A stretch of DNA of 42,591 bases, from assembly GCA_964600625.1 (NCBI GenBank), contig CAZRJV010000002.1, forward strand, positions 1 through 42,591, read 5' to 3'. A program made the translations under genes and the position numbers. Source of the stretch: an uncultured Acholeplasmataceae bacterium. Lineage in GTDB: Bacteria; Bacillota_I; Bacilli_A; Acholeplasmatales; Acholeplasmataceae. The notes below the pieces were generated by a model. It did not search any database and had not been told where the DNA came from. It was given only the letters and a program-made list of their open reading frames with translations. This document shows positions 1 to 42,591 of the stretch, piece by piece. Every line of letters starts with the position of its first letter. The first letter of the stretch is position 1.

Positions 1-470
1 TTGAACAACGTGTGCAACATAACGCATCACAAATTGACAACTATCTAGAACAACGTGTTCAAATTCTACAAAACGCAGTGGGCATTGTTGAAAAGAGTGT
101 TGACTTAGATAAAGATGTTATGAAGACCGTTGCAGCATACCGTGGTGGGGTTCATCCCGATGATACGAACCGTAACCAAGTCGCTGGTGAACTTGATGCC
201 GCTATGCGTAGTATTAATGTTGCTTTTGAAGCTTATCCAGATTTAAAGGCACACCAAACTTTAGCGGATGCAATGCAACAAAACTCTTATTTACAAAGAG
301 AAATCACTGCTGCTAGAGAAGTTTATAATGATACTGTCTTAAAATGGAATACAGACATTTATAGATGGCCAACAAAGATGATTGTTGCAGCAAAAGCTGG
401 TTATACAACAAGAATCCCATTCTCAGCATCCAGAGAAACTAAAGAACAAGCGAGAGCGAAATTCTTTTAA
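1..470 (+). CDS. LemA family protein, N-terminus outside the window (reading frame starts at base 3)
   Basis: The ORF is open to the left edge with no in-frame stop upstream of 12. The translation (SQIDNYLEQRVQIL...AYRGG...FEAYPDLKA...LQREITAAREVYNDTVLKWNTDIYRWPTKMIV...GYTTRIPF) matches the conserved LemA core as I remember it. Confidence 0.8.
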   Translation, partial: EQRVQHNASQIDNYLEQRVQILQNAVGIVEKSVDLDKDVMKTVAAYRGGVHPDDTNRNQVAGELDAAMRSINVAFEAYPDLKAHQTLADAMQQNSYLQREITAAREVYNDTVLKWNTDIYRWPTKMIVAAKAGYTTRIPFSASRETKEQARAKFF

Positions 471-491
471 TCACTAGTAATTTAATAAATG

Positions 492-520
492 ACCATATTT
501 CAGTTGAAGTATGGTTTTTT
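492..520 (+). terminator. Rho-independent terminator candidate after the LemA gene
   Basis: Stem ACCATA / TATGGT followed by a T-run (tatggtttttt), about 20 nt after the stop codon. Confidence 0.5.
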
Positions 521-603
521 CATGAATTGATTAATAGGATAGTTTCTTGAATTATTACCACTAAAATGGTAAGATTAAGGTAACGATAAAAGGGAGGGTT
601 ACC

Positions 604-1080
604 ATGACTGAAAAAGAACAAAAAGTAATTGAAGCCGAAGTTGTTGATGAAAAAGAAGGAAATGCGGATAATCAATCTAAAGAATCAAAGAAAGATAAGG
701 TTGGTTCATTCTTTAAAGAATTAGGTAAAGATATCTCTGATGCCGCTAGACAAGGCTTAGCTTGGACGGATAAACAAATCCAAAAGATTAACCAAAGTGA
801 AGCATTTAAAGAAACTTATAAGAAACAGACAGTAAAATTTAAGGTTGTTGGGACAAATACCTCTTTTCGAGGGTTTAAAGAACAAAACCAAGTTTTGGTT
901 AAGCTAGACGATCAATTTATCACAAAAACAGTCAAAATTAATTCCATTTTAGAAATGGAAGAGGGCACTAAGTTAAAAGTGATGAACATTGACTTAGAAA
1001 AAGCGGTTCATAGGGAATTGACTATTAAAGGGGATAAAGTGCCTGTGGCATTATTTGCCATTTTTGTAAAAGTAGAATAG
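604..1080 (+). CDS. Hypothetical protein (158 aa) with an acidic/lysine-rich N-terminus
   Basis: An AGGGAGGG RBS lies just upstream of the ATG at 604. The ORF is clean and is followed by a strong terminator. I recognise no family. Confidence 0.6.
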   Translation: MTEKEQKVIEAEVVDEKEGNADNQSKESKKDKVGSFFKELGKDISDAARQGLAWTDKQIQKINQSEAFKETYKKQTVKFKVVGTNTSFRGFKEQNQVLVKLDDQFITKTVKINSILEMEEGTKLKVMNIDLEKAVHRELTIKGDKVPVALFAIFVKVE

Positions 1081-1087
1081 GTGAATT

Positions 1088-1114
1088 AAAAAAAACAGGG
1101 TAACCTGTTTTTTT
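1088..1114. terminator. Bidirectional rho-independent terminator between convergent genes
   Basis: aaaaaaaacagg-gtaa-cctgttttttt. The stem is perfect, with an A-run on one side and a T-run on the other. Confidence 0.7.
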
Positions 1115-1115
1115 G

Positions 1116-1706
1116 TTAGTTAGGCTTATTTCGTTTTAGGAAATACCAAAATATAAAGATGATTTGAATTGGAATAGCGATGATGAAGACAAGATAGATA
1201 TTTTGTACAGATATGGAGATGAAGATAGTTAAAGCTAAACTCCATAACAATAAACTACTAATGATTAGTGTGTAATAGAATTTACCCCATAAGGCATTAA
1301 AGATCAGTAAAACAATAAATGAAGCCGGAATCGCATAAATAAAAGCAAGCCAGAAATACTCAAATTCCGAAACAAATATTTTACCTAAGGCAAAACAAAC
1401 GGTAGCCAATAACCATACTAGAGCCACCGATAATAAAGTAATAATCAGCCGGTTTTTATAGAATACTGGTTTTTTAGGTTTTACAGGTTCTACCTGATTT
1501 ACTAAATCATCAACGGTTATTCCAAAAATATCAGCCAGTTTCTTTAAAACCGTAATATCAGGAATGGCTTCAGCTCTTTCCCATTTTGAAATCGCTTTGT
1601 CAGAGTAATCTAGTTTTTGTGCTAGTTCTAATTGTGTCATATTTAGTTTTTTTCGGTAGTAGGTAATATTCTTCGCTACTACATTCTTTATATTTATTTC
1701 GTTCAT
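1116..1706 (-). CDS. XRE-family helix-turn-helix regulator fused to a C-terminal multi-pass membrane domain
   Basis: The N-terminus (ITYYRKKLNMTQLELAQKLDYSDKAISKWERAEAIPDITVLKKLADIFGITVDDLV) is a classic Cro/C1-type HTH. The C-terminal ~110 aa form about four hydrophobic helices. Confidence 0.8.
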   Translation of the reverse strand: MNEINIKNVVAKNITYYRKKLNMTQLELAQKLDYSDKAISKWERAEAIPDITVLKKLADIFGITVDDLVNQVEPVKPKKPVFYKNRLIITLLSVALVWLLATVCFALGKIFVSEFEYFWLAFIYAIPASFIVLLIFNALWGKFYYTLIISSLLLWSLALTIFISISVQNIYLVFIIAIPIQIIFIFWYFLKRNKPN

Positions 1707-1884
1707 AAACCAATTTTAACATTAAAGGCCACCTCTTGCAAGAAAATCATGAATTCTACTAATCGTAGAGTTACCTATTTTAAGTTCTACGAGACTGACT
1801 TTAAACTGTTGAGTCCTAAAACTTATCTGTAGAGAAACCTAATGAATATTATGGGGTATCATATCAGTTAAGGAAGTGAGAATT

Positions 1885-2574
1885 ATGAAAAGAAATGTGG
1901 CAATATTTGGAGACTCTATATTAAGAGGGGTCATCATCGATGAAGAAAATGGAAAATATAAATTTTCAGATCATATCGATTGGGAATTTATTGAAGATAA
2001 ATTAAATATTAAAATTGACAATAACGCAAAGATGGGCGCTGTTATTGGTTATGGTAAAAAGAAATTAGAAAAGTATTTGGACACACATGATGATATGTTT
2101 GCGGTATTGATTGAATTTGGTGGGAATGATTGCGATTTTAATTGGCAAGAAGTTGCCAACAATCCTCAATGTAATCATCAACCCAAAACGCCGTTAAATG
2201 AATTTAAAAATACATTAATTGAAATGATTGATATCTTACAACAAAAGAATATCAAACCAATTTTAATGAATTTGCCGCCAATTCATTCTAAGCTTTATTA
2301 TGATTGGATTCGAAGGGATATAGCTAATGGAGATAATATTTTAGAATTTCTAGGGGACATTGAACAGATTACGAGACACCAATCTAGATATTCTAATGTC
2401 ATCGCAGAAGTCGCAAATTTAAAAAAAGTTGAATTAGTGGATGTTAGAAGTGCTTTCTTGTCGACTAGATCCTATTTAACTTATATGTGTAAAGATGGAA
2501 TTCACCCAAATCAAAAAGGGGGACAATTAGTCTTAGATGTTTTTTTAGAGTATTATAAAGCGGGAATAAATTAA
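1885..2574 (+). CDS. SGNH/GDSL family hydrolase (cytoplasmic)
   Basis: Block I is FGDSILRG, block II is EFGGND, and block V is DGIHPN. An AAGGAAG RBS sits 8 nt before the ATG at 1885; the track's GTG at 1876 lies inside that RBS. Confidence 0.8.
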   Translation: MKRNVAIFGDSILRGVIIDEENGKYKFSDHIDWEFIEDKLNIKIDNNAKMGAVIGYGKKKLEKYLDTHDDMFAVLIEFGGNDCDFNWQEVANNPQCNHQPKTPLNEFKNTLIEMIDILQQKNIKPILMNLPPIHSKLYYDWIRRDIANGDNILEFLGDIEQITRHQSRYSNVIAEVANLKKVELVDVRSAFLSTRSYLTYMCKDGIHPNQKGGQLVLDVFLEYYKAGIN

Positions 2575-2720
2575 ATAGATTAAAACAAAAAAACTACTTT
2601 AAATAATATTAAATATTTCATGAAAATAGATGTACTAACTTAAATAAAAGTTACTTATTTATGTAAAATGATATATTTTAGTGTCAAAAGCGGTAAAATG
2701 ATTATAGAGGTAGTGATAAT

Positions 2721-3197
2721 ATGAAAATAGGTTTACTAATCCATTCTTTTAGTGGGAATACATTAAGTGTGGGAACCAGATTAAAAGTCCATCTTGAAGT
2801 TCAAGGGCACAGGGTTCATATGGATCAAATTATTGATGCCAATGAAGACCCAAAATCGAATAGACCGGTTTTACTAACGCATATTCCAGATCTTAATGAT
2901 TATGATGTTATTATCTTTGGTGCCCCTGTTAGAGCCTTTTCGCTATCACCAGTCATGACGGCTTATTTAAAACAAATTAGTGATATAGAAAATATTAAGT
3001 TTTTTGCCTATGTTACCGAAGGCTTACCTAAACCATGGATGGGTGGTAACCGAGCGATTAAAAAGATGAAGACATTTTTAGGAGCTAAAAATGCATCGAT
3101 ATTAGATACCGCCGTAATAAATTGGTCAAGTCGAAAGAAAGAAACACAAATCGATAGCATGTTGAACCGGTTCTCCAACAGAATTGGCTCTTTATAG
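2721..3197 (+). CDS. Flavodoxin-like fold protein
   Basis: The N-terminus MKIGLLIHSFSGNTLSVG resembles a flavodoxin phosphate-binding loop. Length is 158 aa. Confidence 0.65.
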   Translation: MKIGLLIHSFSGNTLSVGTRLKVHLEVQGHRVHMDQIIDANEDPKSNRPVLLTHIPDLNDYDVIIFGAPVRAFSLSPVMTAYLKQISDIENIKFFAYVTEGLPKPWMGGNRAIKKMKTFLGAKNASILDTAVINWSSRKKETQIDSMLNRFSNRIGSL

Positions 3198-3281
3198 TGC
3201 CTTAATATTAATAGAAAGCATAACACTATTAATATTTATTATTATTGCTATAATAAATATGAAACGGAGGACTTTTAATTG

Positions 3282-3818
3282 ATGTCAAATTTAAGAATTG
3301 GGATAATTTTATCCACGACTAGACCGATGCGTAAGTCAGTTGATATTGCGAAATGGTTCAAAGCATATACAGATTCAAATCGTAGTGCAACTTACGAAAT
3401 TGTAGATTTAAATGATTATAATTTACCACTCTTTGGTGATGAGTCAAATATGAATGGCGTTAAAGCATTCAATGACAAAATTAACCAATTGGATGGTTTT
3501 ATTTTTGTCTTAGCAGAGTATAATCACACAATCCCAGCCGCATTAACCAATGCAATAAGCTGGACACAAGATGTTTTTCACAATAAAGCAGCTGGTATTG
3601 TCTCATATGGAGCTGCTGGTGGTGCCAGATCTGCCGAACATTTGAGAAACGTATTAGCACAAATGCAGGTTGCGACAGTTCAAGCCCATATGTTAATAAG
3701 TATATTCCATGATTATGATCAAAACGGCTTTAAACCTTTAGCTATTCATCAAAAGAATTTAGAACTGATCACAAATCAAGTAGAATCATGGTCACAAGCT
3801 TTAAAAACTTTAAGATAA
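3282..3818 (+). CDS. NAD(P)H-dependent FMN reductase family oxidoreductase
   Basis: IGIILSTTRPMRKS...FIFVLAEYNHTIPAALTNAISW...VSYGAAGGARSAEHLRNVL is typical of the FMN_red family. A GGAGG RBS lies at 3266-3270. The start could be the TTG at 3279 or the ATG at 3282. Confidence 0.75.
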   Translation: MSNLRIGIILSTTRPMRKSVDIAKWFKAYTDSNRSATYEIVDLNDYNLPLFGDESNMNGVKAFNDKINQLDGFIFVLAEYNHTIPAALTNAISWTQDVFHNKAAGIVSYGAAGGARSAEHLRNVLAQMQVATVQAHMLISIFHDYDQNGFKPLAIHQKNLELITNQVESWSQALKTLR

Positions 3819-3949
3819 ATTAAACTGTTTTGTTTTATATAATGGTTTAAATCAGATTAATTTATAAACAGTGAAGTCTTAAGATATTACGAAAAATGCG
3901 TTTTTTTACTTCACGATTTATGATATACTAATCCTAGAGGCGTGATATT

Positions 3950-4780
3950 ATGACTGATCAAACTATCCGATTTAAGGATTGCGGTATTTACTATTTAATG
4001 TATGAAAATCCTTTAAAAGAAACTATCGTTTTACTACATCCATATGCGTCAAGTGGATTAATTTTTGACAGCCTTATTATTGCCCTGAAAAGAGATTATC
4101 AACTCATTATTATTGATATGCCAGGACATGGTAAAAGTGGTGTGACAAGTAGTGTGACATTTGAAGACATGCCAGAAATAATTAAGGTTATTCTTGACCG
4201 AGAAGAAATATTAAAGACTCATATTGTTGGGATATCAGAAGGCGCTATTGTCTCTCAAGGGTTTGGACAAATCTTTCCAGACAGGCTTTTAAGTTTGGTT
4301 GCCATATCCACATTTTCTATATTCCATGAATCCTATAAAGCAGTCAATGGGGAGTTAAGAAAAACTAAACTAAAACATTTGTTTTTATGGTTGTTTTCAT
4401 TTAAAAACTATAAAAAATATTATATTGATAAAAGTAGTTTAACTAATTCTGGTAGAGATAAATTCGAGAAAACCATGAAAGGTTTTAAGCGTAAGAGTGT
4501 TTTATCTAAAAAAGGTTTAAAACGGTTTTACAAGATGGGAAAACAAGTTAAGTTTTACCCTACTTACACGGTTTGTGGAGAGTTTGACTTAGATATTATT
4601 AAAGATGCTTCAATTCAATATGAGCAAAAAGTACCACTTACGACGCTAGAGGGGTATAATAATACCAAACAAGTTGTCTTTTTAGACAATCCAAGGTTAT
4701 TTAATGACCATTTAGTAACATTTTTAAAAAGCGTTAGTATGATTGGGGAAACATATGGCAGAAAACATCAAAAACAATGA
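3950..4780 (+). CDS. Alpha/beta hydrolase fold protein
   Basis: The HG-type oxyanion region LLHPYASSG, then DMPGHGKS, and the nucleophile elbow GISEGA. Confidence 0.7.
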   Translation: MTDQTIRFKDCGIYYLMYENPLKETIVLLHPYASSGLIFDSLIIALKRDYQLIIIDMPGHGKSGVTSSVTFEDMPEIIKVILDREEILKTHIVGISEGAIVSQGFGQIFPDRLLSLVAISTFSIFHESYKAVNGELRKTKLKHLFLWLFSFKNYKKYYIDKSSLTNSGRDKFEKTMKGFKRKSVLSKKGLKRFYKMGKQVKFYPTYTVCGEFDLDIIKDASIQYEQKVPLTTLEGYNNTKQVVFLDNPRLFNDHLVTFLKSVSMIGETYGRKHQKQ

Positions 4781-5849
4781 TTTAAATCAAAGAGATTCAG
4801 AAAGAAAAACTAAATTAAAAATAGTCGGAAAAAAACTTCTCGACTTTTTAGTTATTACTTTTAATGGAATGGCATTTGGTTTATTCGCTACCCTAATTAT
4901 TGGAGTAATTATCCAACAAATAGGGATACTTATCGGTAATATTCCTGGCGCAATCACATTGAGTGAGTATATTATCCAACTGGCTAATATCTTAAAATCA
5001 TTAATGGGTGTTGGGATTGGGATTGGAATTGCCTACATGTTAAAACTAGAAGGATTAAAACTAGTTGCTGCCGCACTTGCTGGTGCGATAGGGACATCAT
5101 TTAGATATGGTACTGGTAATCCTTTAAATGATCCAATGGTGGCCTATTTTTGTGTGATAGGGGTTTATTTAGTCTTTAAATATTTATTAAAGAAGAAAAC
5201 ACCGATTGATATAATATTAGTGCCATTAGTTGGTGGTGTTGTAGCTTACCTAGTTGCGTTTTTATTAGGAATGCCAATTAAATCATTTATGGAGATGTTA
5301 GGTAACTTCATTCAAAGTGCCACCGCTTATCAACCATTCATTATGGGAATCATTATTTCAGTGTTAATGGGAATGTTCTTAACGATGCCAATTAGTAGTG
5401 CTGCAATCGCAATTTCAATTAGTTTAGGCGATATCGCTGGTGGTGCTGCAGTTGTGGGTTGTTCGGTACAAATGTTAGGTTTTGCGATAATGAGCCGTAA
5501 AGATAATAATATTGGTACGGTCATAAGTGTCGCGATTGGCACCAGTATGTTACAATTTAAGAACATCCTTAAAAAACCAATTATATGGTTACCAACCATT
5601 ATCGTTTCAGCCATATTAGGACCTTTAGCAACCTTAGTGTTTAAGACACAAACCAATCCAATTGGATCAGGGATGGGAACGAGCGGTTTGGTTGGACAGA
5701 TTGCAACTTTTGAGGCAATGGGTTATAATGTTCAAGCGTTCTTATCAATTGGTATACTCCAAATAGCTTTACCAATTATATTAGTGTGGATAATAGACAT
5801 AATATTTAGAAAAAAGGGTCTAATACAACCAGGAGATTTAAAAATATAG
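4755..5849 (+). CDS. Polytopic membrane protein, PTS-EIIC-like / PfoR (COG3641) family
   Basis: About 10 hydrophobic segments. The N-terminal region (MAFGLFATLIIGVIIQQIG) resembles the PfoR / EIIC-like family from memory. The ATG at 4755 follows a GGGGA RBS; the track start at 4743 is a TTG. Confidence 0.55.
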   Translation: MAENIKNNDLNQRDSERKTKLKIVGKKLLDFLVITFNGMAFGLFATLIIGVIIQQIGILIGNIPGAITLSEYIIQLANILKSLMGVGIGIGIAYMLKLEGLKLVAAALAGAIGTSFRYGTGNPLNDPMVAYFCVIGVYLVFKYLLKKKTPIDIILVPLVGGVVAYLVAFLLGMPIKSFMEMLGNFIQSATAYQPFIMGIIISVLMGMFLTMPISSAAIAISISLGDIAGGAAVVGCSVQMLGFAIMSRKDNNIGTVISVAIGTSMLQFKNILKKPIIWLPTIIVSAILGPLATLVFKTQTNPIGSGMGTSGLVGQIATFEAMGYNVQAFLSIGILQIALPIILVWIIDIIFRKKGLIQPGDLKI

Positions 5850-5889
5850 TATAATAACTAATGGCTAGATAAAAACTAGCCATTTATAT

Positions 5890-5978
5890 GGAGAATTACC
5901 CAAGAGGTTGAAGGGGCGGGCTTGGAAAGCTCGTAGGATGTAACAGTCGCAAGGGTTCAAATCCCTTATTCTCCGCCA
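5890..5978 (+). tRNA. tRNA-Ser (anticodon GGA), class II with a long variable arm and encoded CCA
   Basis: I folded it by hand. Acceptor stem GGAGAAU / AUUCUCC. Anticodon stem CGGGC / GCUCG with loop UUGGAAA, giving anticodon GGA. Long variable arm. T arm AGGG-UUCAAAU-CCCU. Discriminator G followed by CCA. Confidence 0.9.
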
Positions 5979-5989
5979 CAAAGATAATT

Positions 5990-6020
5990 GCATTTGTCAG
6001 TCGGCAGATGCCATTTTTTT
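5990..6020 (+). terminator. Terminator candidate downstream of tRNA-Ser
   Basis: Stem GCATTTG / CAGATGC (one G-T pair) followed by cattttttt. Confidence 0.5.
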
Positions 6021-6062
6021 ATGCACTTTTATAGTAAAAAGGGGCTTTTTTAGCCCTTTTTT

Positions 6063-6083
6063 GCAAACGTCAAAAATTAACAC
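6063..6083 (+). repeat. Terminal inverted repeat on the tnpC side (IRR): gcaaacgtcaaaaattaacac
   Basis: It is the reverse complement of 7156-7176 except for one base at position 2. Confidence 0.85.
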
Positions 6084-6174
6084 CTATTATGAAAAAAAGA
6101 ACCACCAGATTAAAACCGCTGGTGGTTTTTTATTGGCGGGTGTACTCCCCTATAGGCGGAAATTGGAGTGTTGA

Positions 6175-6343
6175 TTACTCATTCACCAAACTTCTTGGAA
6201 TAGTATCACTGTAGGGCAGTAAATCTTCTAGGGGTTTAGTTTGTATATTGTTTAAGACATATTCGAGATACTTTGAGACATTTAAGTTGCTTATTTCCTT
6301 TTTCTAATTGTTTTATCCTACTTAAGGCTTCATTTATGTTCAT
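6175..6343 (-). pseudogene. tnpC: IS66 transposase (tnpC) remnant with an internal deletion and frameshift
   Basis: On the minus strand an ATG at 6343 opens MNINEALSRIKQLEKGNKQLK..., an IS66 TnpC-like coiled N-terminus. A second frame reads ...KYLEYVLNNIQTKPLEDLLPYSDTIPRSLVNE*, which resembles the conserved C-terminal tail of IS66 transposases. The ~450 aa catalytic core between them is missing. Confidence 0.7.
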
Positions 6344-6406
6344 GGGCCTATTATATCATACTTTTTTACCTTTTACTATATATTATTTATAATATATAGT
6401 AAATTT

Positions 6407-6742
6407 TTAGTAACTGATTTCTTTTACCCGTTCTTCCATCACTTTTAAACCTTTTAGTAATAACTTTAAATCCTCTGTTTGACACCCCTTCCCGTTAATC
6501 TGTTTCGGCCATTGGAATTTCGTATAATTTAACTTATTGATTAATAACCATGCCCCATATTCGTTTTCATAATAGATCTTTACTGTCTTTTTATTCTTTG
6601 AACAGAATACGAATAGGGTGTATATCGTTTCTATTGGACTAAAATTGTATGCGAGTAATGTTTGGATACTTCTCATCCCATTCCTCATGTCTAGTGGCTC
6701 TGTGTAAAAATAGATTCTTTTTACTTGTCGGTAATCAATCAT
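6407..6742 (-). CDS. tnpB: IS66-family accessory protein TnpB (IS66 Orf2-like)
   Basis: YFYTEPLDMRNGMRSIQTLL...LFVFCSKNKKTVKIYYENEYGAWLLINKLNYTKFQWP matches the DMR-G...LF-FCN...K-L-W...G-WL--K-L--G-F-WP pattern of IS66 Orf2. Confidence 0.85.
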   Translation of the reverse strand: MIDYRQVKRIYFYTEPLDMRNGMRSIQTLLAYNFSPIETIYTLFVFCSKNKKTVKIYYENEYGAWLLINKLNYTKFQWPKQINGKGCQTEDLKLLLKGLKVMEERVKEISY

Positions 6743-7097
6743 AAATCCGTTTTAATATTTCTAACGCTTGAGCTAAGGATGTCGTTATTTTTATCCCCCG
6801 ACTTTCTATTACCACTACCGAATGATCAAATCTTGAAAAATGTGTTGATTTTCTGATTATCTCTTCCTTGTCAAGTACGTTTATCCTCACATTTTCGCCC
6901 TCTATTACACTTGCGGTAGTCCCTATATTATCTACCCTGATAAAGTCCCCATTTATATGATTGTATGCTGCTACCCAATCCCTTAACGTCGTTCTTGCAT
7001 ATCCGTATTTCTTCGAATAATCGCTTTGGCTCATGCCGCTTGCTTTAAAGTGTTTTACGGTTTCAAATCTTTCTTTGTCTGTGTAAAATTTTCCCAT
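6735..7097 (-). CDS. tnpA: IS66-family accessory protein TnpA (HTH, orf1)
   Basis: HTH region GMSQSDYSKKYGYARTTLRDWV. The stop overlaps the tnpB start by 8 nt. The ATG at 7097 is preceded by AAGAGG; the longer track ORF begins at 7133. Confidence 0.7.
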   Translation of the reverse strand: MGKFYTDKERFETVKHFKASGMSQSDYSKKYGYARTTLRDWVAAYNHINGDFIRVDNIGTTASVIEGENVRINVLDKEEIIRKSTHFSRFDHSVVVIESRGIKITTSLAQALEILKRIYD

Positions 7098-7155
7098 CGG
7101 TTTTGTTACCTCTTTCTTGATTATAGAGTACAAAAAAACACCCTAACTTAATAGA

Positions 7156-7176
7156 GTGTTAATTTTTGACGTTTAC
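7156..7176 (-). repeat. Terminal inverted repeat on the tnpA side (IRL); the minus strand reads gtaaacgtcaaaaattaacac
   Basis: It is the reverse complement of 6063-6083 with one mismatch. Confidence 0.85.
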
Positions 7177-7482
7177 TTTGATACAATAAAGCGATTTACT
7201 AATCGCCCTCGTATCAAATCTTTTTTTCCTGCTGATAAGGGAGCAGCCCTCTCTTATTAAGTTTGCAATAATGCTACAACAGAAAAAGAAAGTTTAAATT
7301 CATTGGTTACTTGAAATTTACATTTAATTAATTACATGACTATGTAGCCATTGACACGATATGATGTTAAAAAAGTATTATCATGTGGAATTAAAAGCAT
7401 GTAGAAGCTAAAGGTAATTTGCTACACTTTATTAATAGACTGTTTTTACTAATTATAATTAACACAAAAAAACAATATAATA

Positions 7483-7491
7483 TGCTATAAT
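7483..7491 (+). promoter_or_regulatory. Extended -10 promoter candidate (TGcTATAAT) for the BspA-like gene
   Basis: A perfect TATAAT with the TG motif one base upstream lies about 45 nt before the start codon. The -35 is weak. Confidence 0.4.
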
Positions 7492-7540
7492 TAAAACAAT
7501 AATAATTAGAAATAAAATTTATTGAAATGAGGAAGTGACT

Positions 7541-9274
7541 ATGAAATTTAAAAAGATTATTTTTGGGTTGTTTTTTTTTCTATCTATATTCTTTATGTTA
7601 ACTGCCTGTTCTGAAAAAGAAGAAACTTACACAGTAACATGGAAAAATTATGATGGATTAGTATTGGAAATAGATAAAGATGTTTTAAAAGGTGATTTTC
7701 CTAAATTTGATGGCAATATACCAGTAAGACCAGAAACTGATGAATACAAATATTCCTTTGAAGGATGGAGTCCAGAAATAAGTGAAGTTATCAGTGATCA
7801 AGTATATATTGCAATGTACACTGAAGAAGTTGTTGACAATAATGAGTATTATACTATTACGTGGAAAAATTATGATGGAACCATTTTAAAAGTAGATAGT
7901 AAAGTTCTAAAAGGTTCCATGCCTATCTATGATGATAATATGCCAATAAAAGAAAGTGATGACGAATATTCATACGAATTTAATGGCTGGAGTCCAGAAA
8001 TTAGTGAGATAACTGGTGACCAAATTTATACAGCAACATATAAAAAAAATTATCCTGAGAGATATCAATTAGCTACAGATGATGATTTTGAAGGAGATTT
8101 TGATGGCGAATTTCTTTACATCGGAGATGCTGATTATGTCATTGTTCCTACATACATCAAAGGGGTAAAAGTCACATCATTAGCGAAAGATTATAATACA
8201 TATATGTTTAAATATCATAAGAATGTAAAGGGTGTTGCCTTTGAAACCCCGGAGAATATAACTAGCATTAAAAACTTGTTTTACGAAAACATTTCAGAAA
8301 CTCTAGAACTCAAATACTTAATGACTCCCAATGTGACAGACATGAGTGGAATGTTTTCTAATGCACGAACTTCTACATTAGATCTTAGTTCGTTGGATAC
8401 TAGCAAAGTGACAGATATGAGTGGAATGTTTTTGAGATCAAAAGCTACAGTTTTAGATTTCAGTTCATTTGATACAAGCAGTGTGACTAATATGGACTGG
8501 ATGTTTGCGTATTCAGAAGCGTTAACTTTAGATTTAAGTGGATTTGATACAAGTAATGTTGAAGACATGAGTAAAATGTTTTTTAAGTCAAAGGCAACTA
8601 TCTTAGATGTTAGCTCTTTTGATACAAGTAAAGTAACTACTATGTTTGGAATGTTTTCTGACACAGTAGCCCCTACACTAGATGTTAGTTCATTTGATAC
8701 AAGCCAAGTGACTGGTATGGGTGAAATGTTCTGGAACTCAATGGCTACCACAATAGATGTTAGTTCGTTTGACACAAGTCAAGTGATTGATATGGGAAGG
8801 ATGTTTTCGAACACGCTAGCTACTACATTAGATGTTAGCTCATTTAATACAAGTCAAGTTGTTTATATGGAAGCTATGTTTGCACTTACAAAGGCATTGG
8901 TACTAGACGTTAGTTCATTTGATACATCAAATGTTCGTTTAACAAACTCTATGTTCGCAGGTTCTAATGCGTCTATGTTAGATTTAAGTTCATTCAATAC
9001 AAGTAAAGTAACTAATATGTATGGTATGTTTTATGATTCTAAAGCGACTACGATAAATTTAAGTTCATTTGATACTAGTCAAGTAACAGATATGAGATAT
9101 ATGTTTGCATTATCAGAAGTAAGAATAATTGATTTAAGTTCATTTAACATAAGCTCAGTCGAAGTAGATCTTACAGGTGCTTTTGAAAATTCTCAAGCAA
9201 CCTTGGGATATGCTAGAAATGACATAGAAAAACAAATATTAAACTATCAAAAAAATATATTTAGAGTAAAATAA
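7541..9274 (+). CDS. BspA-family / DUF285 leucine-rich-repeat surface lipoprotein with two N-terminal Listeria-Bacteroides-type repeats
   Basis: Signal peptide with lipobox (FFMLTAC). Two ~70-aa repeats follow (YT[VI]TWKNYDG...Y.F.GWSPEISE...YTA.Y). Then come 12 consecutive 25-aa units LD.SSFDTS.VT.M..MF. The track ORF starts at a GTG at 7535, and I prefer the ATG two codons later (MKFKKIIF...). Confidence 0.85.
   Translation: MKFKKIIFGLFFFLSIFFMLTACSEKEETYTVTWKNYDGLVLEIDKDVLKGDFPKFDGNIPVRPETDEYKYSFEGWSPEISEVISDQVYIAMYTEEVVDNNEYYTITWKNYDGTILKVDSKVLKGSMPIYDDNMPIKESDDEYSYEFNGWSPEISEITGDQIYTATYKKNYPERYQLATDDDFEGDFDGEFLYIGDADYVIVPTYIKGVKVTSLAKDYNTYMFKYHKNVKGVAFETPENITSIKNLFYENISETLELKYLMTPNVTDMSGMFSNARTSTLDLSSLDTSKVTDMSGMFLRSKATVLDFSSFDTSSVTNMDWMFAYSEALTLDLSGFDTSNVEDMSKMFFKSKATILDVSSFDTSKVTTMFGMFSDTVAPTLDVSSFDTSQVTGMGEMFWNSMATTIDVSSFDTSQVIDMGRMFSNTLATTLDVSSFNTSQVVYMEAMFALTKALVLDVSSFDTSNVRLTNSMFAGSNASMLDLSSFNTSKVTNMYGMFYDSKATTINLSSFDTSQVTDMRYMFALSEVRIIDLSSFNISSVEVDLTGAFENSQATLGYARNDIEKQILNYQKNIFRVK
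8303..9202 (+). repeat. Coding tandem array: 12 diverged copies of a 75-bp (25-aa) DUF285 unit
   Basis: The periodicity is visible in the protein (LDLSSLDTSKVTDMSGMF / LDFSSFDTSSVTNMDWMF / LDVSSFDTSQVTGMGEMF ...) and in the DNA (tcatttgatacaagt... recurring every 75 bp). Confidence 0.85.
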
Positions 9275-9490
9275 TTTATCCGATAATGAGCGTATATGAA
9301 GTTTCAAATAAGAAAATAATATATTTGTTTAGATTAAAGATAGGATATAGAACTAATAATAAAAAGGTTTAACAAAACCATTATTTTAGTGATGTGCAAA
9401 TTTAGATTAGAAGTATTGAATTGTATTAACATGATAGCCCAATATATAATGAGTGCGTAGGTTTGATAGATAGTTATCGAACCTTTTTTT

Positions 9491-9600
9491 GTAAGCGTCA
9501 AAAATTAACACTGTAATAATAGAAAAGCTGCCGGGTTTTACGACCTCGCAGCTTTTTTTGTGGGTTTAGTTCCCACCCGGGTGGAAATTGGTGAATAGTT
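9491..9600 (+). mobile_element. Solo end fragment (about 110 bp) of a second, related IS66-family element
   Basis: gtaagcgtcaaaaattaacac at 9491-9511 matches the IRs of the 6063-7176 element at 19-20 of 21 bases. It is followed by the same subterminal layout as 6084-6170: a terminator-like hairpin, a GC-rich palindrome and then ggaaattgg. There are no transposase genes to its right. Confidence 0.65.
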
Positions 9601-9640
9601 AAACGTTTATTAAGTATTTAAGGTTATTTAATAGTAATTA

Positions 9641-9671
9641 AAAATAAAAGACTAAGAGATAACTCCTAGTC
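9641..9671 (-). terminator. Terminator candidate for the MATE gene
   Basis: The minus strand reads gactaggag-ttat-ctcttagtc followed by ttttattttt, about 20 nt after the stop. Confidence 0.5.
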
Positions 9672-9689
9672 ATAGTATTTGAAACAGTT

Positions 9690-11099
9690 TTATACTGCTT
9701 TATGTTCTACATCATCAATCGTTAAATTATTTAACCAGGTACCTTTCTTAATAATGTGTATAGAGAAAATGAGTTTTACAATATCGGTTGATTTGCTTGC
9801 TAAAAATATGATTAGGATGTTGATTCCCAGTTCATTTCTATAGGTGCTTAATAAGATGACTGCAGGTAAGCCTACTAAGTAGGTTGGAAGTTGATCGAGT
9901 AAGAATGTTCTAACTGAATCACCACCCGCTCTTAATGCGTAATAACTCATAGCGTTATAGCCGTATATGGCGATAAATCCTACATTAATTAAAATGATTT
10001 GATAAGCTAACCAATACAGTGAATTAACAGGTGTAAATATAAGTAACATGACTGGTGATAGACCGACGATCAATATCATAATTATGAGGTTTGTCGTCAA
10101 CATAATCCCACGCAACTTAGCTAAGTAATCTTTTGCCTTTTCAAAAGAACCTTCACCAAGCGCTTGGCCAAGTATCACCCCAGTGGCAGTTGCCATTCCA
10201 GAATAATATACAAAAAAGATATCTGTGGCGTTTTGAGAATATCCATAAGCTATTACCCATTCATAAACCCCACTGGTAATAAACATTGCATAAAGAACCA
10301 TCGCAATCGACCATAAAATTTCATTAACGATAATAGGTCCACCCTTTAAAATATACATTTTTACTAAACGTTTTGTAATTAAGTATTTTTTAAATATTTC
10401 TTTAGCATAATTTTCTTTACTATAAAATATAGCAATAATTAATAAAACAACCAGTTCAGCCATCTTAGATATCACTGTAGCCCAAGCGGCACCGATGGCT
10501 CCCATTGCTGGAAAACCCAAATAACCATAAATTAGTATCATGTTTAAAGCCATATTCACAACAATGCCAACTATCCCTGCAATCAAGGGAGCTTTTGCTC
10601 TTCCAATTGATCTAAAGAAGGTTGATATCATAAAAGAAGTTAAAAAAATAATAGCACCATAACCAATGATTTTAATATATTGGACCCCAAAAGTTACTGC
10701 CTCTAGTTGTTCGGGATCAGTTGTAGGTAGAAACATCTTAATCACTTTAGGACCGAAGTAGTAAATTAAACCACTTGATATTAACCCAAATAATATTGCT
10801 AAGATTAATCCTAATTGAAATGTGCCTAAAATACCTTTTTTGTTTTTAGCCCCATAATATTGTGCTACAAATACACTTATTCCTGCTGTCAATCCAATCC
10901 AAAAAAAGTTTATGATAAACATGAACCTGTTAGCGGTTGATACACCTGTATAGGCGGTTTGTGAAAACCCATTTATCATGAATGTATCTATGAGGCCAGC
11001 TAAGTTTAATATCAATTGTTGAATGACAACTGGGATAATAATAGCAAATGCCATTTTGTAAAAGGCTTTATCGCCAAAATGCTTTTTTAATTTATTCAT
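9690..11099 (-). CDS. MATE family efflux transporter
   Basis: About 12 TM helices of the MatE type (AFAIIIPVVIQQLILNLAGLIDTFMI...). The ATG at 11099 (MNKLKKHF) has a GAGG RBS; the longer track ORF adds 17 unlikely residues. Confidence 0.8.
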   Translation of the reverse strand: MNKLKKHFGDKAFYKMAFAIIIPVVIQQLILNLAGLIDTFMINGFSQTAYTGVSTANRFMFIINFFWIGLTAGISVFVAQYYGAKNKKGILGTFQLGLILAILFGLISSGLIYYFGPKVIKMFLPTTDPEQLEAVTFGVQYIKIIGYGAIIFLTSFMISTFFRSIGRAKAPLIAGIVGIVVNMALNMILIYGYLGFPAMGAIGAAWATVISKMAELVVLLIIAIFYSKENYAKEIFKKYLITKRLVKMYILKGGPIIVNEILWSIAMVLYAMFITSGVYEWVIAYGYSQNATDIFFVYYSGMATATGVILGQALGEGSFEKAKDYLAKLRGIMLTTNLIIMILIVGLSPVMLLIFTPVNSLYWLAYQIILINVGFIAIYGYNAMSYYALRAGGDSVRTFLLDQLPTYLVGLPAVILLSTYRNELGINILIIFLASKSTDIVKLIFSIHIIKKGTWLNNLTIDDVEHKAV

Positions 11100-11381
11100 T
11101 ATAAAAACCTCGAGTTCAATTGTAACAAACAATATCAAAAAAGTATACATTTAAGATTTAGAAAAACCAAGAACAAGAAATCATACTTTGAAGAATACTT
11201 TAAAGTTAACAACAAAACGGATTGTTTTAACCTTGGTTATAGTCTTATTATTGATAGAAATTCTATTGATAAAAAGAGACTATATTGAAGAAATGGTTAG
11301 TTGATTATGATAATTTAAAACATTCATTTATAGATAAATAAAATGTGATATGATTAAGTAAAGAAATAGTAGAGGTATTTT

Positions 11382-11942
11382 ATGATGAACTCGGATAGCT
11401 TTAGTGATGTTAGAATTAAAATAAGAAATAATAATAAAATTTTCTTTAACCAAAACAGTGAATGTTTGAAGCCTTTACTTAATTTAATTGCGTCTATGAA
11501 TCACCGTACAATGGTTTTATGGGCACTTAAAATGGTTAGAGAAATACATAGTTCTATTAGGCATTATTTTGATACTGATAATAGAGTTGGTCAAGCTATC
11601 ATTCTATGTGAGAAGTGGGCTAAAGGTGATATCAAGATGCAACTTGCAAAAAAAGCCATATTAGAAGTACATCATATGGCAAAAGAAACAGATAATCTTA
11701 GAGTAATTACAAAACTTCATGCAATCGGCCAAGGTTTGTCTACAATCCATGTAAAGACACATGCAATTGGCATGGTATTTTATGACTTAACGAGTGCAGT
11801 TTTAGAATATGGGATAGATTCTTTTGAAGAAGCTGTCAAAAATAAAATCAATGAATATATAATAACTTTGAAAACATGTAATCAGGAAATTAACAAAGTT
11901 ATAAAATGGAATTCCTTTTTAATGAAAGATATGACCAATTAA
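11382..11942 (+). CDS. Hypothetical all-alpha protein, Imm5-like (putative immunity protein family)
   Basis: LWALKMVREIH...DNRVGQAIILCEKWAKGDIKMQLAKKAILEVHHMAKE...AIGQGLSTIHVKTHAIGMVFYD resembles the pattern I associate with Imm-5-like immunity proteins (W-A--CAE-VL...R...AI-A-R-WA-GE...AR-AA-AAH-AAR...A-G-A--TAHV--HA). This is a recollection, not a search result. Confidence 0.45.
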   Translation: MMNSDSFSDVRIKIRNNNKIFFNQNSECLKPLLNLIASMNHRTMVLWALKMVREIHSSIRHYFDTDNRVGQAIILCEKWAKGDIKMQLAKKAILEVHHMAKETDNLRVITKLHAIGQGLSTIHVKTHAIGMVFYDLTSAVLEYGIDSFEEAVKNKINEYIITLKTCNQEINKVIKWNSFLMKDMTN

Positions 11943-12053
11943 TAAGTATTAATTTATTTATACTAGCATCAGGTGTTTACTTGTGTAAAACTTGTTTTTA
12001 GTTTATAATTATCTTGTAATAAATTTAAATATTATAAATAATCAGGAGGGTTT

Positions 12054-12548
12054 ATGAATCTATATCAAATTAGAGTTGAAGACATTAATAATCAAGTTGT
12101 AGAATTATCAAAGTACAAAGGAAAAGTTTTACTTATTGTTAACACTGCGACTGAGTGTTTTTTTACGCCACAATACGAAGGACTACAAAAATTGTATGAT
12201 CAATTTAATAAACAAGGGTTTGAGTTGTTAGATTTTCCATGTAATCAATTTGGTAAAGATGCACCGGGATCAATCGAAGACATTAATGAATTTTGTGTTG
12301 ATAAATATGAAACTACTTTTCCAAGGTTTCAAAAGATTAATGTTAATGGTCAAGATGAATCAATTTTGTACACGTATTTAAAAAGACATCAAAAAGGATT
12401 TATGACAAGAAAGATTAAATGGAATTTTACAAAATTCTTAGTTGACCAAGAAGGCAGAGTAATCAAACGATATTCACCACGTGTAAAACCTTCTAAAATC
12501 GCAAAAGATATTGAGTTATTACTGACTCAACAAAAGAAGGAGAAATAG
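12054..12548 (+). CDS. Glutathione peroxidase family protein (Cys-type)
   Basis: NTATECFFTPQYEGLQ (catalytic Cys), FPCNQFG and WNFTKFLVDQEGRVIKRY are the three canonical GPx motifs. Confidence 0.9.
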   Translation: MNLYQIRVEDINNQVVELSKYKGKVLLIVNTATECFFTPQYEGLQKLYDQFNKQGFELLDFPCNQFGKDAPGSIEDINEFCVDKYETTFPRFQKINVNGQDESILYTYLKRHQKGFMTRKIKWNFTKFLVDQEGRVIKRYSPRVKPSKIAKDIELLLTQQKKEK

Positions 12549-12551
12549 CCA

Positions 12552-13622
12552 ATGTTTTTAGCCTTAAAAGAATTAAAATATTCAAAATTGAAGTTTGCTT
12601 TAATTATTGCGGTGATTGTCTTAATTAGTTATCTAGTTTACTTTTTGACTTCACTTGCTTATGGATTAGCATCTTCATATACTAACGCGATTGAAAAATG
12701 GAATTCAGATGAAATCATCATGACTGTTGACGCTAATGACACTATAATGATGTCATTTATGGATCAAGCAGATTATAATTCTGTTACCACCACAGGTACT
12801 AAAGCCAAATTAGGTTTATTTCCAGGCGTTATCAATGATCCTACCGCGACTAATATTTTAGATACTCGAATTGATGTTTTCTTTTTCGGGATTGATAATG
12901 GTAGTTTTCTTAAACCAATATCAAATCTTACTTTAACAGGCAATCAAGTTATTGCCGATGAAGATTTACAAAAAGAAGGCTATCAAGTTGGTGATATCTT
13001 TGGGGTGTCTGGTAGTACTCAAACTTATGAAATTATTGGTTTTTCTAAAAAAACTACTTATCAAACAGCGCCAGTTATCTATATGAGTTTAGATACTTGG
13101 CAACAATATCGTTATAATACACCAACACCACCAGATTTATATAGTGGAATCATCATTAGAGGTGAAAGTAGTCTTGGTTCAAGTGATTCTGGTTTATTAA
13201 TTTATAAAACGGAAGATTACATTTCTACTTTACCAGGTTATACGGCACAAGTATTAACTTTTACAACAATGATTGTTTTCTTGATTATTATTGTTGCGTT
13301 TGTATTAGGGATATTTATTTATGTGTTAACGATTCAAAAGACGAGCATGTTCGGGGTTATGAAAGCTCAAGGTATCTCTAATAGTTATATTGGTGGGTCT
13401 GTTATTTTACAAACATTCTTTCTTGTATTGATTGGATTAGTAATTGGGGGAATTTTTACGCTATTGACTGGGATATTTTTAGCTGATATTGTTCCATTCG
13501 CTGTTAACATTGTATTCTATGTAGTAATTACATTCGCGTTTTTCTTGTTTGCTTTCTTTGGAGCATTATTTTCAGTCAATGCAGTCTTGAAGATAGATCC
13601 ATTAAAGGCGATTGGAGGTTAA
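12552..13622 (+). CDS. ABC transporter permease, FtsX/MacB-type (single FtsX domain with a large extracytoplasmic loop)
   Basis: An N-terminal TM helix, a ~200-aa loop, then three C-terminal TM helices including MFGVMKAQGISN. Confidence 0.8.
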   Translation: MFLALKELKYSKLKFALIIAVIVLISYLVYFLTSLAYGLASSYTNAIEKWNSDEIIMTVDANDTIMMSFMDQADYNSVTTTGTKAKLGLFPGVINDPTATNILDTRIDVFFFGIDNGSFLKPISNLTLTGNQVIADEDLQKEGYQVGDIFGVSGSTQTYEIIGFSKKTTYQTAPVIYMSLDTWQQYRYNTPTPPDLYSGIIIRGESSLGSSDSGLLIYKTEDYISTLPGYTAQVLTFTTMIVFLIIIVAFVLGIFIYVLTIQKTSMFGVMKAQGISNSYIGGSVILQTFFLVLIGLVIGGIFTLLTGIFLADIVPFAVNIVFYVVITFAFFLFAFFGALFSVNAVLKIDPLKAIGG

Positions 13623-13623
13623 T

Positions 13624-14304
13624 ATGAAACCATTAATAGAAATGATTGGCGTTACCAAAGATTTTATCCAAGGCGACAACATTATTAGAGCTTTAAAAGA
13701 AACTAACTTTACTGCTTACGAAGGCGAATTAATAGCTATCGTTGGTCCATCTGGATCAGGAAAATCAACCTTCTTAACTATTTTAGGCGGACTTCAAAAA
13801 CCCACCACTGGGAGAGTTCTATTAAACGGTAAACCCTTTAGTGATTTAGATGTTCAGGAAAAATCAAAAATTAGATTAGATAGTATTGGATTTATTTTAC
13901 AAGCATCTAATTTAATCCCTTTTTTGACTATCAAAGAACAAATGATTTTGTACAATAAAATCACTAAAACAAAGATAAATCAATCATGGATGAACGAATT
14001 ATTTTTAAAGTTAGACGTTGAAAAACTAAAAAATAAATACCCTAATTCATTATCTGGGGGTGAAAGACAAAGAGCAGCAATTGCGAAAGCATTGTATCAT
14101 CAACCTTCAGTCATTTTTGCTGATGAACCAACAGCCAGTTTAGATACTAAAAAAGCTTATGAAGTCGTAAAACTTTTGGCTAAAGAAACAAAAGAACAAA
14201 AGAAGGCTACCATTATGGTGACTCATGATGAAAGAATGTTAGAGTTTTGTGATAAGGTGTATGAAATAACCGATGGTGTATTAACTGAAAGACAAAGAAC
14301 ATGA
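13624..14304 (+). CDS. ABC transporter ATP-binding protein
   Basis: Walker A GPSGSGKST, signature LSGGERQR and Walker B VIFADEPT. A GGAGG RBS precedes the ATG at 13624. Confidence 0.9.
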   Translation: MKPLIEMIGVTKDFIQGDNIIRALKETNFTAYEGELIAIVGPSGSGKSTFLTILGGLQKPTTGRVLLNGKPFSDLDVQEKSKIRLDSIGFILQASNLIPFLTIKEQMILYNKITKTKINQSWMNELFLKLDVEKLKNKYPNSLSGGERQRAAIAKALYHQPSVIFADEPTASLDTKKAYEVVKLLAKETKEQKKATIMVTHDERMLEFCDKVYEITDGVLTERQRT

Positions 14305-15554
14305 ACGTAGGATTTGCTTGTTTATCGATTGGTGTTTATCATAATGATTATAAAACAATCAGAAAAGATAATCTAAGCGATGATAAACTCATCGAGATTA
14401 TTCAATATAACCTAGAATCATTAGAAAATATCATTGACTACAATATTAAAAACAATATTAAGTTGTTTAGAATTTCCAGTGATTTAATTCCGTTTGGGTC
14501 TAGCCCACTTAATTCATTAAAAAGGTGGGAAATATTCAAAGATAAGTTTGATTTAATCGCAGAAAAGATTAAAAAATATAATATTCGTGTTTCGATGCAT
14601 CCGGGTCAATACACGGTTTTAAACTCGCCTGATGAAGGTGTTGTTGATAGGTCGATTAAAGACCTTGTTTATCATGCTAAGGTATTAGAGGCTCTAAAAA
14701 CTGGAACTTCATCTAAGATTATTTTGCATATTGGTGGTGTTTATGGTGATAAATTAACCGCAAAAAAGCGTTTTATCATAAATTATTTACAGTTACCAGA
14801 AAATGTAAAAAAACGTTTAGTGATTGAAAACGATGAACGAAGTTATCATATATTAGATGTTTTAGAAATAAGTGAAGTAGCGAATATTCCTGTTATTTTT
14901 GATAATTTACATCATAAAATTAATCCGCCAAATCTCAATAAAACAGACCAAGAATGGATTAATTTTTGTAAAAATACGTTCAAAAAAACAGACGGAATTC
15001 AAAAGATTCATTATTCTGAACAAGATTCATTAAAACAACCTGGAGCCCATTCAAAAACGATTAATCCAGAATCATTTTTAGAATGGTTTAACTTGATAGA
15101 TAGAGAAGATATTGATATTATGCTTGAAGTAAAAGATAAAAATGTGTCAGCAATAAAAATTAAAAATTGTACCAATAAGAACCTAAAAAATCAAGACTTA
15201 GAAAATGCTTGGGCAAAATATAAATATAATGTTTTAGAATACTCACCAAAAACATACTTTCTAATTAGAGAGATGTTAAAAGATAAGATGAATCTTGATC
15301 CGGTGTTATTTTATAGAATCATTGATAACTCTTTTACTCATCCTTTATCAATAAATAATCAAATCAATGCAATAGATCATGTATGGGGTTATTTTAAAAC
15401 CAATTCAAAAGAAAAAGAAATCTATCTAAAAAAGCTAGAGAAACTTAAACAAGGTACATTAACCGTTAAATCAATGAAAAAATATTTGTATGGATTAGCG
15501 ATTAGTACTAAAATGAATTATTTATTAGAATCCTATTATTTTGAATTAATATAG
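14301..15554 (+). CDS. uvsE: UV DNA damage endonuclease UvsE (UVDE) with a ~100-aa C-terminal extension
   Basis: VGFACLSIG...LFRISSDLIPFGS...MHPGQYTVLNSP...ILHIGG...IENDE are UVDE motifs. The start overlaps the ABC ATPase stop (ATGA). The C-terminal tail (HVWGYFK...EKEIYL...) resembles DUF1722 by recollection only. Confidence 0.85.
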   Translation: MNVGFACLSIGVYHNDYKTIRKDNLSDDKLIEIIQYNLESLENIIDYNIKNNIKLFRISSDLIPFGSSPLNSLKRWEIFKDKFDLIAEKIKKYNIRVSMHPGQYTVLNSPDEGVVDRSIKDLVYHAKVLEALKTGTSSKIILHIGGVYGDKLTAKKRFIINYLQLPENVKKRLVIENDERSYHILDVLEISEVANIPVIFDNLHHKINPPNLNKTDQEWINFCKNTFKKTDGIQKIHYSEQDSLKQPGAHSKTINPESFLEWFNLIDREDIDIMLEVKDKNVSAIKIKNCTNKNLKNQDLENAWAKYKYNVLEYSPKTYFLIREMLKDKMNLDPVLFYRIIDNSFTHPLSINNQINAIDHVWGYFKTNSKEKEIYLKKLEKLKQGTLTVKSMKKYLYGLAISTKMNYLLESYYFELI

Positions 15555-15555
15555 T

Positions 15556-15585
15556 AAAACCATCGGTTGGTACCGATGGTTTTTA
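15556..15585. terminator. Bidirectional terminator between uvsE and the DeoR gene
   Basis: aaaaccatcggt-tggt-accgatggttttt, a perfect 12-bp stem that includes the A/T tails. Confidence 0.75.
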
Positions 15586-15656
15586 TTATTAGTGTAATGT
15601 TTACCAATCATCATACTAGATTACTTAACTCTATATTACATTAAAGTAAAAGAATA

Positions 15657-16427
15657 TTATTTTGCAATAATTAATTCAACACCAGCTTTATTGAATGCTT
15701 CAATATAATGCTCGTTGGGTATTTTATCTGTAATAATATAATCGATATCTTCAAAATCACAAGAAGTACATAAAAATATCTTATCGAATTTGGTTTGATC
15801 AGCTAGAAGTATGTGAATTTTTGAGTTTTTTAACATTTGCTTTTTTACAAGGGATTGTTCTAAAGAAGCTTCGGTTATACCAGACGACAAAGATATCCCT
15901 CCACATGAAAATATAAAGGCATTACAATTAAAATTTTTAATGTATTCTACAGTTGTTGCTCCAAGAATAGAGTTGGTATTACTGTATATAATACCTCCTG
16001 GTAAATGGACTTGTGCATTAACGTTTGGATTACTAGTTATTAATGATGCATTATGAAGTCCGTTTGTTATAATCTTAATATTTTGTAATCCAGTCATCAA
16101 AGATAAGACATACCCGGCTGTAGAACTTGAATCGACAAAATAAGATTCATTTTTTGATAACAATGGTAAACAGCTTAGAGCAATTTTATGTTTTTCTTTT
16201 GTTCTTGTTTGTACTCTGACTAATATGGATGATTCAGTAGAAGAAGATTCGATTAAAGAAGAATTACCGTGTGTACGAACGATTACTCCGTTTTGTTCCA
16301 GTTTAATTAAATCTCTTCTCAAAGTTGATTCACTTATATATAATTGTTTTTGAATTAATTTATTTGGCACAGATTTTTCTTTTTTTATGATTTCAAATAT
16401 TTTTTTTTGCCTATCATTCAGTATCAT
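15657..16427 (-). CDS. DeoR/GlpR family transcriptional regulator
   Basis: N-terminal HTH (RQKKIFEIIKKEKSVPNKLIQKQLYISESTLRRDLIKLEQNGVIVRTHG) plus a DeoR C-terminal sugar-phosphate sensor domain. It is divergent from the sugar operon. Confidence 0.85.
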   Translation of the reverse strand: MILNDRQKKIFEIIKKEKSVPNKLIQKQLYISESTLRRDLIKLEQNGVIVRTHGNSSLIESSSTESSILVRVQTRTKEKHKIALSCLPLLSKNESYFVDSSSTAGYVLSLMTGLQNIKIITNGLHNASLITSNPNVNAQVHLPGGIIYSNTNSILGATTVEYIKNFNCNAFIFSCGGISLSSGITEASLEQSLVKKQMLKNSKIHILLADQTKFDKIFLCTSCDFEDIDYIITDKIPNEHYIEAFNKAGVELIIAK

Positions 16428-16461
16428 AAGAACCCTCCATGTTTTGGCTGTTTATGAATGA

Positions 16462-16490
16462 ATAATAATATATTAATGAATAATTGTCAA
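16462..16490 (-). promoter_or_regulatory. Promoter candidate for the DeoR gene (-35 TTGACA, 17-nt spacer, -10 TATTAT)
   Basis: The minus strand reads ttgaca-attattcattaatatat-tattat, about 35 nt upstream of the RBS and ATG. Confidence 0.55.
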
Positions 16491-16505
16491 GATATCGTTC
16501 ATTAC

Positions 16506-16535
16506 TTGACATTAATTGTTCAAAAGTGATAAAGT
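16506..16535 (+). promoter_or_regulatory. Promoter candidate for the rhamnose/glycan operon (-35 TTGACA, 18-nt spacer, extended -10 TGaTAAAGT)
   Basis: ttgaca-ttaattgttcaaaagtga-taaagt. The -35 is back-to-back with the deoR -35, 15 bp away. Confidence 0.55.
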
Positions 16536-16546
16536 CATGTTGAAAT

Positions 16547-16560
16547 TGAAATCGTTTACA
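16547..16560 (+). promoter_or_regulatory. Catabolite-responsive element (cre) candidate: TGAAATCGTTTACA
   Basis: It fits the Firmicute cre consensus TGWAANCGNTNWCA at every specified position. It lies just downstream of the predicted -10, a roadblock position. Confidence 0.5.
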
Positions 16561-16608
16561 ACATAAAAATGTTATTATTATATGTAATGACTAATGGAGG
16601 TGCTAACA

Positions 16609-17853
16609 TTGAATAAAATCACAATGGCTGTACTAGGTTTTGGACAAAGAGGAATTGTATTTTCTAATGTAGCAAAAGATTTTAAAGATGAAGTTGAACT
16701 TGTGGCTGTATGTGAGAAAAATCAAGATAAATTTGACATGATTAAAAACAAATATTATTTAAATGAAAGTCAAATTTACCAAAATGAAAATGATTTTTTT
16801 TCAAAAGGCAAATTAGCCGATATTTTAATTATTTCTACTATGGATCAAGATCATTATCTACATACAATGAAGGCATTAGATGTTGGATATGACATTTTAT
16901 TGGAAAAACCAATCGCATTAACAAAGGAACATATTTTTAAAATTAAAGAAAAAGCCAACAAACTGAATAGAAAAATAGCTGTTGCACACGTATTAAGATA
17001 TACCCCTTTCTATCAAGAAATTAAAAAAGTGATTGATTCCAAGTTAATTGGTCAGATTGCTTCAATACACCAAACAGAAAATGTGGGGTATCTTCATTAT
17101 GCACATAGTTACGTAAGAGGTAATTGGCATAATTCTAATGTTTCAAGCCCGATGATCCTTGCTAAAAGTTGTCATGATATCGACATTATTAACTATTTAA
17201 TGGGACAACGTGTAGAATATTTGTCATCTTTTGGTTCACTCTTTTATTTTAAAAAAGAGAATATGCCAAAAGGAGCAGCGAAAAATTGTATAGATTGTAA
17301 AGTGGAATGCCCATTTAACGCAATAAATTTTTATGAAAAAAATAAAGATTGGATGGCATTCTTTACACTGGAAACGGATGTTTTAAAAGTAATGTCTAAT
17401 AGAAATTTGAATTATGGAAAATGTGTTTATGATATGGACAATAATGTAGTTGATCATCAAGTCCTTAATATGCAATATGAAAATGGCACAACCGCATCGT
17501 TTTTAATGACTGCATTTTCAAAAACAACGCATAGAAGAATTGAAATAAAAGGAACTCTAGGAGAAATTGTTGGAGACCTAGAAGATAATATTATTCATGT
17601 GATGCCATATGGAAAAGATAACTATGAAATAAATATCGCTCTACTCACATCCGATTTAAGTTATCATTCGGGCGGTGATAAAAATCTTTTAATAGATTTT
17701 GTTAGAGGAATCAGAGATAATCAGCCATTTAATACTGACATTAATAATGCTGTAGAAAGTCATTATCTTGCTTTTAATGCTGAAGAATCACGATTAAAAA
17801 ATGGCTTAGTCATTGATGCTAAAAAAGAGTGGGTTCATTATGGACGTAACTAA
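16609..17853 (+). CDS. Gfo/Idh/MocA family oxidoreductase
   Basis: Rossmann N-terminus MAVLGFGQRG and the EKP motif (LLEKPIA). The TTG at 16609 lies 8 nt after GGAGG; alternative starts are 16594 and 16624. Confidence 0.8.
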   Translation: MNKITMAVLGFGQRGIVFSNVAKDFKDEVELVAVCEKNQDKFDMIKNKYYLNESQIYQNENDFFSKGKLADILIISTMDQDHYLHTMKALDVGYDILLEKPIALTKEHIFKIKEKANKLNRKIAVAHVLRYTPFYQEIKKVIDSKLIGQIASIHQTENVGYLHYAHSYVRGNWHNSNVSSPMILAKSCHDIDIINYLMGQRVEYLSSFGSLFYFKKENMPKGAAKNCIDCKVECPFNAINFYEKNKDWMAFFTLETDVLKVMSNRNLNYGKCVYDMDNNVVDHQVLNMQYENGTTASFLMTAFSKTTHRRIEIKGTLGEIVGDLEDNIIHVMPYGKDNYEINIALLTSDLSYHSGGDKNLLIDFVRGIRDNQPFNTDINNAVESHYLAFNAEESRLKNGLVIDAKKEWVHYGRN

Positions 17854-19300
17854 ACATTATATAACGATTGATGTTGGTGCGAGTTCTGGAAGAATCATCG
17901 TATATTCTTTCGACAAAGAAATAAAAAGCCATGAAGTTCATCGTTTTAAAAATAAACCGTATTCTGAAAAAAATCATTTGCTTTGGAGTTTTACTCATAT
18001 TATGAATGAAATTTATGAAGGTTTAACTAAAGCATTTCAATATGAAAGTGAAATTAGCGCTATTGGTATAGATTCATGGGGGTGCGATTACGGTTACATT
18101 GATTTTACTGGGAAACTTATACAAAACCCATATAGTTATCGAGATTTAAGAACTGCAAACATTGAATCTATTACGAATAAGTATTTTAGTAGAGAATCAT
18201 TATATAAAAAAACAGGTATACAACATTTAAGATTCAATACAATTTATCAAATAGTTGATGATCTAATTAATCACAAAGAAATACTATCTAAAGCAAATAA
18301 ATTATTAATGATCCCAGATTTAATAGCTTATCATTTGACTGGAATTATAAAAATGGAGTTAACAAATTTATCAACGACCTCATTTTATGATTCGATAAAT
18401 CATGAAATTATTGATGAAGTTAATAAACTTGGTTATCCAACCTCATTGATTCCTGAAGTTATTAAACCAGGGGAATTTTATGGCAATATTTTACCGCATA
18501 TAGCTCAAAAATATAATTTGAAAGAAGTACCAGTAATTGCTGTGTGCACACATGATACAGCCTCAGCTGTCCATAGTTTACAGTTATCAAAAACTGACAC
18601 TTATATATCATCGGGGACTTGGAGTTTGATTGGTAAATTGTTGGATAAGCCATTAATAAATAATAATACTTTCAAAAAATCATATACTAATGAAATCGGA
18701 TTTAACAATAAAATAAGATTTTTAAAAAATATATCAGGTTTTTGGATTAAAAATTTAATTTTAGAAGCATTTAATCAAGTAAAGGTAGAGTATGATGAGT
18801 TAGACAGATTAATAGAACAAACGCTTGATTTTGATTCAATTATAGATCTTGATCACAACGATTTTGAAGTTGGAGAGAATATTGTCGAAAAAATACAAAC
18901 TCATTGTAGAAAAACAAATCAGAAAGTTCCTCATAAATTAGAAGAATTTATCAGCGTATTTAATTACAGCTTAGTTTGTAAATATAGGCAACATATTGAA
19001 ACTCTTGATAATTTGACTGATTATAAGACTAATCAAATATTTATTATTGGCGGAGGTGCTTCAAACAGTTTAATTAATCAAATGACTGCAGATATTACTG
19101 GAATTAAAGTCATTGAAGGTAACAATGAAGCCACGTCGCTAGGAAATGCTTTTGTTTTACATCAAGCAATTAACCAAATAGAAGATGTAACGGTAAAAAG
19201 TTTATTTATTAATAATGAAAAAAAAGAATTTTTGCCAAAAAAAGATTTAACAGAGGTTTATAAAAAATATATAAAACTTATGAAAGGGACATGTTTATGA
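17840..19300 (+). CDS. rhaB: Rhamnulokinase (FGGY family)
   Basis: The FGGY N-terminus IDVGASSGR, the overall length, and its position directly upstream of rhaA and rhaD. The start overlaps the upstream stop. Confidence 0.8.
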   Translation: MDVTKHYITIDVGASSGRIIVYSFDKEIKSHEVHRFKNKPYSEKNHLLWSFTHIMNEIYEGLTKAFQYESEISAIGIDSWGCDYGYIDFTGKLIQNPYSYRDLRTANIESITNKYFSRESLYKKTGIQHLRFNTIYQIVDDLINHKEILSKANKLLMIPDLIAYHLTGIIKMELTNLSTTSFYDSINHEIIDEVNKLGYPTSLIPEVIKPGEFYGNILPHIAQKYNLKEVPVIAVCTHDTASAVHSLQLSKTDTYISSGTWSLIGKLLDKPLINNNTFKKSYTNEIGFNNKIRFLKNISGFWIKNLILEAFNQVKVEYDELDRLIEQTLDFDSIIDLDHNDFEVGENIVEKIQTHCRKTNQKVPHKLEEFISVFNYSLVCKYRQHIETLDNLTDYKTNQIFIIGGGASNSLINQMTADITGIKVIEGNNEATSLGNAFVLHQAINQIEDVTVKSLFINNEKKEFLPKKDLTEVYKKYIKLMKGTCL

Positions 19301-20538
19301 GTGTAATTACACGATATAATCAAGCTAAACAATTATATGAATCACTTGGCGTTGATGTGGAAAAAGCAATTGAAACATTAAAAAACACTCCAATTTCTAT
19401 TCAATGTTGGCAAGGTGATGATGTTCAAGGATTTTATAATAAACAAGCGTTATCTGGAGGTATATCCGTTACTGGAAATTATCCTTTTAAAGCGAACAAT
19501 ATTAAAGAATTAAGACAAGATATTGAAGAGGTATTGAAACTAGTTCCATTTGATCATCGATTAAGTTTACACGCTATCTATTTAGATACTAAAGATAAAA
19601 TTGGATTGGATGAAATTGAACCTATTCATTTTGAATCTTGGGTTCAATGGGCTAAAAACAACAATGTTAAACTTGATTTTAATCCAACTTTGTTTTCACA
19701 CCCGTTATCATCAACTGGTTTTACATTATCTTCTAATGATGAGGATATTAGAAACTTTTGGATACGTCATGTAAAGCAATCTAGAAAAATATCTAATTAT
19801 TTTGGGGAAGAACTTAACTCAAGAAGTGTATGTAATTTATGGATTCCTGATGGCTATAAAGATACACCATATTCAAGATTGAACCCTAGAAAATTGTTAA
19901 AAGAGTCCCTTGATCAAATTTATAAGACTAAATACCCAAATGTGATTGACACTTTAGAATCAAAATTATTTGGTATTGGCGCTGAATCTTATACCACTGG
20001 ATCACATGAATTCTATTTAACTTACGCAGTGAAAAACAATTTATCTGTTTGTTTAGATGCCGGTCATTTTCATCCTACTGAACAAGTAAGTGATAAACTT
20101 TCATCAATTTCGCTTTTTACAGACCATCTAATGTTACATGTATCAAGACCAGTTAGATGGGATTCTGATCATGTCGTAAGTTTTAATGATGATTTACAAA
20201 ATATTACTGATGCATTAGTAAGAGATGAACTACTGAATAAAACCTCAATTGGTTTGGATTACTTTGATGCATCAATAAATAGAATAGCTGCTTGGGTAAT
20301 TGGAATACGAAACACTCAAAAAGCACTTCTTAAATCGTTATTAGAACCTAAAGAATTATTACATCAGATTGAACAAGAACAGAATTATACAAAAAGACTA
20401 GTTTATATAGAAGAATTAAAATCTTTACCATTTGGATTAATCTATGATTATATTTGTTTAAAAAATAATAAACCTGTTGGATTAGATTATCTAAAAGAGA
20501 TAGAAGCTTATGAAGTTTCATTGAAAGGAAAACGCTAA
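19297..20538 (+). CDS. rhaA: L-rhamnose isomerase
   Basis: There are long stretches of identity to E. coli RhaA as I recall it: CWQGDDV.GF, TGNYPGKA-like, LHAIYL, ESKLFGIGAESYT.GS.EFY, CLDAGHFHPTE, LHVSRPVRWDSDHVV and DFFDASINRIAAWVIG.RN..KALL..LLEP. Confidence 0.95.
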   Translation: MSVITRYNQAKQLYESLGVDVEKAIETLKNTPISIQCWQGDDVQGFYNKQALSGGISVTGNYPFKANNIKELRQDIEEVLKLVPFDHRLSLHAIYLDTKDKIGLDEIEPIHFESWVQWAKNNNVKLDFNPTLFSHPLSSTGFTLSSNDEDIRNFWIRHVKQSRKISNYFGEELNSRSVCNLWIPDGYKDTPYSRLNPRKLLKESLDQIYKTKYPNVIDTLESKLFGIGAESYTTGSHEFYLTYAVKNNLSVCLDAGHFHPTEQVSDKLSSISLFTDHLMLHVSRPVRWDSDHVVSFNDDLQNITDALVRDELLNKTSIGLDYFDASINRIAAWVIGIRNTQKALLKSLLEPKELLHQIEQEQNYTKRLVYIEELKSLPFGLIYDYICLKNNKPVGLDYLKEIEAYEVSLKGKR

Positions 20539-20539
20539 T

Positions 20540-21352
20540 ATGAAAAATATTTTAGAATCTAAATTCATTCAGGAATTTTCTAATGTTATTGATAGAATGT
20601 ATCTTAACGGCTGGGATGAACGAAATGCAGGAAACGTATCCTATCTTTTGTTAGAAGAAGAACTATCACCTTATCTTGATTTATCTAAAAAAGGACGAGT
20701 TCATCAATTACAAATAGATGCTCATAAATTAGCAGGAAAATACGTATTAGTTACTGGGTCAGGGAAATACTTTAGAAACGTTAAAGGTAATCCCGAAGCC
20801 AATAGTTGTATCATAAGAATTTCTCAATGTGGAACACACGCAGAAATCTTATGGGGTTTAAAAGAAGGTGAAGTTCCAACCTCAGAATTAAGTACACATT
20901 TATCATCTCATATAGCTAGGTTAGAGGTAGATGATACCCATAGAGTAATTATTCATACCCATGCTACTTATTTAAACATTATGAGTGCTGTTGTTGATTT
21001 AGACGAAAAAAATTTTACTAAAGCTTTATGGGGGTTAAATACAGAAAATATTATTATCTTTCCTGAAGGAATAGGGATAATTCCATGGGAAATACCAGGG
21101 AACGGATTAATCGGAAAAAATACAGCAAACAAAATTAAAACCTATAAAATCGTTTTGTGGCCATTACATGGTGTTGTAGCTTCAGGTGAAACTGTTGACA
21201 GTGCTTTTGGCTTGATTGAAACAGTAGAAAAAGCAGCAATGATGTACATGGTTATTAATAATTATTCAAATTATAAAACTATAAATGATGAAGAGTTAAT
21301 TAAACTTGCATCAGCATTTAAAGTTACACCTAATAAGGAGTTTATTAAATGA
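20540..21352 (+). CDS. rhaD: Rhamnulose-1-phosphate aldolase (class II aldolase)
   Basis: GWDERNAGNVS, VTGSGKYFRNV, ILWGL...VPTSEL..H, HTHAT, FPEGIGI.PW..PG and LWP.HGV...G....AFGLI.T.EK closely parallel E. coli RhaD. Confidence 0.95.
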   Translation: MKNILESKFIQEFSNVIDRMYLNGWDERNAGNVSYLLLEEELSPYLDLSKKGRVHQLQIDAHKLAGKYVLVTGSGKYFRNVKGNPEANSCIIRISQCGTHAEILWGLKEGEVPTSELSTHLSSHIARLEVDDTHRVIIHTHATYLNIMSAVVDLDEKNFTKALWGLNTENIIIFPEGIGIIPWEIPGNGLIGKNTANKIKTYKIVLWPLHGVVASGETVDSAFGLIETVEKAAMMYMVINNYSNYKTINDEELIKLASAFKVTPNKEFIK

Positions 21353-22341
21353 AAAAAATGAGCTTAATTGTTTTAACATTATTATCGGTAATATTTATAA
21401 GTGGTTGTGAAAAGCCTGAAAACAGTGACAATAATGATGATAACGATGACAAAAATGTTGAACTACTTGAAGATCCAATATTTGCGACAGGATTTAATCT
21501 TTTAGGAATTAGTCCGGTTGAGGATGGTAGAACAATTAAAAGACACTTAGACTATGGTGGTACAGCACTGCCTAGTTCAAGACCAATATGGCATATGGCA
21601 CAATGGTGGACGCCTTATGATGTTGTTGATGCAACCTATAAGGAAGTTAATAATGTTCATATATATGAAACCCCTTCAAGAATATTGAAAATGAATCCTG
21701 AAGATAATGGATATCTATATATGGAATTGTTTGGATTAAAAGAATACGAAAATGGACCAAGAAAATTAAATGAACCATGGACACATGCTTTGATAGAACA
21801 AGATTTCAATGAATCTGTTGGAATGTCTGAATTATCAAGTTTGATGTTGAAAATGGAAGTTACCATACATCATGTCAATAATTTAATGGGAAGCGATTAT
21901 GATCCAGGAAAACATGCTGCTCAGTTATTATGGTACTTAACTTTGAGAAATGTAGTTCCTGAAGGTTCAGAAGATGTTGGACAAAATGGGGATTTCCTTT
22001 GGTTTGGTATTCCGATTTATGACAATAGAAATGATTTTATTCCTCACTCAGCTCATATAGATCAAGGAGCCGCTGGTACTACAGGAAAATTAATTTACTC
22101 AATGTCCTCGAAAAATTATTTTGATGAAAAAATCCAAATGAACAAAACGTATAACATTGAAATCGATGTATTGCCTTATTTAAAAGAAGCATTTATATAT
22201 GCAGTCAATAACAACGCACTAGTTGGCGCACGTTTTGAAAATATGCAAATAGGATATATGAACTTTGGATGGGAAGTGCCTGGGACGTTTGATGTAGCTT
22301 CCACAATTAGGGGTATTTCAATTAAAGCTATTAGAAAGTAG
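21349..22341 (+). CDS. Lipoprotein of unassigned family (paralogue 1 of 3)
   Basis: Signal peptide with lipobox (VIFISGC) and an Asp/Asn-rich linker. The start overlaps the rhaD stop (ATGA). It shares blocks with 22349-23242 and 32366-33340 (see findings). Confidence 0.85.
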   Translation: MKKMSLIVLTLLSVIFISGCEKPENSDNNDDNDDKNVELLEDPIFATGFNLLGISPVEDGRTIKRHLDYGGTALPSSRPIWHMAQWWTPYDVVDATYKEVNNVHIYETPSRILKMNPEDNGYLYMELFGLKEYENGPRKLNEPWTHALIEQDFNESVGMSELSSLMLKMEVTIHHVNNLMGSDYDPGKHAAQLLWYLTLRNVVPEGSEDVGQNGDFLWFGIPIYDNRNDFIPHSAHIDQGAAGTTGKLIYSMSSKNYFDEKIQMNKTYNIEIDVLPYLKEAFIYAVNNNALVGARFENMQIGYMNFGWEVPGTFDVASTIRGISIKAIRK

Positions 22342-22348
22342 GTAATTA

Positions 22349-23242
22349 ATGAAAATAGTAAATTTGTTAACAGATTCATCCTTTGAAACAGGGTTTCATT
22401 TACTTGGTATCAATCCAACTATCAACCACAGAAAAGTTTATAAGCATTTGGATTATGATGGTAAAGCAAAATATTCAAAAATACCTATTTGGCAAATGGC
22501 TCAATGGTGGACGCCTTATAATGTTTTAGATGCTAAATTTAAAATAATAAATAATAACTATATTTATGAAACACCTTCTAGAAGAATAGAAGTAAATCCT
22601 TATAACCAAGGCTACTTGAGAATGAATTTATCTGCTTCAAAAGAATACTTAAATGGGGCACGTTTAGATTCAAGTAAACCATGGAGTCACTTATTGATAG
22701 AACAAGATTTTCAAAAACACGTAGCACTAGATGGTCTTGAGGCATTAAGGGTTCAATTGACTTTTAACATTGAGAAAGTTATTAATCAAAGCCCCGAAAC
22801 TTATAATCCTAATTATCATGCTGCTCAATTAGTTTGGTATTTTGTTATTCATGATGCAAGTTACGAGGGATCTAAGTATGGTAATTTTAATGAATACTTC
22901 TGGTTTGGTATTCCTATTTACGATAACCGTCATGACTTTATTGATGAACATCATCATGTTGATCAAGGTGGTATTGGTACAACTGGTAGATTAATTTACT
23001 CAATGAGCAATAAAAATTATTTAAATGAAAAGATAATATTTGGAAAAACATACAACATTGATATTAATGTTCTTCCATTTATCTTAAAAGCAAAAACTTA
23101 TGCGATTCAGAATGGTTACTTAAAACATAATGAAGAATCAAAATATGAAATAGGATACATGAATTTTGGATGGGAAATCCCAGGTATGTTTGATGTTGAA
23201 TCATATATTCAAAATATGAATGTGATTGCGACAATAATATAA
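22349..23242 (+). CDS. Cytoplasmic protein of the same unassigned family (paralogue 2 of 3, no signal peptide)
   Basis: It begins directly at the conserved core (MKIVNLLTDSSFETGFHLLGI...). By eye it is roughly half identical to paralogue 1. Confidence 0.85.
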   Translation: MKIVNLLTDSSFETGFHLLGINPTINHRKVYKHLDYDGKAKYSKIPIWQMAQWWTPYNVLDAKFKIINNNYIYETPSRRIEVNPYNQGYLRMNLSASKEYLNGARLDSSKPWSHLLIEQDFQKHVALDGLEALRVQLTFNIEKVINQSPETYNPNYHAAQLVWYFVIHDASYEGSKYGNFNEYFWFGIPIYDNRHDFIDEHHHVDQGGIGTTGRLIYSMSNKNYLNEKIIFGKTYNIDINVLPFILKAKTYAIQNGYLKHNEESKYEIGYMNFGWEIPGMFDVESYIQNMNVIATII

Positions 23243-23284
23243 ATAAAGAAAAAACAACAATAGTTGAAAAATACGGAGGAAAGT

Positions 23285-25696
23285 ATGAAAAAATTAGTTA
23301 CAATTTTAAGTTTAGTTCTCGTTTTTGTTGTGGGTCTTATGACGACCTCGATAAACGCGGCAGTACTACCAGAAAATCCACCAGTAATTGGCGAAGAGTC
23401 AACGGTAACGGATTTTTACTCACATTGGCAACCAGGAATGTTTGGTGCAAACAGATTAAACGATAAAGGTGTCGTAATGGCTCTAACGTCTGGATTTGGT
23501 GCTAGAGCTGGTTTTAGAACACCTTACAACGTCACAGATTTTGAAGCACAGTTTGATTTTTCTTATCTAGATCCTGGTACAGTTGCAATCACATTTTTTG
23601 GTCCACAAGGATCATATATTAGTGGAAATGGAGCAGTTTTATCGATTGAGTTCCTTAAACATACAACTGTGGCTAATAAGTATTTAGTTGCTATTCAAGT
23701 TGGATCTGGATTACATCACGTTTCTTTACCTGAATTCATTCTAGAAGAACAAGGTGATTGGGAAGATGCGGCTTGGAAAGGTTATCAATTAGTAGCAGAA
23801 AATGATATTATAACTTTTTCTATGAAAGAAATAGGTTCAGATGTCTTAGTAACTATTAATGGGCATGAATTCACGGTAGCTTCAAATGTTTTATTTGCTG
23901 AAATGGTTGATAAAACAAGCGTACACTATTTAATAGGTGCACTAAATATAGATAATTCGATTCAAACTGTAACAGCTAATTATATTCTTGATGCACAAAG
24001 AAGAACCTATTATGAAGCAGAAGGTGTGTTTGAAACCTTTAAATCTAATTTAATTGAGTTAGAAACATTATTGTTAGAAGATTTATCAGTTGTCACAAAT
24101 GTTCAAGCAGCTCAAGCTATTAACGCTAATCTTGATATTGATACATTATATGAATTTGACAAAAACTTTTTTAGAGATAGATTAGATGCTGCACAAGCAA
24201 CTTTACAAGCTGCAATTAGTGAGCTTGGTGGGGATATTATTTTAGATGAGTTAGAATCTATCATAGTTCAATTAGAAACAAGAGTAAATGCAATCGTTGA
24301 TTATACCACTGCTAACCAAGCTATCAATCAACTTACAACAGCAAAAGATAAAGAAATTTCTATAGATGATTCTGAATTTACACCTGAACAAGTAACAAGA
24401 TTTGCGGGATTGAGTGAAAGAATTGCTGATGCAGACGCATTAATTATTACCAAAGTTCATGATTTAGCTTTAGCACAAATAGTAGAATTTGAAACCAATG
24501 TTTTAGATCTTTCAACAATTGAAAAAGTTAACATCGCAATAGATTCTAAAAATGCAGTGAGAACAAATCTATTTGCATTATTAGAAGAAGAAATCAGTAC
24601 AGCCTTCACAGCAAGATATGATGCAGCTGTAACTACGTTAACGGATGCTACTAATTCTCAAAGCGGTTGGATTGTTGGGGAAAATACTTACGTTATAGAA
24701 AACAATAATACAATTCAAGCTACTTTCTTTGGTGAAGGTCTCGGTGAAAAAGGTAATGGATTATTTTATGAATTAGAAAAATTTGATGTTAGAAACTTCC
24801 AAATGACGTTAAAAGTTGAATCATTAACTAAAGAAGCAGGTGGATGGATTAGTTTTGGTATTATGGAAAAACCTGAAATTTTCTCAACAGCAGATGATTC
24901 AAGTGTACAAGACAATAAAGGTTTATTTTTCTTAATAATTCCTGAAGGAACAAATGGAGCAAGAATTGAAGTATATATGTTAAGTCTTTATTCTAACCGC
25001 TTCTTTGATGCACAACGTACTGAAATCTTACATGTTACATTAGAAAATGACTTAGTTATTGATTTCTCAACTGTTATGGAAGAAGTATCTGGTGTCATTG
25101 AAGAATATCTTTCAATTAGCATTGGCGGAGATGTAATGGATGCAGATAGAATTACCACACGTGCATTAAAGACGTCATTATCTGATAACTTAGGTCATTT
25201 ATACATTGCAGGTAGTGGAGGAACTAGTTCTTCTAAAAATACCGTTACAATTAAATTAATTAATGGTAAAGACGCTACTGCAGAAGCATTACAACAAGAC
25301 TATATTCCAGAACCATATCTAGTTACTTTAGAAGGTTCATTTGAAAAAGGTAGTTTATCAGATATGAATATTGAATTTTACAATCGAGAATTAGATTTCG
25401 TTGTAAAAGTCAATGGAACAGAATTAGCTGATACTAACTATACATATGCAAACAACGTCCTAAAAATTAAAGCAACTTATTTAGAAACTTTAGAAGTTGG
25501 TGATCACGTTGTTAGTATTGAAACAGAAGGTGGAAACATTACTGTACCATTTACAGTAGATTCAGAACCAGTTGAACCAGAAACACCATCAAATGGCATT
25601 CCATGGGTATGGATATCTGTTGTTGGAGGCTTAATTGTTTTAGGCGCTGCTGGATTTGTAGTTTATACATTTGTTATTAAGAAAAAGAAAGCATAA
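23285..25696 (+). CDS. Large multidomain surface protein with an N-terminal signal peptide and a C-terminal TM anchor (803 aa)
   Basis: GGAGGA RBS before the ATG at 23285. Signal peptide MKKLVTILSLVLVFVVGLMTTSINA. Two beta-rich modules flank a ~230-aa helical Ala/Gln/Glu-rich region. An Ig/X2-like module follows (YLVTLEGSFEKG...VNGTEL...YTYANNVLKIKATYLETLEVGDHVVSIETEGGNITVPFTV), then a Pro/Glu linker. The C-terminal helix is WVWISVVGGLIVLGAAGFVVYTFVIKKKKA. Confidence 0.8.
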   Translation: MKKLVTILSLVLVFVVGLMTTSINAAVLPENPPVIGEESTVTDFYSHWQPGMFGANRLNDKGVVMALTSGFGARAGFRTPYNVTDFEAQFDFSYLDPGTVAITFFGPQGSYISGNGAVLSIEFLKHTTVANKYLVAIQVGSGLHHVSLPEFILEEQGDWEDAAWKGYQLVAENDIITFSMKEIGSDVLVTINGHEFTVASNVLFAEMVDKTSVHYLIGALNIDNSIQTVTANYILDAQRRTYYEAEGVFETFKSNLIELETLLLEDLSVVTNVQAAQAINANLDIDTLYEFDKNFFRDRLDAAQATLQAAISELGGDIILDELESIIVQLETRVNAIVDYTTANQAINQLTTAKDKEISIDDSEFTPEQVTRFAGLSERIADADALIITKVHDLALAQIVEFETNVLDLSTIEKVNIAIDSKNAVRTNLFALLEEEISTAFTARYDAAVTTLTDATNSQSGWIVGENTYVIENNNTIQATFFGEGLGEKGNGLFYELEKFDVRNFQMTLKVESLTKEAGGWISFGIMEKPEIFSTADDSSVQDNKGLFFLIIPEGTNGARIEVYMLSLYSNRFFDAQRTEILHVTLENDLVIDFSTVMEEVSGVIEEYLSISIGGDVMDADRITTRALKTSLSDNLGHLYIAGSGGTSSSKNTVTIKLINGKDATAEALQQDYIPEPYLVTLEGSFEKGSLSDMNIEFYNRELDFVVKVNGTELADTNYTYANNVLKIKATYLETLEVGDHVVSIETEGGNITVPFTVDSEPVEPETPSNGIPWVWISVVGGLIVLGAAGFVVYTFVIKKKKA

Positions 25697-26836
25697 ATGA
25701 AAACAAAAGTAACCTTAAAGCGTTTAATAATGCTATTGGGTTTACTCTTGCCAGCTATACTATTTAGTGCATGTAATAAAAAGTTAACTTATCAATACGG
25801 AGAAAAAGAAATGATTGTTAAGGTATGGGAAGATAATATCATTTACAATGAAACTGTTGTCCTTGAAGATAATGGTACTACTATTAGTGGTCAACTACTA
25901 TTTGAACCAACGGAAATAATTTCTGTTCGTGATTATACACTAGAAAAAGAATACGATATTACGGAATATACTTTTGATAAAAATTTCATTATTCGTAGTG
26001 AAACATCAACAATGCCTTATTTAACTACAGAACAACTTGCAGGAAAAAACCTACCAGAAGAATATGCTTTTAGTACCTATCAAGCAAAAGAACCAGGAAC
26101 TGAAATTATTTTTACTGAAGGCATTGGTATAGTGATGCACCAAATAGCAGTGACATATAAACATGAAGGTAAGTGGACAGGGATAACACCTGTCCACCAA
26201 CCTTTAGCTCTTCAACAATTTAAAGAAAAGTTAGAAGCTGGTTTAGAAGTAACAATTGTTTTAAATGGTGACAGTATTTCTACTGGAGCAAATTCATCTG
26301 GAGTATTAGGTATTAAACCCTACATGGATGATTTTGGTACCATGTTTAAAACATATTTAGAAAATACATATAATAGTAAGGTAAATTTTATTAACACCAG
26401 TCTTGGTGGAACTATGTCATTGTGGGGAAAAGAAAATGTGGATCTAAATGTGAACCAATATCAACCGGATTTAGTTATTATCGGATTCGGAATGAATGAT
26501 GGTTCTTTAGGTGTTAAAGCTAATACATATCATGACAATATTGAATTTATGATTAAGTCAATAAAAGCAAGAAATTCGGATGCGAATATCATTTTAATGC
26601 ATACTATTTATGCAAATCCATTATCGCTTCAAAATCAAAATCAAGAATCATATTTAACAGAACTAGAAAACTTAAAAAAACAATATGGTGTTGCGTTACT
26701 AGATATGGGCAGTATTACTGAAACTATGTATAAAACAAAAAAAGGGGTAGATATATTGGCCAATAATATCAATCACCCAAGCGATTTTTTAGTGAGAATA
26801 TATACAGCTAGTTTAATACACACTTTGGAGGGTTAA
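25697..26836 (+). CDS. SGNH/GDSL hydrolase lipoprotein (putative carbohydrate esterase) with a ~180-aa N-terminal domain of unknown function
   Basis: Lipobox ILFSAC. SGNH block I LNGDSISTG, block III GFGMNDG and block V INHPSD. The ATG abuts the upstream TAA. Confidence 0.8.
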   Translation: MKTKVTLKRLIMLLGLLLPAILFSACNKKLTYQYGEKEMIVKVWEDNIIYNETVVLEDNGTTISGQLLFEPTEIISVRDYTLEKEYDITEYTFDKNFIIRSETSTMPYLTTEQLAGKNLPEEYAFSTYQAKEPGTEIIFTEGIGIVMHQIAVTYKHEGKWTGITPVHQPLALQQFKEKLEAGLEVTIVLNGDSISTGANSSGVLGIKPYMDDFGTMFKTYLENTYNSKVNFINTSLGGTMSLWGKENVDLNVNQYQPDLVIIGFGMNDGSLGVKANTYHDNIEFMIKSIKARNSDANIILMHTIYANPLSLQNQNQESYLTELENLKKQYGVALLDMGSITETMYKTKKGVDILANNINHPSDFLVRIYTASLIHTLEG

Positions 26837-26839
26837 AAA

Positions 26840-29104
26840 TTGTTGGAATATAATGAGAAAAATAATTGTCTAGTAGAATCTAAATATGATATCAAAGATG
26901 AAGCACATAATGCAGCACTTTTTACAACAGGTAATGGGTATTTCGGGATAAGGGGTTCGTTTGAGGAATTTGGGTCTTTAAACGTTCAAGGTGGATTTAT
27001 CAGAGGTTTATTCGATGAGATTGTTGAAATCCCATCAATCTATGTAGATAATATATACATGCGAAAATACTATATCAATGAGCTTGAAGCGAAACAATTT
27101 GAATTTCAAGATTCATGTATCAATTTTGCAGATATTTTATTTTTAAGATTTAAAATAGGTGATTCATACTTCTACCCGTGGGAAGGCCAAATACTTACCT
27201 GGGTAAGATATATTGATACCAATGATGGATCATTAATACGGGAAGTTATATGGCAAGATGAACGTGGTAACAAAACTAAGTTCAACTTCAAACGATTTGC
27301 ATCTTTCTCAAATAATCATCATTACTTTATTACTGCTAAAGTTGAAAAAATGAATCATGATTTACCTATAACCGTAGAATCAGGAATAGATACTTGGATC
27401 AAGACAAATGGGCAGAAAAAATCTAAATTGATTGGTGAGCCAAATCAAAATCAATATCTATTTAGTATGGGTGAAAAATATAACCATCAAAGTGCTGTTT
27501 CACTTCATACAGTTTACAGTTTTAAAGCAGATAAAAGTTATGAAATTAACGATGGATGTTACTATGAATCGCAAACATCAACGAAAGAAAAAATAATTGA
27601 AGTTTTCAAATATGTATCAGTACATATTACACCAGATTTAGAAGAAAATGAATCATTGGTTGAAGTTAATAACAAAGATATGATAGAAATGAAAAAAACA
27701 TCATTTGAAAAACATTATCAAGACCATTTGATGGCGTATAAAACATCATTTGACATGATTAACATTAATCTAAGTCATAAAAGTGATGATGCTTTATTAA
27801 AGTACGCTAATTATCAAACATTAATTGGCATAGATAGATATGATCAAGTACATAGTCTTAGTGCGAAGAACTTGACTGGCGAAAAGTATAATCAATTTGT
27901 TTGGTGGGATGCTGAAATATTTCAATTTCCGGTCTATCTTATGACGAATCCTAATGCAGCGAAAAATACATTAATGTATCGATATAATAGACTAGAAGAA
28001 TCTAAAAAAAATGCACAATTGGAAGGCTTAAAGGGGGCAAAATTTGCTTTCTGCTCATCAGTAAAAGGTGATGAGAAAGTTTGGGCTTACGCAAGACATC
28101 CATTTATGCAAATCCATATTAATTCAGATATTGCTTATGCAATTTTAATGTATTATCGGGTTACAAAAGATACACGCTTTATGATAGAATATGGTATCGA
28201 AATGTTAGTTGAAATCGCTAAGTACTTTATAAGTCGAGTCACATATGACAAAAAAACTGATGAATATTATCTCAACCAAGTTACTGGTACTGATGAACAT
28301 CACCCTTATGTCAATAATAATAGCTATACGAATTTTATCGTTTCTTATATTTTTGAAGAAACAATTAAATGGCTAAATAGTAATGAATCAGTAAAAACAA
28401 GACTTGTGGTGGATGAAATATTAATCAAGCAGATGAATCAGATCGCTTCAAAAATTAGAAAAGTAGTCACTGAAGATGGTTATATTCCTCAATTTGATGG
28501 TTATTTTGATTTAAAGCCAACGCTTGAAGTAACTGGCAATGGTGCTGCTAAAAATTTTCAAATGAAACAATCTGGCCTATACCATGAGTCTCAAATAATT
28601 AAACAACCTGATGTCATCATGCTTTTTACGTATATAGATATTCCAATACTAAAGTCATCTTATGAAAAAAATTGGGATTACTATGAAAAAATGTGCGAAG
28701 CATCGTCTTCATTAACTTATCCAGTTCATGCAATTGCAGCTATTGATCATCAAGAATATGATAAATTTCATGATTATTGGTACAAGAGTGTTGCAATAGA
28801 TATTATTGATAGTCATAATGAAGCAAAATTAGGATTACATGCAGCATGTATAGCTGGTGGTTGGTATAGTATTTTTAGAGGTTTATTTGGGTTTAAACCA
28901 AATATCGATTATCTAGAAGTTAACCCAAAATATTTTGAATATTGGGGAGAGGTTGAAATTCATTTTATTTATCAGGGAAGCAAAGTATATGCACAATTAT
29001 CGAAAGATTCACTAGTTCTTAAGTCAGACGGTACATTTCGGTTGAATTACAATAATAAAGTTATACATCATGACAAATTGACGATGTTAAAGTTAGATGT
29101 ATAA
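26840..29104 (+). CDS. Glycoside hydrolase family 65 protein (probable alpha-glucoside phosphorylase)
   Basis: Its size (754 aa), the N-terminal beta-sandwich start (FTTGNGYFGIRGSFEE) and the (alpha/alpha)6 core with GTDEHH (general-acid Glu region) fit GH65. An SSSLTYPVHA segment is also present. The TTG start lies 7 nt after GGAGGG. It is linked to pgmB. Confidence 0.8.
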   Translation: MLEYNEKNNCLVESKYDIKDEAHNAALFTTGNGYFGIRGSFEEFGSLNVQGGFIRGLFDEIVEIPSIYVDNIYMRKYYINELEAKQFEFQDSCINFADILFLRFKIGDSYFYPWEGQILTWVRYIDTNDGSLIREVIWQDERGNKTKFNFKRFASFSNNHHYFITAKVEKMNHDLPITVESGIDTWIKTNGQKKSKLIGEPNQNQYLFSMGEKYNHQSAVSLHTVYSFKADKSYEINDGCYYESQTSTKEKIIEVFKYVSVHITPDLEENESLVEVNNKDMIEMKKTSFEKHYQDHLMAYKTSFDMININLSHKSDDALLKYANYQTLIGIDRYDQVHSLSAKNLTGEKYNQFVWWDAEIFQFPVYLMTNPNAAKNTLMYRYNRLEESKKNAQLEGLKGAKFAFCSSVKGDEKVWAYARHPFMQIHINSDIAYAILMYYRVTKDTRFMIEYGIEMLVEIAKYFISRVTYDKKTDEYYLNQVTGTDEHHPYVNNNSYTNFIVSYIFEETIKWLNSNESVKTRLVVDEILIKQMNQIASKIRKVVTEDGYIPQFDGYFDLKPTLEVTGNGAAKNFQMKQSGLYHESQIIKQPDVIMLFTYIDIPILKSSYEKNWDYYEKMCEASSSLTYPVHAIAAIDHQEYDKFHDYWYKSVAIDIIDSHNEAKLGLHAACIAGGWYSIFRGLFGFKPNIDYLEVNPKYFEYWGEVEIHFIYQGSKVYAQLSKDSLVLKSDGTFRLNYNNKVIHHDKLTMLKLDV

Positions 29105-29119
29105 GAAAGGAAAGTTTAT

Positions 29120-30610
29120 ATGAAAAAAATCTTTATTTTAATATCTCTAATCGTATTTGGAGGTTTACTAGCTAATTGTGACAATAACAATGGTTATGAT
29201 GGCGAAATTAAAACCATTGTTGTTGATGCTGGGGGAGACATTGGTAATTTTAATACGACGCCAATTATGACTCCATCAGAAGCCAATCCATTTCCATATA
29301 ATACACTAGAAACGTTAGCTAGAGAGTGGGAAGCGTTAAATCCAGGATACAAAATTGAAATTAATAAAACATCTTCTAATGGTGATAGAGCGATTCTCGT
29401 GCCACAATTAAACAATAAAACTGCCCCAGATATCACTTATCAAAATGGAACAGTCGTTAATATGGATTTAGGGAAAGATTACTATGTTGCACTTAATGAT
29501 TATTTAGACAAACCTAATAAATACGTTGAAGGTAATGTAGCATGGAAAGATTTATATATCCCTGAAGAATTAGCACAAAACATGGCATCGGATGGTAAAT
29601 TTTATACTATCACACTTGAAAAAATTCCTGTTGGCATTATGTATAATAAAGAAATTTTAGCTGCAGCAGGTGTTGAAGAAATTCCAAAGACATACGCTGA
29701 ATTTTTGCAAGCCCTAAGTGATATCAAGACTAAAACAGATAAAGAAGCTTATACAACAACATATACATGGTATGATATCGTGTTAGAATCAACAATGTTT
29801 TCAGATATATTGACGGAGTCAGATGTGTTGACTGTCAATGGTAAAATCGATACTGAAGAATTTGTAAGAGCTTTTGATAAAGGAATATGGAATCCAACAC
29901 TTAATGCATTAGGCGCTAACGCAACATTAGAAGGTAATCGATATTATGAATATATTAAAGTTACCAAAATGAAAACAGAATATTATCCAGAAAACTGGCA
30001 AAGTTATGATGCGCATACTAATTTTGTTAATGGAAATTTAGCAATGGTTGAAGTAACAGGTAGAGAAATTAGAAAACTGTCAATTAACAAAAATGTTGAT
30101 TTCGAATGGGGCGTAATGCCTTATCCTGATTTAACAACCGAAACAACAGAGCATGCCTATGCGCCTTCAATTAGAGGTGTAGCGGGTTTAGCCACTCCAT
30201 GGTTTATTACAAATTCTGCAGTTCAAAAAGGTACAGTAGAAGGTGCTGTTGACTTTTTAATGTTCTTGACTGCGCCTGAGAATAATAATCGTTTAATTGG
30301 AGATTTAAAAGGTGGTATTCCTTTAAATCCAGATGCATCAACTGAAATAGCACCATATCTACAAGATTTATTAGATATTTATACAGAAGACAAAGAAGAT
30401 GTTGCTACTAATAATCGTGTATATTGGGGTTCGGTTAACTCATGGGCAATGTTAGGTTATGCATACAACACTGCTTTTATAAAGAGTTTACAAGATATAG
30501 ATAATGGTGTTAAAACACCTGAAGAGGTAGCTAAATCATTGGCTCAAACTATTAAGAATACGGTTCAAGCTTTAAAAATAGAAAATAATTACGATGAAAC
30601 GAAGTGGTAA
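29120..30610 (+). CDS. ABC transporter extracellular solute-binding lipoprotein (CUT1, family 1)
   Basis: Lipobox GGLLANC, 496 aa, sitting directly upstream of MalF/MalG-type permeases. Confidence 0.8.
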   Translation: MKKIFILISLIVFGGLLANCDNNNGYDGEIKTIVVDAGGDIGNFNTTPIMTPSEANPFPYNTLETLAREWEALNPGYKIEINKTSSNGDRAILVPQLNNKTAPDITYQNGTVVNMDLGKDYYVALNDYLDKPNKYVEGNVAWKDLYIPEELAQNMASDGKFYTITLEKIPVGIMYNKEILAAAGVEEIPKTYAEFLQALSDIKTKTDKEAYTTTYTWYDIVLESTMFSDILTESDVLTVNGKIDTEEFVRAFDKGIWNPTLNALGANATLEGNRYYEYIKVTKMKTEYYPENWQSYDAHTNFVNGNLAMVEVTGREIRKLSINKNVDFEWGVMPYPDLTTETTEHAYAPSIRGVAGLATPWFITNSAVQKGTVEGAVDFLMFLTAPENNNRLIGDLKGGIPLNPDASTEIAPYLQDLLDIYTEDKEDVATNNRVYWGSVNSWAMLGYAYNTAFIKSLQDIDNGVKTPEEVAKSLAQTIKNTVQALKIENNYDETKW

Positions 30611-30613
30611 TAA

Positions 30614-31507
30614 ATGAGAAAAAACCAGCATAAAACTAAATATCAGTATCAGGCCTTTTTGTGGCTGTTACCTTCTTTTTCGTTGTTGCTGGTCTTCTCT
30701 TATTATCCTCCAATAAGAACCTTGATTTTCTCGTTTACAAACTCCAATGGTGCTGGTGTAGGTAAATTTATCTTTTTGGATAATTATATTGAATTATTTA
30801 CTTCACAAACTTTCTATAGAAGTGTATTCAATGTTGTTATATTTATTATTGTAGGTATGATTGTTGGTAATTTTGCGACTATTTTGTTGGCAGAATTATT
30901 ATTTAATTTAAAAAGTAAGATAACTAGTTCGTTGTTTAGATATCTTTTCATCATTCCTATCTTAGTGCCATCTGTAGTTATTATATTAATTTGGCAATAT
31001 ATTGTTTTTGCCGGTGGGGATTCGGGGATAGCAAATCGTGTAATTGGTTTCTTTAATATAGGAAATCAAAATTGGTATTTTGATCCTAAATTGGCCCCAA
31101 TTTCAATTATATTAACTGGGTTTCCATGGGTAGCAGGTACTTCGTTTTTGATTTATTTAGCTGGGTTACAAAGTATTCCTCACTCTGTTATTGAAGCATC
31201 TAAATTGGATGGAGCAAATTTATTTCAGAGAATACTTAAAATTGATTTACCTTTATTAAAAGGTCAAATTAAATACTTCGTTGTTATGGGGTTGATTGGT
31301 GGATTACAAAACATTAATATGCAGGTCTTAGTTACTGGAAGTGGACCAGGAACAACAAATGCGACAAATGTGCCTGCGTTTATGTTATATGAAGAAGCTT
31401 TCACTTACGATCGATATGGATACGCATCTGCAATTGGTATGGTAATTTTCTTCATCACGTTAATAATTACAATTTTTAATATGAAAAAATTAAAGGGGAA
31501 TGATTAA
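30614..31507 (+). CDS. Carbohydrate ABC transporter permease (MalF-like)
   Basis: Six TM helices and the EAA-type loop IEASKLDGANLFQRILKIDLPLLK. Confidence 0.85.
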   Translation: MRKNQHKTKYQYQAFLWLLPSFSLLLVFSYYPPIRTLIFSFTNSNGAGVGKFIFLDNYIELFTSQTFYRSVFNVVIFIIVGMIVGNFATILLAELLFNLKSKITSSLFRYLFIIPILVPSVVIILIWQYIVFAGGDSGIANRVIGFFNIGNQNWYFDPKLAPISIILTGFPWVAGTSFLIYLAGLQSIPHSVIEASKLDGANLFQRILKIDLPLLKGQIKYFVVMGLIGGLQNINMQVLVTGSGPGTTNATNVPAFMLYEEAFTYDRYGYASAIGMVIFFITLIITIFNMKKLKGND

Positions 31508-31508
31508 T

Positions 31509-32354
31509 ATGGAGTTTGTTAAATTCATGCGTAAGTATTATGTACAAATCATACTTACTTTAATTATATTGATTCTGTTATTTTTATCTTTTTATCCACT
31601 GTATATGCTACTTATCAAGAGTTTTAAAACTATCTCTGATGATCAAACTAACCCATTTGGATTACCGAAAATTTGGAGCTTTGAAAATTATGAATATGCA
31701 TGGATAGTAATTAAGCCATATTTATTTAATTCATTGTATATAACTATTATTGAAACCATCGGGATTGTTTTCATTGGTTCATTAACAGCTTTTGCTTTCG
31801 TAAGATTCGAGTTTCCATATAAGAATATTATTTTTTACTTAATTATTTCATTATTAATGATTCCTGGAATTGTAACAATTACCAGTCAATATGAATTGGT
31901 TAATAGATTGGGCTTGGTAAATAATCATTGGGGAGTTATTTTGCCTGCTATTTCAGGATCAATTCCATTTGCAACATTTCTTTTGAAAACATCATTCTCA
32001 GGCGTATCAACAGAATTACTGGATGCCGCAACAATAGATGGTGCCTCAGATTTTCAAGTTTATAGACATGTAATGATACCTATTTCGAAACCAATATTAT
32101 GGACACTGGTAATTATTTCTTTTATTGGCGGATGGAATGATTATTTATGGCCATCGTTGGTATTGTTACAAGAAAATTTGCATACATTACCAATTGCATT
32201 AGTTAATTTCACATCTTCATATTATGGAATGACTGGTGGTTATGGTGCACCATTTGCAGCTTATGTGATTTCTAGTTTGCCACTGTTAATTATATTCTTA
32301 TTAGCATCCAAACAATTTATAACCGGTTTAACCAGTGGAAGTATCAAAATGTAA
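31509..32354 (+). CDS. Carbohydrate ABC transporter permease (MalG-like)
   Basis: EAA loop LDAATIDGASDFQVYRHVMIPISKP. The ATG at 31509 lies just after the upstream stop. Confidence 0.85.
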   Translation: MEFVKFMRKYYVQIILTLIILILLFLSFYPLYMLLIKSFKTISDDQTNPFGLPKIWSFENYEYAWIVIKPYLFNSLYITIIETIGIVFIGSLTAFAFVRFEFPYKNIIFYLIISLLMIPGIVTITSQYELVNRLGLVNNHWGVILPAISGSIPFATFLLKTSFSGVSTELLDAATIDGASDFQVYRHVMIPISKPILWTLVIISFIGGWNDYLWPSLVLLQENLHTLPIALVNFTSSYYGMTGGYGAPFAAYVISSLPLLIIFLLASKQFITGLTSGSIKM

Positions 32355-32365
32355 AGGAGTTTACT

Positions 32366-33340
32366 ATGAAAAAAACAATGACATTAATCTTAATTTTGAT
32401 AGGATCAATCTTATTATTCGCCTGTAAAAATGAACCTATAGATGTTGAAGATAAAGAAATTGAATTGATTCAAGATAATAAATTTGAATATGGTTTTTTG
32501 ATTTCTCCAGCAGATAATGAGCCACAACCAGAAAATAGATATCCGATTGATTATAATTTAACTTATGGAGATGCTGAAGGGCAAATTGCTTGGTTATTAG
32601 GTCAAGCTGGTAATAGATTTGGACTAGCAGATGAATACGCACTAGGTGGTAAGGAAGTTGAATATATCAACAATAATTATATTATAGAAGATGTTTCAAA
32701 AAAACTAATTATCAATCCTACAAATAGTGAAATAACATTTATATTGAATGCGAGTGAAGAATATTTGCATCCTAGACAACCCAAAGAAGCGTGGCCACAT
32801 TTATTATTACAACAGGGTTTGAAAGAAAATGTATCAATTAATGAACTTCATGATCTTGTTTTAAGTTTGAATATAAATTTGAACAGTTTAGAACGTTCTA
32901 TGACTGATGAAGAATATGATAGTAATCTTCATACTGCCCAATTTTTAATGTATATCGTAGTTAGAAGTAATGCAGCTGCAGATGCAGGAGAATTTATGTG
33001 GTTTGGAATTCCGTTTTTTGATGCTAGATATAATTTAATGCCAGAAAATGGAATGATTGATGCAGGAACATCAGGAAACACAGGAAAATTTATATATCAA
33101 ATGCCACAAGTTGATTTTATGCCTAACGGGTTGAAAGTGGGACAATTAAACGAGATTAACATTGATTTAATTCCTTATTTTGGTAGAGCATTGATATTAG
33201 CGCAAGAAAAAGGTGCGTTGTTAAATTCTACAATCAATGATTTATATTTAACCAACATGAATATAGGATATGAAATTCCAGGAACATATGATATTTCGAT
33301 TACTATTCAAAATTTCTCATTGAAAGCAACAAAAAAATAG
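32366..33340 (+). CDS. Lipoprotein of the same unassigned family (divergent paralogue 3 of 3)
   Basis: Lipobox ILLFAC. It shares AWPHLLLQQ, HTAQFLMY, FMWFGIPFFDARYN, DAGTSGNTGKFIYQM and NIGYEIPGTYDI with paralogues 1 and 2. Confidence 0.8.
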   Translation: MKKTMTLILILIGSILLFACKNEPIDVEDKEIELIQDNKFEYGFLISPADNEPQPENRYPIDYNLTYGDAEGQIAWLLGQAGNRFGLADEYALGGKEVEYINNNYIIEDVSKKLIINPTNSEITFILNASEEYLHPRQPKEAWPHLLLQQGLKENVSINELHDLVLSLNINLNSLERSMTDEEYDSNLHTAQFLMYIVVRSNAAADAGEFMWFGIPFFDARYNLMPENGMIDAGTSGNTGKFIYQMPQVDFMPNGLKVGQLNEINIDLIPYFGRALILAQEKGALLNSTINDLYLTNMNIGYEIPGTYDISITIQNFSLKATKK

Positions 33341-33341
33341 T

Positions 33342-33974
33342 ATGATTAAGGGTATTATATTTGATTTAGATGGTGTAATCGTTTCTACAGATGATTTGCA
33401 TTATTTAGGATGGAAAATGATAGCGAATAGAGAAAATATCCATTTTGATAAAACTATTAATCATCAGCTAAGGGGTGTTTCAAGAATGGAATCTCTAAAT
33501 ATTTTATTAAACCATAGTTCCAAAGTATATAGCCAAACTGAAAAAATGCAACTTGCGTCTATGAAAAACGATTATTATGTTTCATTATTGGGAAATTTAT
33601 CACAAAGTGACTTGTTACCAGGAGCTTTGGAGTTGATCAAGTATCTTAAAAGAAAAAACTATTTGCTAGCTATTGGGTCCTCTAGCAAAAATGCTTCTAT
33701 AATTATTGACAAATTAAATATTAGGGAATATTTTAATGTTATTGTTGATGGAAATGATATTTCAAATAGTAAACCGCATCCTGAAGTTTTTTTAACCGCA
33801 GCCAATAAATTAGGATTAACTAGTGCAGAATGTGTTGTCATTGAAGATGCAGTAACTGGAATTGATGCTGCAAAAGCAGCAAACATGATAACATATGGTA
33901 TTGGAAGTGCCAAAAACTATGAAAACACTGATTTTGGCATAGATTCATTATATGATTTGATTGATACTTTATAG
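33342..33974 (+). CDS. pgmB: Beta-phosphoglucomutase (HAD superfamily)
   Basis: IIFDLDGVIV (nucleophile DxD), QLRGVSRMESL, GSSSKNA, KPHPEVFL and IEDAVTGIDAAKAANM match beta-PGM motifs. Confidence 0.85.
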   Translation: MIKGIIFDLDGVIVSTDDLHYLGWKMIANRENIHFDKTINHQLRGVSRMESLNILLNHSSKVYSQTEKMQLASMKNDYYVSLLGNLSQSDLLPGALELIKYLKRKNYLLAIGSSSKNASIIIDKLNIREYFNVIVDGNDISNSKPHPEVFLTAANKLGLTSAECVVIEDAVTGIDAAKAANMITYGIGSAKNYENTDFGIDSLYDLIDTL

Positions 33975-33984
33975 TCTTTGTAAT

Positions 33985-34015
33985 AAAAAACCATCGGTTG
34001 AAATCGATGGTTTTT
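33985..34015. terminator. Bidirectional terminator between pgmB and the ABC permease gene
   Basis: aaaaaaccatcg-gttgaaat-cgatggttttt. Confidence 0.7.
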
Positions 34016-34018
34016 GCT

Positions 34019-36367
34019 TTATTCATATGATTTAAGGGCTTCAACCATATCAATCTTACGCATTTTTGTTATTGAGATGAAATAAACAAATCCTAAGAAA
34101 GCATAAGATAAGATAATTGTGATTAGATAACTTAACCAATCTATAATATTTACAAACATGACGCCATCTAAGAAAATACGACTAATAATAAACCAGTGAA
34201 GTAATTTTCCTAAACCTAATCCTAACAAAATAGCTACACTGGATATGATTAAAGTTTCTCTAAATACATAACCAGATACTTCTCGTTCAGAATAACCTAA
34301 TACTTTAAGGGTTGCGATTTCCTTCTGTCTTGTAGAAATATTGATTAAAGTAATATTGTAATTAATAATAATCGCCAAAAGAGAAGCAGATACAACTAAC
34401 ACGATAATAATACTATTAATGCTTTCACTAGTTTTTTCAAAAACAGCTTTAATATCTGAATCAAAAGATGTTTGTAAGACATTATCGTCAAGATTTAGCT
34501 CGTGTCTAAGGTTTTCTATTGCTAAAGTGTCTTTTAAATCTGTTTTAACATAAATCTTATTATAATTAATTGGATAAGAAATTTCTAGAAGATTTTTGGA
34601 AATATAAATATGATTTCCAAAGTAATAATCAAGTATTTCTGTGACCTTAAAAGTCGTTTTTATACCTTGAAAATCTAGTTCTATGGTATCGCCAGATTTG
34701 ATATGATGTTTTATCGCAAATTGTTGTGTCACTAAAACAGAATCATTTGCCATTAATATTTCATGACGTTTTGTATTTTTAAAATTGAGAAAATCATTGA
34801 TAAGTAAATTATTTTCTGGTGATACGACATTGATATAATCATCGTTTTTATATTTAAATGTATAATCCATTAAATATATTTTTTCATAGTCATTAAGCGA
34901 AACAATATTTATCTGATTTGGAATTACTGTGACTTCAATATCGTACAGTTGCATTTCTTTATATTGATAATCTCCAGAATAATCCACTGAGTTTTTGATG
35001 CCAAATCCAGCTAATAGTAAAGCAGTAGAACCGGCAACTCCAATTAATGTTAAAACAAGATTACGTTTATTTCTAAAGATGTTTCTAAAAGTCGATTTAT
35101 ATCTAAATTTAAGATGTTTCCAAATGAAAGTTAGACGTTCTAAGAATATTTTTTTACCTTTCTTTGGAGGTTTAAGTCTCATTAAGTTTGCTGGTTTTTC
35201 GTTTAAAGTAGTTCCAATACTTATCATTGTTACTAAAACAACAGCAACAATCATCACAATTGAGATGATTGAAATCATTAGAAAGTTTCCCGCAATCGTA
35301 AGTTCAGGTAAATTATAGGAGTTTAAATAAGCATTATAAATCACCGCTGGTATAAAATAGATACCTAAACCAATACCTAGTAATACACCAATTAATGAGG
35401 CCATTAAGGCATAAAAAATATATTTATTCATAATCTTAATCTTTGAATAACCTAAAGATCTTAATGTACCAATTTGGATTCTTTGATCACTAACAATTTT
35501 AGTCATGGATGACATGGAAACTAATATTGTGATTAAGAAAAAGAATGCGGGAAAAATTAACGCGATTATCTCGACTATTTTAACGTCATTTTGAAACTTA
35601 ACATAACTCTGATTTTGATTTCTTGTTGTATAGTAAAAATTACTATTGTAGGTTTGTTCTAAATTCTCAACCACATTTTCCATATAGTCTTTGTATTCTT
35701 GAGAAAATAGATTGTAGTTATGTGGGTTGTTGATCGTTACGGCTAAATGCGTATATGTTTTATCGGCTAAAAATGATTCATCGGTATAAATCATTGTTTC
35801 AATAGGTCTTTGAGTGAGGGGAGAAACCTCTTGAACATAAGCAAAATACCAAGGGTGTTGAACGATCCCAACGACTTCGAAAACTTGATTCATAACAGTG
35901 GTTTGATATCCTATTTCAATATCGACCAAATAAACTTGAGATTGTTCCACAACAACTTCCACATGTTCGCTGTTAGGATTAGGAAGTCTCCCTTTAATTA
36001 GTTTTAGTTGATTAACAACGATATTCTCATTGAAATTTAATAACATAATTCTAGCCATACGATTAACATCATGAATTTTAATAACTTCATCAATCATGAA
36101 ATAAGGCATAACATCTTTAATTTCAGATCTTTGTTTTAAATTATCAATATCACTTTCTGTTAATGGTGTAGCGGATTGAATTACTAAATCAGCCGCATTA
36201 TTATCAATATAGTAACGTTCCACACTAAATCGCATATTAGGAGCGGTTGTTAATAAACCAACTAAAAAACCGATGCCTAACATCACAATCATAATGATGG
36301 CTATTAGTTTAGAAGCTAATGTTTTGATATCTTTGAAAATGTACTTTAAATAGCTTTTCACTACCAT
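34019..36367 (-). CDS. ABC transporter permease with two FtsX domains (782 aa, about 10 TM)
   Basis: Two FtsX-type modules, each with a large extracytoplasmic loop (RSLGYSKIKI... and LKVLGYSEREV...). Confidence 0.8.
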   Translation of the reverse strand: MVVKSYLKYIFKDIKTLASKLIAIIMIVMLGIGFLVGLLTTAPNMRFSVERYYIDNNAADLVIQSATPLTESDIDNLKQRSEIKDVMPYFMIDEVIKIHDVNRMARIMLLNFNENIVVNQLKLIKGRLPNPNSEHVEVVVEQSQVYLVDIEIGYQTTVMNQVFEVVGIVQHPWYFAYVQEVSPLTQRPIETMIYTDESFLADKTYTHLAVTINNPHNYNLFSQEYKDYMENVVENLEQTYNSNFYYTTRNQNQSYVKFQNDVKIVEIIALIFPAFFFLITILVSMSSMTKIVSDQRIQIGTLRSLGYSKIKIMNKYIFYALMASLIGVLLGIGLGIYFIPAVIYNAYLNSYNLPELTIAGNFLMISIISIVMIVAVVLVTMISIGTTLNEKPANLMRLKPPKKGKKIFLERLTFIWKHLKFRYKSTFRNIFRNKRNLVLTLIGVAGSTALLLAGFGIKNSVDYSGDYQYKEMQLYDIEVTVIPNQINIVSLNDYEKIYLMDYTFKYKNDDYINVVSPENNLLINDFLNFKNTKRHEILMANDSVLVTQQFAIKHHIKSGDTIELDFQGIKTTFKVTEILDYYFGNHIYISKNLLEISYPINYNKIYVKTDLKDTLAIENLRHELNLDDNVLQTSFDSDIKAVFEKTSESINSIIIVLVVSASLLAIIINYNITLINISTRQKEIATLKVLGYSEREVSGYVFRETLIISSVAILLGLGLGKLLHWFIISRIFLDGVMFVNIIDWLSYLITIILSYAFLGFVYFISITKMRKIDMVEALKSYE

Positions 36368-37065
36368 TGGACCTCCTTAGGGTTAAGCGGATTACTATTT
36401 AAATCTATCGATTGAATTTGTCCGTTTTTCACGGTAATAACACGGTCTGCTATTTCGGTAATAATTGGATTGTGAGTCACTAAAACAATAGTTTTATTGT
36501 GAGTTTTACATGTGGTGTAAAGCAAGTCTAGGATAGTTGTACCAGTTTCAACATCAAGCGCACCAGTGGGCTCATCACATAGTAAAATCTTTGGATTTTT
36601 TGCTAATGCTCTAGCGATAGAAACTCTTTGTTGTTCACCCCCTGAAAGTTGAGAGGGAAAGTTATCAATTCGTTCTGTTAACCCAACTTGTTCTAAAACA
36701 GTTTTAGGATCTAGAGGGTGTTTGGTTATTTCAGTTGCAATTTCAACATTTTCTAAAGCTGTTAATTGTGGCATTAAATTATAAAATTGAAAAACAAAGC
36801 CAACATCATGTCTTCTATATAAGGTTAAATCTTTTAAATTGTATTGACTGATATCTTTGCCATCAATAATGATTTTTCCTTCGGTAACTTTATCCATCCC
36901 GCCTAGAATATTTAGTATCGTTGTTTTACCGGCACCACTTGGTCCAACAATGACACAAAATTCTCCTTCATAAATGGTGAAGTTAATGTTGTTGTTGGCA
37001 ACTATTTCTTGTGTTCCTATTTGATAAGTTTTCATAACATCTTTAAATTCAACCATTGGTTTCAT
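36361..37065 (-). CDS. ABC transporter ATP-binding protein
   Basis: Walker [10 protein letters not shown], signature LSGGEQQR and Walker B ILLCDEPT. It overlaps the permease start. Confidence 0.9.
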
Positions 37066-37496
37066 TATTCCACCTCTTTTGCGATTGTTATTACATTATT
37101 TAATGATTCAACAAATGTTTTAGTACTTTGATATCCAATCTTTTCGAAAATTCTTTCAAAATGCTTATCAGCTGCGGTTAATTTATTTTCTAAATATTCA
37201 TTTCCTTGATTAGACAAACCAACTAAAACACGTCTTCTATCTGAAACATCCATTTCAAGTGTAATGTATTCCTTTTCAGCTAAACTATTTATTATTGCTG
37301 TAATACGACCTTTAGTCACTTTTAATTCAGTACTCAATACAGATGGATTAGAAGGTCCGTTTAAATAAATATGTAGTAATAAAGCATCCTCTCCTTGCAA
37401 AAAGGGTGCTAAATTTATCATAATTTCCATCTTTGAGATGGCTTGTAACATTTCTAAAAATTGGTCCTTTAATTGTTTAATATTTAATGGTTCCAT
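37065..37496 (-). CDS. MarR family transcriptional regulator
   Basis: A winged-HTH region (PSVLSTELKVTKGRITAIINSLAEKEYITLEMDVSDRRRVLVGLSNQG). It is the first gene of the ABC exporter operon. Confidence 0.8.
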   Translation of the reverse strand: MEPLNIKQLKDQFLEMLQAISKMEIMINLAPFLQGEDALLLHIYLNGPSNPSVLSTELKVTKGRITAIINSLAEKEYITLEMDVSDRRRVLVGLSNQGNEYLENKLTAADKHFERIFEKIGYQSTKTFVESLNNVITIAKEVE

Positions 37497-37656
37497 TCGA
37501 TATCCTCCTATATTTAGTATACACTATATAACTATTATAGGATATGTTCATTAATATTTCTACTAGATTAACTAAAAAATATAGTAAAGAGTTCTTGAAG
37601 ATATAATCAAATGTCTTCTAAACATGTTATAATTATCAAAAAGAGGTGGTCTTAAA

Positions 37657-38205
37657 ATGATAAATAGTTTTAAACAAATATTAGATGATGATGAAAAGAT
37701 TGTAAAAGCATTCAAGCCGAATAAGATTAAACTGTACTTTTCTAATTTCTTTGGTTTTTTCATTTTGCTTTTAATTGCAATAGGTATCATAATAGCATTT
37801 TCAATCTCTGATGGAATTGATACAACTGATTCATTGCTATTTGCATTACTGGTATTAGGGATATGGGTCGTTTTATTCATTCTTGATCTGATTATTTTGA
37901 AACTTTATTACGATAAAAGAATTTATGCCTATACGAATAAACGAATGATTATCAGAAATGGTGTTATCGGAGTAGATTATAAATCATTAGATATTGATAT
38001 GATTGGTGCAGTAGATGTATCAGTCAACGTGATCGACAAAATTATCAATAAAAATACTGGTTCGATAAAGTTTGGTTCAATGGCAAGACCGATTAATCCT
38101 GCTAATACAAATGAAATATTCGCCTTTACATCCATAGAAAACCCATATGAAGTATATAAAGAAATTAAAAAATTTATGGATGAATCTAAAGCAAAAAACA
38201 AGTAA
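37657..38205 (+). CDS. bPH_2 (YdbS/YdbT-like) PH-domain membrane protein
   Basis: Two N-terminal TM helices, then YAYTNKRMIIRNGVIGVDYKSLDIDMIGAVDV, typical of the bacterial PH (membrane-flanked) domain. Confidence 0.7.
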   Translation: MINSFKQILDDDEKIVKAFKPNKIKLYFSNFFGFFILLLIAIGIIIAFSISDGIDTTDSLLFALLVLGIWVVLFILDLIILKLYYDKRIYAYTNKRMIIRNGVIGVDYKSLDIDMIGAVDVSVNVIDKIINKNTGSIKFGSMARPINPANTNEIFAFTSIENPYEVYKEIKKFMDESKAKNK

Positions 38206-38221
38206 AAAATACAGTTAATTG

Positions 38222-38249
38222 TAGAACCTGAAAGGGTTCTCTTTTTTTT
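38222..38249 (+). terminator. Terminator of the bPH_2 gene (repeated at 38817-38844 in the second copy of the duplication)
   Basis: agaacc-tgaaag-ggttct followed by ctttttttt. Confidence 0.7.
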
Positions 38250-38315
38250 ATATTCAAAAATCACTTTTAAGTTTAGTAAAATTCGTGTAAAATTGAGTAG
38301 AATGAGGTGCAAGTC

Positions 38316-38627
38316 ATGGAATATATTGAAGGATTATTAATATTATTTGGTGGGATTGGAACTTTGTTGGTAGGAATGGCAATGCTGTCTGACAACATGA
38401 AAAAACTAGCAAATACAAAACTTGAAGCGATTTTTAATAAAACATCAGAAAAGAAACTGGTTGGGTTAACGATTGGAGCTGGTACGACAGCTATTGTACA
38501 GTCTAGTAGTTTAACTTCAGTAATGATTGTTGGGTTGGTAAATGCTGGAATGATTACGCTGTTACAAGCAACAACAATGATTATGGGAGCAAACATAGGA
38601 ACCACCATTACTGGTCAGTCAACGTGA
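38316..38627 (+). pseudogene. Truncated 5' duplicate of the Na/Pi cotransporter gene (first ~100 codons, then out-of-frame read-through to a stop)
   Basis: It is identical to the N-terminus of 38911-40545 up to ...GANIGTTITG. It then crosses the duplication junction and ends QST*. Confidence 0.8.
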
Positions 38628-38800
38628 TCGACAAAATTATCAATAAAAATACTGGTTCGATAAAGTTTGGTTCAATGGCAAGACCGATTAATCCTGCTAA
38701 TACAAATGAAATATTCGCCTTTACATCCATAGAAAACCCATATGAAGTATATAAAGAAATTAAAAAATTTATGGATGAATCTAAAGCAAAAAACAAGTAA
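38616..38800 (+). pseudogene. Promoterless, start-less 3' duplicate of the bPH_2 gene (last ~60 codons)
   Basis: It is identical to 38021-38205. Confidence 0.75.
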
Positions 38801-38910
38801 AAAATACAGTTAATTGTAGAACCTGAAAGGGTTCTCTTTTTTTTATATTCAAAAATCACTTTTAAGTTTAGTAAAATTCGTGTAAAATTGAGTAGAATGA
38901 GGTGCAAGTC

Positions 38911-40545
38911 ATGGAATATATTGAAGGATTATTAATATTATTTGGTGGGATTGGAACTTTGTTGGTAGGAATGGCAATGCTGTCTGACAACATGAAAAAA
39001 CTAGCAAATACAAAACTTGAAGCGATTTTTAATAAAACATCAGAAAAGAAACTGGTTGGGTTAACGATTGGAGCTGGTACGACAGCTATTGTACAGTCTA
39101 GTAGTTTAACTTCAGTAATGATTGTTGGGTTGGTAAATGCTGGAATGATTACGCTGTTACAAGCAACAACAATGATTATGGGAGCAAACATAGGAACCAC
39201 CATTACTGGTCATATTGCCTCATTACAAAGTTTTGATTTTATTGTTTTCGCAATGTTGACAGTGTTTATAGGATCATTTATGACATTACTCTCTTCTAAA
39301 GAAAAAATCAGAACCATCGGTAAAGTATTGTGTGGTTTCGGACTAGTGTTCGTAGGTTTGCATTTATTAGGCTCTGCGATGAGCTCATTTAAGGATGATC
39401 CATTAATTACGAATATGTTATCGAGTATATCTAATCCGTTCTTATTATTGTTAATTGGTGCAGGATTAACAGCGTTATTCCAAAGCAGTAGCGCGATTAC
39501 ATCAATTGTCATTTCTCTTGCTGTAGCTGGAATTATGATTGGCAATGGCGGCAATGATGTACTGTTTGTTATTTTAGGTTCAAACATAGGTACTTGTGTT
39601 ACCGCAATGTTATCTTCTGTTGGTGCCAACACCAATGCTAGAAGAGCAGCAGTTATCCACTTAACTTTTAACATTTTAGGAACTGTAATATTTGCTGCTG
39701 TGCTGTTGTTATGGACTGGCTTTAAAAATGATGTTCTTGGTAGATTCTTTGCACTTGAAGCAACTCAAATTGCGATATTCCATACACTTTTTAATGTTAT
39801 TTGCGCAGTTCTATTTTTACCTTTCTCACAACAATTTGTTAATTTGAGTATGAAACTTGTTCCAGATAAAGATGATAAGAGTAAGAGAATTGTTGTTCTT
39901 GATGAAAGATTGCTTGCTACACCAAGTTTAGCCTTACATCAATTAAGAAAAGAAACCATAGAGATGGCTAATTTAGCAATCGAGAGTTTAAATGAAGCAT
40001 ATGATGCGTTTATTCATAAGAATATTAATCAAAAAGAAATGGTTAAAACTAATATTGGTGAAATTAATTCTTTGAATAAACAAATTGTAAATTATTTAAT
40101 AAAACTGTCGGGTGAAGAGTTAAATGCAGAAGAAAAAGAAGAGATTTCTACGCTTTATAGTGTTATTAATGACTTAGAAAGAATTGGCGATCTATCAGAT
40201 AATCTCTCAAAATATACAGATACTTATGTTACTGAAAGATTGACGTTCAGTGATGATGCAAAAGGTGATTTAAATCACATGATGGATAGAGTAAATGCTC
40301 TTTTTAAAGTGTCGATGAAAGCTTTTGAAACCAATTCCGAGTCAGATATTCATTTAGTTGACGAAATTGAAGATGAAGTAGATACTCTGCGTAAAGAAAT
40401 TATCGATAGTCACATTCAAAGATTAAATGAAGGTTTATGTTCTGCAAATAACAGCCCAGTATTAGTTAATTTAGTTTCTAACTTAGAACGTGCAGCTGAC
40501 CATATGACATTTATCGCTCATTCAAGAAATATTGTTACTAATTAA
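38911..40545 (+). CDS. Na/Pi cotransporter family protein with a C-terminal PhoU-like domain
   Basis: Duplicated Na_Pi_cotrans motifs (GAGTTAIVQSSSLTSVMIVGL and GAGLTALFQSSSAITSIVISL). The C-terminal ~200 aa form a helical PhoU-like repeat (INDLERIGDLSDN / VSNLERAADHM). A GAGGTG RBS precedes the ATG at 38911. Confidence 0.85.
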   Translation: MEYIEGLLILFGGIGTLLVGMAMLSDNMKKLANTKLEAIFNKTSEKKLVGLTIGAGTTAIVQSSSLTSVMIVGLVNAGMITLLQATTMIMGANIGTTITGHIASLQSFDFIVFAMLTVFIGSFMTLLSSKEKIRTIGKVLCGFGLVFVGLHLLGSAMSSFKDDPLITNMLSSISNPFLLLLIGAGLTALFQSSSAITSIVISLAVAGIMIGNGGNDVLFVILGSNIGTCVTAMLSSVGANTNARRAAVIHLTFNILGTVIFAAVLLLWTGFKNDVLGRFFALEATQIAIFHTLFNVICAVLFLPFSQQFVNLSMKLVPDKDDKSKRIVVLDERLLATPSLALHQLRKETIEMANLAIESLNEAYDAFIHKNINQKEMVKTNIGEINSLNKQIVNYLIKLSGEELNAEEKEEISTLYSVINDLERIGDLSDNLSKYTDTYVTERLTFSDDAKGDLNHMMDRVNALFKVSMKAFETNSESDIHLVDEIEDEVDTLRKEIIDSHIQRLNEGLCSANNSPVLVNLVSNLERAADHMTFIAHSRNIVTN

Positions 40546-40561
40546 ATAGAATATATAATAT

Positions 40562-40594
40562 AAAAACACGAAGCTTATTTGGCTTCGTGTTTTT
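40562..40594. terminator. Bidirectional terminator between convergent genes, overlapping the last codons of the minus-strand gene
   Basis: aaaaacacgaagc-ttatttg-gcttcgtgttttt. Confidence 0.7.
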
Positions 40595-41507
40595 GCCTTT
40601 CATGATAATTTAATTTTAATTGTAGAAATTGGTGTATTTCTAATAAAACATAGTAAAGTTGAGCTCTATCTTCAAAATTTTTTCGGGTATCTGGTAAATC
40701 AGATGTTTTAAAATAATCTAGTAATTGATTGAGTTTGTTCGTTAATTGAAGGGCATAATTATCATCACCTATTTGACCTTTAAATTCTTTCAAATAATTT
40801 AGGACGAGTGTTTTTTCCTTGATGTCGCTAACATTAATTAATGTGTTATTGATGCGTTTTAGTATTAATGTCTGTTCTTTACGCATTTCAACATATCTCA
40901 AACGTTCAATCAAACCATCAATATTATTGTTTTCCAACTCTTCACGAATGTTATTGTTGGCAGAAGATATTAAATAATCTAATTCATCAAACGAAATATC
41001 TTTTTTTGCGGCAATTGAAAGAATTATTTCTTCAATTGACTTATTGATACGATTTACTATTAATTTGATTTTCTTTTTTAAATCAGGCATGTATAAATTG
41101 AGTAAGAAAGCAACACCAATCCCGATTAATAAAATGAATAAAGCATTTAAAGCATAATTTACATCTTGTCCCAAATAAACTTGAGAAACAAGAACTAAAG
41201 ATACAACAATACCTCGGTCCACTTTAATTAAGTAGCTTAAAGGTATAAATATGATAATAAAAACAAATAAACTCCAAATACTAAATCCCATGAAATAGAA
41301 GATTAAATAAGCCAAGCTTAAGGCGATTAAAGAGTCAATAATTCTGATGATACCTATTTCAATGGACCTTTTTCGAGTTGGTTCTAATGATAATACTGCA
41401 ATCACCCCTGCAGTATAAACATAATCAAGTGAGAATGCTTCCGCTATCAAAAAACCAATAATAAAACCAAATGTCATTTTTGTTAATAAATAATAATTAA
41501 TTTTCAT
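40575..41507 (-). CDS. Aromatic acid exporter (ArAE) / UPF0421-like membrane protein
   Basis: Four or five N-terminal TM helices (GFIIGFLIAEAFSLDYVYTAGVIAVLSLEPTRKRS...) plus a C-terminal helical cytoplasmic domain. The architecture resembles Bacillus YgaE-type proteins by recollection. Confidence 0.6.
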   Translation of the reverse strand: MKINYYLLTKMTFGFIIGFLIAEAFSLDYVYTAGVIAVLSLEPTRKRSIEIGIIRIIDSLIALSLAYLIFYFMGFSIWSLFVFIIIFIPLSYLIKVDRGIVVSLVLVSQVYLGQDVNYALNALFILLIGIGVAFLLNLYMPDLKKKIKLIVNRINKSIEEIILSIAAKKDISFDELDYLISSANNNIREELENNNIDGLIERLRYVEMRKEQTLILKRINNTLINVSDIKEKTLVLNYLKEFKGQIGDDNYALQLTNKLNQLLDYFKTSDLPDTRKNFEDRAQLYYVLLEIHQFLQLKLNYHERQKHEAK

Positions 41508-41680
41508 AATATCACCACTGTTATTATACAGAAAAATAGCGAAGAAATGTTACAAAGTACTTGTTATTGAAAAATAAAATTAATAATAGTGTATGAAAAC
41601 GCTTCATGTTTGCTTTACTTGATAATAATTGCTCTTTGGGCTAAAATATAAGAAGAGATTAACGAAAATGAAGGTGAAAT

Positions 41681-42591
41681 ATGTATAAGGCGTTTTTAGA
41701 TAAATTTTTAGAATCATTTAAGTCTGTCCTTCCAGTAACTTTAGTATTAATTATATTAGGAATTGTTATGGGATTGCCCACATCAACAATGTTATGGTTT
41801 CTACTTGGTGCTTTGTTATTGGTGATTGGACTGACTTTGTTTCAACTGGGTGCTTTTGAATCAACCAGTGTAATTGCAGAAGATATCGGTAGGTATATTG
41901 TTAAAAGAAGGAACCTAGCGATTTTTATTATTGTTGCATTTATGATGGGCTTTTTCATCATAATTGCAGAACCAAGTGTTAGAGTGTTAGCAGATCAATT
42001 AAGTGAAGTTATTAAACCTCAAGAAATTCTCATTTATACCATTGCTATTGGTGTTGGTTTATTTTTGACCATTGGTTTACTTAGAATATTATTTAAGATT
42101 CAATTTAGAATGATAGTTATTATTTTATATTCTTTGGTTTTTGTATTGGCTTTAATAGTAAACCAAATTAATCCCGTATTTATTCCCTTAGCTTTTGATG
42201 CGGGTGGGTTTGCCAGTGGACCACTTAGTGTTCCTTTTATTTTGAGTTTAGCGTATGGCATTAGTAAAGCAAGAGGCGATAAGGCGAGTGATCAAGATTC
42301 ATTTGGTTTAGTGGGGATTACAGTCATTGGTCCCATATTTTCCATATTAGTTTTAGGTTTATTTCTACCCACTATTCCCGCAGATATTATGAACACACCA
42401 ACAACTTCTCTAACATTAGTTGAATATTTACGTCTTTATACAGGACAAATGGCAATTGCCGTATTACCTTTCATTATATTTTTTATTGTATTTCAAATTA
42501 TTGATTTTAGATTTCCAAAACGTAAAGTAATCAAAATATTAATTGCTTTTCTTTATACATATGTAGGCTTAGTTTTATTTTTAGCTGGTGC
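41681..42591 (+). CDS. DUF1538-family membrane protein, C-terminus outside the window
   Basis: It is not in the ORF track because it is open-ended. I translated it by hand from the ATG at 41681, which follows a GAAGGTGA RBS. The frame is open to the window end, with MYKAFLDKFLESFKSVLPVTLVLIILG...AFDAGGFASGPLSVPFILSLAYGIS. The family call is from memory. Confidence 0.6.
   Translation, partial: MYKAFLDKFLESFKSVLPVTLVLIILGIVMGLPTSTMLWFLLGALLLVIGLTLFQLGAFESTSVIAEDIGRYIVKRRNLAIFIIVAFMMGFFIIIAEPSVRVLADQLSEVIKPQEILIYTIAIGVGLFLTIGLLRILFKIQFRMIVIILYSLVFVLALIVNQINPVFIPLAFDAGGFASGPLSVPFILSLAYGISKARGDKASDQDSFGLVGITVIGPIFSILVLGLFLPTIPADIMNTPTTSLTLVEYLRLYTGQMAIAVLPFIIFFIVFQIIDFRFPKRKVIKILIAFLYTYVGLVLFLAG

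What the first reader, a model, noticed from the sequence alone, without database searches (positions are those of the whole stretch)
16462..33974. A 17.5-kb DeoR-linked rhamnose / alpha-glucosyl-rhamnoside foraging locus with no recognisable extracellular depolymerase
Seen in sequence:
- Fifteen co-directional genes (16609-33974) are separated by -4 to about +40 nt.
- In order they are a Gfo/Idh/MocA oxidoreductase, rhaB, rhaA, rhaD, an unknown lipoprotein, an unknown cytoplasmic paralogue, an 803-aa membrane-anchored surface protein and an SGNH lipoprotein.
- These are followed by GH65, a CUT1 solute-binding lipoprotein, two permeases, a third unknown lipoprotein paralogue and pgmB.
- A divergent DeoR regulator and a cre-like site sit at the 5' end.

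Established knowledge:
- RhaA, RhaB and RhaD form the phosphorylated L-rhamnose pathway.
- GH65 with beta-PGM is the classic inverting alpha-glucoside phosphorylase module.
- CUT1 importers often borrow a shared MsmK-type ATPase, and none is encoded here.

Inference:
- The locus imports and splits a glucose-plus-rhamnose oligosaccharide.
- The surface apparatus (anchored binding protein, esterase, two lipoproteins) implies a polymeric substrate.
- No known extracellular glycanase or lyase family is recognisable.
- That step is most economically assigned to the uncharacterised three-member family.
- Such a surface glycan-foraging system in a wall-less or low-GC organism would be poorly described.
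- No lactaldehyde reductase or dehydrogenase and no rhamnose mutarotase is present, so the pathway is not self-contained.
Basis: partly seen in the sequence, partly recalled or inferred. Interest (0 to 1): 0.8.

Follow-up and report, generated by a model that had tools for sequence, protein, structure and literature searches.

The report
Glucosyl-rhamnose glycan foraging operon
A 14-gene operon in a wall-less Acholeplasma-type bacterium most likely harvests a glucose-rhamnose glycan: its central enzyme is a close relative of the one characterised glucosyl-rhamnose phosphorylase, and three genes belong to a large protein family, unmatched by every library searched here, that probably does the cutting.

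Summary
They have gaps of -14 to +42 nt, no internal terminator, a divergent DeoR gene and a perfect cre site.

The glucose-plus-rhamnose reading is strongly supported. The GH65 is 45% identical over 96% of its length to Cphy_1019, the only characterised 3-O-alpha-D-glucosyl-L-rhamnose phosphorylase. It shares 5 of 6 published specificity positions with that enzyme.

The core of the locus is syntenic with the Cphy_1019 neighbourhood in Lachnoclostridium phytofermentans and with more than 20 other Mollicutes, Bacilli and Clostridia loci. This core comprises the solute-binding protein, two permeases, members of the unknown family, a large anchored protein, the SGNH esterase, GH65 and beta-phosphoglucomutase. 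The rhaBAD genes are an add-on in Acholeplasmataceae and in a few unclassified loci.

The "three-member" unknown family is large: 1079 representative clusters. It has no Pfam, NCBIfam or PDB sequence match. A confident AlphaFold model (pLDDT 94.7) is a beta-jelly roll closest to GH12 and GH11 glycanases. About 15 polar residues are near-invariant, and each operon keeps a signal-less cytoplasmic copy. A catalytic role is therefore likely but unproven.

The 803-aa protein looks like a lectin-type adhesin on a helical stalk. The locus is a good lead for enzyme discovery, not a new kind of system.

The parts
15556..15584 (+). Terminator-like hairpin closing the upstream uvdE gene. It is the left boundary of the unit and is nearly identical to the hairpin at 33987-34015.
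15657..16427 (-). Divergent DeoR-family regulator (HTH_DeoR plus DeoRC domains).
   Evidence: A DeoR gene sits in the same position in L001, L002, L006, L008, L010 and L084.
16462..16560 (.). Control region. It holds a promoter-like site for deoR (16490-16462, - strand), a promoter-like site for the operon (16506-16535, + strand) and a perfect cre palindrome, TGAAATCGTTTACA (16547-16560).
16609..17853 (+). Gfo/Idh/MocA NAD(P)-dependent oxidoreductase of unknown substrate. It is present in Acholeplasmataceae versions of the operon, and Gfo-like genes also turn up near a few other loci.
17840..19300 (+). Rhamnulokinase RhaB (FGGY kinase). Its best model is TIGR02627, but the score is below that model's cut-off.
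19297..20538 (+). L-rhamnose isomerase RhaA.
20540..21352 (+). Rhamnulose-1-phosphate aldolase RhaD.
21349..22341 (+). Unknown-family member A. It is a lipoprotein (lipobox ISGC) and a candidate extracellular glycanase.
22349..23242 (+). Unknown-family member B. It has no signal peptide, so it is cytoplasmic, and it is a candidate oligosaccharide-trimming enzyme. This is the protein that was modelled.
23285..25696 (+). 803-aa surface protein. It has a signal peptide, two ConA/lectin-like beta-sandwiches separated by a roughly 220-residue helical stalk, an Ig-like (CBM_X2-like) domain and a C-terminal TM anchor.
25697..26836 (+). SGNH/GDSL esterase lipoprotein (lipobox FSAC) with an N-terminal extra domain of about 170 residues. 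It is the presumed glycan deacylase.
26840..29104 (+). GH65 phosphorylase of the 3-O-alpha-D-glucosyl-L-rhamnose phosphorylase clade.
29120..30610 (+). Carbohydrate ABC solute-binding lipoprotein (lipobox LANC).
   Evidence: Relatives 80-85% identical sit in L006, L008 and L010, and the L006 one carries SBP_bac_1.
30614..32354 (+). Two ABC permeases, 30614-31507 and 31500-32354.
32366..33340 (+). Unknown-family member C. It is a lipoprotein (lipobox LFAC), about 30-33% identical to A and B.
33342..33974 (+). Beta-phosphoglucomutase PgmB.
33987..34015 (+). Terminator-like hairpin ending the operon. It is conserved in sister strain L088.

Best explanation
This is one DeoR- and CcpA/cre-controlled operon of an Acholeplasmataceae bacterium. 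It is the same module that surrounds the characterised glucosyl-rhamnose phosphorylase Cphy_1019, enlarged here by rhaBAD and a Gfo-type oxidoreductase.

Proposed flow:
1. At the cell surface, the 803-aa lectin-like anchored protein holds an O-acylated rhamnose/glucose glycan.
2. The SGNH lipoprotein removes the acyl groups.
3. The two lipoprotein members of the unknown beta-jelly-roll family cut the glycan into oligosaccharides.
4. The solute-binding protein and two permeases import the fragments, using an ATPase encoded elsewhere.
5. The cytoplasmic family member trims them to Glc-alpha1,3-L-Rha.
6. GH65 phosphorolyses this to beta-glucose-1-phosphate and L-rhamnose.
7. PgmB makes glucose-6-phosphate. 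RhaA, RhaB and RhaD convert rhamnose to DHAP and L-lactaldehyde, whose fate lies outside the locus.

Shown here: the gene identities, the operon architecture, the placement of GH65 in the Cphy_1019 clade, the conserved synteny, and the predicted fold and conservation of the unknown family.

Inferred: the GH65 substrate, catalysis by the unknown family, the polymer, and the split of roles between surface and cytoplasm.
For: GH65 identity:
- It scores 707 bits with 45% identity over 96% coverage to Cphy_1019, named 3-O-alpha-D-glucosyl-L-rhamnose phosphorylase.
- It scores only 230 bits to kojibiose phosphorylase 3WIQ.
- The De Beul specificity positions read SCSWRQ, against SVSWRQ in Cphy_1019.
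- All but a few of the 120 best homologues carry S-[CV]-S-W-R-x.
- The general-acid motif GTDEHH is conserved.

Other pathway genes:
- pgmB, rhaA and rhaD score above curated cut-offs.

Synteny:
- The Cphy_1019 neighbourhood has a solute-binding protein, two permeases, two family members (one lipoprotein, one signal-less), a 731-aa secreted homologue, GH65, SGNH and pgmB.
- The same core occurs in 23 of the 82 loci screened, with 2-4 family copies in all but two of them, and in L084 and L085.
- L085 also has a GH78 rhamnosidase next door.

Unknown family:
- The AlphaFold model has pLDDT 94.7 and pTM 0.92.
- The best 41 PDB matches are all GH12 or GH11 enzymes, with E values down to 2e-8 and target TM-scores around 0.5. 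Carbohydrate-binding modules come only after these.
- D9, E99, R105, H114, Q119, H157, Q160, D192, R194, D205, Y217, N272 and E276 are conserved at 87-100% across 218 divergent domains.
- A signal-less copy is conserved in each operon.
- Other members are fused to a GH16 domain, a BD-FAE esterase, a dockerin or a T9SS tail, and one sits in a SusC/SusD locus.
- dN/dS is 0.065-0.096.

Operon architecture:
- No internal terminator was found, and gaps are at most 42 nt.
Against: - No biochemical evidence exists for any protein of this window.
- The unknown family has no detectable sequence link to GH12: hhalign gives a probability of 0.2%.
- No conserved acidic residue was identified at the position of the GH12 nucleophile.
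- TM-scores of 0.45-0.55 with rmsd of 7-10 A show a shared architecture, not a shared active site.
- Some domain fusions, such as the one with GH16, would also suit a binding module.
- rhaBAD is absent from most syntenic loci, so the rhamnose link outside the Acholeplasmataceae rests on GH65 alone.
- GH65 position 392 is Cys here and Val in Cphy_1019, so the specificity could differ.
- No candidate polymer was tested.
- No ATPase, lactaldehyde enzyme or mutarotase is encoded in the window.
Confidence: 0.6

Rival explanations
1. The unknown family is non-catalytic. Its members would be surface glycan-binding proteins or large carbohydrate-binding modules that hand oligosaccharides to the transporter. 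The cutting would then be done by an enzyme encoded elsewhere or by other community members, or the substrate would already be small.
For: - Foldseek also returns CBM27 and CBM4 modules, at E values of 2e-4 to 2e-3.
- Fusions to a GH16 domain or an esterase fit an appended binding module.
- The position after SusC/SusD in L004 is typical of surface glycan-binding proteins.
- There is no sequence-level link to any glycoside hydrolase family.
Against: - A signal-less cytoplasmic paralogue is conserved in every operon examined. A binding protein has no obvious use in the cytoplasm.
- About 15 near-invariant Asp, Glu, His, Arg, Gln and Tyr residues persist across sequences only 24-30% identical. 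This is far more than the 803-aa binding-type protein keeps.
- The domain has about 300 residues, which is large for a carbohydrate-binding module.
- The best 41 structural matches are all enzymes.
Confidence: 0.2
2. The unknown family is a polysaccharide lyase family with a beta-jelly-roll fold, like PL7-type enzymes. It would act on a uronic-acid-containing rhamnoglycan. The Gfo/Idh/MocA enzyme would process an unsaturated or keto-sugar product.
For: - The near-invariant His (114, 157), Arg (105, 194), Gln (119, 160) and Tyr (100, 217) residues resemble the His/Tyr/Arg/Gln set of jelly-roll lyases. That comparison rests on established knowledge; the conservation itself comes.
- An oxidoreductase of unknown role opens the operon.
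Against: - Lyases are absent from the top structural matches of the family model. PL7 appears only among matches to the 803-aa protein.
- No uronate, KduI/KduD or GH88/GH105-type gene is in the window or in the syntenic loci inspected.
- The Gfo gene is missing from the Cphy_1019-type clusters.
Confidence: 0.08
3. The substrate is not a polymer. It would be a small acylated glucosyl-rhamnoside, for example a plant or microbial glycoside or glycolipid. The SGNH esterase would remove acyl groups, the family members would release the aglycone or a neighbouring sugar, and the anchored protein would act as a general adhesin.
For: - The esterase is strictly conserved next to GH65.
- Relatives come from gut and plant-degrading anaerobes.
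- No endo-acting enzyme is proven.
Against: - Two to four surface-exposed family copies plus a large lectin-like stalk protein form an apparatus typical of polymer capture.
- Some family members carry a dockerin, a T9SS tail or a SusC/D context, all of which are associated with polysaccharide degradation.
Confidence: 0.12

Closest known systems
The Cphy_1013-1021 cluster of Lachnoclostridium phytofermentans, around the 3-O-alpha-D-glucosyl-L-rhamnose phosphorylase Cphy_1019 (GH65, EC 2.4.1.282; Nihira, Nakai and Kitaoka 2012, cited in PMC11442529 and PMC8950772)
   Same: - The GH65 proteins are 45% identical, and 5 of the 6 specificity positions agree.
- The partner genes are the same: a solute-binding protein (40% identity), two permeases (49%), one lipoprotein and one signal-less member of the unknown family (27-32%), a large secreted protein (24%, E = 1.6e-10), an SGNH esterase (32%) and beta-PGM (44%).
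   Different: - The window has a DeoR regulator in place of a GntR-HTH/LacI-type regulator, and a different gene order.
- The window has three family copies, not two.
- rhaB, rhaA, rhaD and a Gfo/Idh/MocA gene are fused into the same operon.
- The host is a wall-less Mollicute, so the surface proteins are lipoproteins or TM-anchored.
- Only Cphy_1019 itself has been characterised. No paper in the searchable library mentions its neighbours.
Clan GH-C beta-jelly-roll glycanases: GH12 endoglucanases and xyloglucanases such as Thermotoga maritima Cel12A (3AMH) and Trichoderma reesei Cel12A (1H8V), and GH11 xylanases
   Same: - The predicted fold is a curved beta-jelly roll with a single helix just before the last two strands.
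- An invariant Glu (E276, in FGWExPG) lies on the penultimate strand. The GH12 acid/base Glu lies in the same topological place (E200, in FGTEPFTG of Cel12A; sequence confirmed). That the two residues correspond is my inference.
   Different: - Identity is only 7-13%, and no profile-level similarity was found.
- The domain is about 80 residues longer.
- No conserved Glu was found at the GH12 nucleophile motif.
- Many extra invariant His, Arg, Gln and Asp residues are present.
- The substrate context is alpha-linked Glc/Rha, not beta-glucan or xylan.
GH65 phosphorylase plus beta-phosphoglucomutase modules with CUT1 ABC importers (maltose, kojibiose, nigerose and trehalose systems) and Gram-positive polysaccharide utilisation loci
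   Same: - The logic is that of an inverting alpha-glucoside phosphorylase coupled to PgmB.
- A regulator, an ABC importer and carbohydrate-active enzymes sit in one unit.
- The ATPase is borrowed from elsewhere. A relative, L084, carries a MalK-type ATPase in its operon.
   Different: - The acceptor sugar is L-rhamnose.
- An esterase, a stalked lectin-like protein and an undescribed putative glycanase family accompany the module.
The phosphorylated L-rhamnose pathway RhaA/RhaB/RhaD of Escherichia coli
   Same: An isomerase, a kinase and an aldolase are encoded side by side.
   Different: - There is no RhaS/RhaR regulator, no RhaT transporter, no RhaM mutarotase and no FucO or AldA.
- Rhamnose would be produced inside the cell by phosphorolysis.
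L-type-lectin surface adhesins and S-layer proteins (SraP 4M00, YwfG 7YL4-7YL6, Epf 4ES9, Aap 8DEO, SbsC 4UJ6)
   Same: The 803-aa protein is predicted to have ConA-like beta-sandwiches displayed on an elongated stalk and anchored to the cell.
   Different: - The similarity is at fold level only, with 6-12% identity for these five proteins.
- GH16 and PL7 enzymes match about equally well.
- Only 17 close homologues were found, all within this operon type.

Membership tests
GH65 glycoside phosphorylases | GH65 N-terminal and central (alpha/alpha)6 catalytic domains. | tested here: met
   PF03636 scores 124 bits and PF03632 scores 259 bits, both above their cut-offs.
GH65 glycoside phosphorylases | A conserved general-acid Glu in the G-x-D-E-x-H segment. 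| tested here: met
   GTDEHH starts at residue 483, identical to Cphy_1019. Assigning this Glu as the catalytic acid rests on established GH65 knowledge.
3-O-alpha-D-glucosyl-L-rhamnose phosphorylase (EC 2.4.1.282) | Closer in sequence to the characterised enzyme Cphy_1019 than to any other characterised specificity. | tested here: met
   The score to Cphy_1019 is 707 bits with 45% identity. The scores to kojibiose phosphorylase, maltose phosphorylase and glucosylglycerol phosphorylase are 230, 179 and 179 bits.
3-O-alpha-D-glucosyl-L-rhamnose phosphorylase (EC 2.4.1.282) | The specificity-determining positions 64, 392, 394, 402, 416 and 585 (CsKP numbering, De Beul 2021), which read SVSWRQ. 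| tested here: inconclusive
   The window reads SCSWRQ, so 5 of 6 positions agree and position 392 is Cys instead of Val. Cys is the commoner residue in the clade.
3-O-alpha-D-glucosyl-L-rhamnose phosphorylase (EC 2.4.1.282) | Reversible phosphorolysis of Glc-alpha1,3-L-Rha to beta-Glc1P and L-Rha. | not testable with these tools
   This needs an enzyme assay.
Phosphorylated L-rhamnose pathway (RhaA, RhaB, RhaD) | Matches at equivalog level to all three enzymes. | tested here: met
   - RhaA: NF002203 scores 629 bits (cut-off 572) and TIGR01748 scores 610 (cut-off 585).
- RhaD: NF002963 scores 332 bits (cut-off 170).
- RhaB: the best model is rhamnulokinase TIGR02627 at 387 bits, below its cut-off of 528. 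The kinase assignment therefore rests on best hit plus context.
Beta-phosphoglucomutase | An equivalog-level match. | tested here: met
   TIGR01990 scores 239 bits against a cut-off of 189.
GH12 / clan GH-C (for the unknown family) | Sequence membership by Pfam Glyco_hydro_12 or a profile match. | tested here: not met
   - No Pfam or NCBIfam hit was found.
- The profile against PDB sequences gives a best E value of 0.72, to antibodies.
- hhalign against Cel12A gives a probability of 0.2%.
GH12 / clan GH-C (for the unknown family) | A beta-jelly-roll fold with a substrate cleft. | tested here: met
   The AlphaFold model has pLDDT 94.7. Foldseek ranks 1-41 are GH12 and GH11 structures, with E values from 2e-8 to 7e-5 and target TM-scores of 0.37-0.55.
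GH12 / clan GH-C (for the unknown family) | Two catalytic Glu residues, a nucleophile and an acid/base, on neighbouring strands of the cleft. | tested here: inconclusive
   - E276 is 100% conserved on the penultimate strand, as the clan acid/base is.
- No conserved Glu was found in the WFG strand that hhalign paired with the Cel12A nucleophile strand.
- D192 and D205 (98-99% conserved) are alternative candidates.
- No coordinates were available for a residue-level superposition.
Gram-positive-type polysaccharide utilisation locus | A regulator, an ABC importer with a solute-binding protein, and carbohydrate-active enzymes co-localised and co-oriented. | tested here: met
Gram-positive-type polysaccharide utilisation locus | Induction by the target glycan and a requirement of the locus for growth on it. 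| not testable with these tools
   This needs culture or transcriptomics. Cultured relatives with the operon include Paracholeplasma vituli (L008), and P. manati carries the same family member, 803-aa-type partner and GH65 on one contig.

The most novel reading that the evidence does not exclude
The roughly 300-residue unknown domain founds a new glycoside hydrolase family with a clan-GH-C-like fold. Its surface (endo-acting) and cytoplasmic (exo-acting) members would dismantle an acylated rhamnose-glucose glycan into Glc-alpha1,3-Rha.

This would identify the natural substrate of glucosyl-rhamnose phosphorylase; no paper I could search names one. Candidate substrates include the rhamnose-glucose cell-wall polysaccharides of Gram-positive neighbours, such as streptococcal RGP and the Ruminococcus gnavus glucorhamnan (PMC6601261). 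In that case wall-less Acholeplasmataceae and gut Bacilli and Clostridia would be feeding on other bacteria's cell walls.
Probability: 0.35. Interest if true: 0.75.

Novelty: new variant of a known kind. Interest (0 to 1): 0.55.

Why it matters
- Glucosyl-rhamnose phosphorylase has been an orphan activity. One enzyme was characterised in 2012, and no paper I could search names its physiological substrate or any partner enzyme.
- This locus and its relatives show that the phosphorylase travels with a fixed set of partners. These are an esterase, a stalked lectin-like protein, an ABC importer and a large protein family with a glycanase-like fold that matches nothing in Pfam, NCBIfam or the PDB (1079 clusters at 50% identity).
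- In Acholeplasmataceae the set is wired directly to rhamnose catabolism.
- That gives a concrete, testable route to a probable new carbohydrate-active enzyme family and to the glycan it degrades.
- It also adds a surface glycan-foraging system to the small known repertoire of Mollicutes.

Tried and rejected
**Unknown family: searches that found nothing**
- Pfam and NCBIfam scans of the three paralogues gave no hit.
- A family profile against all PDB sequences gave nothing better than E = 0.72.
- hhalign of the family profile against T. reesei Cel12A gave a probability of 0.2%. It produced only a 13-column match around WFG/WLG, so no sequence link to GH12 can be claimed. I recalled the Cel12A sequence from memory, and it matched 1H8V at all but one residue.
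- Foldseek against viral models gave only weak tail-fibre and jelly-roll matches.

**Unknown family: genomic context outside the Firmicutes**
- I scanned 76 neighbour proteins of single-copy members in Verrucomicrobiota, Planctomycetota and other phyla.
- No Pfam family recurred in more than 2 of the 76, so there is no conserved context and no substrate clue.

**The 803-aa protein**
- Is it the hidden depolymerase? The ExxE pair (E528, E531) that is invariant among close homologues is not conserved in the Clostridia homologues. Few polar residues are invariant overall. GH16 and PL7 fold matches are no better than lectin matches. I rejected this as the leading reading, but it is not excluded.
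- Is it related to the unknown family? Only the signal peptides align.

**The flanking hairpins**
- Could the near-identical hairpins be ends of a mobile unit? They are absent from the 86 loci fetched up to that point but conserved after pgmB in the sister strain fetched later.
- They are most simply terminators. I left this open.

**Literature**
- Searches for Cphy1016-1020, glucosyl-rhamnose, endo-rhamnosidase, and GH65 with rhamnose isomerase found nothing on the family or the cluster.
- Nihira 2012 is not held in the library.

Full report
**1. What is in the sequence**

The window has about 30% G+C and reads cleanly with genetic code 11.

Between 16609 and 33974 there are 14 co-directional genes, not 15. 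Gaps between them run from -14 to +42 nt. Independent gene calls on a roughly 91% identical contig (L088) give the same 14 genes in the same order.

The genes, in order:

| Gene | Coordinates | Key evidence |
|---|---|---|
| Gfo/Idh/MocA oxidoreductase | 16609-17853 | Pfam |
| RhaB | 17840-19300 | best model TIGR02627, below its cut-off |
| RhaA | 19297-20538 | 629 bits, cut-off 572 |
| RhaD | 20540-21352 | 332 bits, cut-off 170 |
| Unknown-family member A | 21349-22341 | lipoprotein, no family hit |
| Unknown-family member B | 22349-23242 | no signal peptide, no family hit |
| 803-aa surface protein | 23285-25696 | signal peptide and C-terminal TM anchor |
| SGNH esterase | 25697-26836 | lipoprotein, Pfam |
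| GH65 | 26840-29104 | Pfam |
| Solute-binding protein | 29120-30610 | lipoprotein |
| Two ABC permeases | 30614-31507, 31500-32354 | Pfam |
| Unknown-family member C | 32366-33340 | lipoprotein, no family hit |
| Beta-phosphoglucomutase | 33342-33974 | TIGR01990, 239 bits, cut-off 189 |

Control region and boundaries:
- A DeoR-family gene diverges at 15657-16427.
- The 166-nt control region holds back-to-back promoter-like sites and a perfect cre palindrome at 16547-16560. That palindrome is the only site in the window matching the cre consensus; the tool counts 2 matches, one per strand, against 0.11 expected.
- No terminator-like hairpin lies on the + strand inside the block. Strong hairpins lie just outside, at 15556-15584 and 33987-34015.

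Thirteen of the 14 genes could be compared with the sister strain; the Gfo gene runs off that contig. All 13 are under purifying selection, with dN/dS of 0.03-0.19.

The window encodes no MalK/MsmK-type ATPase, no lactaldehyde reductase or dehydrogenase and no rhamnose mutarotase.

**2. The organism**

The closest named relatives of every gene are Paracholeplasma and Acholeplasma species, at 55-85% amino-acid identity. The window also carries a Mycoplasma-type DUF285 protein. The host is an uncultured Acholeplasmataceae bacterium, a wall-less Mollicute that uses the standard stop codons.

**3. The GH65 enzyme**

- By sequence it is far closer to Cphy_1019 of Lachnoclostridium phytofermentans than to any other characterised GH65. 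It scores 707 bits with 45% identity over 96% coverage.
- It scores 230 bits to kojibiose phosphorylase 3WIQ and 179 bits to maltose phosphorylase and to glucosylglycerol phosphorylase.
- Cphy_1019 is the only characterised 3-O-alpha-D-glucosyl-L-rhamnose phosphorylase (EC 2.4.1.282; PMC11442529 and PMC8950772).
- De Beul et al. (PMC8537180) defined six specificity-determining positions. They reported a single-sequence "subgroup 7" with the motif SVSWRQ.
- Cphy_1019 reads SVSWRQ and the window enzyme reads SCSWRQ. All but a few of the 120 best homologues read S-[CV]-S-W-R-x.
- So the single-sequence subgroup is in fact a sizeable clade, and the window enzyme belongs to it. With PgmB and RhaABD in the same operon, a Glc-alpha1,3-L-Rha substrate is the best-supported assignment. 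No assay has been done.

**4. Synteny**

The Cphy_1019 neighbourhood (L083) encodes the following:
- a GntR-HTH/LacI-type regulator;
- a solute-binding protein and two permeases;
- a 365-aa lipoprotein and a 285-aa signal-less protein, both members of the unknown family;
- a 731-aa secreted protein weakly homologous to the 803-aa protein;
- GH65, an SGNH esterase and beta-PGM.

Distribution of this core among related loci:
- I screened the 82 loci fetched around family members by tblastn. In 23 of them a GH65 of this type lay within 10 kb. All but two of these carried 2-4 family copies, and most also carried the SGNH esterase, the importer and the large protein.
- These loci come from Mollicutes, Bacilli and Clostridia genome bins, apart from one bin labelled Acidiphilium (L051).
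- Starting instead from the GH65 gave the same cluster in L084 and L085, but not in L086.
- L084 has rhaBAD and also a MalK-type ATPase inside the operon. L085 has a GH78 rhamnosidase next door.
- rhaBAD is present only in the Acholeplasmataceae loci and in the unclassified loci L001 and L084.

The conserved unit is therefore the Cphy_1019-type module. The window is the version fused to rhamnose catabolism.

**5. The unknown family**

Size and spread:
- The three paralogues are about 30-51% identical to each other.
- The word-indexed search found only 66 clusters.
- The exhaustive profile search found 1079 representatives at E <= 1e-3, and 562 at E <= 1e-30.
- A scan of species genomes found 170 relatives. 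They lie in Acholeplasmataceae, Bacilli, Clostridia, Verrucomicrobiota, Planctomycetota, Armatimonadota, Sphingobacterium and Paenibacillus.

No library matches the family by sequence: Pfam, NCBIfam and PDB sequences all gave nothing.

Predicted structure:
- An AlphaFold model of the cytoplasmic paralogue, built on a 52-sequence alignment, is confident: pLDDT 94.7 and pTM 0.92.
- It is an all-beta jelly roll with one helix before the last two strands.
- Its 41 best PDB matches are all GH12 endoglucanases or xyloglucanases and GH11 xylanases. E values run from 2e-8 to 7e-5, target TM-scores are around 0.5 and identity is at most 13%. CBM27 and CBM4 modules follow.

Conservation and context:
- Across 218 divergent domains, these residues are conserved at 87-100%: D9, Q52, E99, R105, H114, Q119, H157, Q160, D192, R194, D205, Y217, D240, N272 and E276, plus several Trp residues.
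- E276 is invariant in FGWExPG on the penultimate strand. The clan GH-C acid/base Glu sits in the same topological place (FGTEPFTG in Cel12A). That the two correspond is my inference. hhalign finds no significant similarity, and no conserved nucleophile-position Glu was identified.
- Multi-domain members are fused to a GH16 domain, a BD-FAE esterase, a Laminin_G_3 domain, a dockerin or a T9SS tail. One member follows two SusC/SusD pairs.
- Every operon keeps one signal-less copy.

Taken together, an enzymatic role is more likely than a binding role, with surface endo-acting and cytoplasmic trimming members. I put this at about 0.5-0.6. A hydrolase is more likely than a lyase, because no uronate-processing genes accompany the family.

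**6. The 803-aa protein**

- It has only 17 close homologues, all within this operon type.
- The model (pLDDT 84.6) shows two ConA-like sandwiches separated by a roughly 220-residue helical stalk, then an Ig-like domain and a TM anchor.
- The best fold matches are S-layer and adhesin proteins with L-type lectin domains. GH16 and PL7 enzymes match at similar scores.
- Few polar residues survive in the Clostridia homologues.
- I read it as a stalked glycan-binding protein.

**7. Mechanism, rivals and limits**

The proposed flow is capture, deacylation and cleavage at the surface, followed by ABC import. Inside the cell come trimming, phosphorolysis, PgmB and RhaABD. L-lactaldehyde disposal and the transporter ATPase are supplied from elsewhere in the genome.

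The rivals are a non-catalytic family, a lyase family and a small-glycoside substrate. The polymer is unknown. Gram-positive rhamnose-glucose wall polysaccharides are attractive candidates (PMC6601261), but this is speculation.

**8. Novelty**

- The enzyme activity and the general logic of phosphorylase, PgmB and ABC importer are known.
- The cluster architecture around Cphy_1019 has not been described in any paper I could search.
- The family shows no match to Pfam, NCBIfam or PDB sequences.
- I rate the finding a new variant of a known kind and a good lead for enzyme discovery, with interest of about 0.55.

Noticed in passing
window 15556-15584 and 33987-34015: The DeoR gene plus the operon are bracketed by two nearly identical terminator-like hairpins, AAAACCATCGGTTG(GTAC/AAAT)CGATGGTTTTT. 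None is expected by chance. The hairpin is absent from the 86 loci fetched up to that point but conserved after pgmB in sister strain L088, fetched later. They may be shared terminators or the edges of a transferred module.
   Followed up: partly
L084 18341-19597: A relative of the operon, on a 1.25-Mb scaffold from ERZ28596707, carries a MalK-type ABC ATPase (ABC_tran plus OB_MalK domains) at its 3' end. This is the component missing from the window. Its Gfo gene and large surface protein lie upstream of the DeoR gene.
   Followed up: no
L085 1-960: In a Clostridia genome bin, a GH78 alpha-L-rhamnosidase sits immediately upstream of a Cphy_1019-type cluster. This is an independent link between the module and rhamnosides.
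   Followed up: no
L011 (JALNXT010000298.1, 3357 bp): This contig is binned as Candidatus Cloacimonadota, yet it encodes RhaA and RhaD 97% and 93% identical to the window. It is almost certainly a mis-binned Acholeplasmataceae contig.
   Followed up: no
GH65 homologues P0228-P0347: The glucosyl-rhamnose phosphorylase clade had a single sequence in De Beul 2021 ("subgroup 7"). Public metagenomes hold at least 120 clusters at 90% identity, nearly all with the motif S-[CV]-S-W-R-x. Cys at position 392 is commoner than the Val of the characterised enzyme.
   Followed up: partly
L001 (GCA_037193765.1, contig JBANSB010376572.1): This syntenic locus has rhaA split into two ORFs (124 and 302 aa), family members carrying Flg_new (PF09479) repeats, and giant 1140-aa and 1550-aa versions of the surface protein. 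The contig numbering suggests a very large assembly, possibly of a eukaryotic host, that contains this bacterium.
   Followed up: no
window 6407-7133 (- strand): IS66-type accessory ORFs lie here: an Orf2/TnpB_IS66-like protein of 111 aa and an HTH protein of 132 aa. No adjacent full-length transposase ORF was scanned, so this may be a remnant of an insertion sequence.
   Followed up: no
window 7535-9274, 11382-11942 and 14301-15554: Three other genes stood out: a DUF285 Mycoplasma-type repeat protein with five repeats, an Imm5-like immunity protein, and a UvdE UV-endonuclease fused to DUF1722.
   Followed up: no
window 1876-2574: A second SGNH/GDSL hydrolase (232 aa) lies 14 kb upstream of the operon. 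It lacks the roughly 170-residue N-terminal extension of the operon's esterase lipoprotein, and its localisation was not examined.
   Followed up: no
window 22349-23242, residue 240: The cytoplasmic paralogue has Asn where 89% of the family, including both lipoprotein paralogues, has Asp (D240). This could mark a functional difference between the intracellular and surface members.
   Followed up: no

Follow-up and report, generated by a model that had tools for sequence, protein, structure and literature searches.

Three paralogues in a rhamnose operon of an uncultured Acholeplasmataceae bacterium are candidates for a new glycoside hydrolase family with a clan GH-C-like predicted fold

Which enzymes provide a glucosyl-rhamnose phosphorylase with its disaccharide? 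The question is raised by an operon in the window analysed here, a stretch of 42,591 nucleotides from an uncultured Acholeplasmataceae bacterium (contig CAZRJV010000002.1). Its 14 genes, bounded by hairpins, comprise rhaBAD and the genes of a surface protein, a GDSL esterase, a GH65 enzyme, an ABC importer and a HAD hydrolase, together with all three members, A, B and C, of a family without assignment. The initial annotation had described A and B as a tandem pair of paralogues; the pair is real, and a third copy, C, had been overlooked in the same operon. The features of the locus are the following.

15557..15582, + strand, terminator-like palindromic hairpin, upstream boundary of the locus
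15657..16427, - strand, DeoR-family regulator (Pfam HTH_DeoR and DeoRC), divergently transcribed
16594..17853, + strand, GFO/IDH/MocA oxidoreductase (Pfam), first gene of the operon, kept in Acholeplasmatales loci
17813..19300, + strand, rhaB, rhamnulokinase-like FGGY kinase (Pfam FGGY_N/C)
19291..20538, + strand, rhaA, L-rhamnose isomerase (Pfam RhaA, E 8e-186, full length)
20540..21352, + strand, rhaD, class II aldolase (Pfam Aldolase_II), its stop overlapping the start of ORF A
21349..22341, + strand, paralogue A, exported lipoprotein of 330 aa with lipobox FISGC, in which every conserved residue is kept, E118 and E276 (ORF B numbering) among them
22349..23242, + strand, paralogue B, signal-less (cytoplasmic) member of the family, 297 aa
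23264..25696, + strand, 810-aa surface protein with N-terminal signal and C-terminal membrane anchor
25697..26836, + strand, GDSL esterase lipoprotein (Pfam Lipase_GDSL_2; N-terminus ...AILFSAC), putative glycan deacetylase
26840..29104, + strand, GH65 enzyme (Pfam GH65 N and central domains)
29120..30610, + strand, ABC solute-binding lipoprotein, sharing 39.5% identity with its counterpart in the Cphy_1019 locus; homologues carry SBP_bac_1
30614-31507 and 31500-32354, + strand, two ABC permease genes (Pfam BPD_transp_1)
32366..33340, + strand, paralogue C, diverged lipoprotein of 324 aa with lipobox LLFAC, Q at 118 and Y at 275 (ORF B numbering)
33342..33974, + strand, HAD hydrolase (Pfam HAD_2), probably a beta-phosphoglucomutase, closing the operon
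33988..34013, + strand, terminator-like hairpin, downstream boundary of the locus

The two hairpins are near-identical, with zero such matches expected by chance, and their sequence is absent from all 95 homologue loci examined. A promoter-like site (16506-16535) lies ahead of the oxidoreductase gene, and a DeoR gene occupies the equivalent position in three homologue loci (L001, L002 and L003). The kinase was assigned as rhaB because it stands beside rhaA and rhaD. We could assign no domain to the 810-aa protein, which has no sequence relative in the PDB; its homologues occupy the equivalent position in L001, L002 and the L. phytofermentans locus.

Glucosyl-rhamnose phosphorylase is classified as EC 2.4.1.282, and its representative Cphy_1019 was reportedly first described in 2012. 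The GH65 enzyme of the operon has Cphy_1019 as its closest characterised relative (45% identity, 655 bits, whereas no other characterised GH65 of the PDB exceeds 230 bits). Cphy_1019 was demonstrated to phosphorolyse Glc-alpha1,3-L-Rha to beta-Glc1P and L-rhamnose (PMC11442529, PMC8950772), and the operon enzyme, which shares both identity and synteny with it, is predicted to be a glucosyl-rhamnose phosphorylase. In the Cphy_1019 locus the GH65 enzyme is the only characterised product (PMC11442529, PMC8950772). The literature that we searched contained nothing on the neighbouring genes (Cphy_1013-1020), and gave no account of the glycan that EC 2.4.1.282 serves or of the enzymes that produce its disaccharide. 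In the operon, A, B and C are the sole proteins without assignment, the 810-aa protein aside, that could supply a depolymerase activity. This makes their family the best candidates for the enzymes that supply the phosphorylase.

A and B are 51% identical across 294 residues (E 2e-107), and C is 29% identical to B (E 1e-41; hhalign probability 100). The coordinates that the initial annotation gave for A and B are exact, and so are the junctions it described. Since rhaD ends at 21352 and ORF A starts at 21349, start and stop codon overlap as ATGA (21349-21352); the end of ORF A (22341) and the start of ORF B (22349) are separated by 7 nt, and an in-frame TAA at 22343-22345 prevents B from extending upstream. 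Every sequence block put forward as common to A and B was found. We also verified that A has a signal peptide, a lipobox and a D/N-rich tether, and that B starts at the core without a signal: the N-terminus of A reads MKKMSLIVLTLLSVIFISGC and is followed by a D/N-rich linker, while just 8 residues of B precede the D-x-x-F-x-x-G-F motif of the conserved core. Both A (...VIFISGC) and C (...SILLFAC) present a signal peptide and a lipobox cysteine, and were called lipoproteins from the sequence pattern alone. A and B have no match in Pfam (even at E<=1), NCBIfam or the PDB sequences, in agreement with the earlier failure to recognise their family, and a 51-sequence family profile matches nothing in the same three collections. 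Neither a CBM nor a polysaccharide lyase profile of Pfam matches the family, and searches of the literature on endo-rhamnosidases, glucorhamnan hydrolases, glucosyl-rhamnose and new clan GH-C families returned nothing on it. Named homologues are all called "hypothetical protein". One UniRef cluster of the family bears the name CrtC-like / "hydroxyneurosporene synthase (CrtC)", an identity that we rejected as a misnomer since there is no Pfam CrtC match.

The family comprises 66 close homologues and 684 representatives (clusters at 50% identity) from Mollicutes, Firmicutes, Bacteroidota, Verrucomicrobiota and Planctomycetota. The initial annotation had tied it to rhamnose through rhaD. The tie to rhamnose stands on rhaBAD, on the glucosyl-rhamnose phosphorylase and on the GH78 of Bacteroidota loci, but rhaD is not a conserved partner: the family co-occurs with GH65, GDSL and ABC importer genes in 24 loci, whereas rhaA, our marker for rhaBAD in locus counts, is present in 8 loci only, all of Acholeplasmatales type or L002. 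In Bacteroidota loci the family adjoins GH78, a GH63-like enzyme, GDSL, GH127 and a GH140-like enzyme. That homologues belong to carbohydrate loci holds for Mollicutes, Firmicutes and Bacteroidota, but not consistently for Verrucomicrobiota and Planctomycetota; among 98 ORFs flanking the members from these two phyla and others we found no recurrent partner. Such heterogeneous neighbours, and the CrtC-like name of one cluster, would be expected if these genes had been conserved as passengers of the cassette, linked to it by history, and did something that has nothing to do with the glycan, e.g. as envelope or stress proteins. We regard this as very unlikely, given that Mollicutes, Bacilli and Clostridia retain the cassette, at 30-70% identity and with two to four paralogues, that the family was placed independently in SusC/SusD loci, that the genes of the single operon are tightly spaced and overlapping, and that Pfam CrtC does not match.

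If not passengers, what do these proteins do? The majority of the members are exported as lipoproteins or secreted, C-type copies lie directly 3' of permease genes, and the family domain is found fused to GH16, to an esterase, to a dockerin and to a T9SS tail. The initial annotation had also proposed that an exported copy is paired with a signal-less one, and this pairing recurs in 21 loci. AlphaFold models of B and C (pLDDT 94.2 and 93.2) were compared with known structures using Foldseek. For both, GH12 came first (E 9e-9 for B and 6e-10 for C, each with probability 1.0); the top 39 matches of B are all GH12 or GH11 and the top 49 of C all GH12, GH11 xylanases being the next group for the two models at E about 1e-6. 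B and C are thus predicted to adopt the beta-jelly-roll fold of clan GH-C, with TM-scores to GH12 chains of 0.45-0.54. There is no sequence membership in GH12: Pfam gives no match at E<=1, the PDB profile search is empty, and hhalign of family profiles with Cel12A of T. reesei (local) and T. maritima (global) gives probabilities of at most 0.1. One local hhalign match (GDYELMIWLG with GNFNEYFWFG) was discarded as evidence of GH12 homology because it sets a non-conserved Asn against the GH12 nucleophile.

Foldseek gave the AlphaFold models a GH12/GH11 fold and no strong match to a known binding module. Weak fold matches of the B model to CBM27 and CBM4 (E 1e-4 to 3e-3) rank below its 39 glycoside hydrolase matches, and viral predicted structures gave only weak generic matches to jelly-roll tail proteins and CenC-like modules. 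These weak matches bear on a second reading, in which the family has no catalytic activity and serves as a module for binding glycans (much like a surface glycan-binding protein, or an enzyme that lost its activity and became a lectin) that captures the polymer and passes oligosaccharides to the ABC importer, and the 810-aa protein, kept in the cassette and likewise without an assigned domain, is the depolymerase. The export of most members would suit such a role, as would the C-type copies that adjoin permease genes and lack Glu118, and the fusions to GH16, esterase and dockerin modules, which are typical of CBMs. Yet, a cytoplasmic lectin has no obvious role, and signal-less copies are kept in 21 loci; a CBM of about 290 residues would be a large one; the GH12 matches are at least four orders of magnitude stronger than the CBM matches; four acidic residues and one Arg stay at or above 97% conservation over 210 diverged domains; and some loci carry the family and GH65 without a homologue of the 810-aa protein. 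We consider a pure binding role rather unlikely.

Where might an active site be? GH12 enzymes are retaining endo-beta-1,4-glucanases or xyloglucanases with two facing glutamates in the cleft, the nucleophile lying in E-[LI]-M-[IV]-W and the acid/base in G-T-E. Across 210 diverse domains of the family, D9, W48, W112, D192, R194, D205, G274, E276 and G279 are at least 97% conserved, with Glu276, Asp192 and Asp205 each at 99%; H114, Q119, H157, Q160, R105, R194 and Y100 are also conserved. Judged by secondary structure, the G274-x-E276 strand (99% conserved) corresponds in topology to the GH12 acid/base site. Glu276 is the most likely catalytic residue, and the sole candidate that we could locate with any confidence, because its N-x-G-x-E strand, after the single long helix, takes the place of the GH12 acid/base (Q/E-x-G-x-E). 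No conserved nucleophile motif of the GH12 type was found in the family. The putative partner of Glu276 is either Glu118 or one of Asp192 and Asp205. Glu118 is the most obvious candidate nucleophile, yet it is conserved in only 77% of the 210 domains, and most C-type copies have Q or N there (Q in paralogue C).

That no clear nucleophile/acid pair can be assigned is what one might expect of a carbohydrate-active enzyme other than a hydrolase: a polysaccharide lyase or transglycosylase, or else an enzyme whose target is a non-glycosidic decoration (a phosphodiester or other substituent) of cell-wall rhamnopolysaccharides. The conserved H114, Q119, H157, Q160, R105, R194 and Y100 recall the residue sets of beta-jelly-roll lyases, and the operon opens with a GFO/IDH/MocA oxidoreductase. 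But this gene was found in only seven of the loci examined, five of Acholeplasmatales type (73-74% identity) plus L028 and L033 (37%). The initial annotation had left open a new hydrolase or a new lyase family; the predicted GH12/GH11 fold agrees with the former, and the lyase is disfavoured because polysaccharide lyases are missing from the top 50 Foldseek matches of the B and C models and Pfam annotation reveals no uronate or unsaturated-sugar catabolic genes in the operon. We judge a non-hydrolase of any of these kinds unlikely.

Hence, with slightly better than even confidence, we infer that A, B and C are the glycan-cleaving enzymes of the operon and form a candidate glycoside hydrolase family resembling clan GH-C. 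Outside the cell, the anchored 810-aa protein would hold an O-acetylated glucose/rhamnose glycan, e.g. a Gram-positive cell-wall glucorhamnan, from which the GDSL lipoprotein would remove acetyl groups. Lipoprotein A would cleave the glycan into oligosaccharides, and C, devoid of Glu118, may cut or only bind. The oligosaccharides would be taken up by the binding protein and the two permeases, and trimmed inside the cell by the signal-less B to Glc-alpha1,3-L-Rha. The GH65 enzyme would phosphorolyse this disaccharide as Cphy_1019 does, and the HAD enzyme and RhaA, RhaB and RhaD would channel beta-Glc1P and L-rhamnose into glycolysis. A more specific version is put forward tentatively: A, B and C would found a new family with a clan GH-C-like fold and another catalytic apparatus, comprising endo- and exo-acting enzymes, most plausibly alpha-L-rhamnosidases or rhamnanases, that convert acetylated bacterial glucorhamnans to Glc-alpha1,3-L-Rha, C being an inactivated copy that binds for the importer.

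Several observations count against glycan cleavage by the family. Sequence homology to GH12 is lacking, with TM-scores near one half and a Glu118 that is far from invariant. The GH16, esterase and dockerin fusions would suit a large binding module too. The Verrucomicrobiota and Planctomycetota neighbourhoods, finally, are not consistently carbohydrate loci.

The operon and about two dozen syntenic loci, that of Cphy_1019 included, point to this family as the likely source of Glc-Rha, and three natural variants (exported, cytoplasmic and without Glu118) are gathered in one locus. If active, the family would be a new one in CAZy, with about 700 sequence clusters, and would explain the use of rhamnose-rich bacterial or plant glycans by gut Firmicutes and by Acholeplasma-like bacteria, which lack a wall. 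If its members are indeed glucorhamnan depolymerases, it would become clear what the phosphorylase pathway naturally acts on and which steps precede it.

How does the family compare with known systems? Beta-jelly-roll CBMs (CBM27, CBM4, CenC-like) resemble it distantly in fold (E 1e-4 to 1e-3), and some family members are fused to catalytic modules; yet, CBMs span 150-180 residues, far fewer than the family, their matches are far weaker, and the strictly conserved acidic residues and cytoplasmic copies of the family speak against a pure CBM. GH11 xylanases share the beta-jelly-roll architecture, but they match less well than GH12, without sequence similarity, and the family has no xylan-related context. 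GH12 is the best structural match of both models (Thermotoga maritima Cel12A, PDB 3AMH; Trichoderma reesei Cel12A, 1H8V). As judged by eye from the secondary structure of the models and verified GH12 sequences, both are nearly all-beta jelly rolls with a single long helix, a strand ending in [N/Q/E]-x-G-x-E and then the last strand; like GH12 enzymes, members of the family are frequently secreted and frequently single-domain. They are nevertheless 40-80 residues longer, have no detectable sequence homology (TM about 0.5), lack the E-[LI]-M-[IV]-W motif, include signal-less cytoplasmic copies, and occur in a context suggesting alpha-glucosyl/rhamnosyl glycans rather than beta-glucans. In gene content, the Cphy_1019 locus of L. 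phytofermentans comes with a GntR/LacI-type regulator instead of DeoR, rhaBAD is not adjacent, and its signal-less copy belongs to another subclade than paralogue B. Like the present operon, it combines the import genes (for a binding protein and two permeases) and those of a large surface protein and of GH65, GDSL and HAD enzymes with one lipoprotein (E 6e-72) and one signal-less (E 3e-70) member of the family, and in it, too, HAD comes after GH65 and GDSL.

The ATG of paralogue A at 21349 overlaps the stop codon of rhaD (TGA at 21350-21352) as ATGA in the raw sequence; rhaD carries the Pfam domain Aldolase_II. The 330-aa ORF A runs to 22341. The 297-aa ORF B begins at 22349, and an in-frame TAA at 22343-22345 keeps it from being extended upstream. 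Aligned over 294 residues, A and B share 51% identity (E 2e-107), which excludes chance similarity. A has a signal peptide with the lipobox FISGC, then a linker rich in Asp and Asn, and B, which is signal-less, starts eight residues ahead of the first conserved motif. The raw sequence and its ORFs thus bear out all the sequence-level claims of the initial annotation. Yet the description of a tandem pair was incomplete: A and B are adjacent paralogues, but a third one, C (324 aa, lipobox LLFAC), is encoded in the same operon, directly 3' of the ABC permeases, and had been overlooked. Its identity to B is 29% (E 1e-41), and against the family profile it reaches a probability of 100.

The three genes belong to a predicted single transcription unit, with a promoter-like site at 16506-16535 and terminator-like hairpins at 15556-15583 and 33986-34015. 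A divergent DeoR gene lies inside the hairpin-bounded region. The genes are, in order:

16594-17853: gene 1, GFO/IDH/MocA oxidoreductase
17813-19300: gene 2, rhaB
gene 3, rhaA
20540-21352: gene 4, rhaD
21349-22341: gene 5, paralogue A
from 22349: gene 6, paralogue B
23264-25696: gene 7, 810-aa signal-plus-anchor protein, no assignable domain
gene 8, GDSL esterase, lipoprotein
gene 9, GH65
gene 10, solute-binding lipoprotein
genes 11 and 12, two permeases
32366-33340: gene 13, paralogue C
gene 14, HAD hydrolase

The N-termini would place A, C, the binding protein, the GDSL esterase and the 810-aa protein outside the cell, and B, GH65, HAD and RhaBAD inside it. The operon breaks down only glucose (via beta-Glc1P) and L-rhamnose, and strips acyl groups. 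Since GH65 is its sole recognised glycoside hydrolase, the bonds between the polymer and Glc-alpha1,3-Rha must be cut by unassigned proteins, and the family accounts for three of the four.

Some other features of the window deserve mention. The hairpins are near-identical 26-nt palindromes, AAACCATCGGTTG-N4-CGATGGTTT, enclosing exactly the DeoR gene and the 14-gene operon. No chance occurrence of this motif is expected, it is missing from all 95 fetched loci, and GC content does not change along the locus; the pair could be a house terminator or a cassette footprint. The listed rhaB ORF has a TTG start and a 41-nt overlap with the preceding gene, and translation probably begins some 10 codons further in, at an internal Met (MDVTKHY...). 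The GFO/IDH/MocA gene is 73-74% identical in the Acholeplasmatales-type loci L001, L013, L015 and L017, and 37% identical in two other family-bearing loci (L028, L033). The 810-aa protein, with a signal at its N-terminus and a membrane anchor at its C-terminus, probably starts at the ATG of Met8 (MKKLVTIL...); Pfam, NCBIfam and PDB searches matched it to nothing except a weak Ig-like CBM_X2 at residues 694-758. Outside the operon we found a gene at 7535-9274 whose product contains DUF285 five times ("Mycoplasma protein of unknown function", E 2e-89), a solitary Imm5-like putative immunity protein with no obvious adjacent toxin gene (11382-11942) and a 417-aa ORF joining a UV-endonuclease UvdE domain to DUF1722 (14301-15554). 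The window has 31% GC, and its closest relatives are Paracholeplasma/Acholeplasma; with the DUF285 protein, this speaks for its origin in the Acholeplasmatales.

The initial annotation had called for structure prediction and a Foldseek search, and these point to a glycoside hydrolase fold. From the family alignment, AlphaFold2 gave a confident, nearly all-beta model of B (pLDDT 94.2, pTM 0.92). Its first 39 PDB matches are GH12 endoglucanases and GH11 xylanases, the best being T. maritima Cel12A (E 8.8e-9, probability 1.0, TM 0.45-0.53), and CBM27 and CBM4 rank after them, at about 1e-4. For a separate model of C (pLDDT 93.2), all top 49 matches are GH12 (best E 6e-10). No Foldseek match had a TM-score marking a solved family member, and no sequence relation to GH12 was detected by hhalign (probability at most 0.1 against Cel12A of T. 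reesei and T. maritima, using sequences identical to 1H8V and 3AMH). By inspection of sequence and predicted secondary structure, the C-terminal third of B follows the element order of GH12: a single long helix (242-254), a strand ending in N272-x-G274-x-E276, a short turn and a final strand. The corresponding GH12 strand ends in Q-x-G-x-E200 in T. reesei and E-x-G-x-E231 in T. maritima, the Glu being the acid/base. We infer that the E276 strand may be the counterpart of this acid/base strand. Candidate partners are E118 or, alternatively, D192 and D205. E118 sits on a long central strand, and its residue number is nearly that of two important acidic residues of GH12: E116, the nucleophile in T. 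reesei, and Glu116 in T. maritima, which we take to match the helper acid D99 of T. reesei. Its candidacy is weakened by the Q or N found there in most post-permease (C-type) copies of other loci. C itself has Q for E at 118 and Y for W at 275, and may be a variant that has naturally lost its activity and serves for binding.

The family has no assignment in Pfam, NCBIfam or PDB sequences, either with single sequences or with a 51-sequence profile, in agreement with its earlier description as unassigned. It is nevertheless large: among 5.8 billion proteins, a word-indexed search returned 66 relatives, scanning 1.84 billion cluster representatives exhaustively with HMMER gave 684 at E<=1e-3 (531 at E<=1e-10), and a one-genome-per-species set held 143. 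All profile-search matches are named "hypothetical protein", except one CrtC, evidently a wrong label. Hosts include Acholeplasmatales, Bacilli, Clostridia, Verrucomicrobiota, Planctomycetota, Bacteroidota (Pedobacter, Sphingobacterium) and Paenibacillus, among others. Some members are fused to GH16, a BD-FAE esterase, a dockerin, a T9SS tail or a metallo-beta-lactamase-fold domain, and tandem double domains also occur. Among 210 domains, pairwise mostly below 50% identity, D9, W48, W112, D192, R194, D205, G274, E276 and G279 are at least 97% conserved; H114, Q119, H157, Q160, R105 and Y100 reach about 91-94%, E99 89% and E118 only 77%. The fold, this enzyme-like conservation of acidic residues and the retention of both exported and cytoplasmic members in distant lineages speak for glycoside hydrolases of a new family. 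A non-catalytic binding role, with which the CBM matches and the substitutions in C would be compatible, is unlikely. That the family is a carbohydrate-active enzyme of non-hydrolytic type seems improbable to us. On balance, and with moderate confidence, we favour the reading of A, B and C as members of such a new family, sharing out the work outside and inside the cell as proposed.

We surveyed 89 loci by tblastn with the window proteins. GH65 accompanies the family in 24 and GDSL in 24, usually with binding protein and permeases, and the suspected pairing of exported and intracellular forms recurs in 21. Typically, the Firmicutes/Mollicutes cassette combines a single exported copy with one or two that lack a signal, plus another exported copy directly after the permeases. 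In a rough neighbour-joining tree, A and B are sister clades, C-type copies form a separate clade, and a second cytoplasmic clade, including the Cphy 285-aa protein, has no window member. The suggested tie to rhamnose holds in part: rhaA lies beside the family in 8 loci, but only in Acholeplasmatales-type ones or L002. A 3.4-kb contig binned as Candidatus Cloacimonadota (L016, JALNXT010000298.1) carries rhaA, rhaD and paralogue A, 93-97% identical to the window, and is probably an Acholeplasma-like contig mis-binned into that MAG. Bacteroidota members lie in SusC/SusD loci. In Pedobacter sp. ok626 (L092), a GH78-like rhamnosidase lies between two of them (6537-7565 and 10001-10957), one of which is strongly diverged (E 1e-40), and a GH63-like enzyme and a GDSL esterase come next; this may be the Bacteroidota counterpart of the Firmicutes cassette. 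Another locus combines the family with a GH140-like enzyme, GH127 and GH78. This context (GH78, an alpha-glucosidase-like enzyme) fits the same Glc/Rha/acetyl substrate logic and suggests that these members may be endo-acting. In Verrucomicrobiota and Planctomycetota, each member occurs as one exported copy with no recurrent neighbourhood, as an unrelated passenger might be; with the associations seen in the other loci, we regard that explanation as highly improbable.

A close parallel is the locus of Cphy_1019, the glucosyl-rhamnose phosphorylase of Lachnoclostridium phytofermentans. The window GH65 is 45% identical to it over 735 residues (655 bits), the runner-up among characterised GH65 in PDB being kojibiose phosphorylase (230 bits). 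A literature search returned nothing on the family and no mention of the neighbours of Cphy_1019. These comprise a binding protein, two permeases, GDSL, HAD, a 365-aa lipoprotein and a 285-aa signal-less protein, the last two matching the family HMM (E 6e-72 and 3e-70), and a 731-aa surface protein homologous to the 810-aa protein, whose position is kept in related loci, including Cphy_1018. The family, which had no name, no Pfam or NCBIfam model and no solved structure, appears as the missing link to an orphan phosphorylase, within a system of a familiar kind: an operon for glycan utilisation that includes a candidate enzyme of beta-jelly-roll fold.

What the first reader, a model, noticed from the sequence alone, without database searches (positions are those of the whole stretch)
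26840..29104. The GH65 enzyme is predicted to be an alpha-glucosyl-L-rhamnose-type phosphorylase rather than a maltose, trehalose or kojibiose phosphorylase
Seen in sequence:
- A GH65-like protein sits in one operon with rhaBAD and pgmB.
- No maltose or trehalose genes are nearby.

Established knowledge:
- GH65 phosphorylases release beta-glucose-1-phosphate, which beta-PGM converts to glucose-6-phosphate.
- GH65 contains a characterised 3-O-alpha-D-glucopyranosyl-L-rhamnose phosphorylase from a Clostridium-group bacterium, to my recollection.

Inference:
- Here the acceptor or leaving sugar is L-rhamnose, which RhaA, RhaB and RhaD then consume.
- Both halves of a Glc-Rha disaccharide are therefore catabolised by this one locus.
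- Retention of a Glu in GTDEHH and of a Ser-rich SSSL segment fits a phosphorylase over a hydrolase. That motif reading is from memory and is weak evidence.
Basis: partly seen in the sequence, partly recalled or inferred. Interest (0 to 1): 0.6.

Follow-up and report, generated by a model that had tools for sequence, protein, structure and literature searches.

The report
Glucosyl-rhamnose phosphorylase in a rhamnose operon
This gene very probably encodes a second example of a rare enzyme that uses phosphate to split the sugar pair glucose-rhamnose, and its operon also holds the genes that burn both halves; this is a correct but unsurprising prediction.

Summary
An intact 754-aa GH65 gene (26840-29104) lies in one 17-kb transcription unit with rhaB, rhaA, rhaD, an ABC importer and a beta-phosphoglucomutase. 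No maltose or trehalose genes occur in the window.

- **Closest enzyme.** The protein is 45% identical over 96% of its length (707 bits) to Cphy1019 (ABX41399.1). [quoted passage not shown] The best solved GH65 structure scores 230 bits.
- **Tree.** The protein and Cphy1019 share a 100/96-supported subclade, apart from kojibiose-, maltose-, trehalose- and nigerose-type groups.
- **Locus.** The Cphy1019 locus is syntenic with this one.
- **Residues.** The catalytic acid (E486) and the phosphate site (K343, S623, S624, H667) are kept. Five of six published specificity positions match Cphy1019; the sixth is Cys where Cphy1019 has Val.
- **Rhamnose link.** rhaBAD joins this GH65 type in three different gene orders.

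The host genome looks wall-less and lacks a detectable RmlC. The locus therefore more likely forages foreign glycans than recycles its own wall.

This is a new member of a known kind, and activity is untested. The scan already noted this operon and its unassigned GH12-like proteins on this same window.

The parts
26840..29104 (+). [quoted passage not shown]
   Evidence: Pfam GH65 N and central domains. 45% identity and 707 bits to Cphy1019. Tree placement. AF2 model with pTM 0.87 and TM 0.84-0.86 to GH65 phosphorylase structures.
26827..26831 (+). Shine-Dalgarno GGAGG, 8 nt before the TTG start; overlaps the end of the GDSL gene
   Evidence: Sequence read.
28295..28297 (+). Codon of Glu486, the general acid (the Glu of GTDEHH)
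   Evidence: Aligns with Glu487 of L. brevis maltose phosphorylase and with the equivalent Glu of CsKP. Invariant in the clade.
28706..28711 (+). Codons of Ser623-Ser624, the consecutive serines that bind phosphate
   Evidence: Align with the Ser-Ser pair of CsKP and LbMP. Role taken from PMC8626586. Invariant in the clade.
27866..27868 (+). Codon of Lys343, phosphate-site lysine
28838..28840 (+). Codon of His667, phosphate-site histidine
28043..28117 (+). Loop 3 (residues 402-426), the +1 (acceptor) subsite determinant. It has the same length as in Cphy1019, is nearly invariant in the clade, and is 8-12 residues shorter than in kojibiose phosphorylases.
   Evidence: Alignments. Invariant columns.
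33342..33974 (+). Beta-phosphoglucomutase (beta-Glc1P to Glc6P)
   Evidence: TIGR01990 equivalog at 239 bits, above its cut-off.
17813..19300 (+). Rhamnulokinase-like FGGY kinase (RhaB)
   Evidence: Best NCBIfam hit is rhamnulokinase at 387 bits, below the 528-bit equivalog cut-off. FGGY N and C domains.
19291..20538 (+). L-rhamnose isomerase (RhaA); the only copy found in the genome
   Evidence: PF06134 at 619 bits. Single genome hit.
20540..21352 (+). Rhamnulose-1-phosphate aldolase (RhaD)
   Evidence: NF002963 at 332 bits against a cut-off of 170.
29120..30610 (+). Lipoprotein solute-binding protein of the ABC importer; 40% identical to the one in the Cphy1019 locus
30614..32354 (+). Two ABC permease genes (30614-31507 and 31500-32354)
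   Evidence: PF00528. 49-50% identical to the Cphy locus permeases.
25697..26836 (+). GDSL/SGNH esterase lipoprotein; 32% identical to the esterase next to Cphy1019
21349..23242 (+). Two paralogues of an unassigned ~300-aa family: 21349-22341 (lipoprotein) and 22349-23242 (no signal peptide). Conserved in the Cphy1019 locus.
   Evidence: No Pfam or NCBIfam hit. 26-27% identical to the Cphy locus proteins. Atlas structure search gives TM 0.55 to GH12 and 0.51 to DUF3047.
32366..33340 (+). Third paralogue of the same family (lipoprotein)
   Evidence: 30% identical to the 365-aa Cphy locus protein.
23264..25696 (+). 810-aa secreted or surface protein of unknown function; weakly similar (23% identity) to the 731-aa protein of the Cphy1019 locus
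16594..17853 (+). Gfo/Idh/MocA oxidoreductase, first gene of the operon
   Evidence: Only the Rossmann-domain part resembles E. coli YcjS.
15657..16427 (-). Divergent DeoR-family regulator
33986..34015 (+). Terminator-like hairpin that closes the operon

Best explanation

Shown here: family membership, catalytic and phosphate-site residues, clade membership, synteny, and operon structure.

Inferred pathway:
1. An oligosaccharide or disaccharide carrying Glc-alpha1,3-L-Rha is released outside the cell. The likely agents are the lipoprotein esterase, the surface protein and the GH12-like lipoproteins.
2. It is imported by the operon's ABC system.
3. In the cytoplasm, phosphate held by K343, S623, S624 and H667 attacks C1 of the glucosyl residue. 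Glu486 protonates the leaving O3 of rhamnose. The products are beta-glucose-1-phosphate and free L-rhamnose.
4. Beta-phosphoglucomutase converts the first product to glucose-6-phosphate.
5. RhaA, RhaB and RhaD convert rhamnose to DHAP and L-lactaldehyde.

In this wall-less-looking host, which has no detectable dTDP-rhamnose epimerase, the substrate is probably foreign glycan rather than the cell's own wall.
For: 1. Closest characterised enzyme. The protein is 45% identical over 96% of its length (707 bits) to P0075. P0075 is ABX41399.1 / A9KM56, that is Cphy1019, the sole characterised GRP (PMC11442529 and PMC8950772). The best PDB hit, kojibiose phosphorylase 3WIQ, scores 230 bits. Maltose phosphorylase, glucosylglycerol phosphorylase, YcjT and the GH65 hydrolases score 180 bits or less.

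2. Tree. In a careful IQ-TREE of 52 rows, the GRP-like clade (41 rows) has 100/100 support on a stem of 1.11. A 27-row subclade (100/96) holds both the window protein and Cphy1019. The outgroups are the E. coli YcjT kojibiose-phosphorylase clade and MP-like, TP-like and ONP/NP-like groups (quick tree of 91 rows).

3. Specificity positions of De Beul et al. 2021 (CsKP 64, 392, 394, 402, 416, 585). Cphy1019 reads SVSWRQ, which is the motif the paper gives for its single-sequence subgroup 7. The window protein reads SCSWRQ. Loop 3 has the same length and is 20/33 identical.

4. Phosphorylase signature. K343, E486, S623, S624 and H667 are all kept.

5. Synteny with the Cphy1019 locus. Shared genes are the SBP (40% identity), two permeases (about 50%), the GDSL esterase (32%), two or three members of the unassigned family (26-30%), a large secreted protein (23%) and beta-PGM (44%).

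6. Rhamnose link. rhaBAD is co-directional with this GH65 type in three different gene orders in different lineages. Of 29 other genomes of the subclade, 27 carry RhaA elsewhere, against 79 of 200 sampled genomes of one class (Fisher p = 2e-8; relatedness not corrected).

7. No other rhamnose supply was found in the own genome: no GH78 rhamnosidase domain, no RhaT, and a single RhaA.

8. Fold. The AF2 model has pTM 0.87 and TM 0.84-0.86 to full-length GH65 phosphorylases.
Against: - No activity data exist for this protein.
- Identity to the one characterised member is only 45%, so a shifted or broader acceptor range is possible.
- One of the six fingerprint positions differs: Cys405 where Cphy1019 has Val. 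It aligns with Glu392 of CsKP, which touches the +1 sugar.
- The model is poor exactly in the active-site loops (pLDDT below 50 at 346-355, 406-419, 569-575 and 660-665), so the acceptor pocket could not be examined.
- My tree holds no experimentally characterised nigerose, oligoglucan, trehalose, maltose or T6P phosphorylase. Stand-ins recognised by published motifs represent those groups.
- RhaB scores below the equivalog cut-off.
- Whether the disaccharide or a longer sugar is the true substrate is unknown.
Confidence: 0.85

Rival explanations
1. It is a GRP-clade phosphorylase with a shifted specificity. It might prefer a longer oligosaccharide with a Glc-alpha1,3-Rha end, another 6-deoxyhexose acceptor, or another linkage position on rhamnose.
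For: Identity to Cphy1019 is 45%, with Cys instead of Val at the CsKP-392 position. The operon holds a cytoplasmic member of the unassigned family (22349-23242), which suggests that something larger than a disaccharide is imported. Outer branches of the same GH65 clade sit in quite different gene contexts.
Against: Cys is the majority residue in the 27-row subclade, and Cys and Val lineages share the same locus content. Loop 3 is nearly invariant across the subclade. rhaBAD in the operon needs free L-rhamnose, which phosphorolysis of a terminal Glc-Rha disaccharide provides.
Confidence: 0.11
2. It is a phosphorylase of a classical alpha-glucobiose (kojibiose, nigerose, maltose or trehalose) that merely sits beside rhamnose genes.
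For: Public annotations of close relatives say 'kojibiose phosphorylase' or 'trehalose/maltose hydrolase-like'. All GH65 phosphorylases yield beta-Glc1P, so beta-PGM alone does not discriminate.
Against: Identity to YcjT and to the nigerose-type stand-in is 24-25%. The protein is separated from those groups by 100/100 branches. It lacks the W-E...T kojibiose motif, the HNE maltose motif and the SAY trehalose motif. Reviews report that Cphy1019 accepts no sugar other than L-rhamnose (PMC4336185).
Confidence: 0.03
3. It is a GH65 hydrolase (alpha-glucosidase) rather than a phosphorylase.
For: GH65 contains bacterial hydrolases (PMC8626586 and PMC8537180).
Against: The Lys, His and Ser-Ser phosphate site is intact, whereas hydrolases replace it with Met, Phe and Pro-Ala. 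Scores to the hydrolases are only about 90 bits, and the aligned stretch to FjGH65A (7FE3) ends at residue 544, before the Ser-Ser pair. A beta-PGM gene closes the operon.
Confidence: 0.01

Closest known systems
[quoted passage not shown] 2012)
   Same: Full-length GH65 architecture. 45% identity. Same supported subclade. Same loop-3 length. Five of six specificity positions. Same catalytic and phosphate residues. Syntenic locus: SBP, two permeases, GDSL esterase, unassigned ~300-aa family, large secreted protein and beta-PGM.
   Different: Cys405 where Cphy1019 has Val. Here rhaB, rhaA, rhaD and a Gfo/Idh/MocA oxidoreductase are fused into the same operon under a DeoR regulator; the Cphy locus has a GntR/LacI-type regulator and no rha genes within 10 kb. 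The host is a small-genome relative of Acholeplasma/Paracholeplasma with no PBP transpeptidase found, so the 'own cell-wall recycling' role postulated for Cphy1019 does not fit.
Kojibiose phosphorylases (CsKP, PDB 3WIQ/3WIR; E. coli YcjT)
   Same: Same fold (TM 0.84-0.86). Same general acid and phosphate site. Same product, beta-Glc1P, and the same pairing with beta-PGM.
   Different: About 25% identity. Loop 3 is 8-12 residues longer in kojibiose phosphorylases and carries the W391/E392/T417 kojibiose-binding residues, which are F/C/absent here. Separate clade.
Nigerose and alpha-1,3-oligoglucan phosphorylases of L. phytofermentans (Cphy1874, Cphy3313, Cphy3314)
   Same: They also cleave an alpha-1,3-glucosidic bond with phosphate.
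   Different: The acceptor is glucose or a glucan. The stand-in sequences of that type (Anaerocolumna paralogue, motif F-A-I..Q) are 25% identical and fall in a separate 100/100 clade. No characterised sequence of this group could be obtained here.

Membership tests
GH65 (CAZy), clan GH-L | N-terminal beta-sandwich, helical linker, (alpha/alpha)6 barrel and C-terminal beta domain | tested here: met
   Pfam PF03636 and PF03632. HMMER alignment to CsKP spans residues 93-729. AF2 model has TM 0.84-0.86 over the full length to 3WIQ, 4KTR, 6W0P and 1H54.
GH65 (CAZy), clan GH-L | General acid Glu on the loop after helix alpha5 | tested here: met
   Glu486 aligns with Glu487 of LbMP. Invariant in 18 clade members.
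GH65 glycoside phosphorylases (as opposed to GH65 hydrolases) | Phosphate site of Lys, His and two consecutive Ser (PMC8626586) | tested here: met
   K343, H667, S623 and S624 are present and invariant in the clade.
GH65 glycoside phosphorylases (as opposed to GH65 hydrolases) | Phosphate-dependent cleavage that releases beta-Glc1P | not testable with these tools
   Needs an enzyme assay. A co-operonic beta-PGM is indirect support only.
[quoted passage not shown] | Monophyly with the characterised member Cphy1019, to the exclusion of other specificities | tested here: met
   Subclade of 27 rows with 100/96 support; whole clade 100/100. Caveat: several other specificities are represented only by stand-ins labelled from published motifs.
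[quoted passage not shown] | Specificity fingerprint at CsKP positions 64, 392, 394, 402, 416 and 585 = SVSWRQ (De Beul 2021, subgroup 7) | tested here: inconclusive
   The window protein reads SCSWRQ, so 5 of 6 match. Cys is the commonest residue at that site in the subclade.
[quoted passage not shown] | Strict use of L-rhamnose as acceptor, with formation or cleavage of the alpha-1,3 bond | not testable with these tools
   Needs an assay plus NMR. Genomic support: rhaBAD is in the operon, and in other gene orders elsewhere.
Kojibiose phosphorylase (EC 2.4.1.230) | Loop-3 Trp391/Glu392/Thr417 and the EEAP fingerprint | tested here: not met
   Phe404 and Cys405 here, and the Thr417 region is deleted. 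YcjT shows WESA..EETP.
Maltose phosphorylase (EC 2.4.1.8) | HNE motif in loop 3 and the KV[MF]NES fingerprint | tested here: not met
   No HNE here. The L. curvatus stand-in has it.

The most novel reading that the evidence does not exclude
The conserved locus is a complete, so far undescribed pathway for harvesting alpha-glucosylated rhamnose-containing glycans made by other organisms, for example rhamnose-glucose wall polysaccharides or exopolysaccharides of Gram-positive bacteria. It comprises the GRP-type GH65, a GDSL esterase, two to four members of an unassigned GH12-like family, a large surface protein, an ABC importer and beta-PGM, and here also rhaBAD. In this reading the unassigned proteins are a new glycoside hydrolase family that produces the Glc-alpha1,3-Rha substrate. 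The presence of the locus in a wall-less host would overturn the 'own cell-wall recycling' role postulated for Cphy1019.
Probability: 0.35. Interest if true: 0.65.

Novelty: new member of a known kind. Interest (0 to 1): 0.35.

Why it matters
EC 2.4.1.282 rests on a single characterised enzyme, has no solved structure, and has only a guessed physiological role.

- **Second lineage.** This locus gives a second, divergent member at 45% identity, in an Acholeplasma-like gut bacterium.
- **Genomic argument for the role.** In several lineages the enzyme is wired directly to rhamnose catabolism, and here rhaBAD shares its transcription unit. Both halves of the disaccharide can therefore be used.
- **Unknown partners.** The conserved partner genes of unknown function mark the upstream steps, including the source glycan, that remain to be found.
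- **Annotation.** Database names such as 'kojibiose phosphorylase' or 'hypothetical protein' for this clade should be replaced.

Tried and rejected
- **Characterised nigerose/oligoglucan phosphorylases not obtained.** I tried to fetch the L. phytofermentans paralogues for the tree. The Logan record behind L001 is not held. A sample of 401 genomes of the family did not include that species. A protein search with the Anaerocolumna paralogue returned no curated names. Those groups are therefore represented by stand-ins labelled from published motifs.
- **Plasmid search.** It gave 256 GH65 hits, all at 28% identity or less and with generic names. They served only as outgroups.
- **Original paper.** Nihira et al. 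2012 is not in the library. Its findings are cited through reviews.
- **Acceptor pocket.** I could not analyse it in the AF2 model because the active-site loops have pLDDT below 50.
- **Oxidoreductase.** I checked whether the leading Gfo/Idh/MocA gene is a YcjS-type glucoside 3-dehydrogenase. Only the Rossmann half aligns, at 24% identity, so no claim is made.
- **Outer branches.** L017 and L079 lack the esterase and the unassigned family and have other neighbours. I do not extend the functional call to them.
- **Earlier notes on other genomes.** A word search of the scan's notes found other GH65 and beta-PGM operons, none bearing on this clade.
Full report
**Observation**

The window carries an uninterrupted 754-codon ORF at 26840-29104 on the + strand. 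It starts at TTG, with GGAGG 8 nt upstream. It matches the Pfam GH65 N-terminal domain (124 bits) and central catalytic domain (259 bits).

It is the tenth gene of a co-directional block that runs from 16594 to 33974. In order, the genes are:
- a Gfo/Idh/MocA oxidoreductase;
- RhaB-like kinase, RhaA and RhaD;
- two paralogues of an unassigned ~300-aa family;
- an 810-aa secreted protein;
- a GDSL esterase lipoprotein;
- the GH65 gene;
- a solute-binding lipoprotein and two ABC permeases;
- a third paralogue of the unassigned family;
- beta-phosphoglucomutase (TIGR01990, above its cut-off).

No + strand terminator-like hairpin lies inside the block, and one follows it at 33986-34015. A divergent DeoR regulator lies upstream. 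The other window genes I scanned hold no maltose or trehalose genes. The genome (1.38 Mb, 155 contigs, 89% complete) has this one GH65 gene only.

**Nearest characterised enzyme**

A search of the 5.8-billion-protein collection found P0075 at 45% identity, 96% coverage and 707 bits. An exact look-up shows that P0075 is ABX41399.1 / UniProt A9KM56. [quoted passage not shown]

Reviews up to 2024 list it as the only characterised enzyme of EC 2.4.1.282 (PMC11442529; PMC8950772). One review reports that no sugar other than L-rhamnose served as acceptor (PMC4336185).

Every solved GH65 structure is far more distant:
- kojibiose phosphorylase 3WIQ, 230 bits;
- maltose phosphorylase 1H54, 179 bits;
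- glucosylglycerol phosphorylase 4KTP, 179 bits;
- E. coli-type YcjT 6W0P, 173 bits;
- hydrolases, about 90-105 bits.

The closest named relatives overall are from Paracholeplasma manati and Paracholeplasma (Acholeplasma) vituli at 66-67% identity. They are annotated 'hypothetical protein' or 'kojibiose phosphorylase'.

**Phylogeny**

I collected 80 loci from species-representative genomes using two clade-specific peptide patterns (231 stretches matched in all). To these I added:
- E. coli YcjT, a characterised kojibiose phosphorylase;
- a paralogue group from an Anaerocolumna genome;
- six plasmid-borne GH65 genes.

A careful IQ-TREE run on 52 rows gives the Cphy1019-like clade (41 rows) 100/100 support on a long stem of 1.11 substitutions per site. 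Inside it, a 27-row subclade with 100/96 support contains both the window protein and Cphy1019. A quick tree of 91 rows agrees.

The outgroups can be labelled from published motifs:
- YcjT and relatives carry the kojibiose WESA...EETP pattern.
- The Latilactobacillus protein, which sits next to a GH13 gene and pgmB, carries the maltose HNE motif.
- One Bacillus mycoides protein carries the trehalose SAY motif.
- The Anaerocolumna group reads F-A-I..Q, like the published oligoglucan fingerprint FAITQA.

Limitation: I could not obtain experimentally characterised nigerose, oligoglucan, trehalose, maltose or T6P phosphorylase sequences.

**Residues**

From the HMMER alignments to CsKP and LbMP and the clade alignment:
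- Glu486, the Glu of GTDEHH, is the general acid and aligns with LbMP Glu487.
- Lys343, His667 and Ser623-Ser624 form the phosphate site that PMC8626586 describes for all GH65 phosphorylases. Hydrolases replace these residues with Met, Phe and Pro-Ala.

The relevant serines are the last two of SSS.

De Beul et al. (PMC8537180) defined six specificity positions (CsKP 64, 392, 394, 402, 416, 585). They quote SVSWRQ for a subgroup that held one sequence only.
- Cphy1019 reads S-V-S-W-R-Q in my alignment, so that subgroup is evidently the glucosyl-rhamnose phosphorylase.
- The window protein reads S-C-S-W-R-Q.
- Cys is the majority residue in the subclade. Val marks the branch that holds Cphy1019.
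- Loop 3 has the same length in both proteins, is 20/33 identical, and is almost invariant across the clade (F404, S406, S407, G410, E412, V414, W415, Y417-F422, Q424, H426).
- In kojibiose phosphorylases, loop 3 is 8-12 residues longer.

**Fold**

An AlphaFold2 model built from the 18-sequence alignment has pTM 0.87 and mean pLDDT 79.5. It superposes over its full length on kojibiose, glucosylglycerol and maltose phosphorylases with TM 0.84-0.86. No structure of the glucosyl-rhamnose type exists in the PDB. The active-site loops are modelled with low confidence, so I drew no conclusions about the acceptor pocket.

**Gene context**

The Cphy1019 locus contains a GntR/LacI-type regulator, an SBP, two permeases, proteins of 365, 285 and 731 aa without Pfam hits, Cphy1019 itself, a GDSL esterase and a HAD-family protein similar to the window's beta-PGM.

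Pairwise comparisons show that these are counterparts of the window genes:

| Gene | Identity to window counterpart |
|---|---|
| SBP | 40% |
| GDSL esterase | 32% |
| Unassigned family | 26-30% |
| Large secreted protein | 23% |
| Permeases | 49-50% |
| Beta-PGM | 44% |

Across the 80 loci, many of them truncated, the unassigned family accompanies the GH65 gene in 44, the esterase in 39 and beta-PGM in 57. In the tree, these partners are concentrated in the 27-row subclade.

rhaBAD is co-directional with the GH65 gene in three different arrangements:
- upstream of the unassigned genes (window, L005, L006);
- downstream of the importer and third paralogue (L054, L062, L067, L073);
- directly after beta-PGM (L025, L036, L041, L046).

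Among 29 further genomes of the subclade with no rha gene within 10 kb, 27 encode RhaA elsewhere. In a sample of 200 genomes of one class, 79 do. Fisher's exact test gives p = 2e-8. Relatedness is not corrected, so this is supportive only.

In the window's own genome I found one RhaA, no GH78 rhamnosidase catalytic domain, no RhaT and no RhaM. Within the 89% that is assembled, the operon's only recognisable source of free rhamnose is this phosphorylase, together with whatever the unassigned proteins do.

**Physiology**

A review states that Cphy1019 was postulated to serve clostridial cell-wall recycling (PMC4336185). The window's genome shows no PBP transpeptidase. It has only one weak Mur-ligase-domain hit, which I take to be FolC-like without having checked it. 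It shows no dTDP-4-dehydrorhamnose epimerase. Its nearest relatives are Paracholeplasma species.

A wall-less organism that does not make dTDP-rhamnose has no rhamnose-containing wall of its own to recycle. With rhaBAD in the same transcription unit, the locus here is best read as foraging foreign Glc-Rha-containing glycan. The identity of that glycan is not established by any result here.

**Limits of the call**

Outer branches of the GH65 clade sit in other contexts. L017 has a Na/Pi cotransporter, the GH65 gene and beta-PGM. L079 has GH39, an MFS transporter, GH3 and a second GH65. I do not extend the specificity call to them.

**Verdict**

It remains a prediction until the enzyme is assayed. 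It is a new member of a known enzyme kind.

The more open questions lie in the conserved partner proteins. The scan has already noted them on this same window: notes e1-4161780 to -782, with a follow-up that calls the unassigned family GH12-like. My Atlas look-up gives TM 0.55 to GH12.

Noticed in passing
window 21349-23242 and 32366-33340; L001 5691-7663: Three paralogues of a ~300-aa family without a Pfam or NCBIfam hit. Two are lipoproteins and one has no signal peptide. The family is conserved next to GRP-type GH65 genes in 44 of 80 loci, including the Cphy1019 locus. The Atlas structure search gives TM 0.55 to GH12 endoglucanases and 0.51 to DUF3047. They are candidates for the enzymes that generate the phosphorylase's substrate.
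   Followed up: partly
window 23264-25696: An 810-aa secreted protein with a weak CBM_X2-like hit. It is only 23% identical to the 731-aa protein at the matching place in the Cphy1019 locus. Function unknown.
   Followed up: partly
window 38020-38914: Perfect direct repeat with 595-nt spacing: at least 300 nt at 100% identity, at 38020-38319 and 38615-38914. It lies upstream of and into the start of the Na/Pi cotransporter gene. It looks like a recent tandem duplication or an assembly artefact.
   Followed up: partly
window 38902-40545; L017 8019-9785: A Na/Pi cotransporter-PhoU fusion gene lies 5 kb downstream of the operon. In another branch of the same GH65 clade (L017), such a transporter sits directly before the GH65 and beta-PGM genes. 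This may be a phosphate supply for phosphorolysis.
   Followed up: no
window 15556-15583 and 33986-34015: Two nearly identical terminator-like hairpins (AAAACCATCGGTT...CGATGGTTTT) bracket the whole DeoR-to-pgmB block.
   Followed up: no
L079 8061-12775; L075: In an outer branch of the clade, two GH65 genes lie in tandem beside GH39, GH3 and an MFS transporter. This context differs from the Glc-Rha locus, so the specificity there is open.
   Followed up: partly
window 16594-17853: The leading Gfo/Idh/MocA oxidoreductase also occurs in L005, L006, L011 and L014. E. coli's kojibiose operon also pairs a GH65 gene with Gfo/Idh/MocA dehydrogenases, but the two align only in the Rossmann half (24% identity).
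   Followed up: partly
window 7535-9274: A 579-aa protein with five DUF285 ('Mycoplasma protein of unknown function') repeats. This fits a Mollicutes-type host.
   Followed up: no
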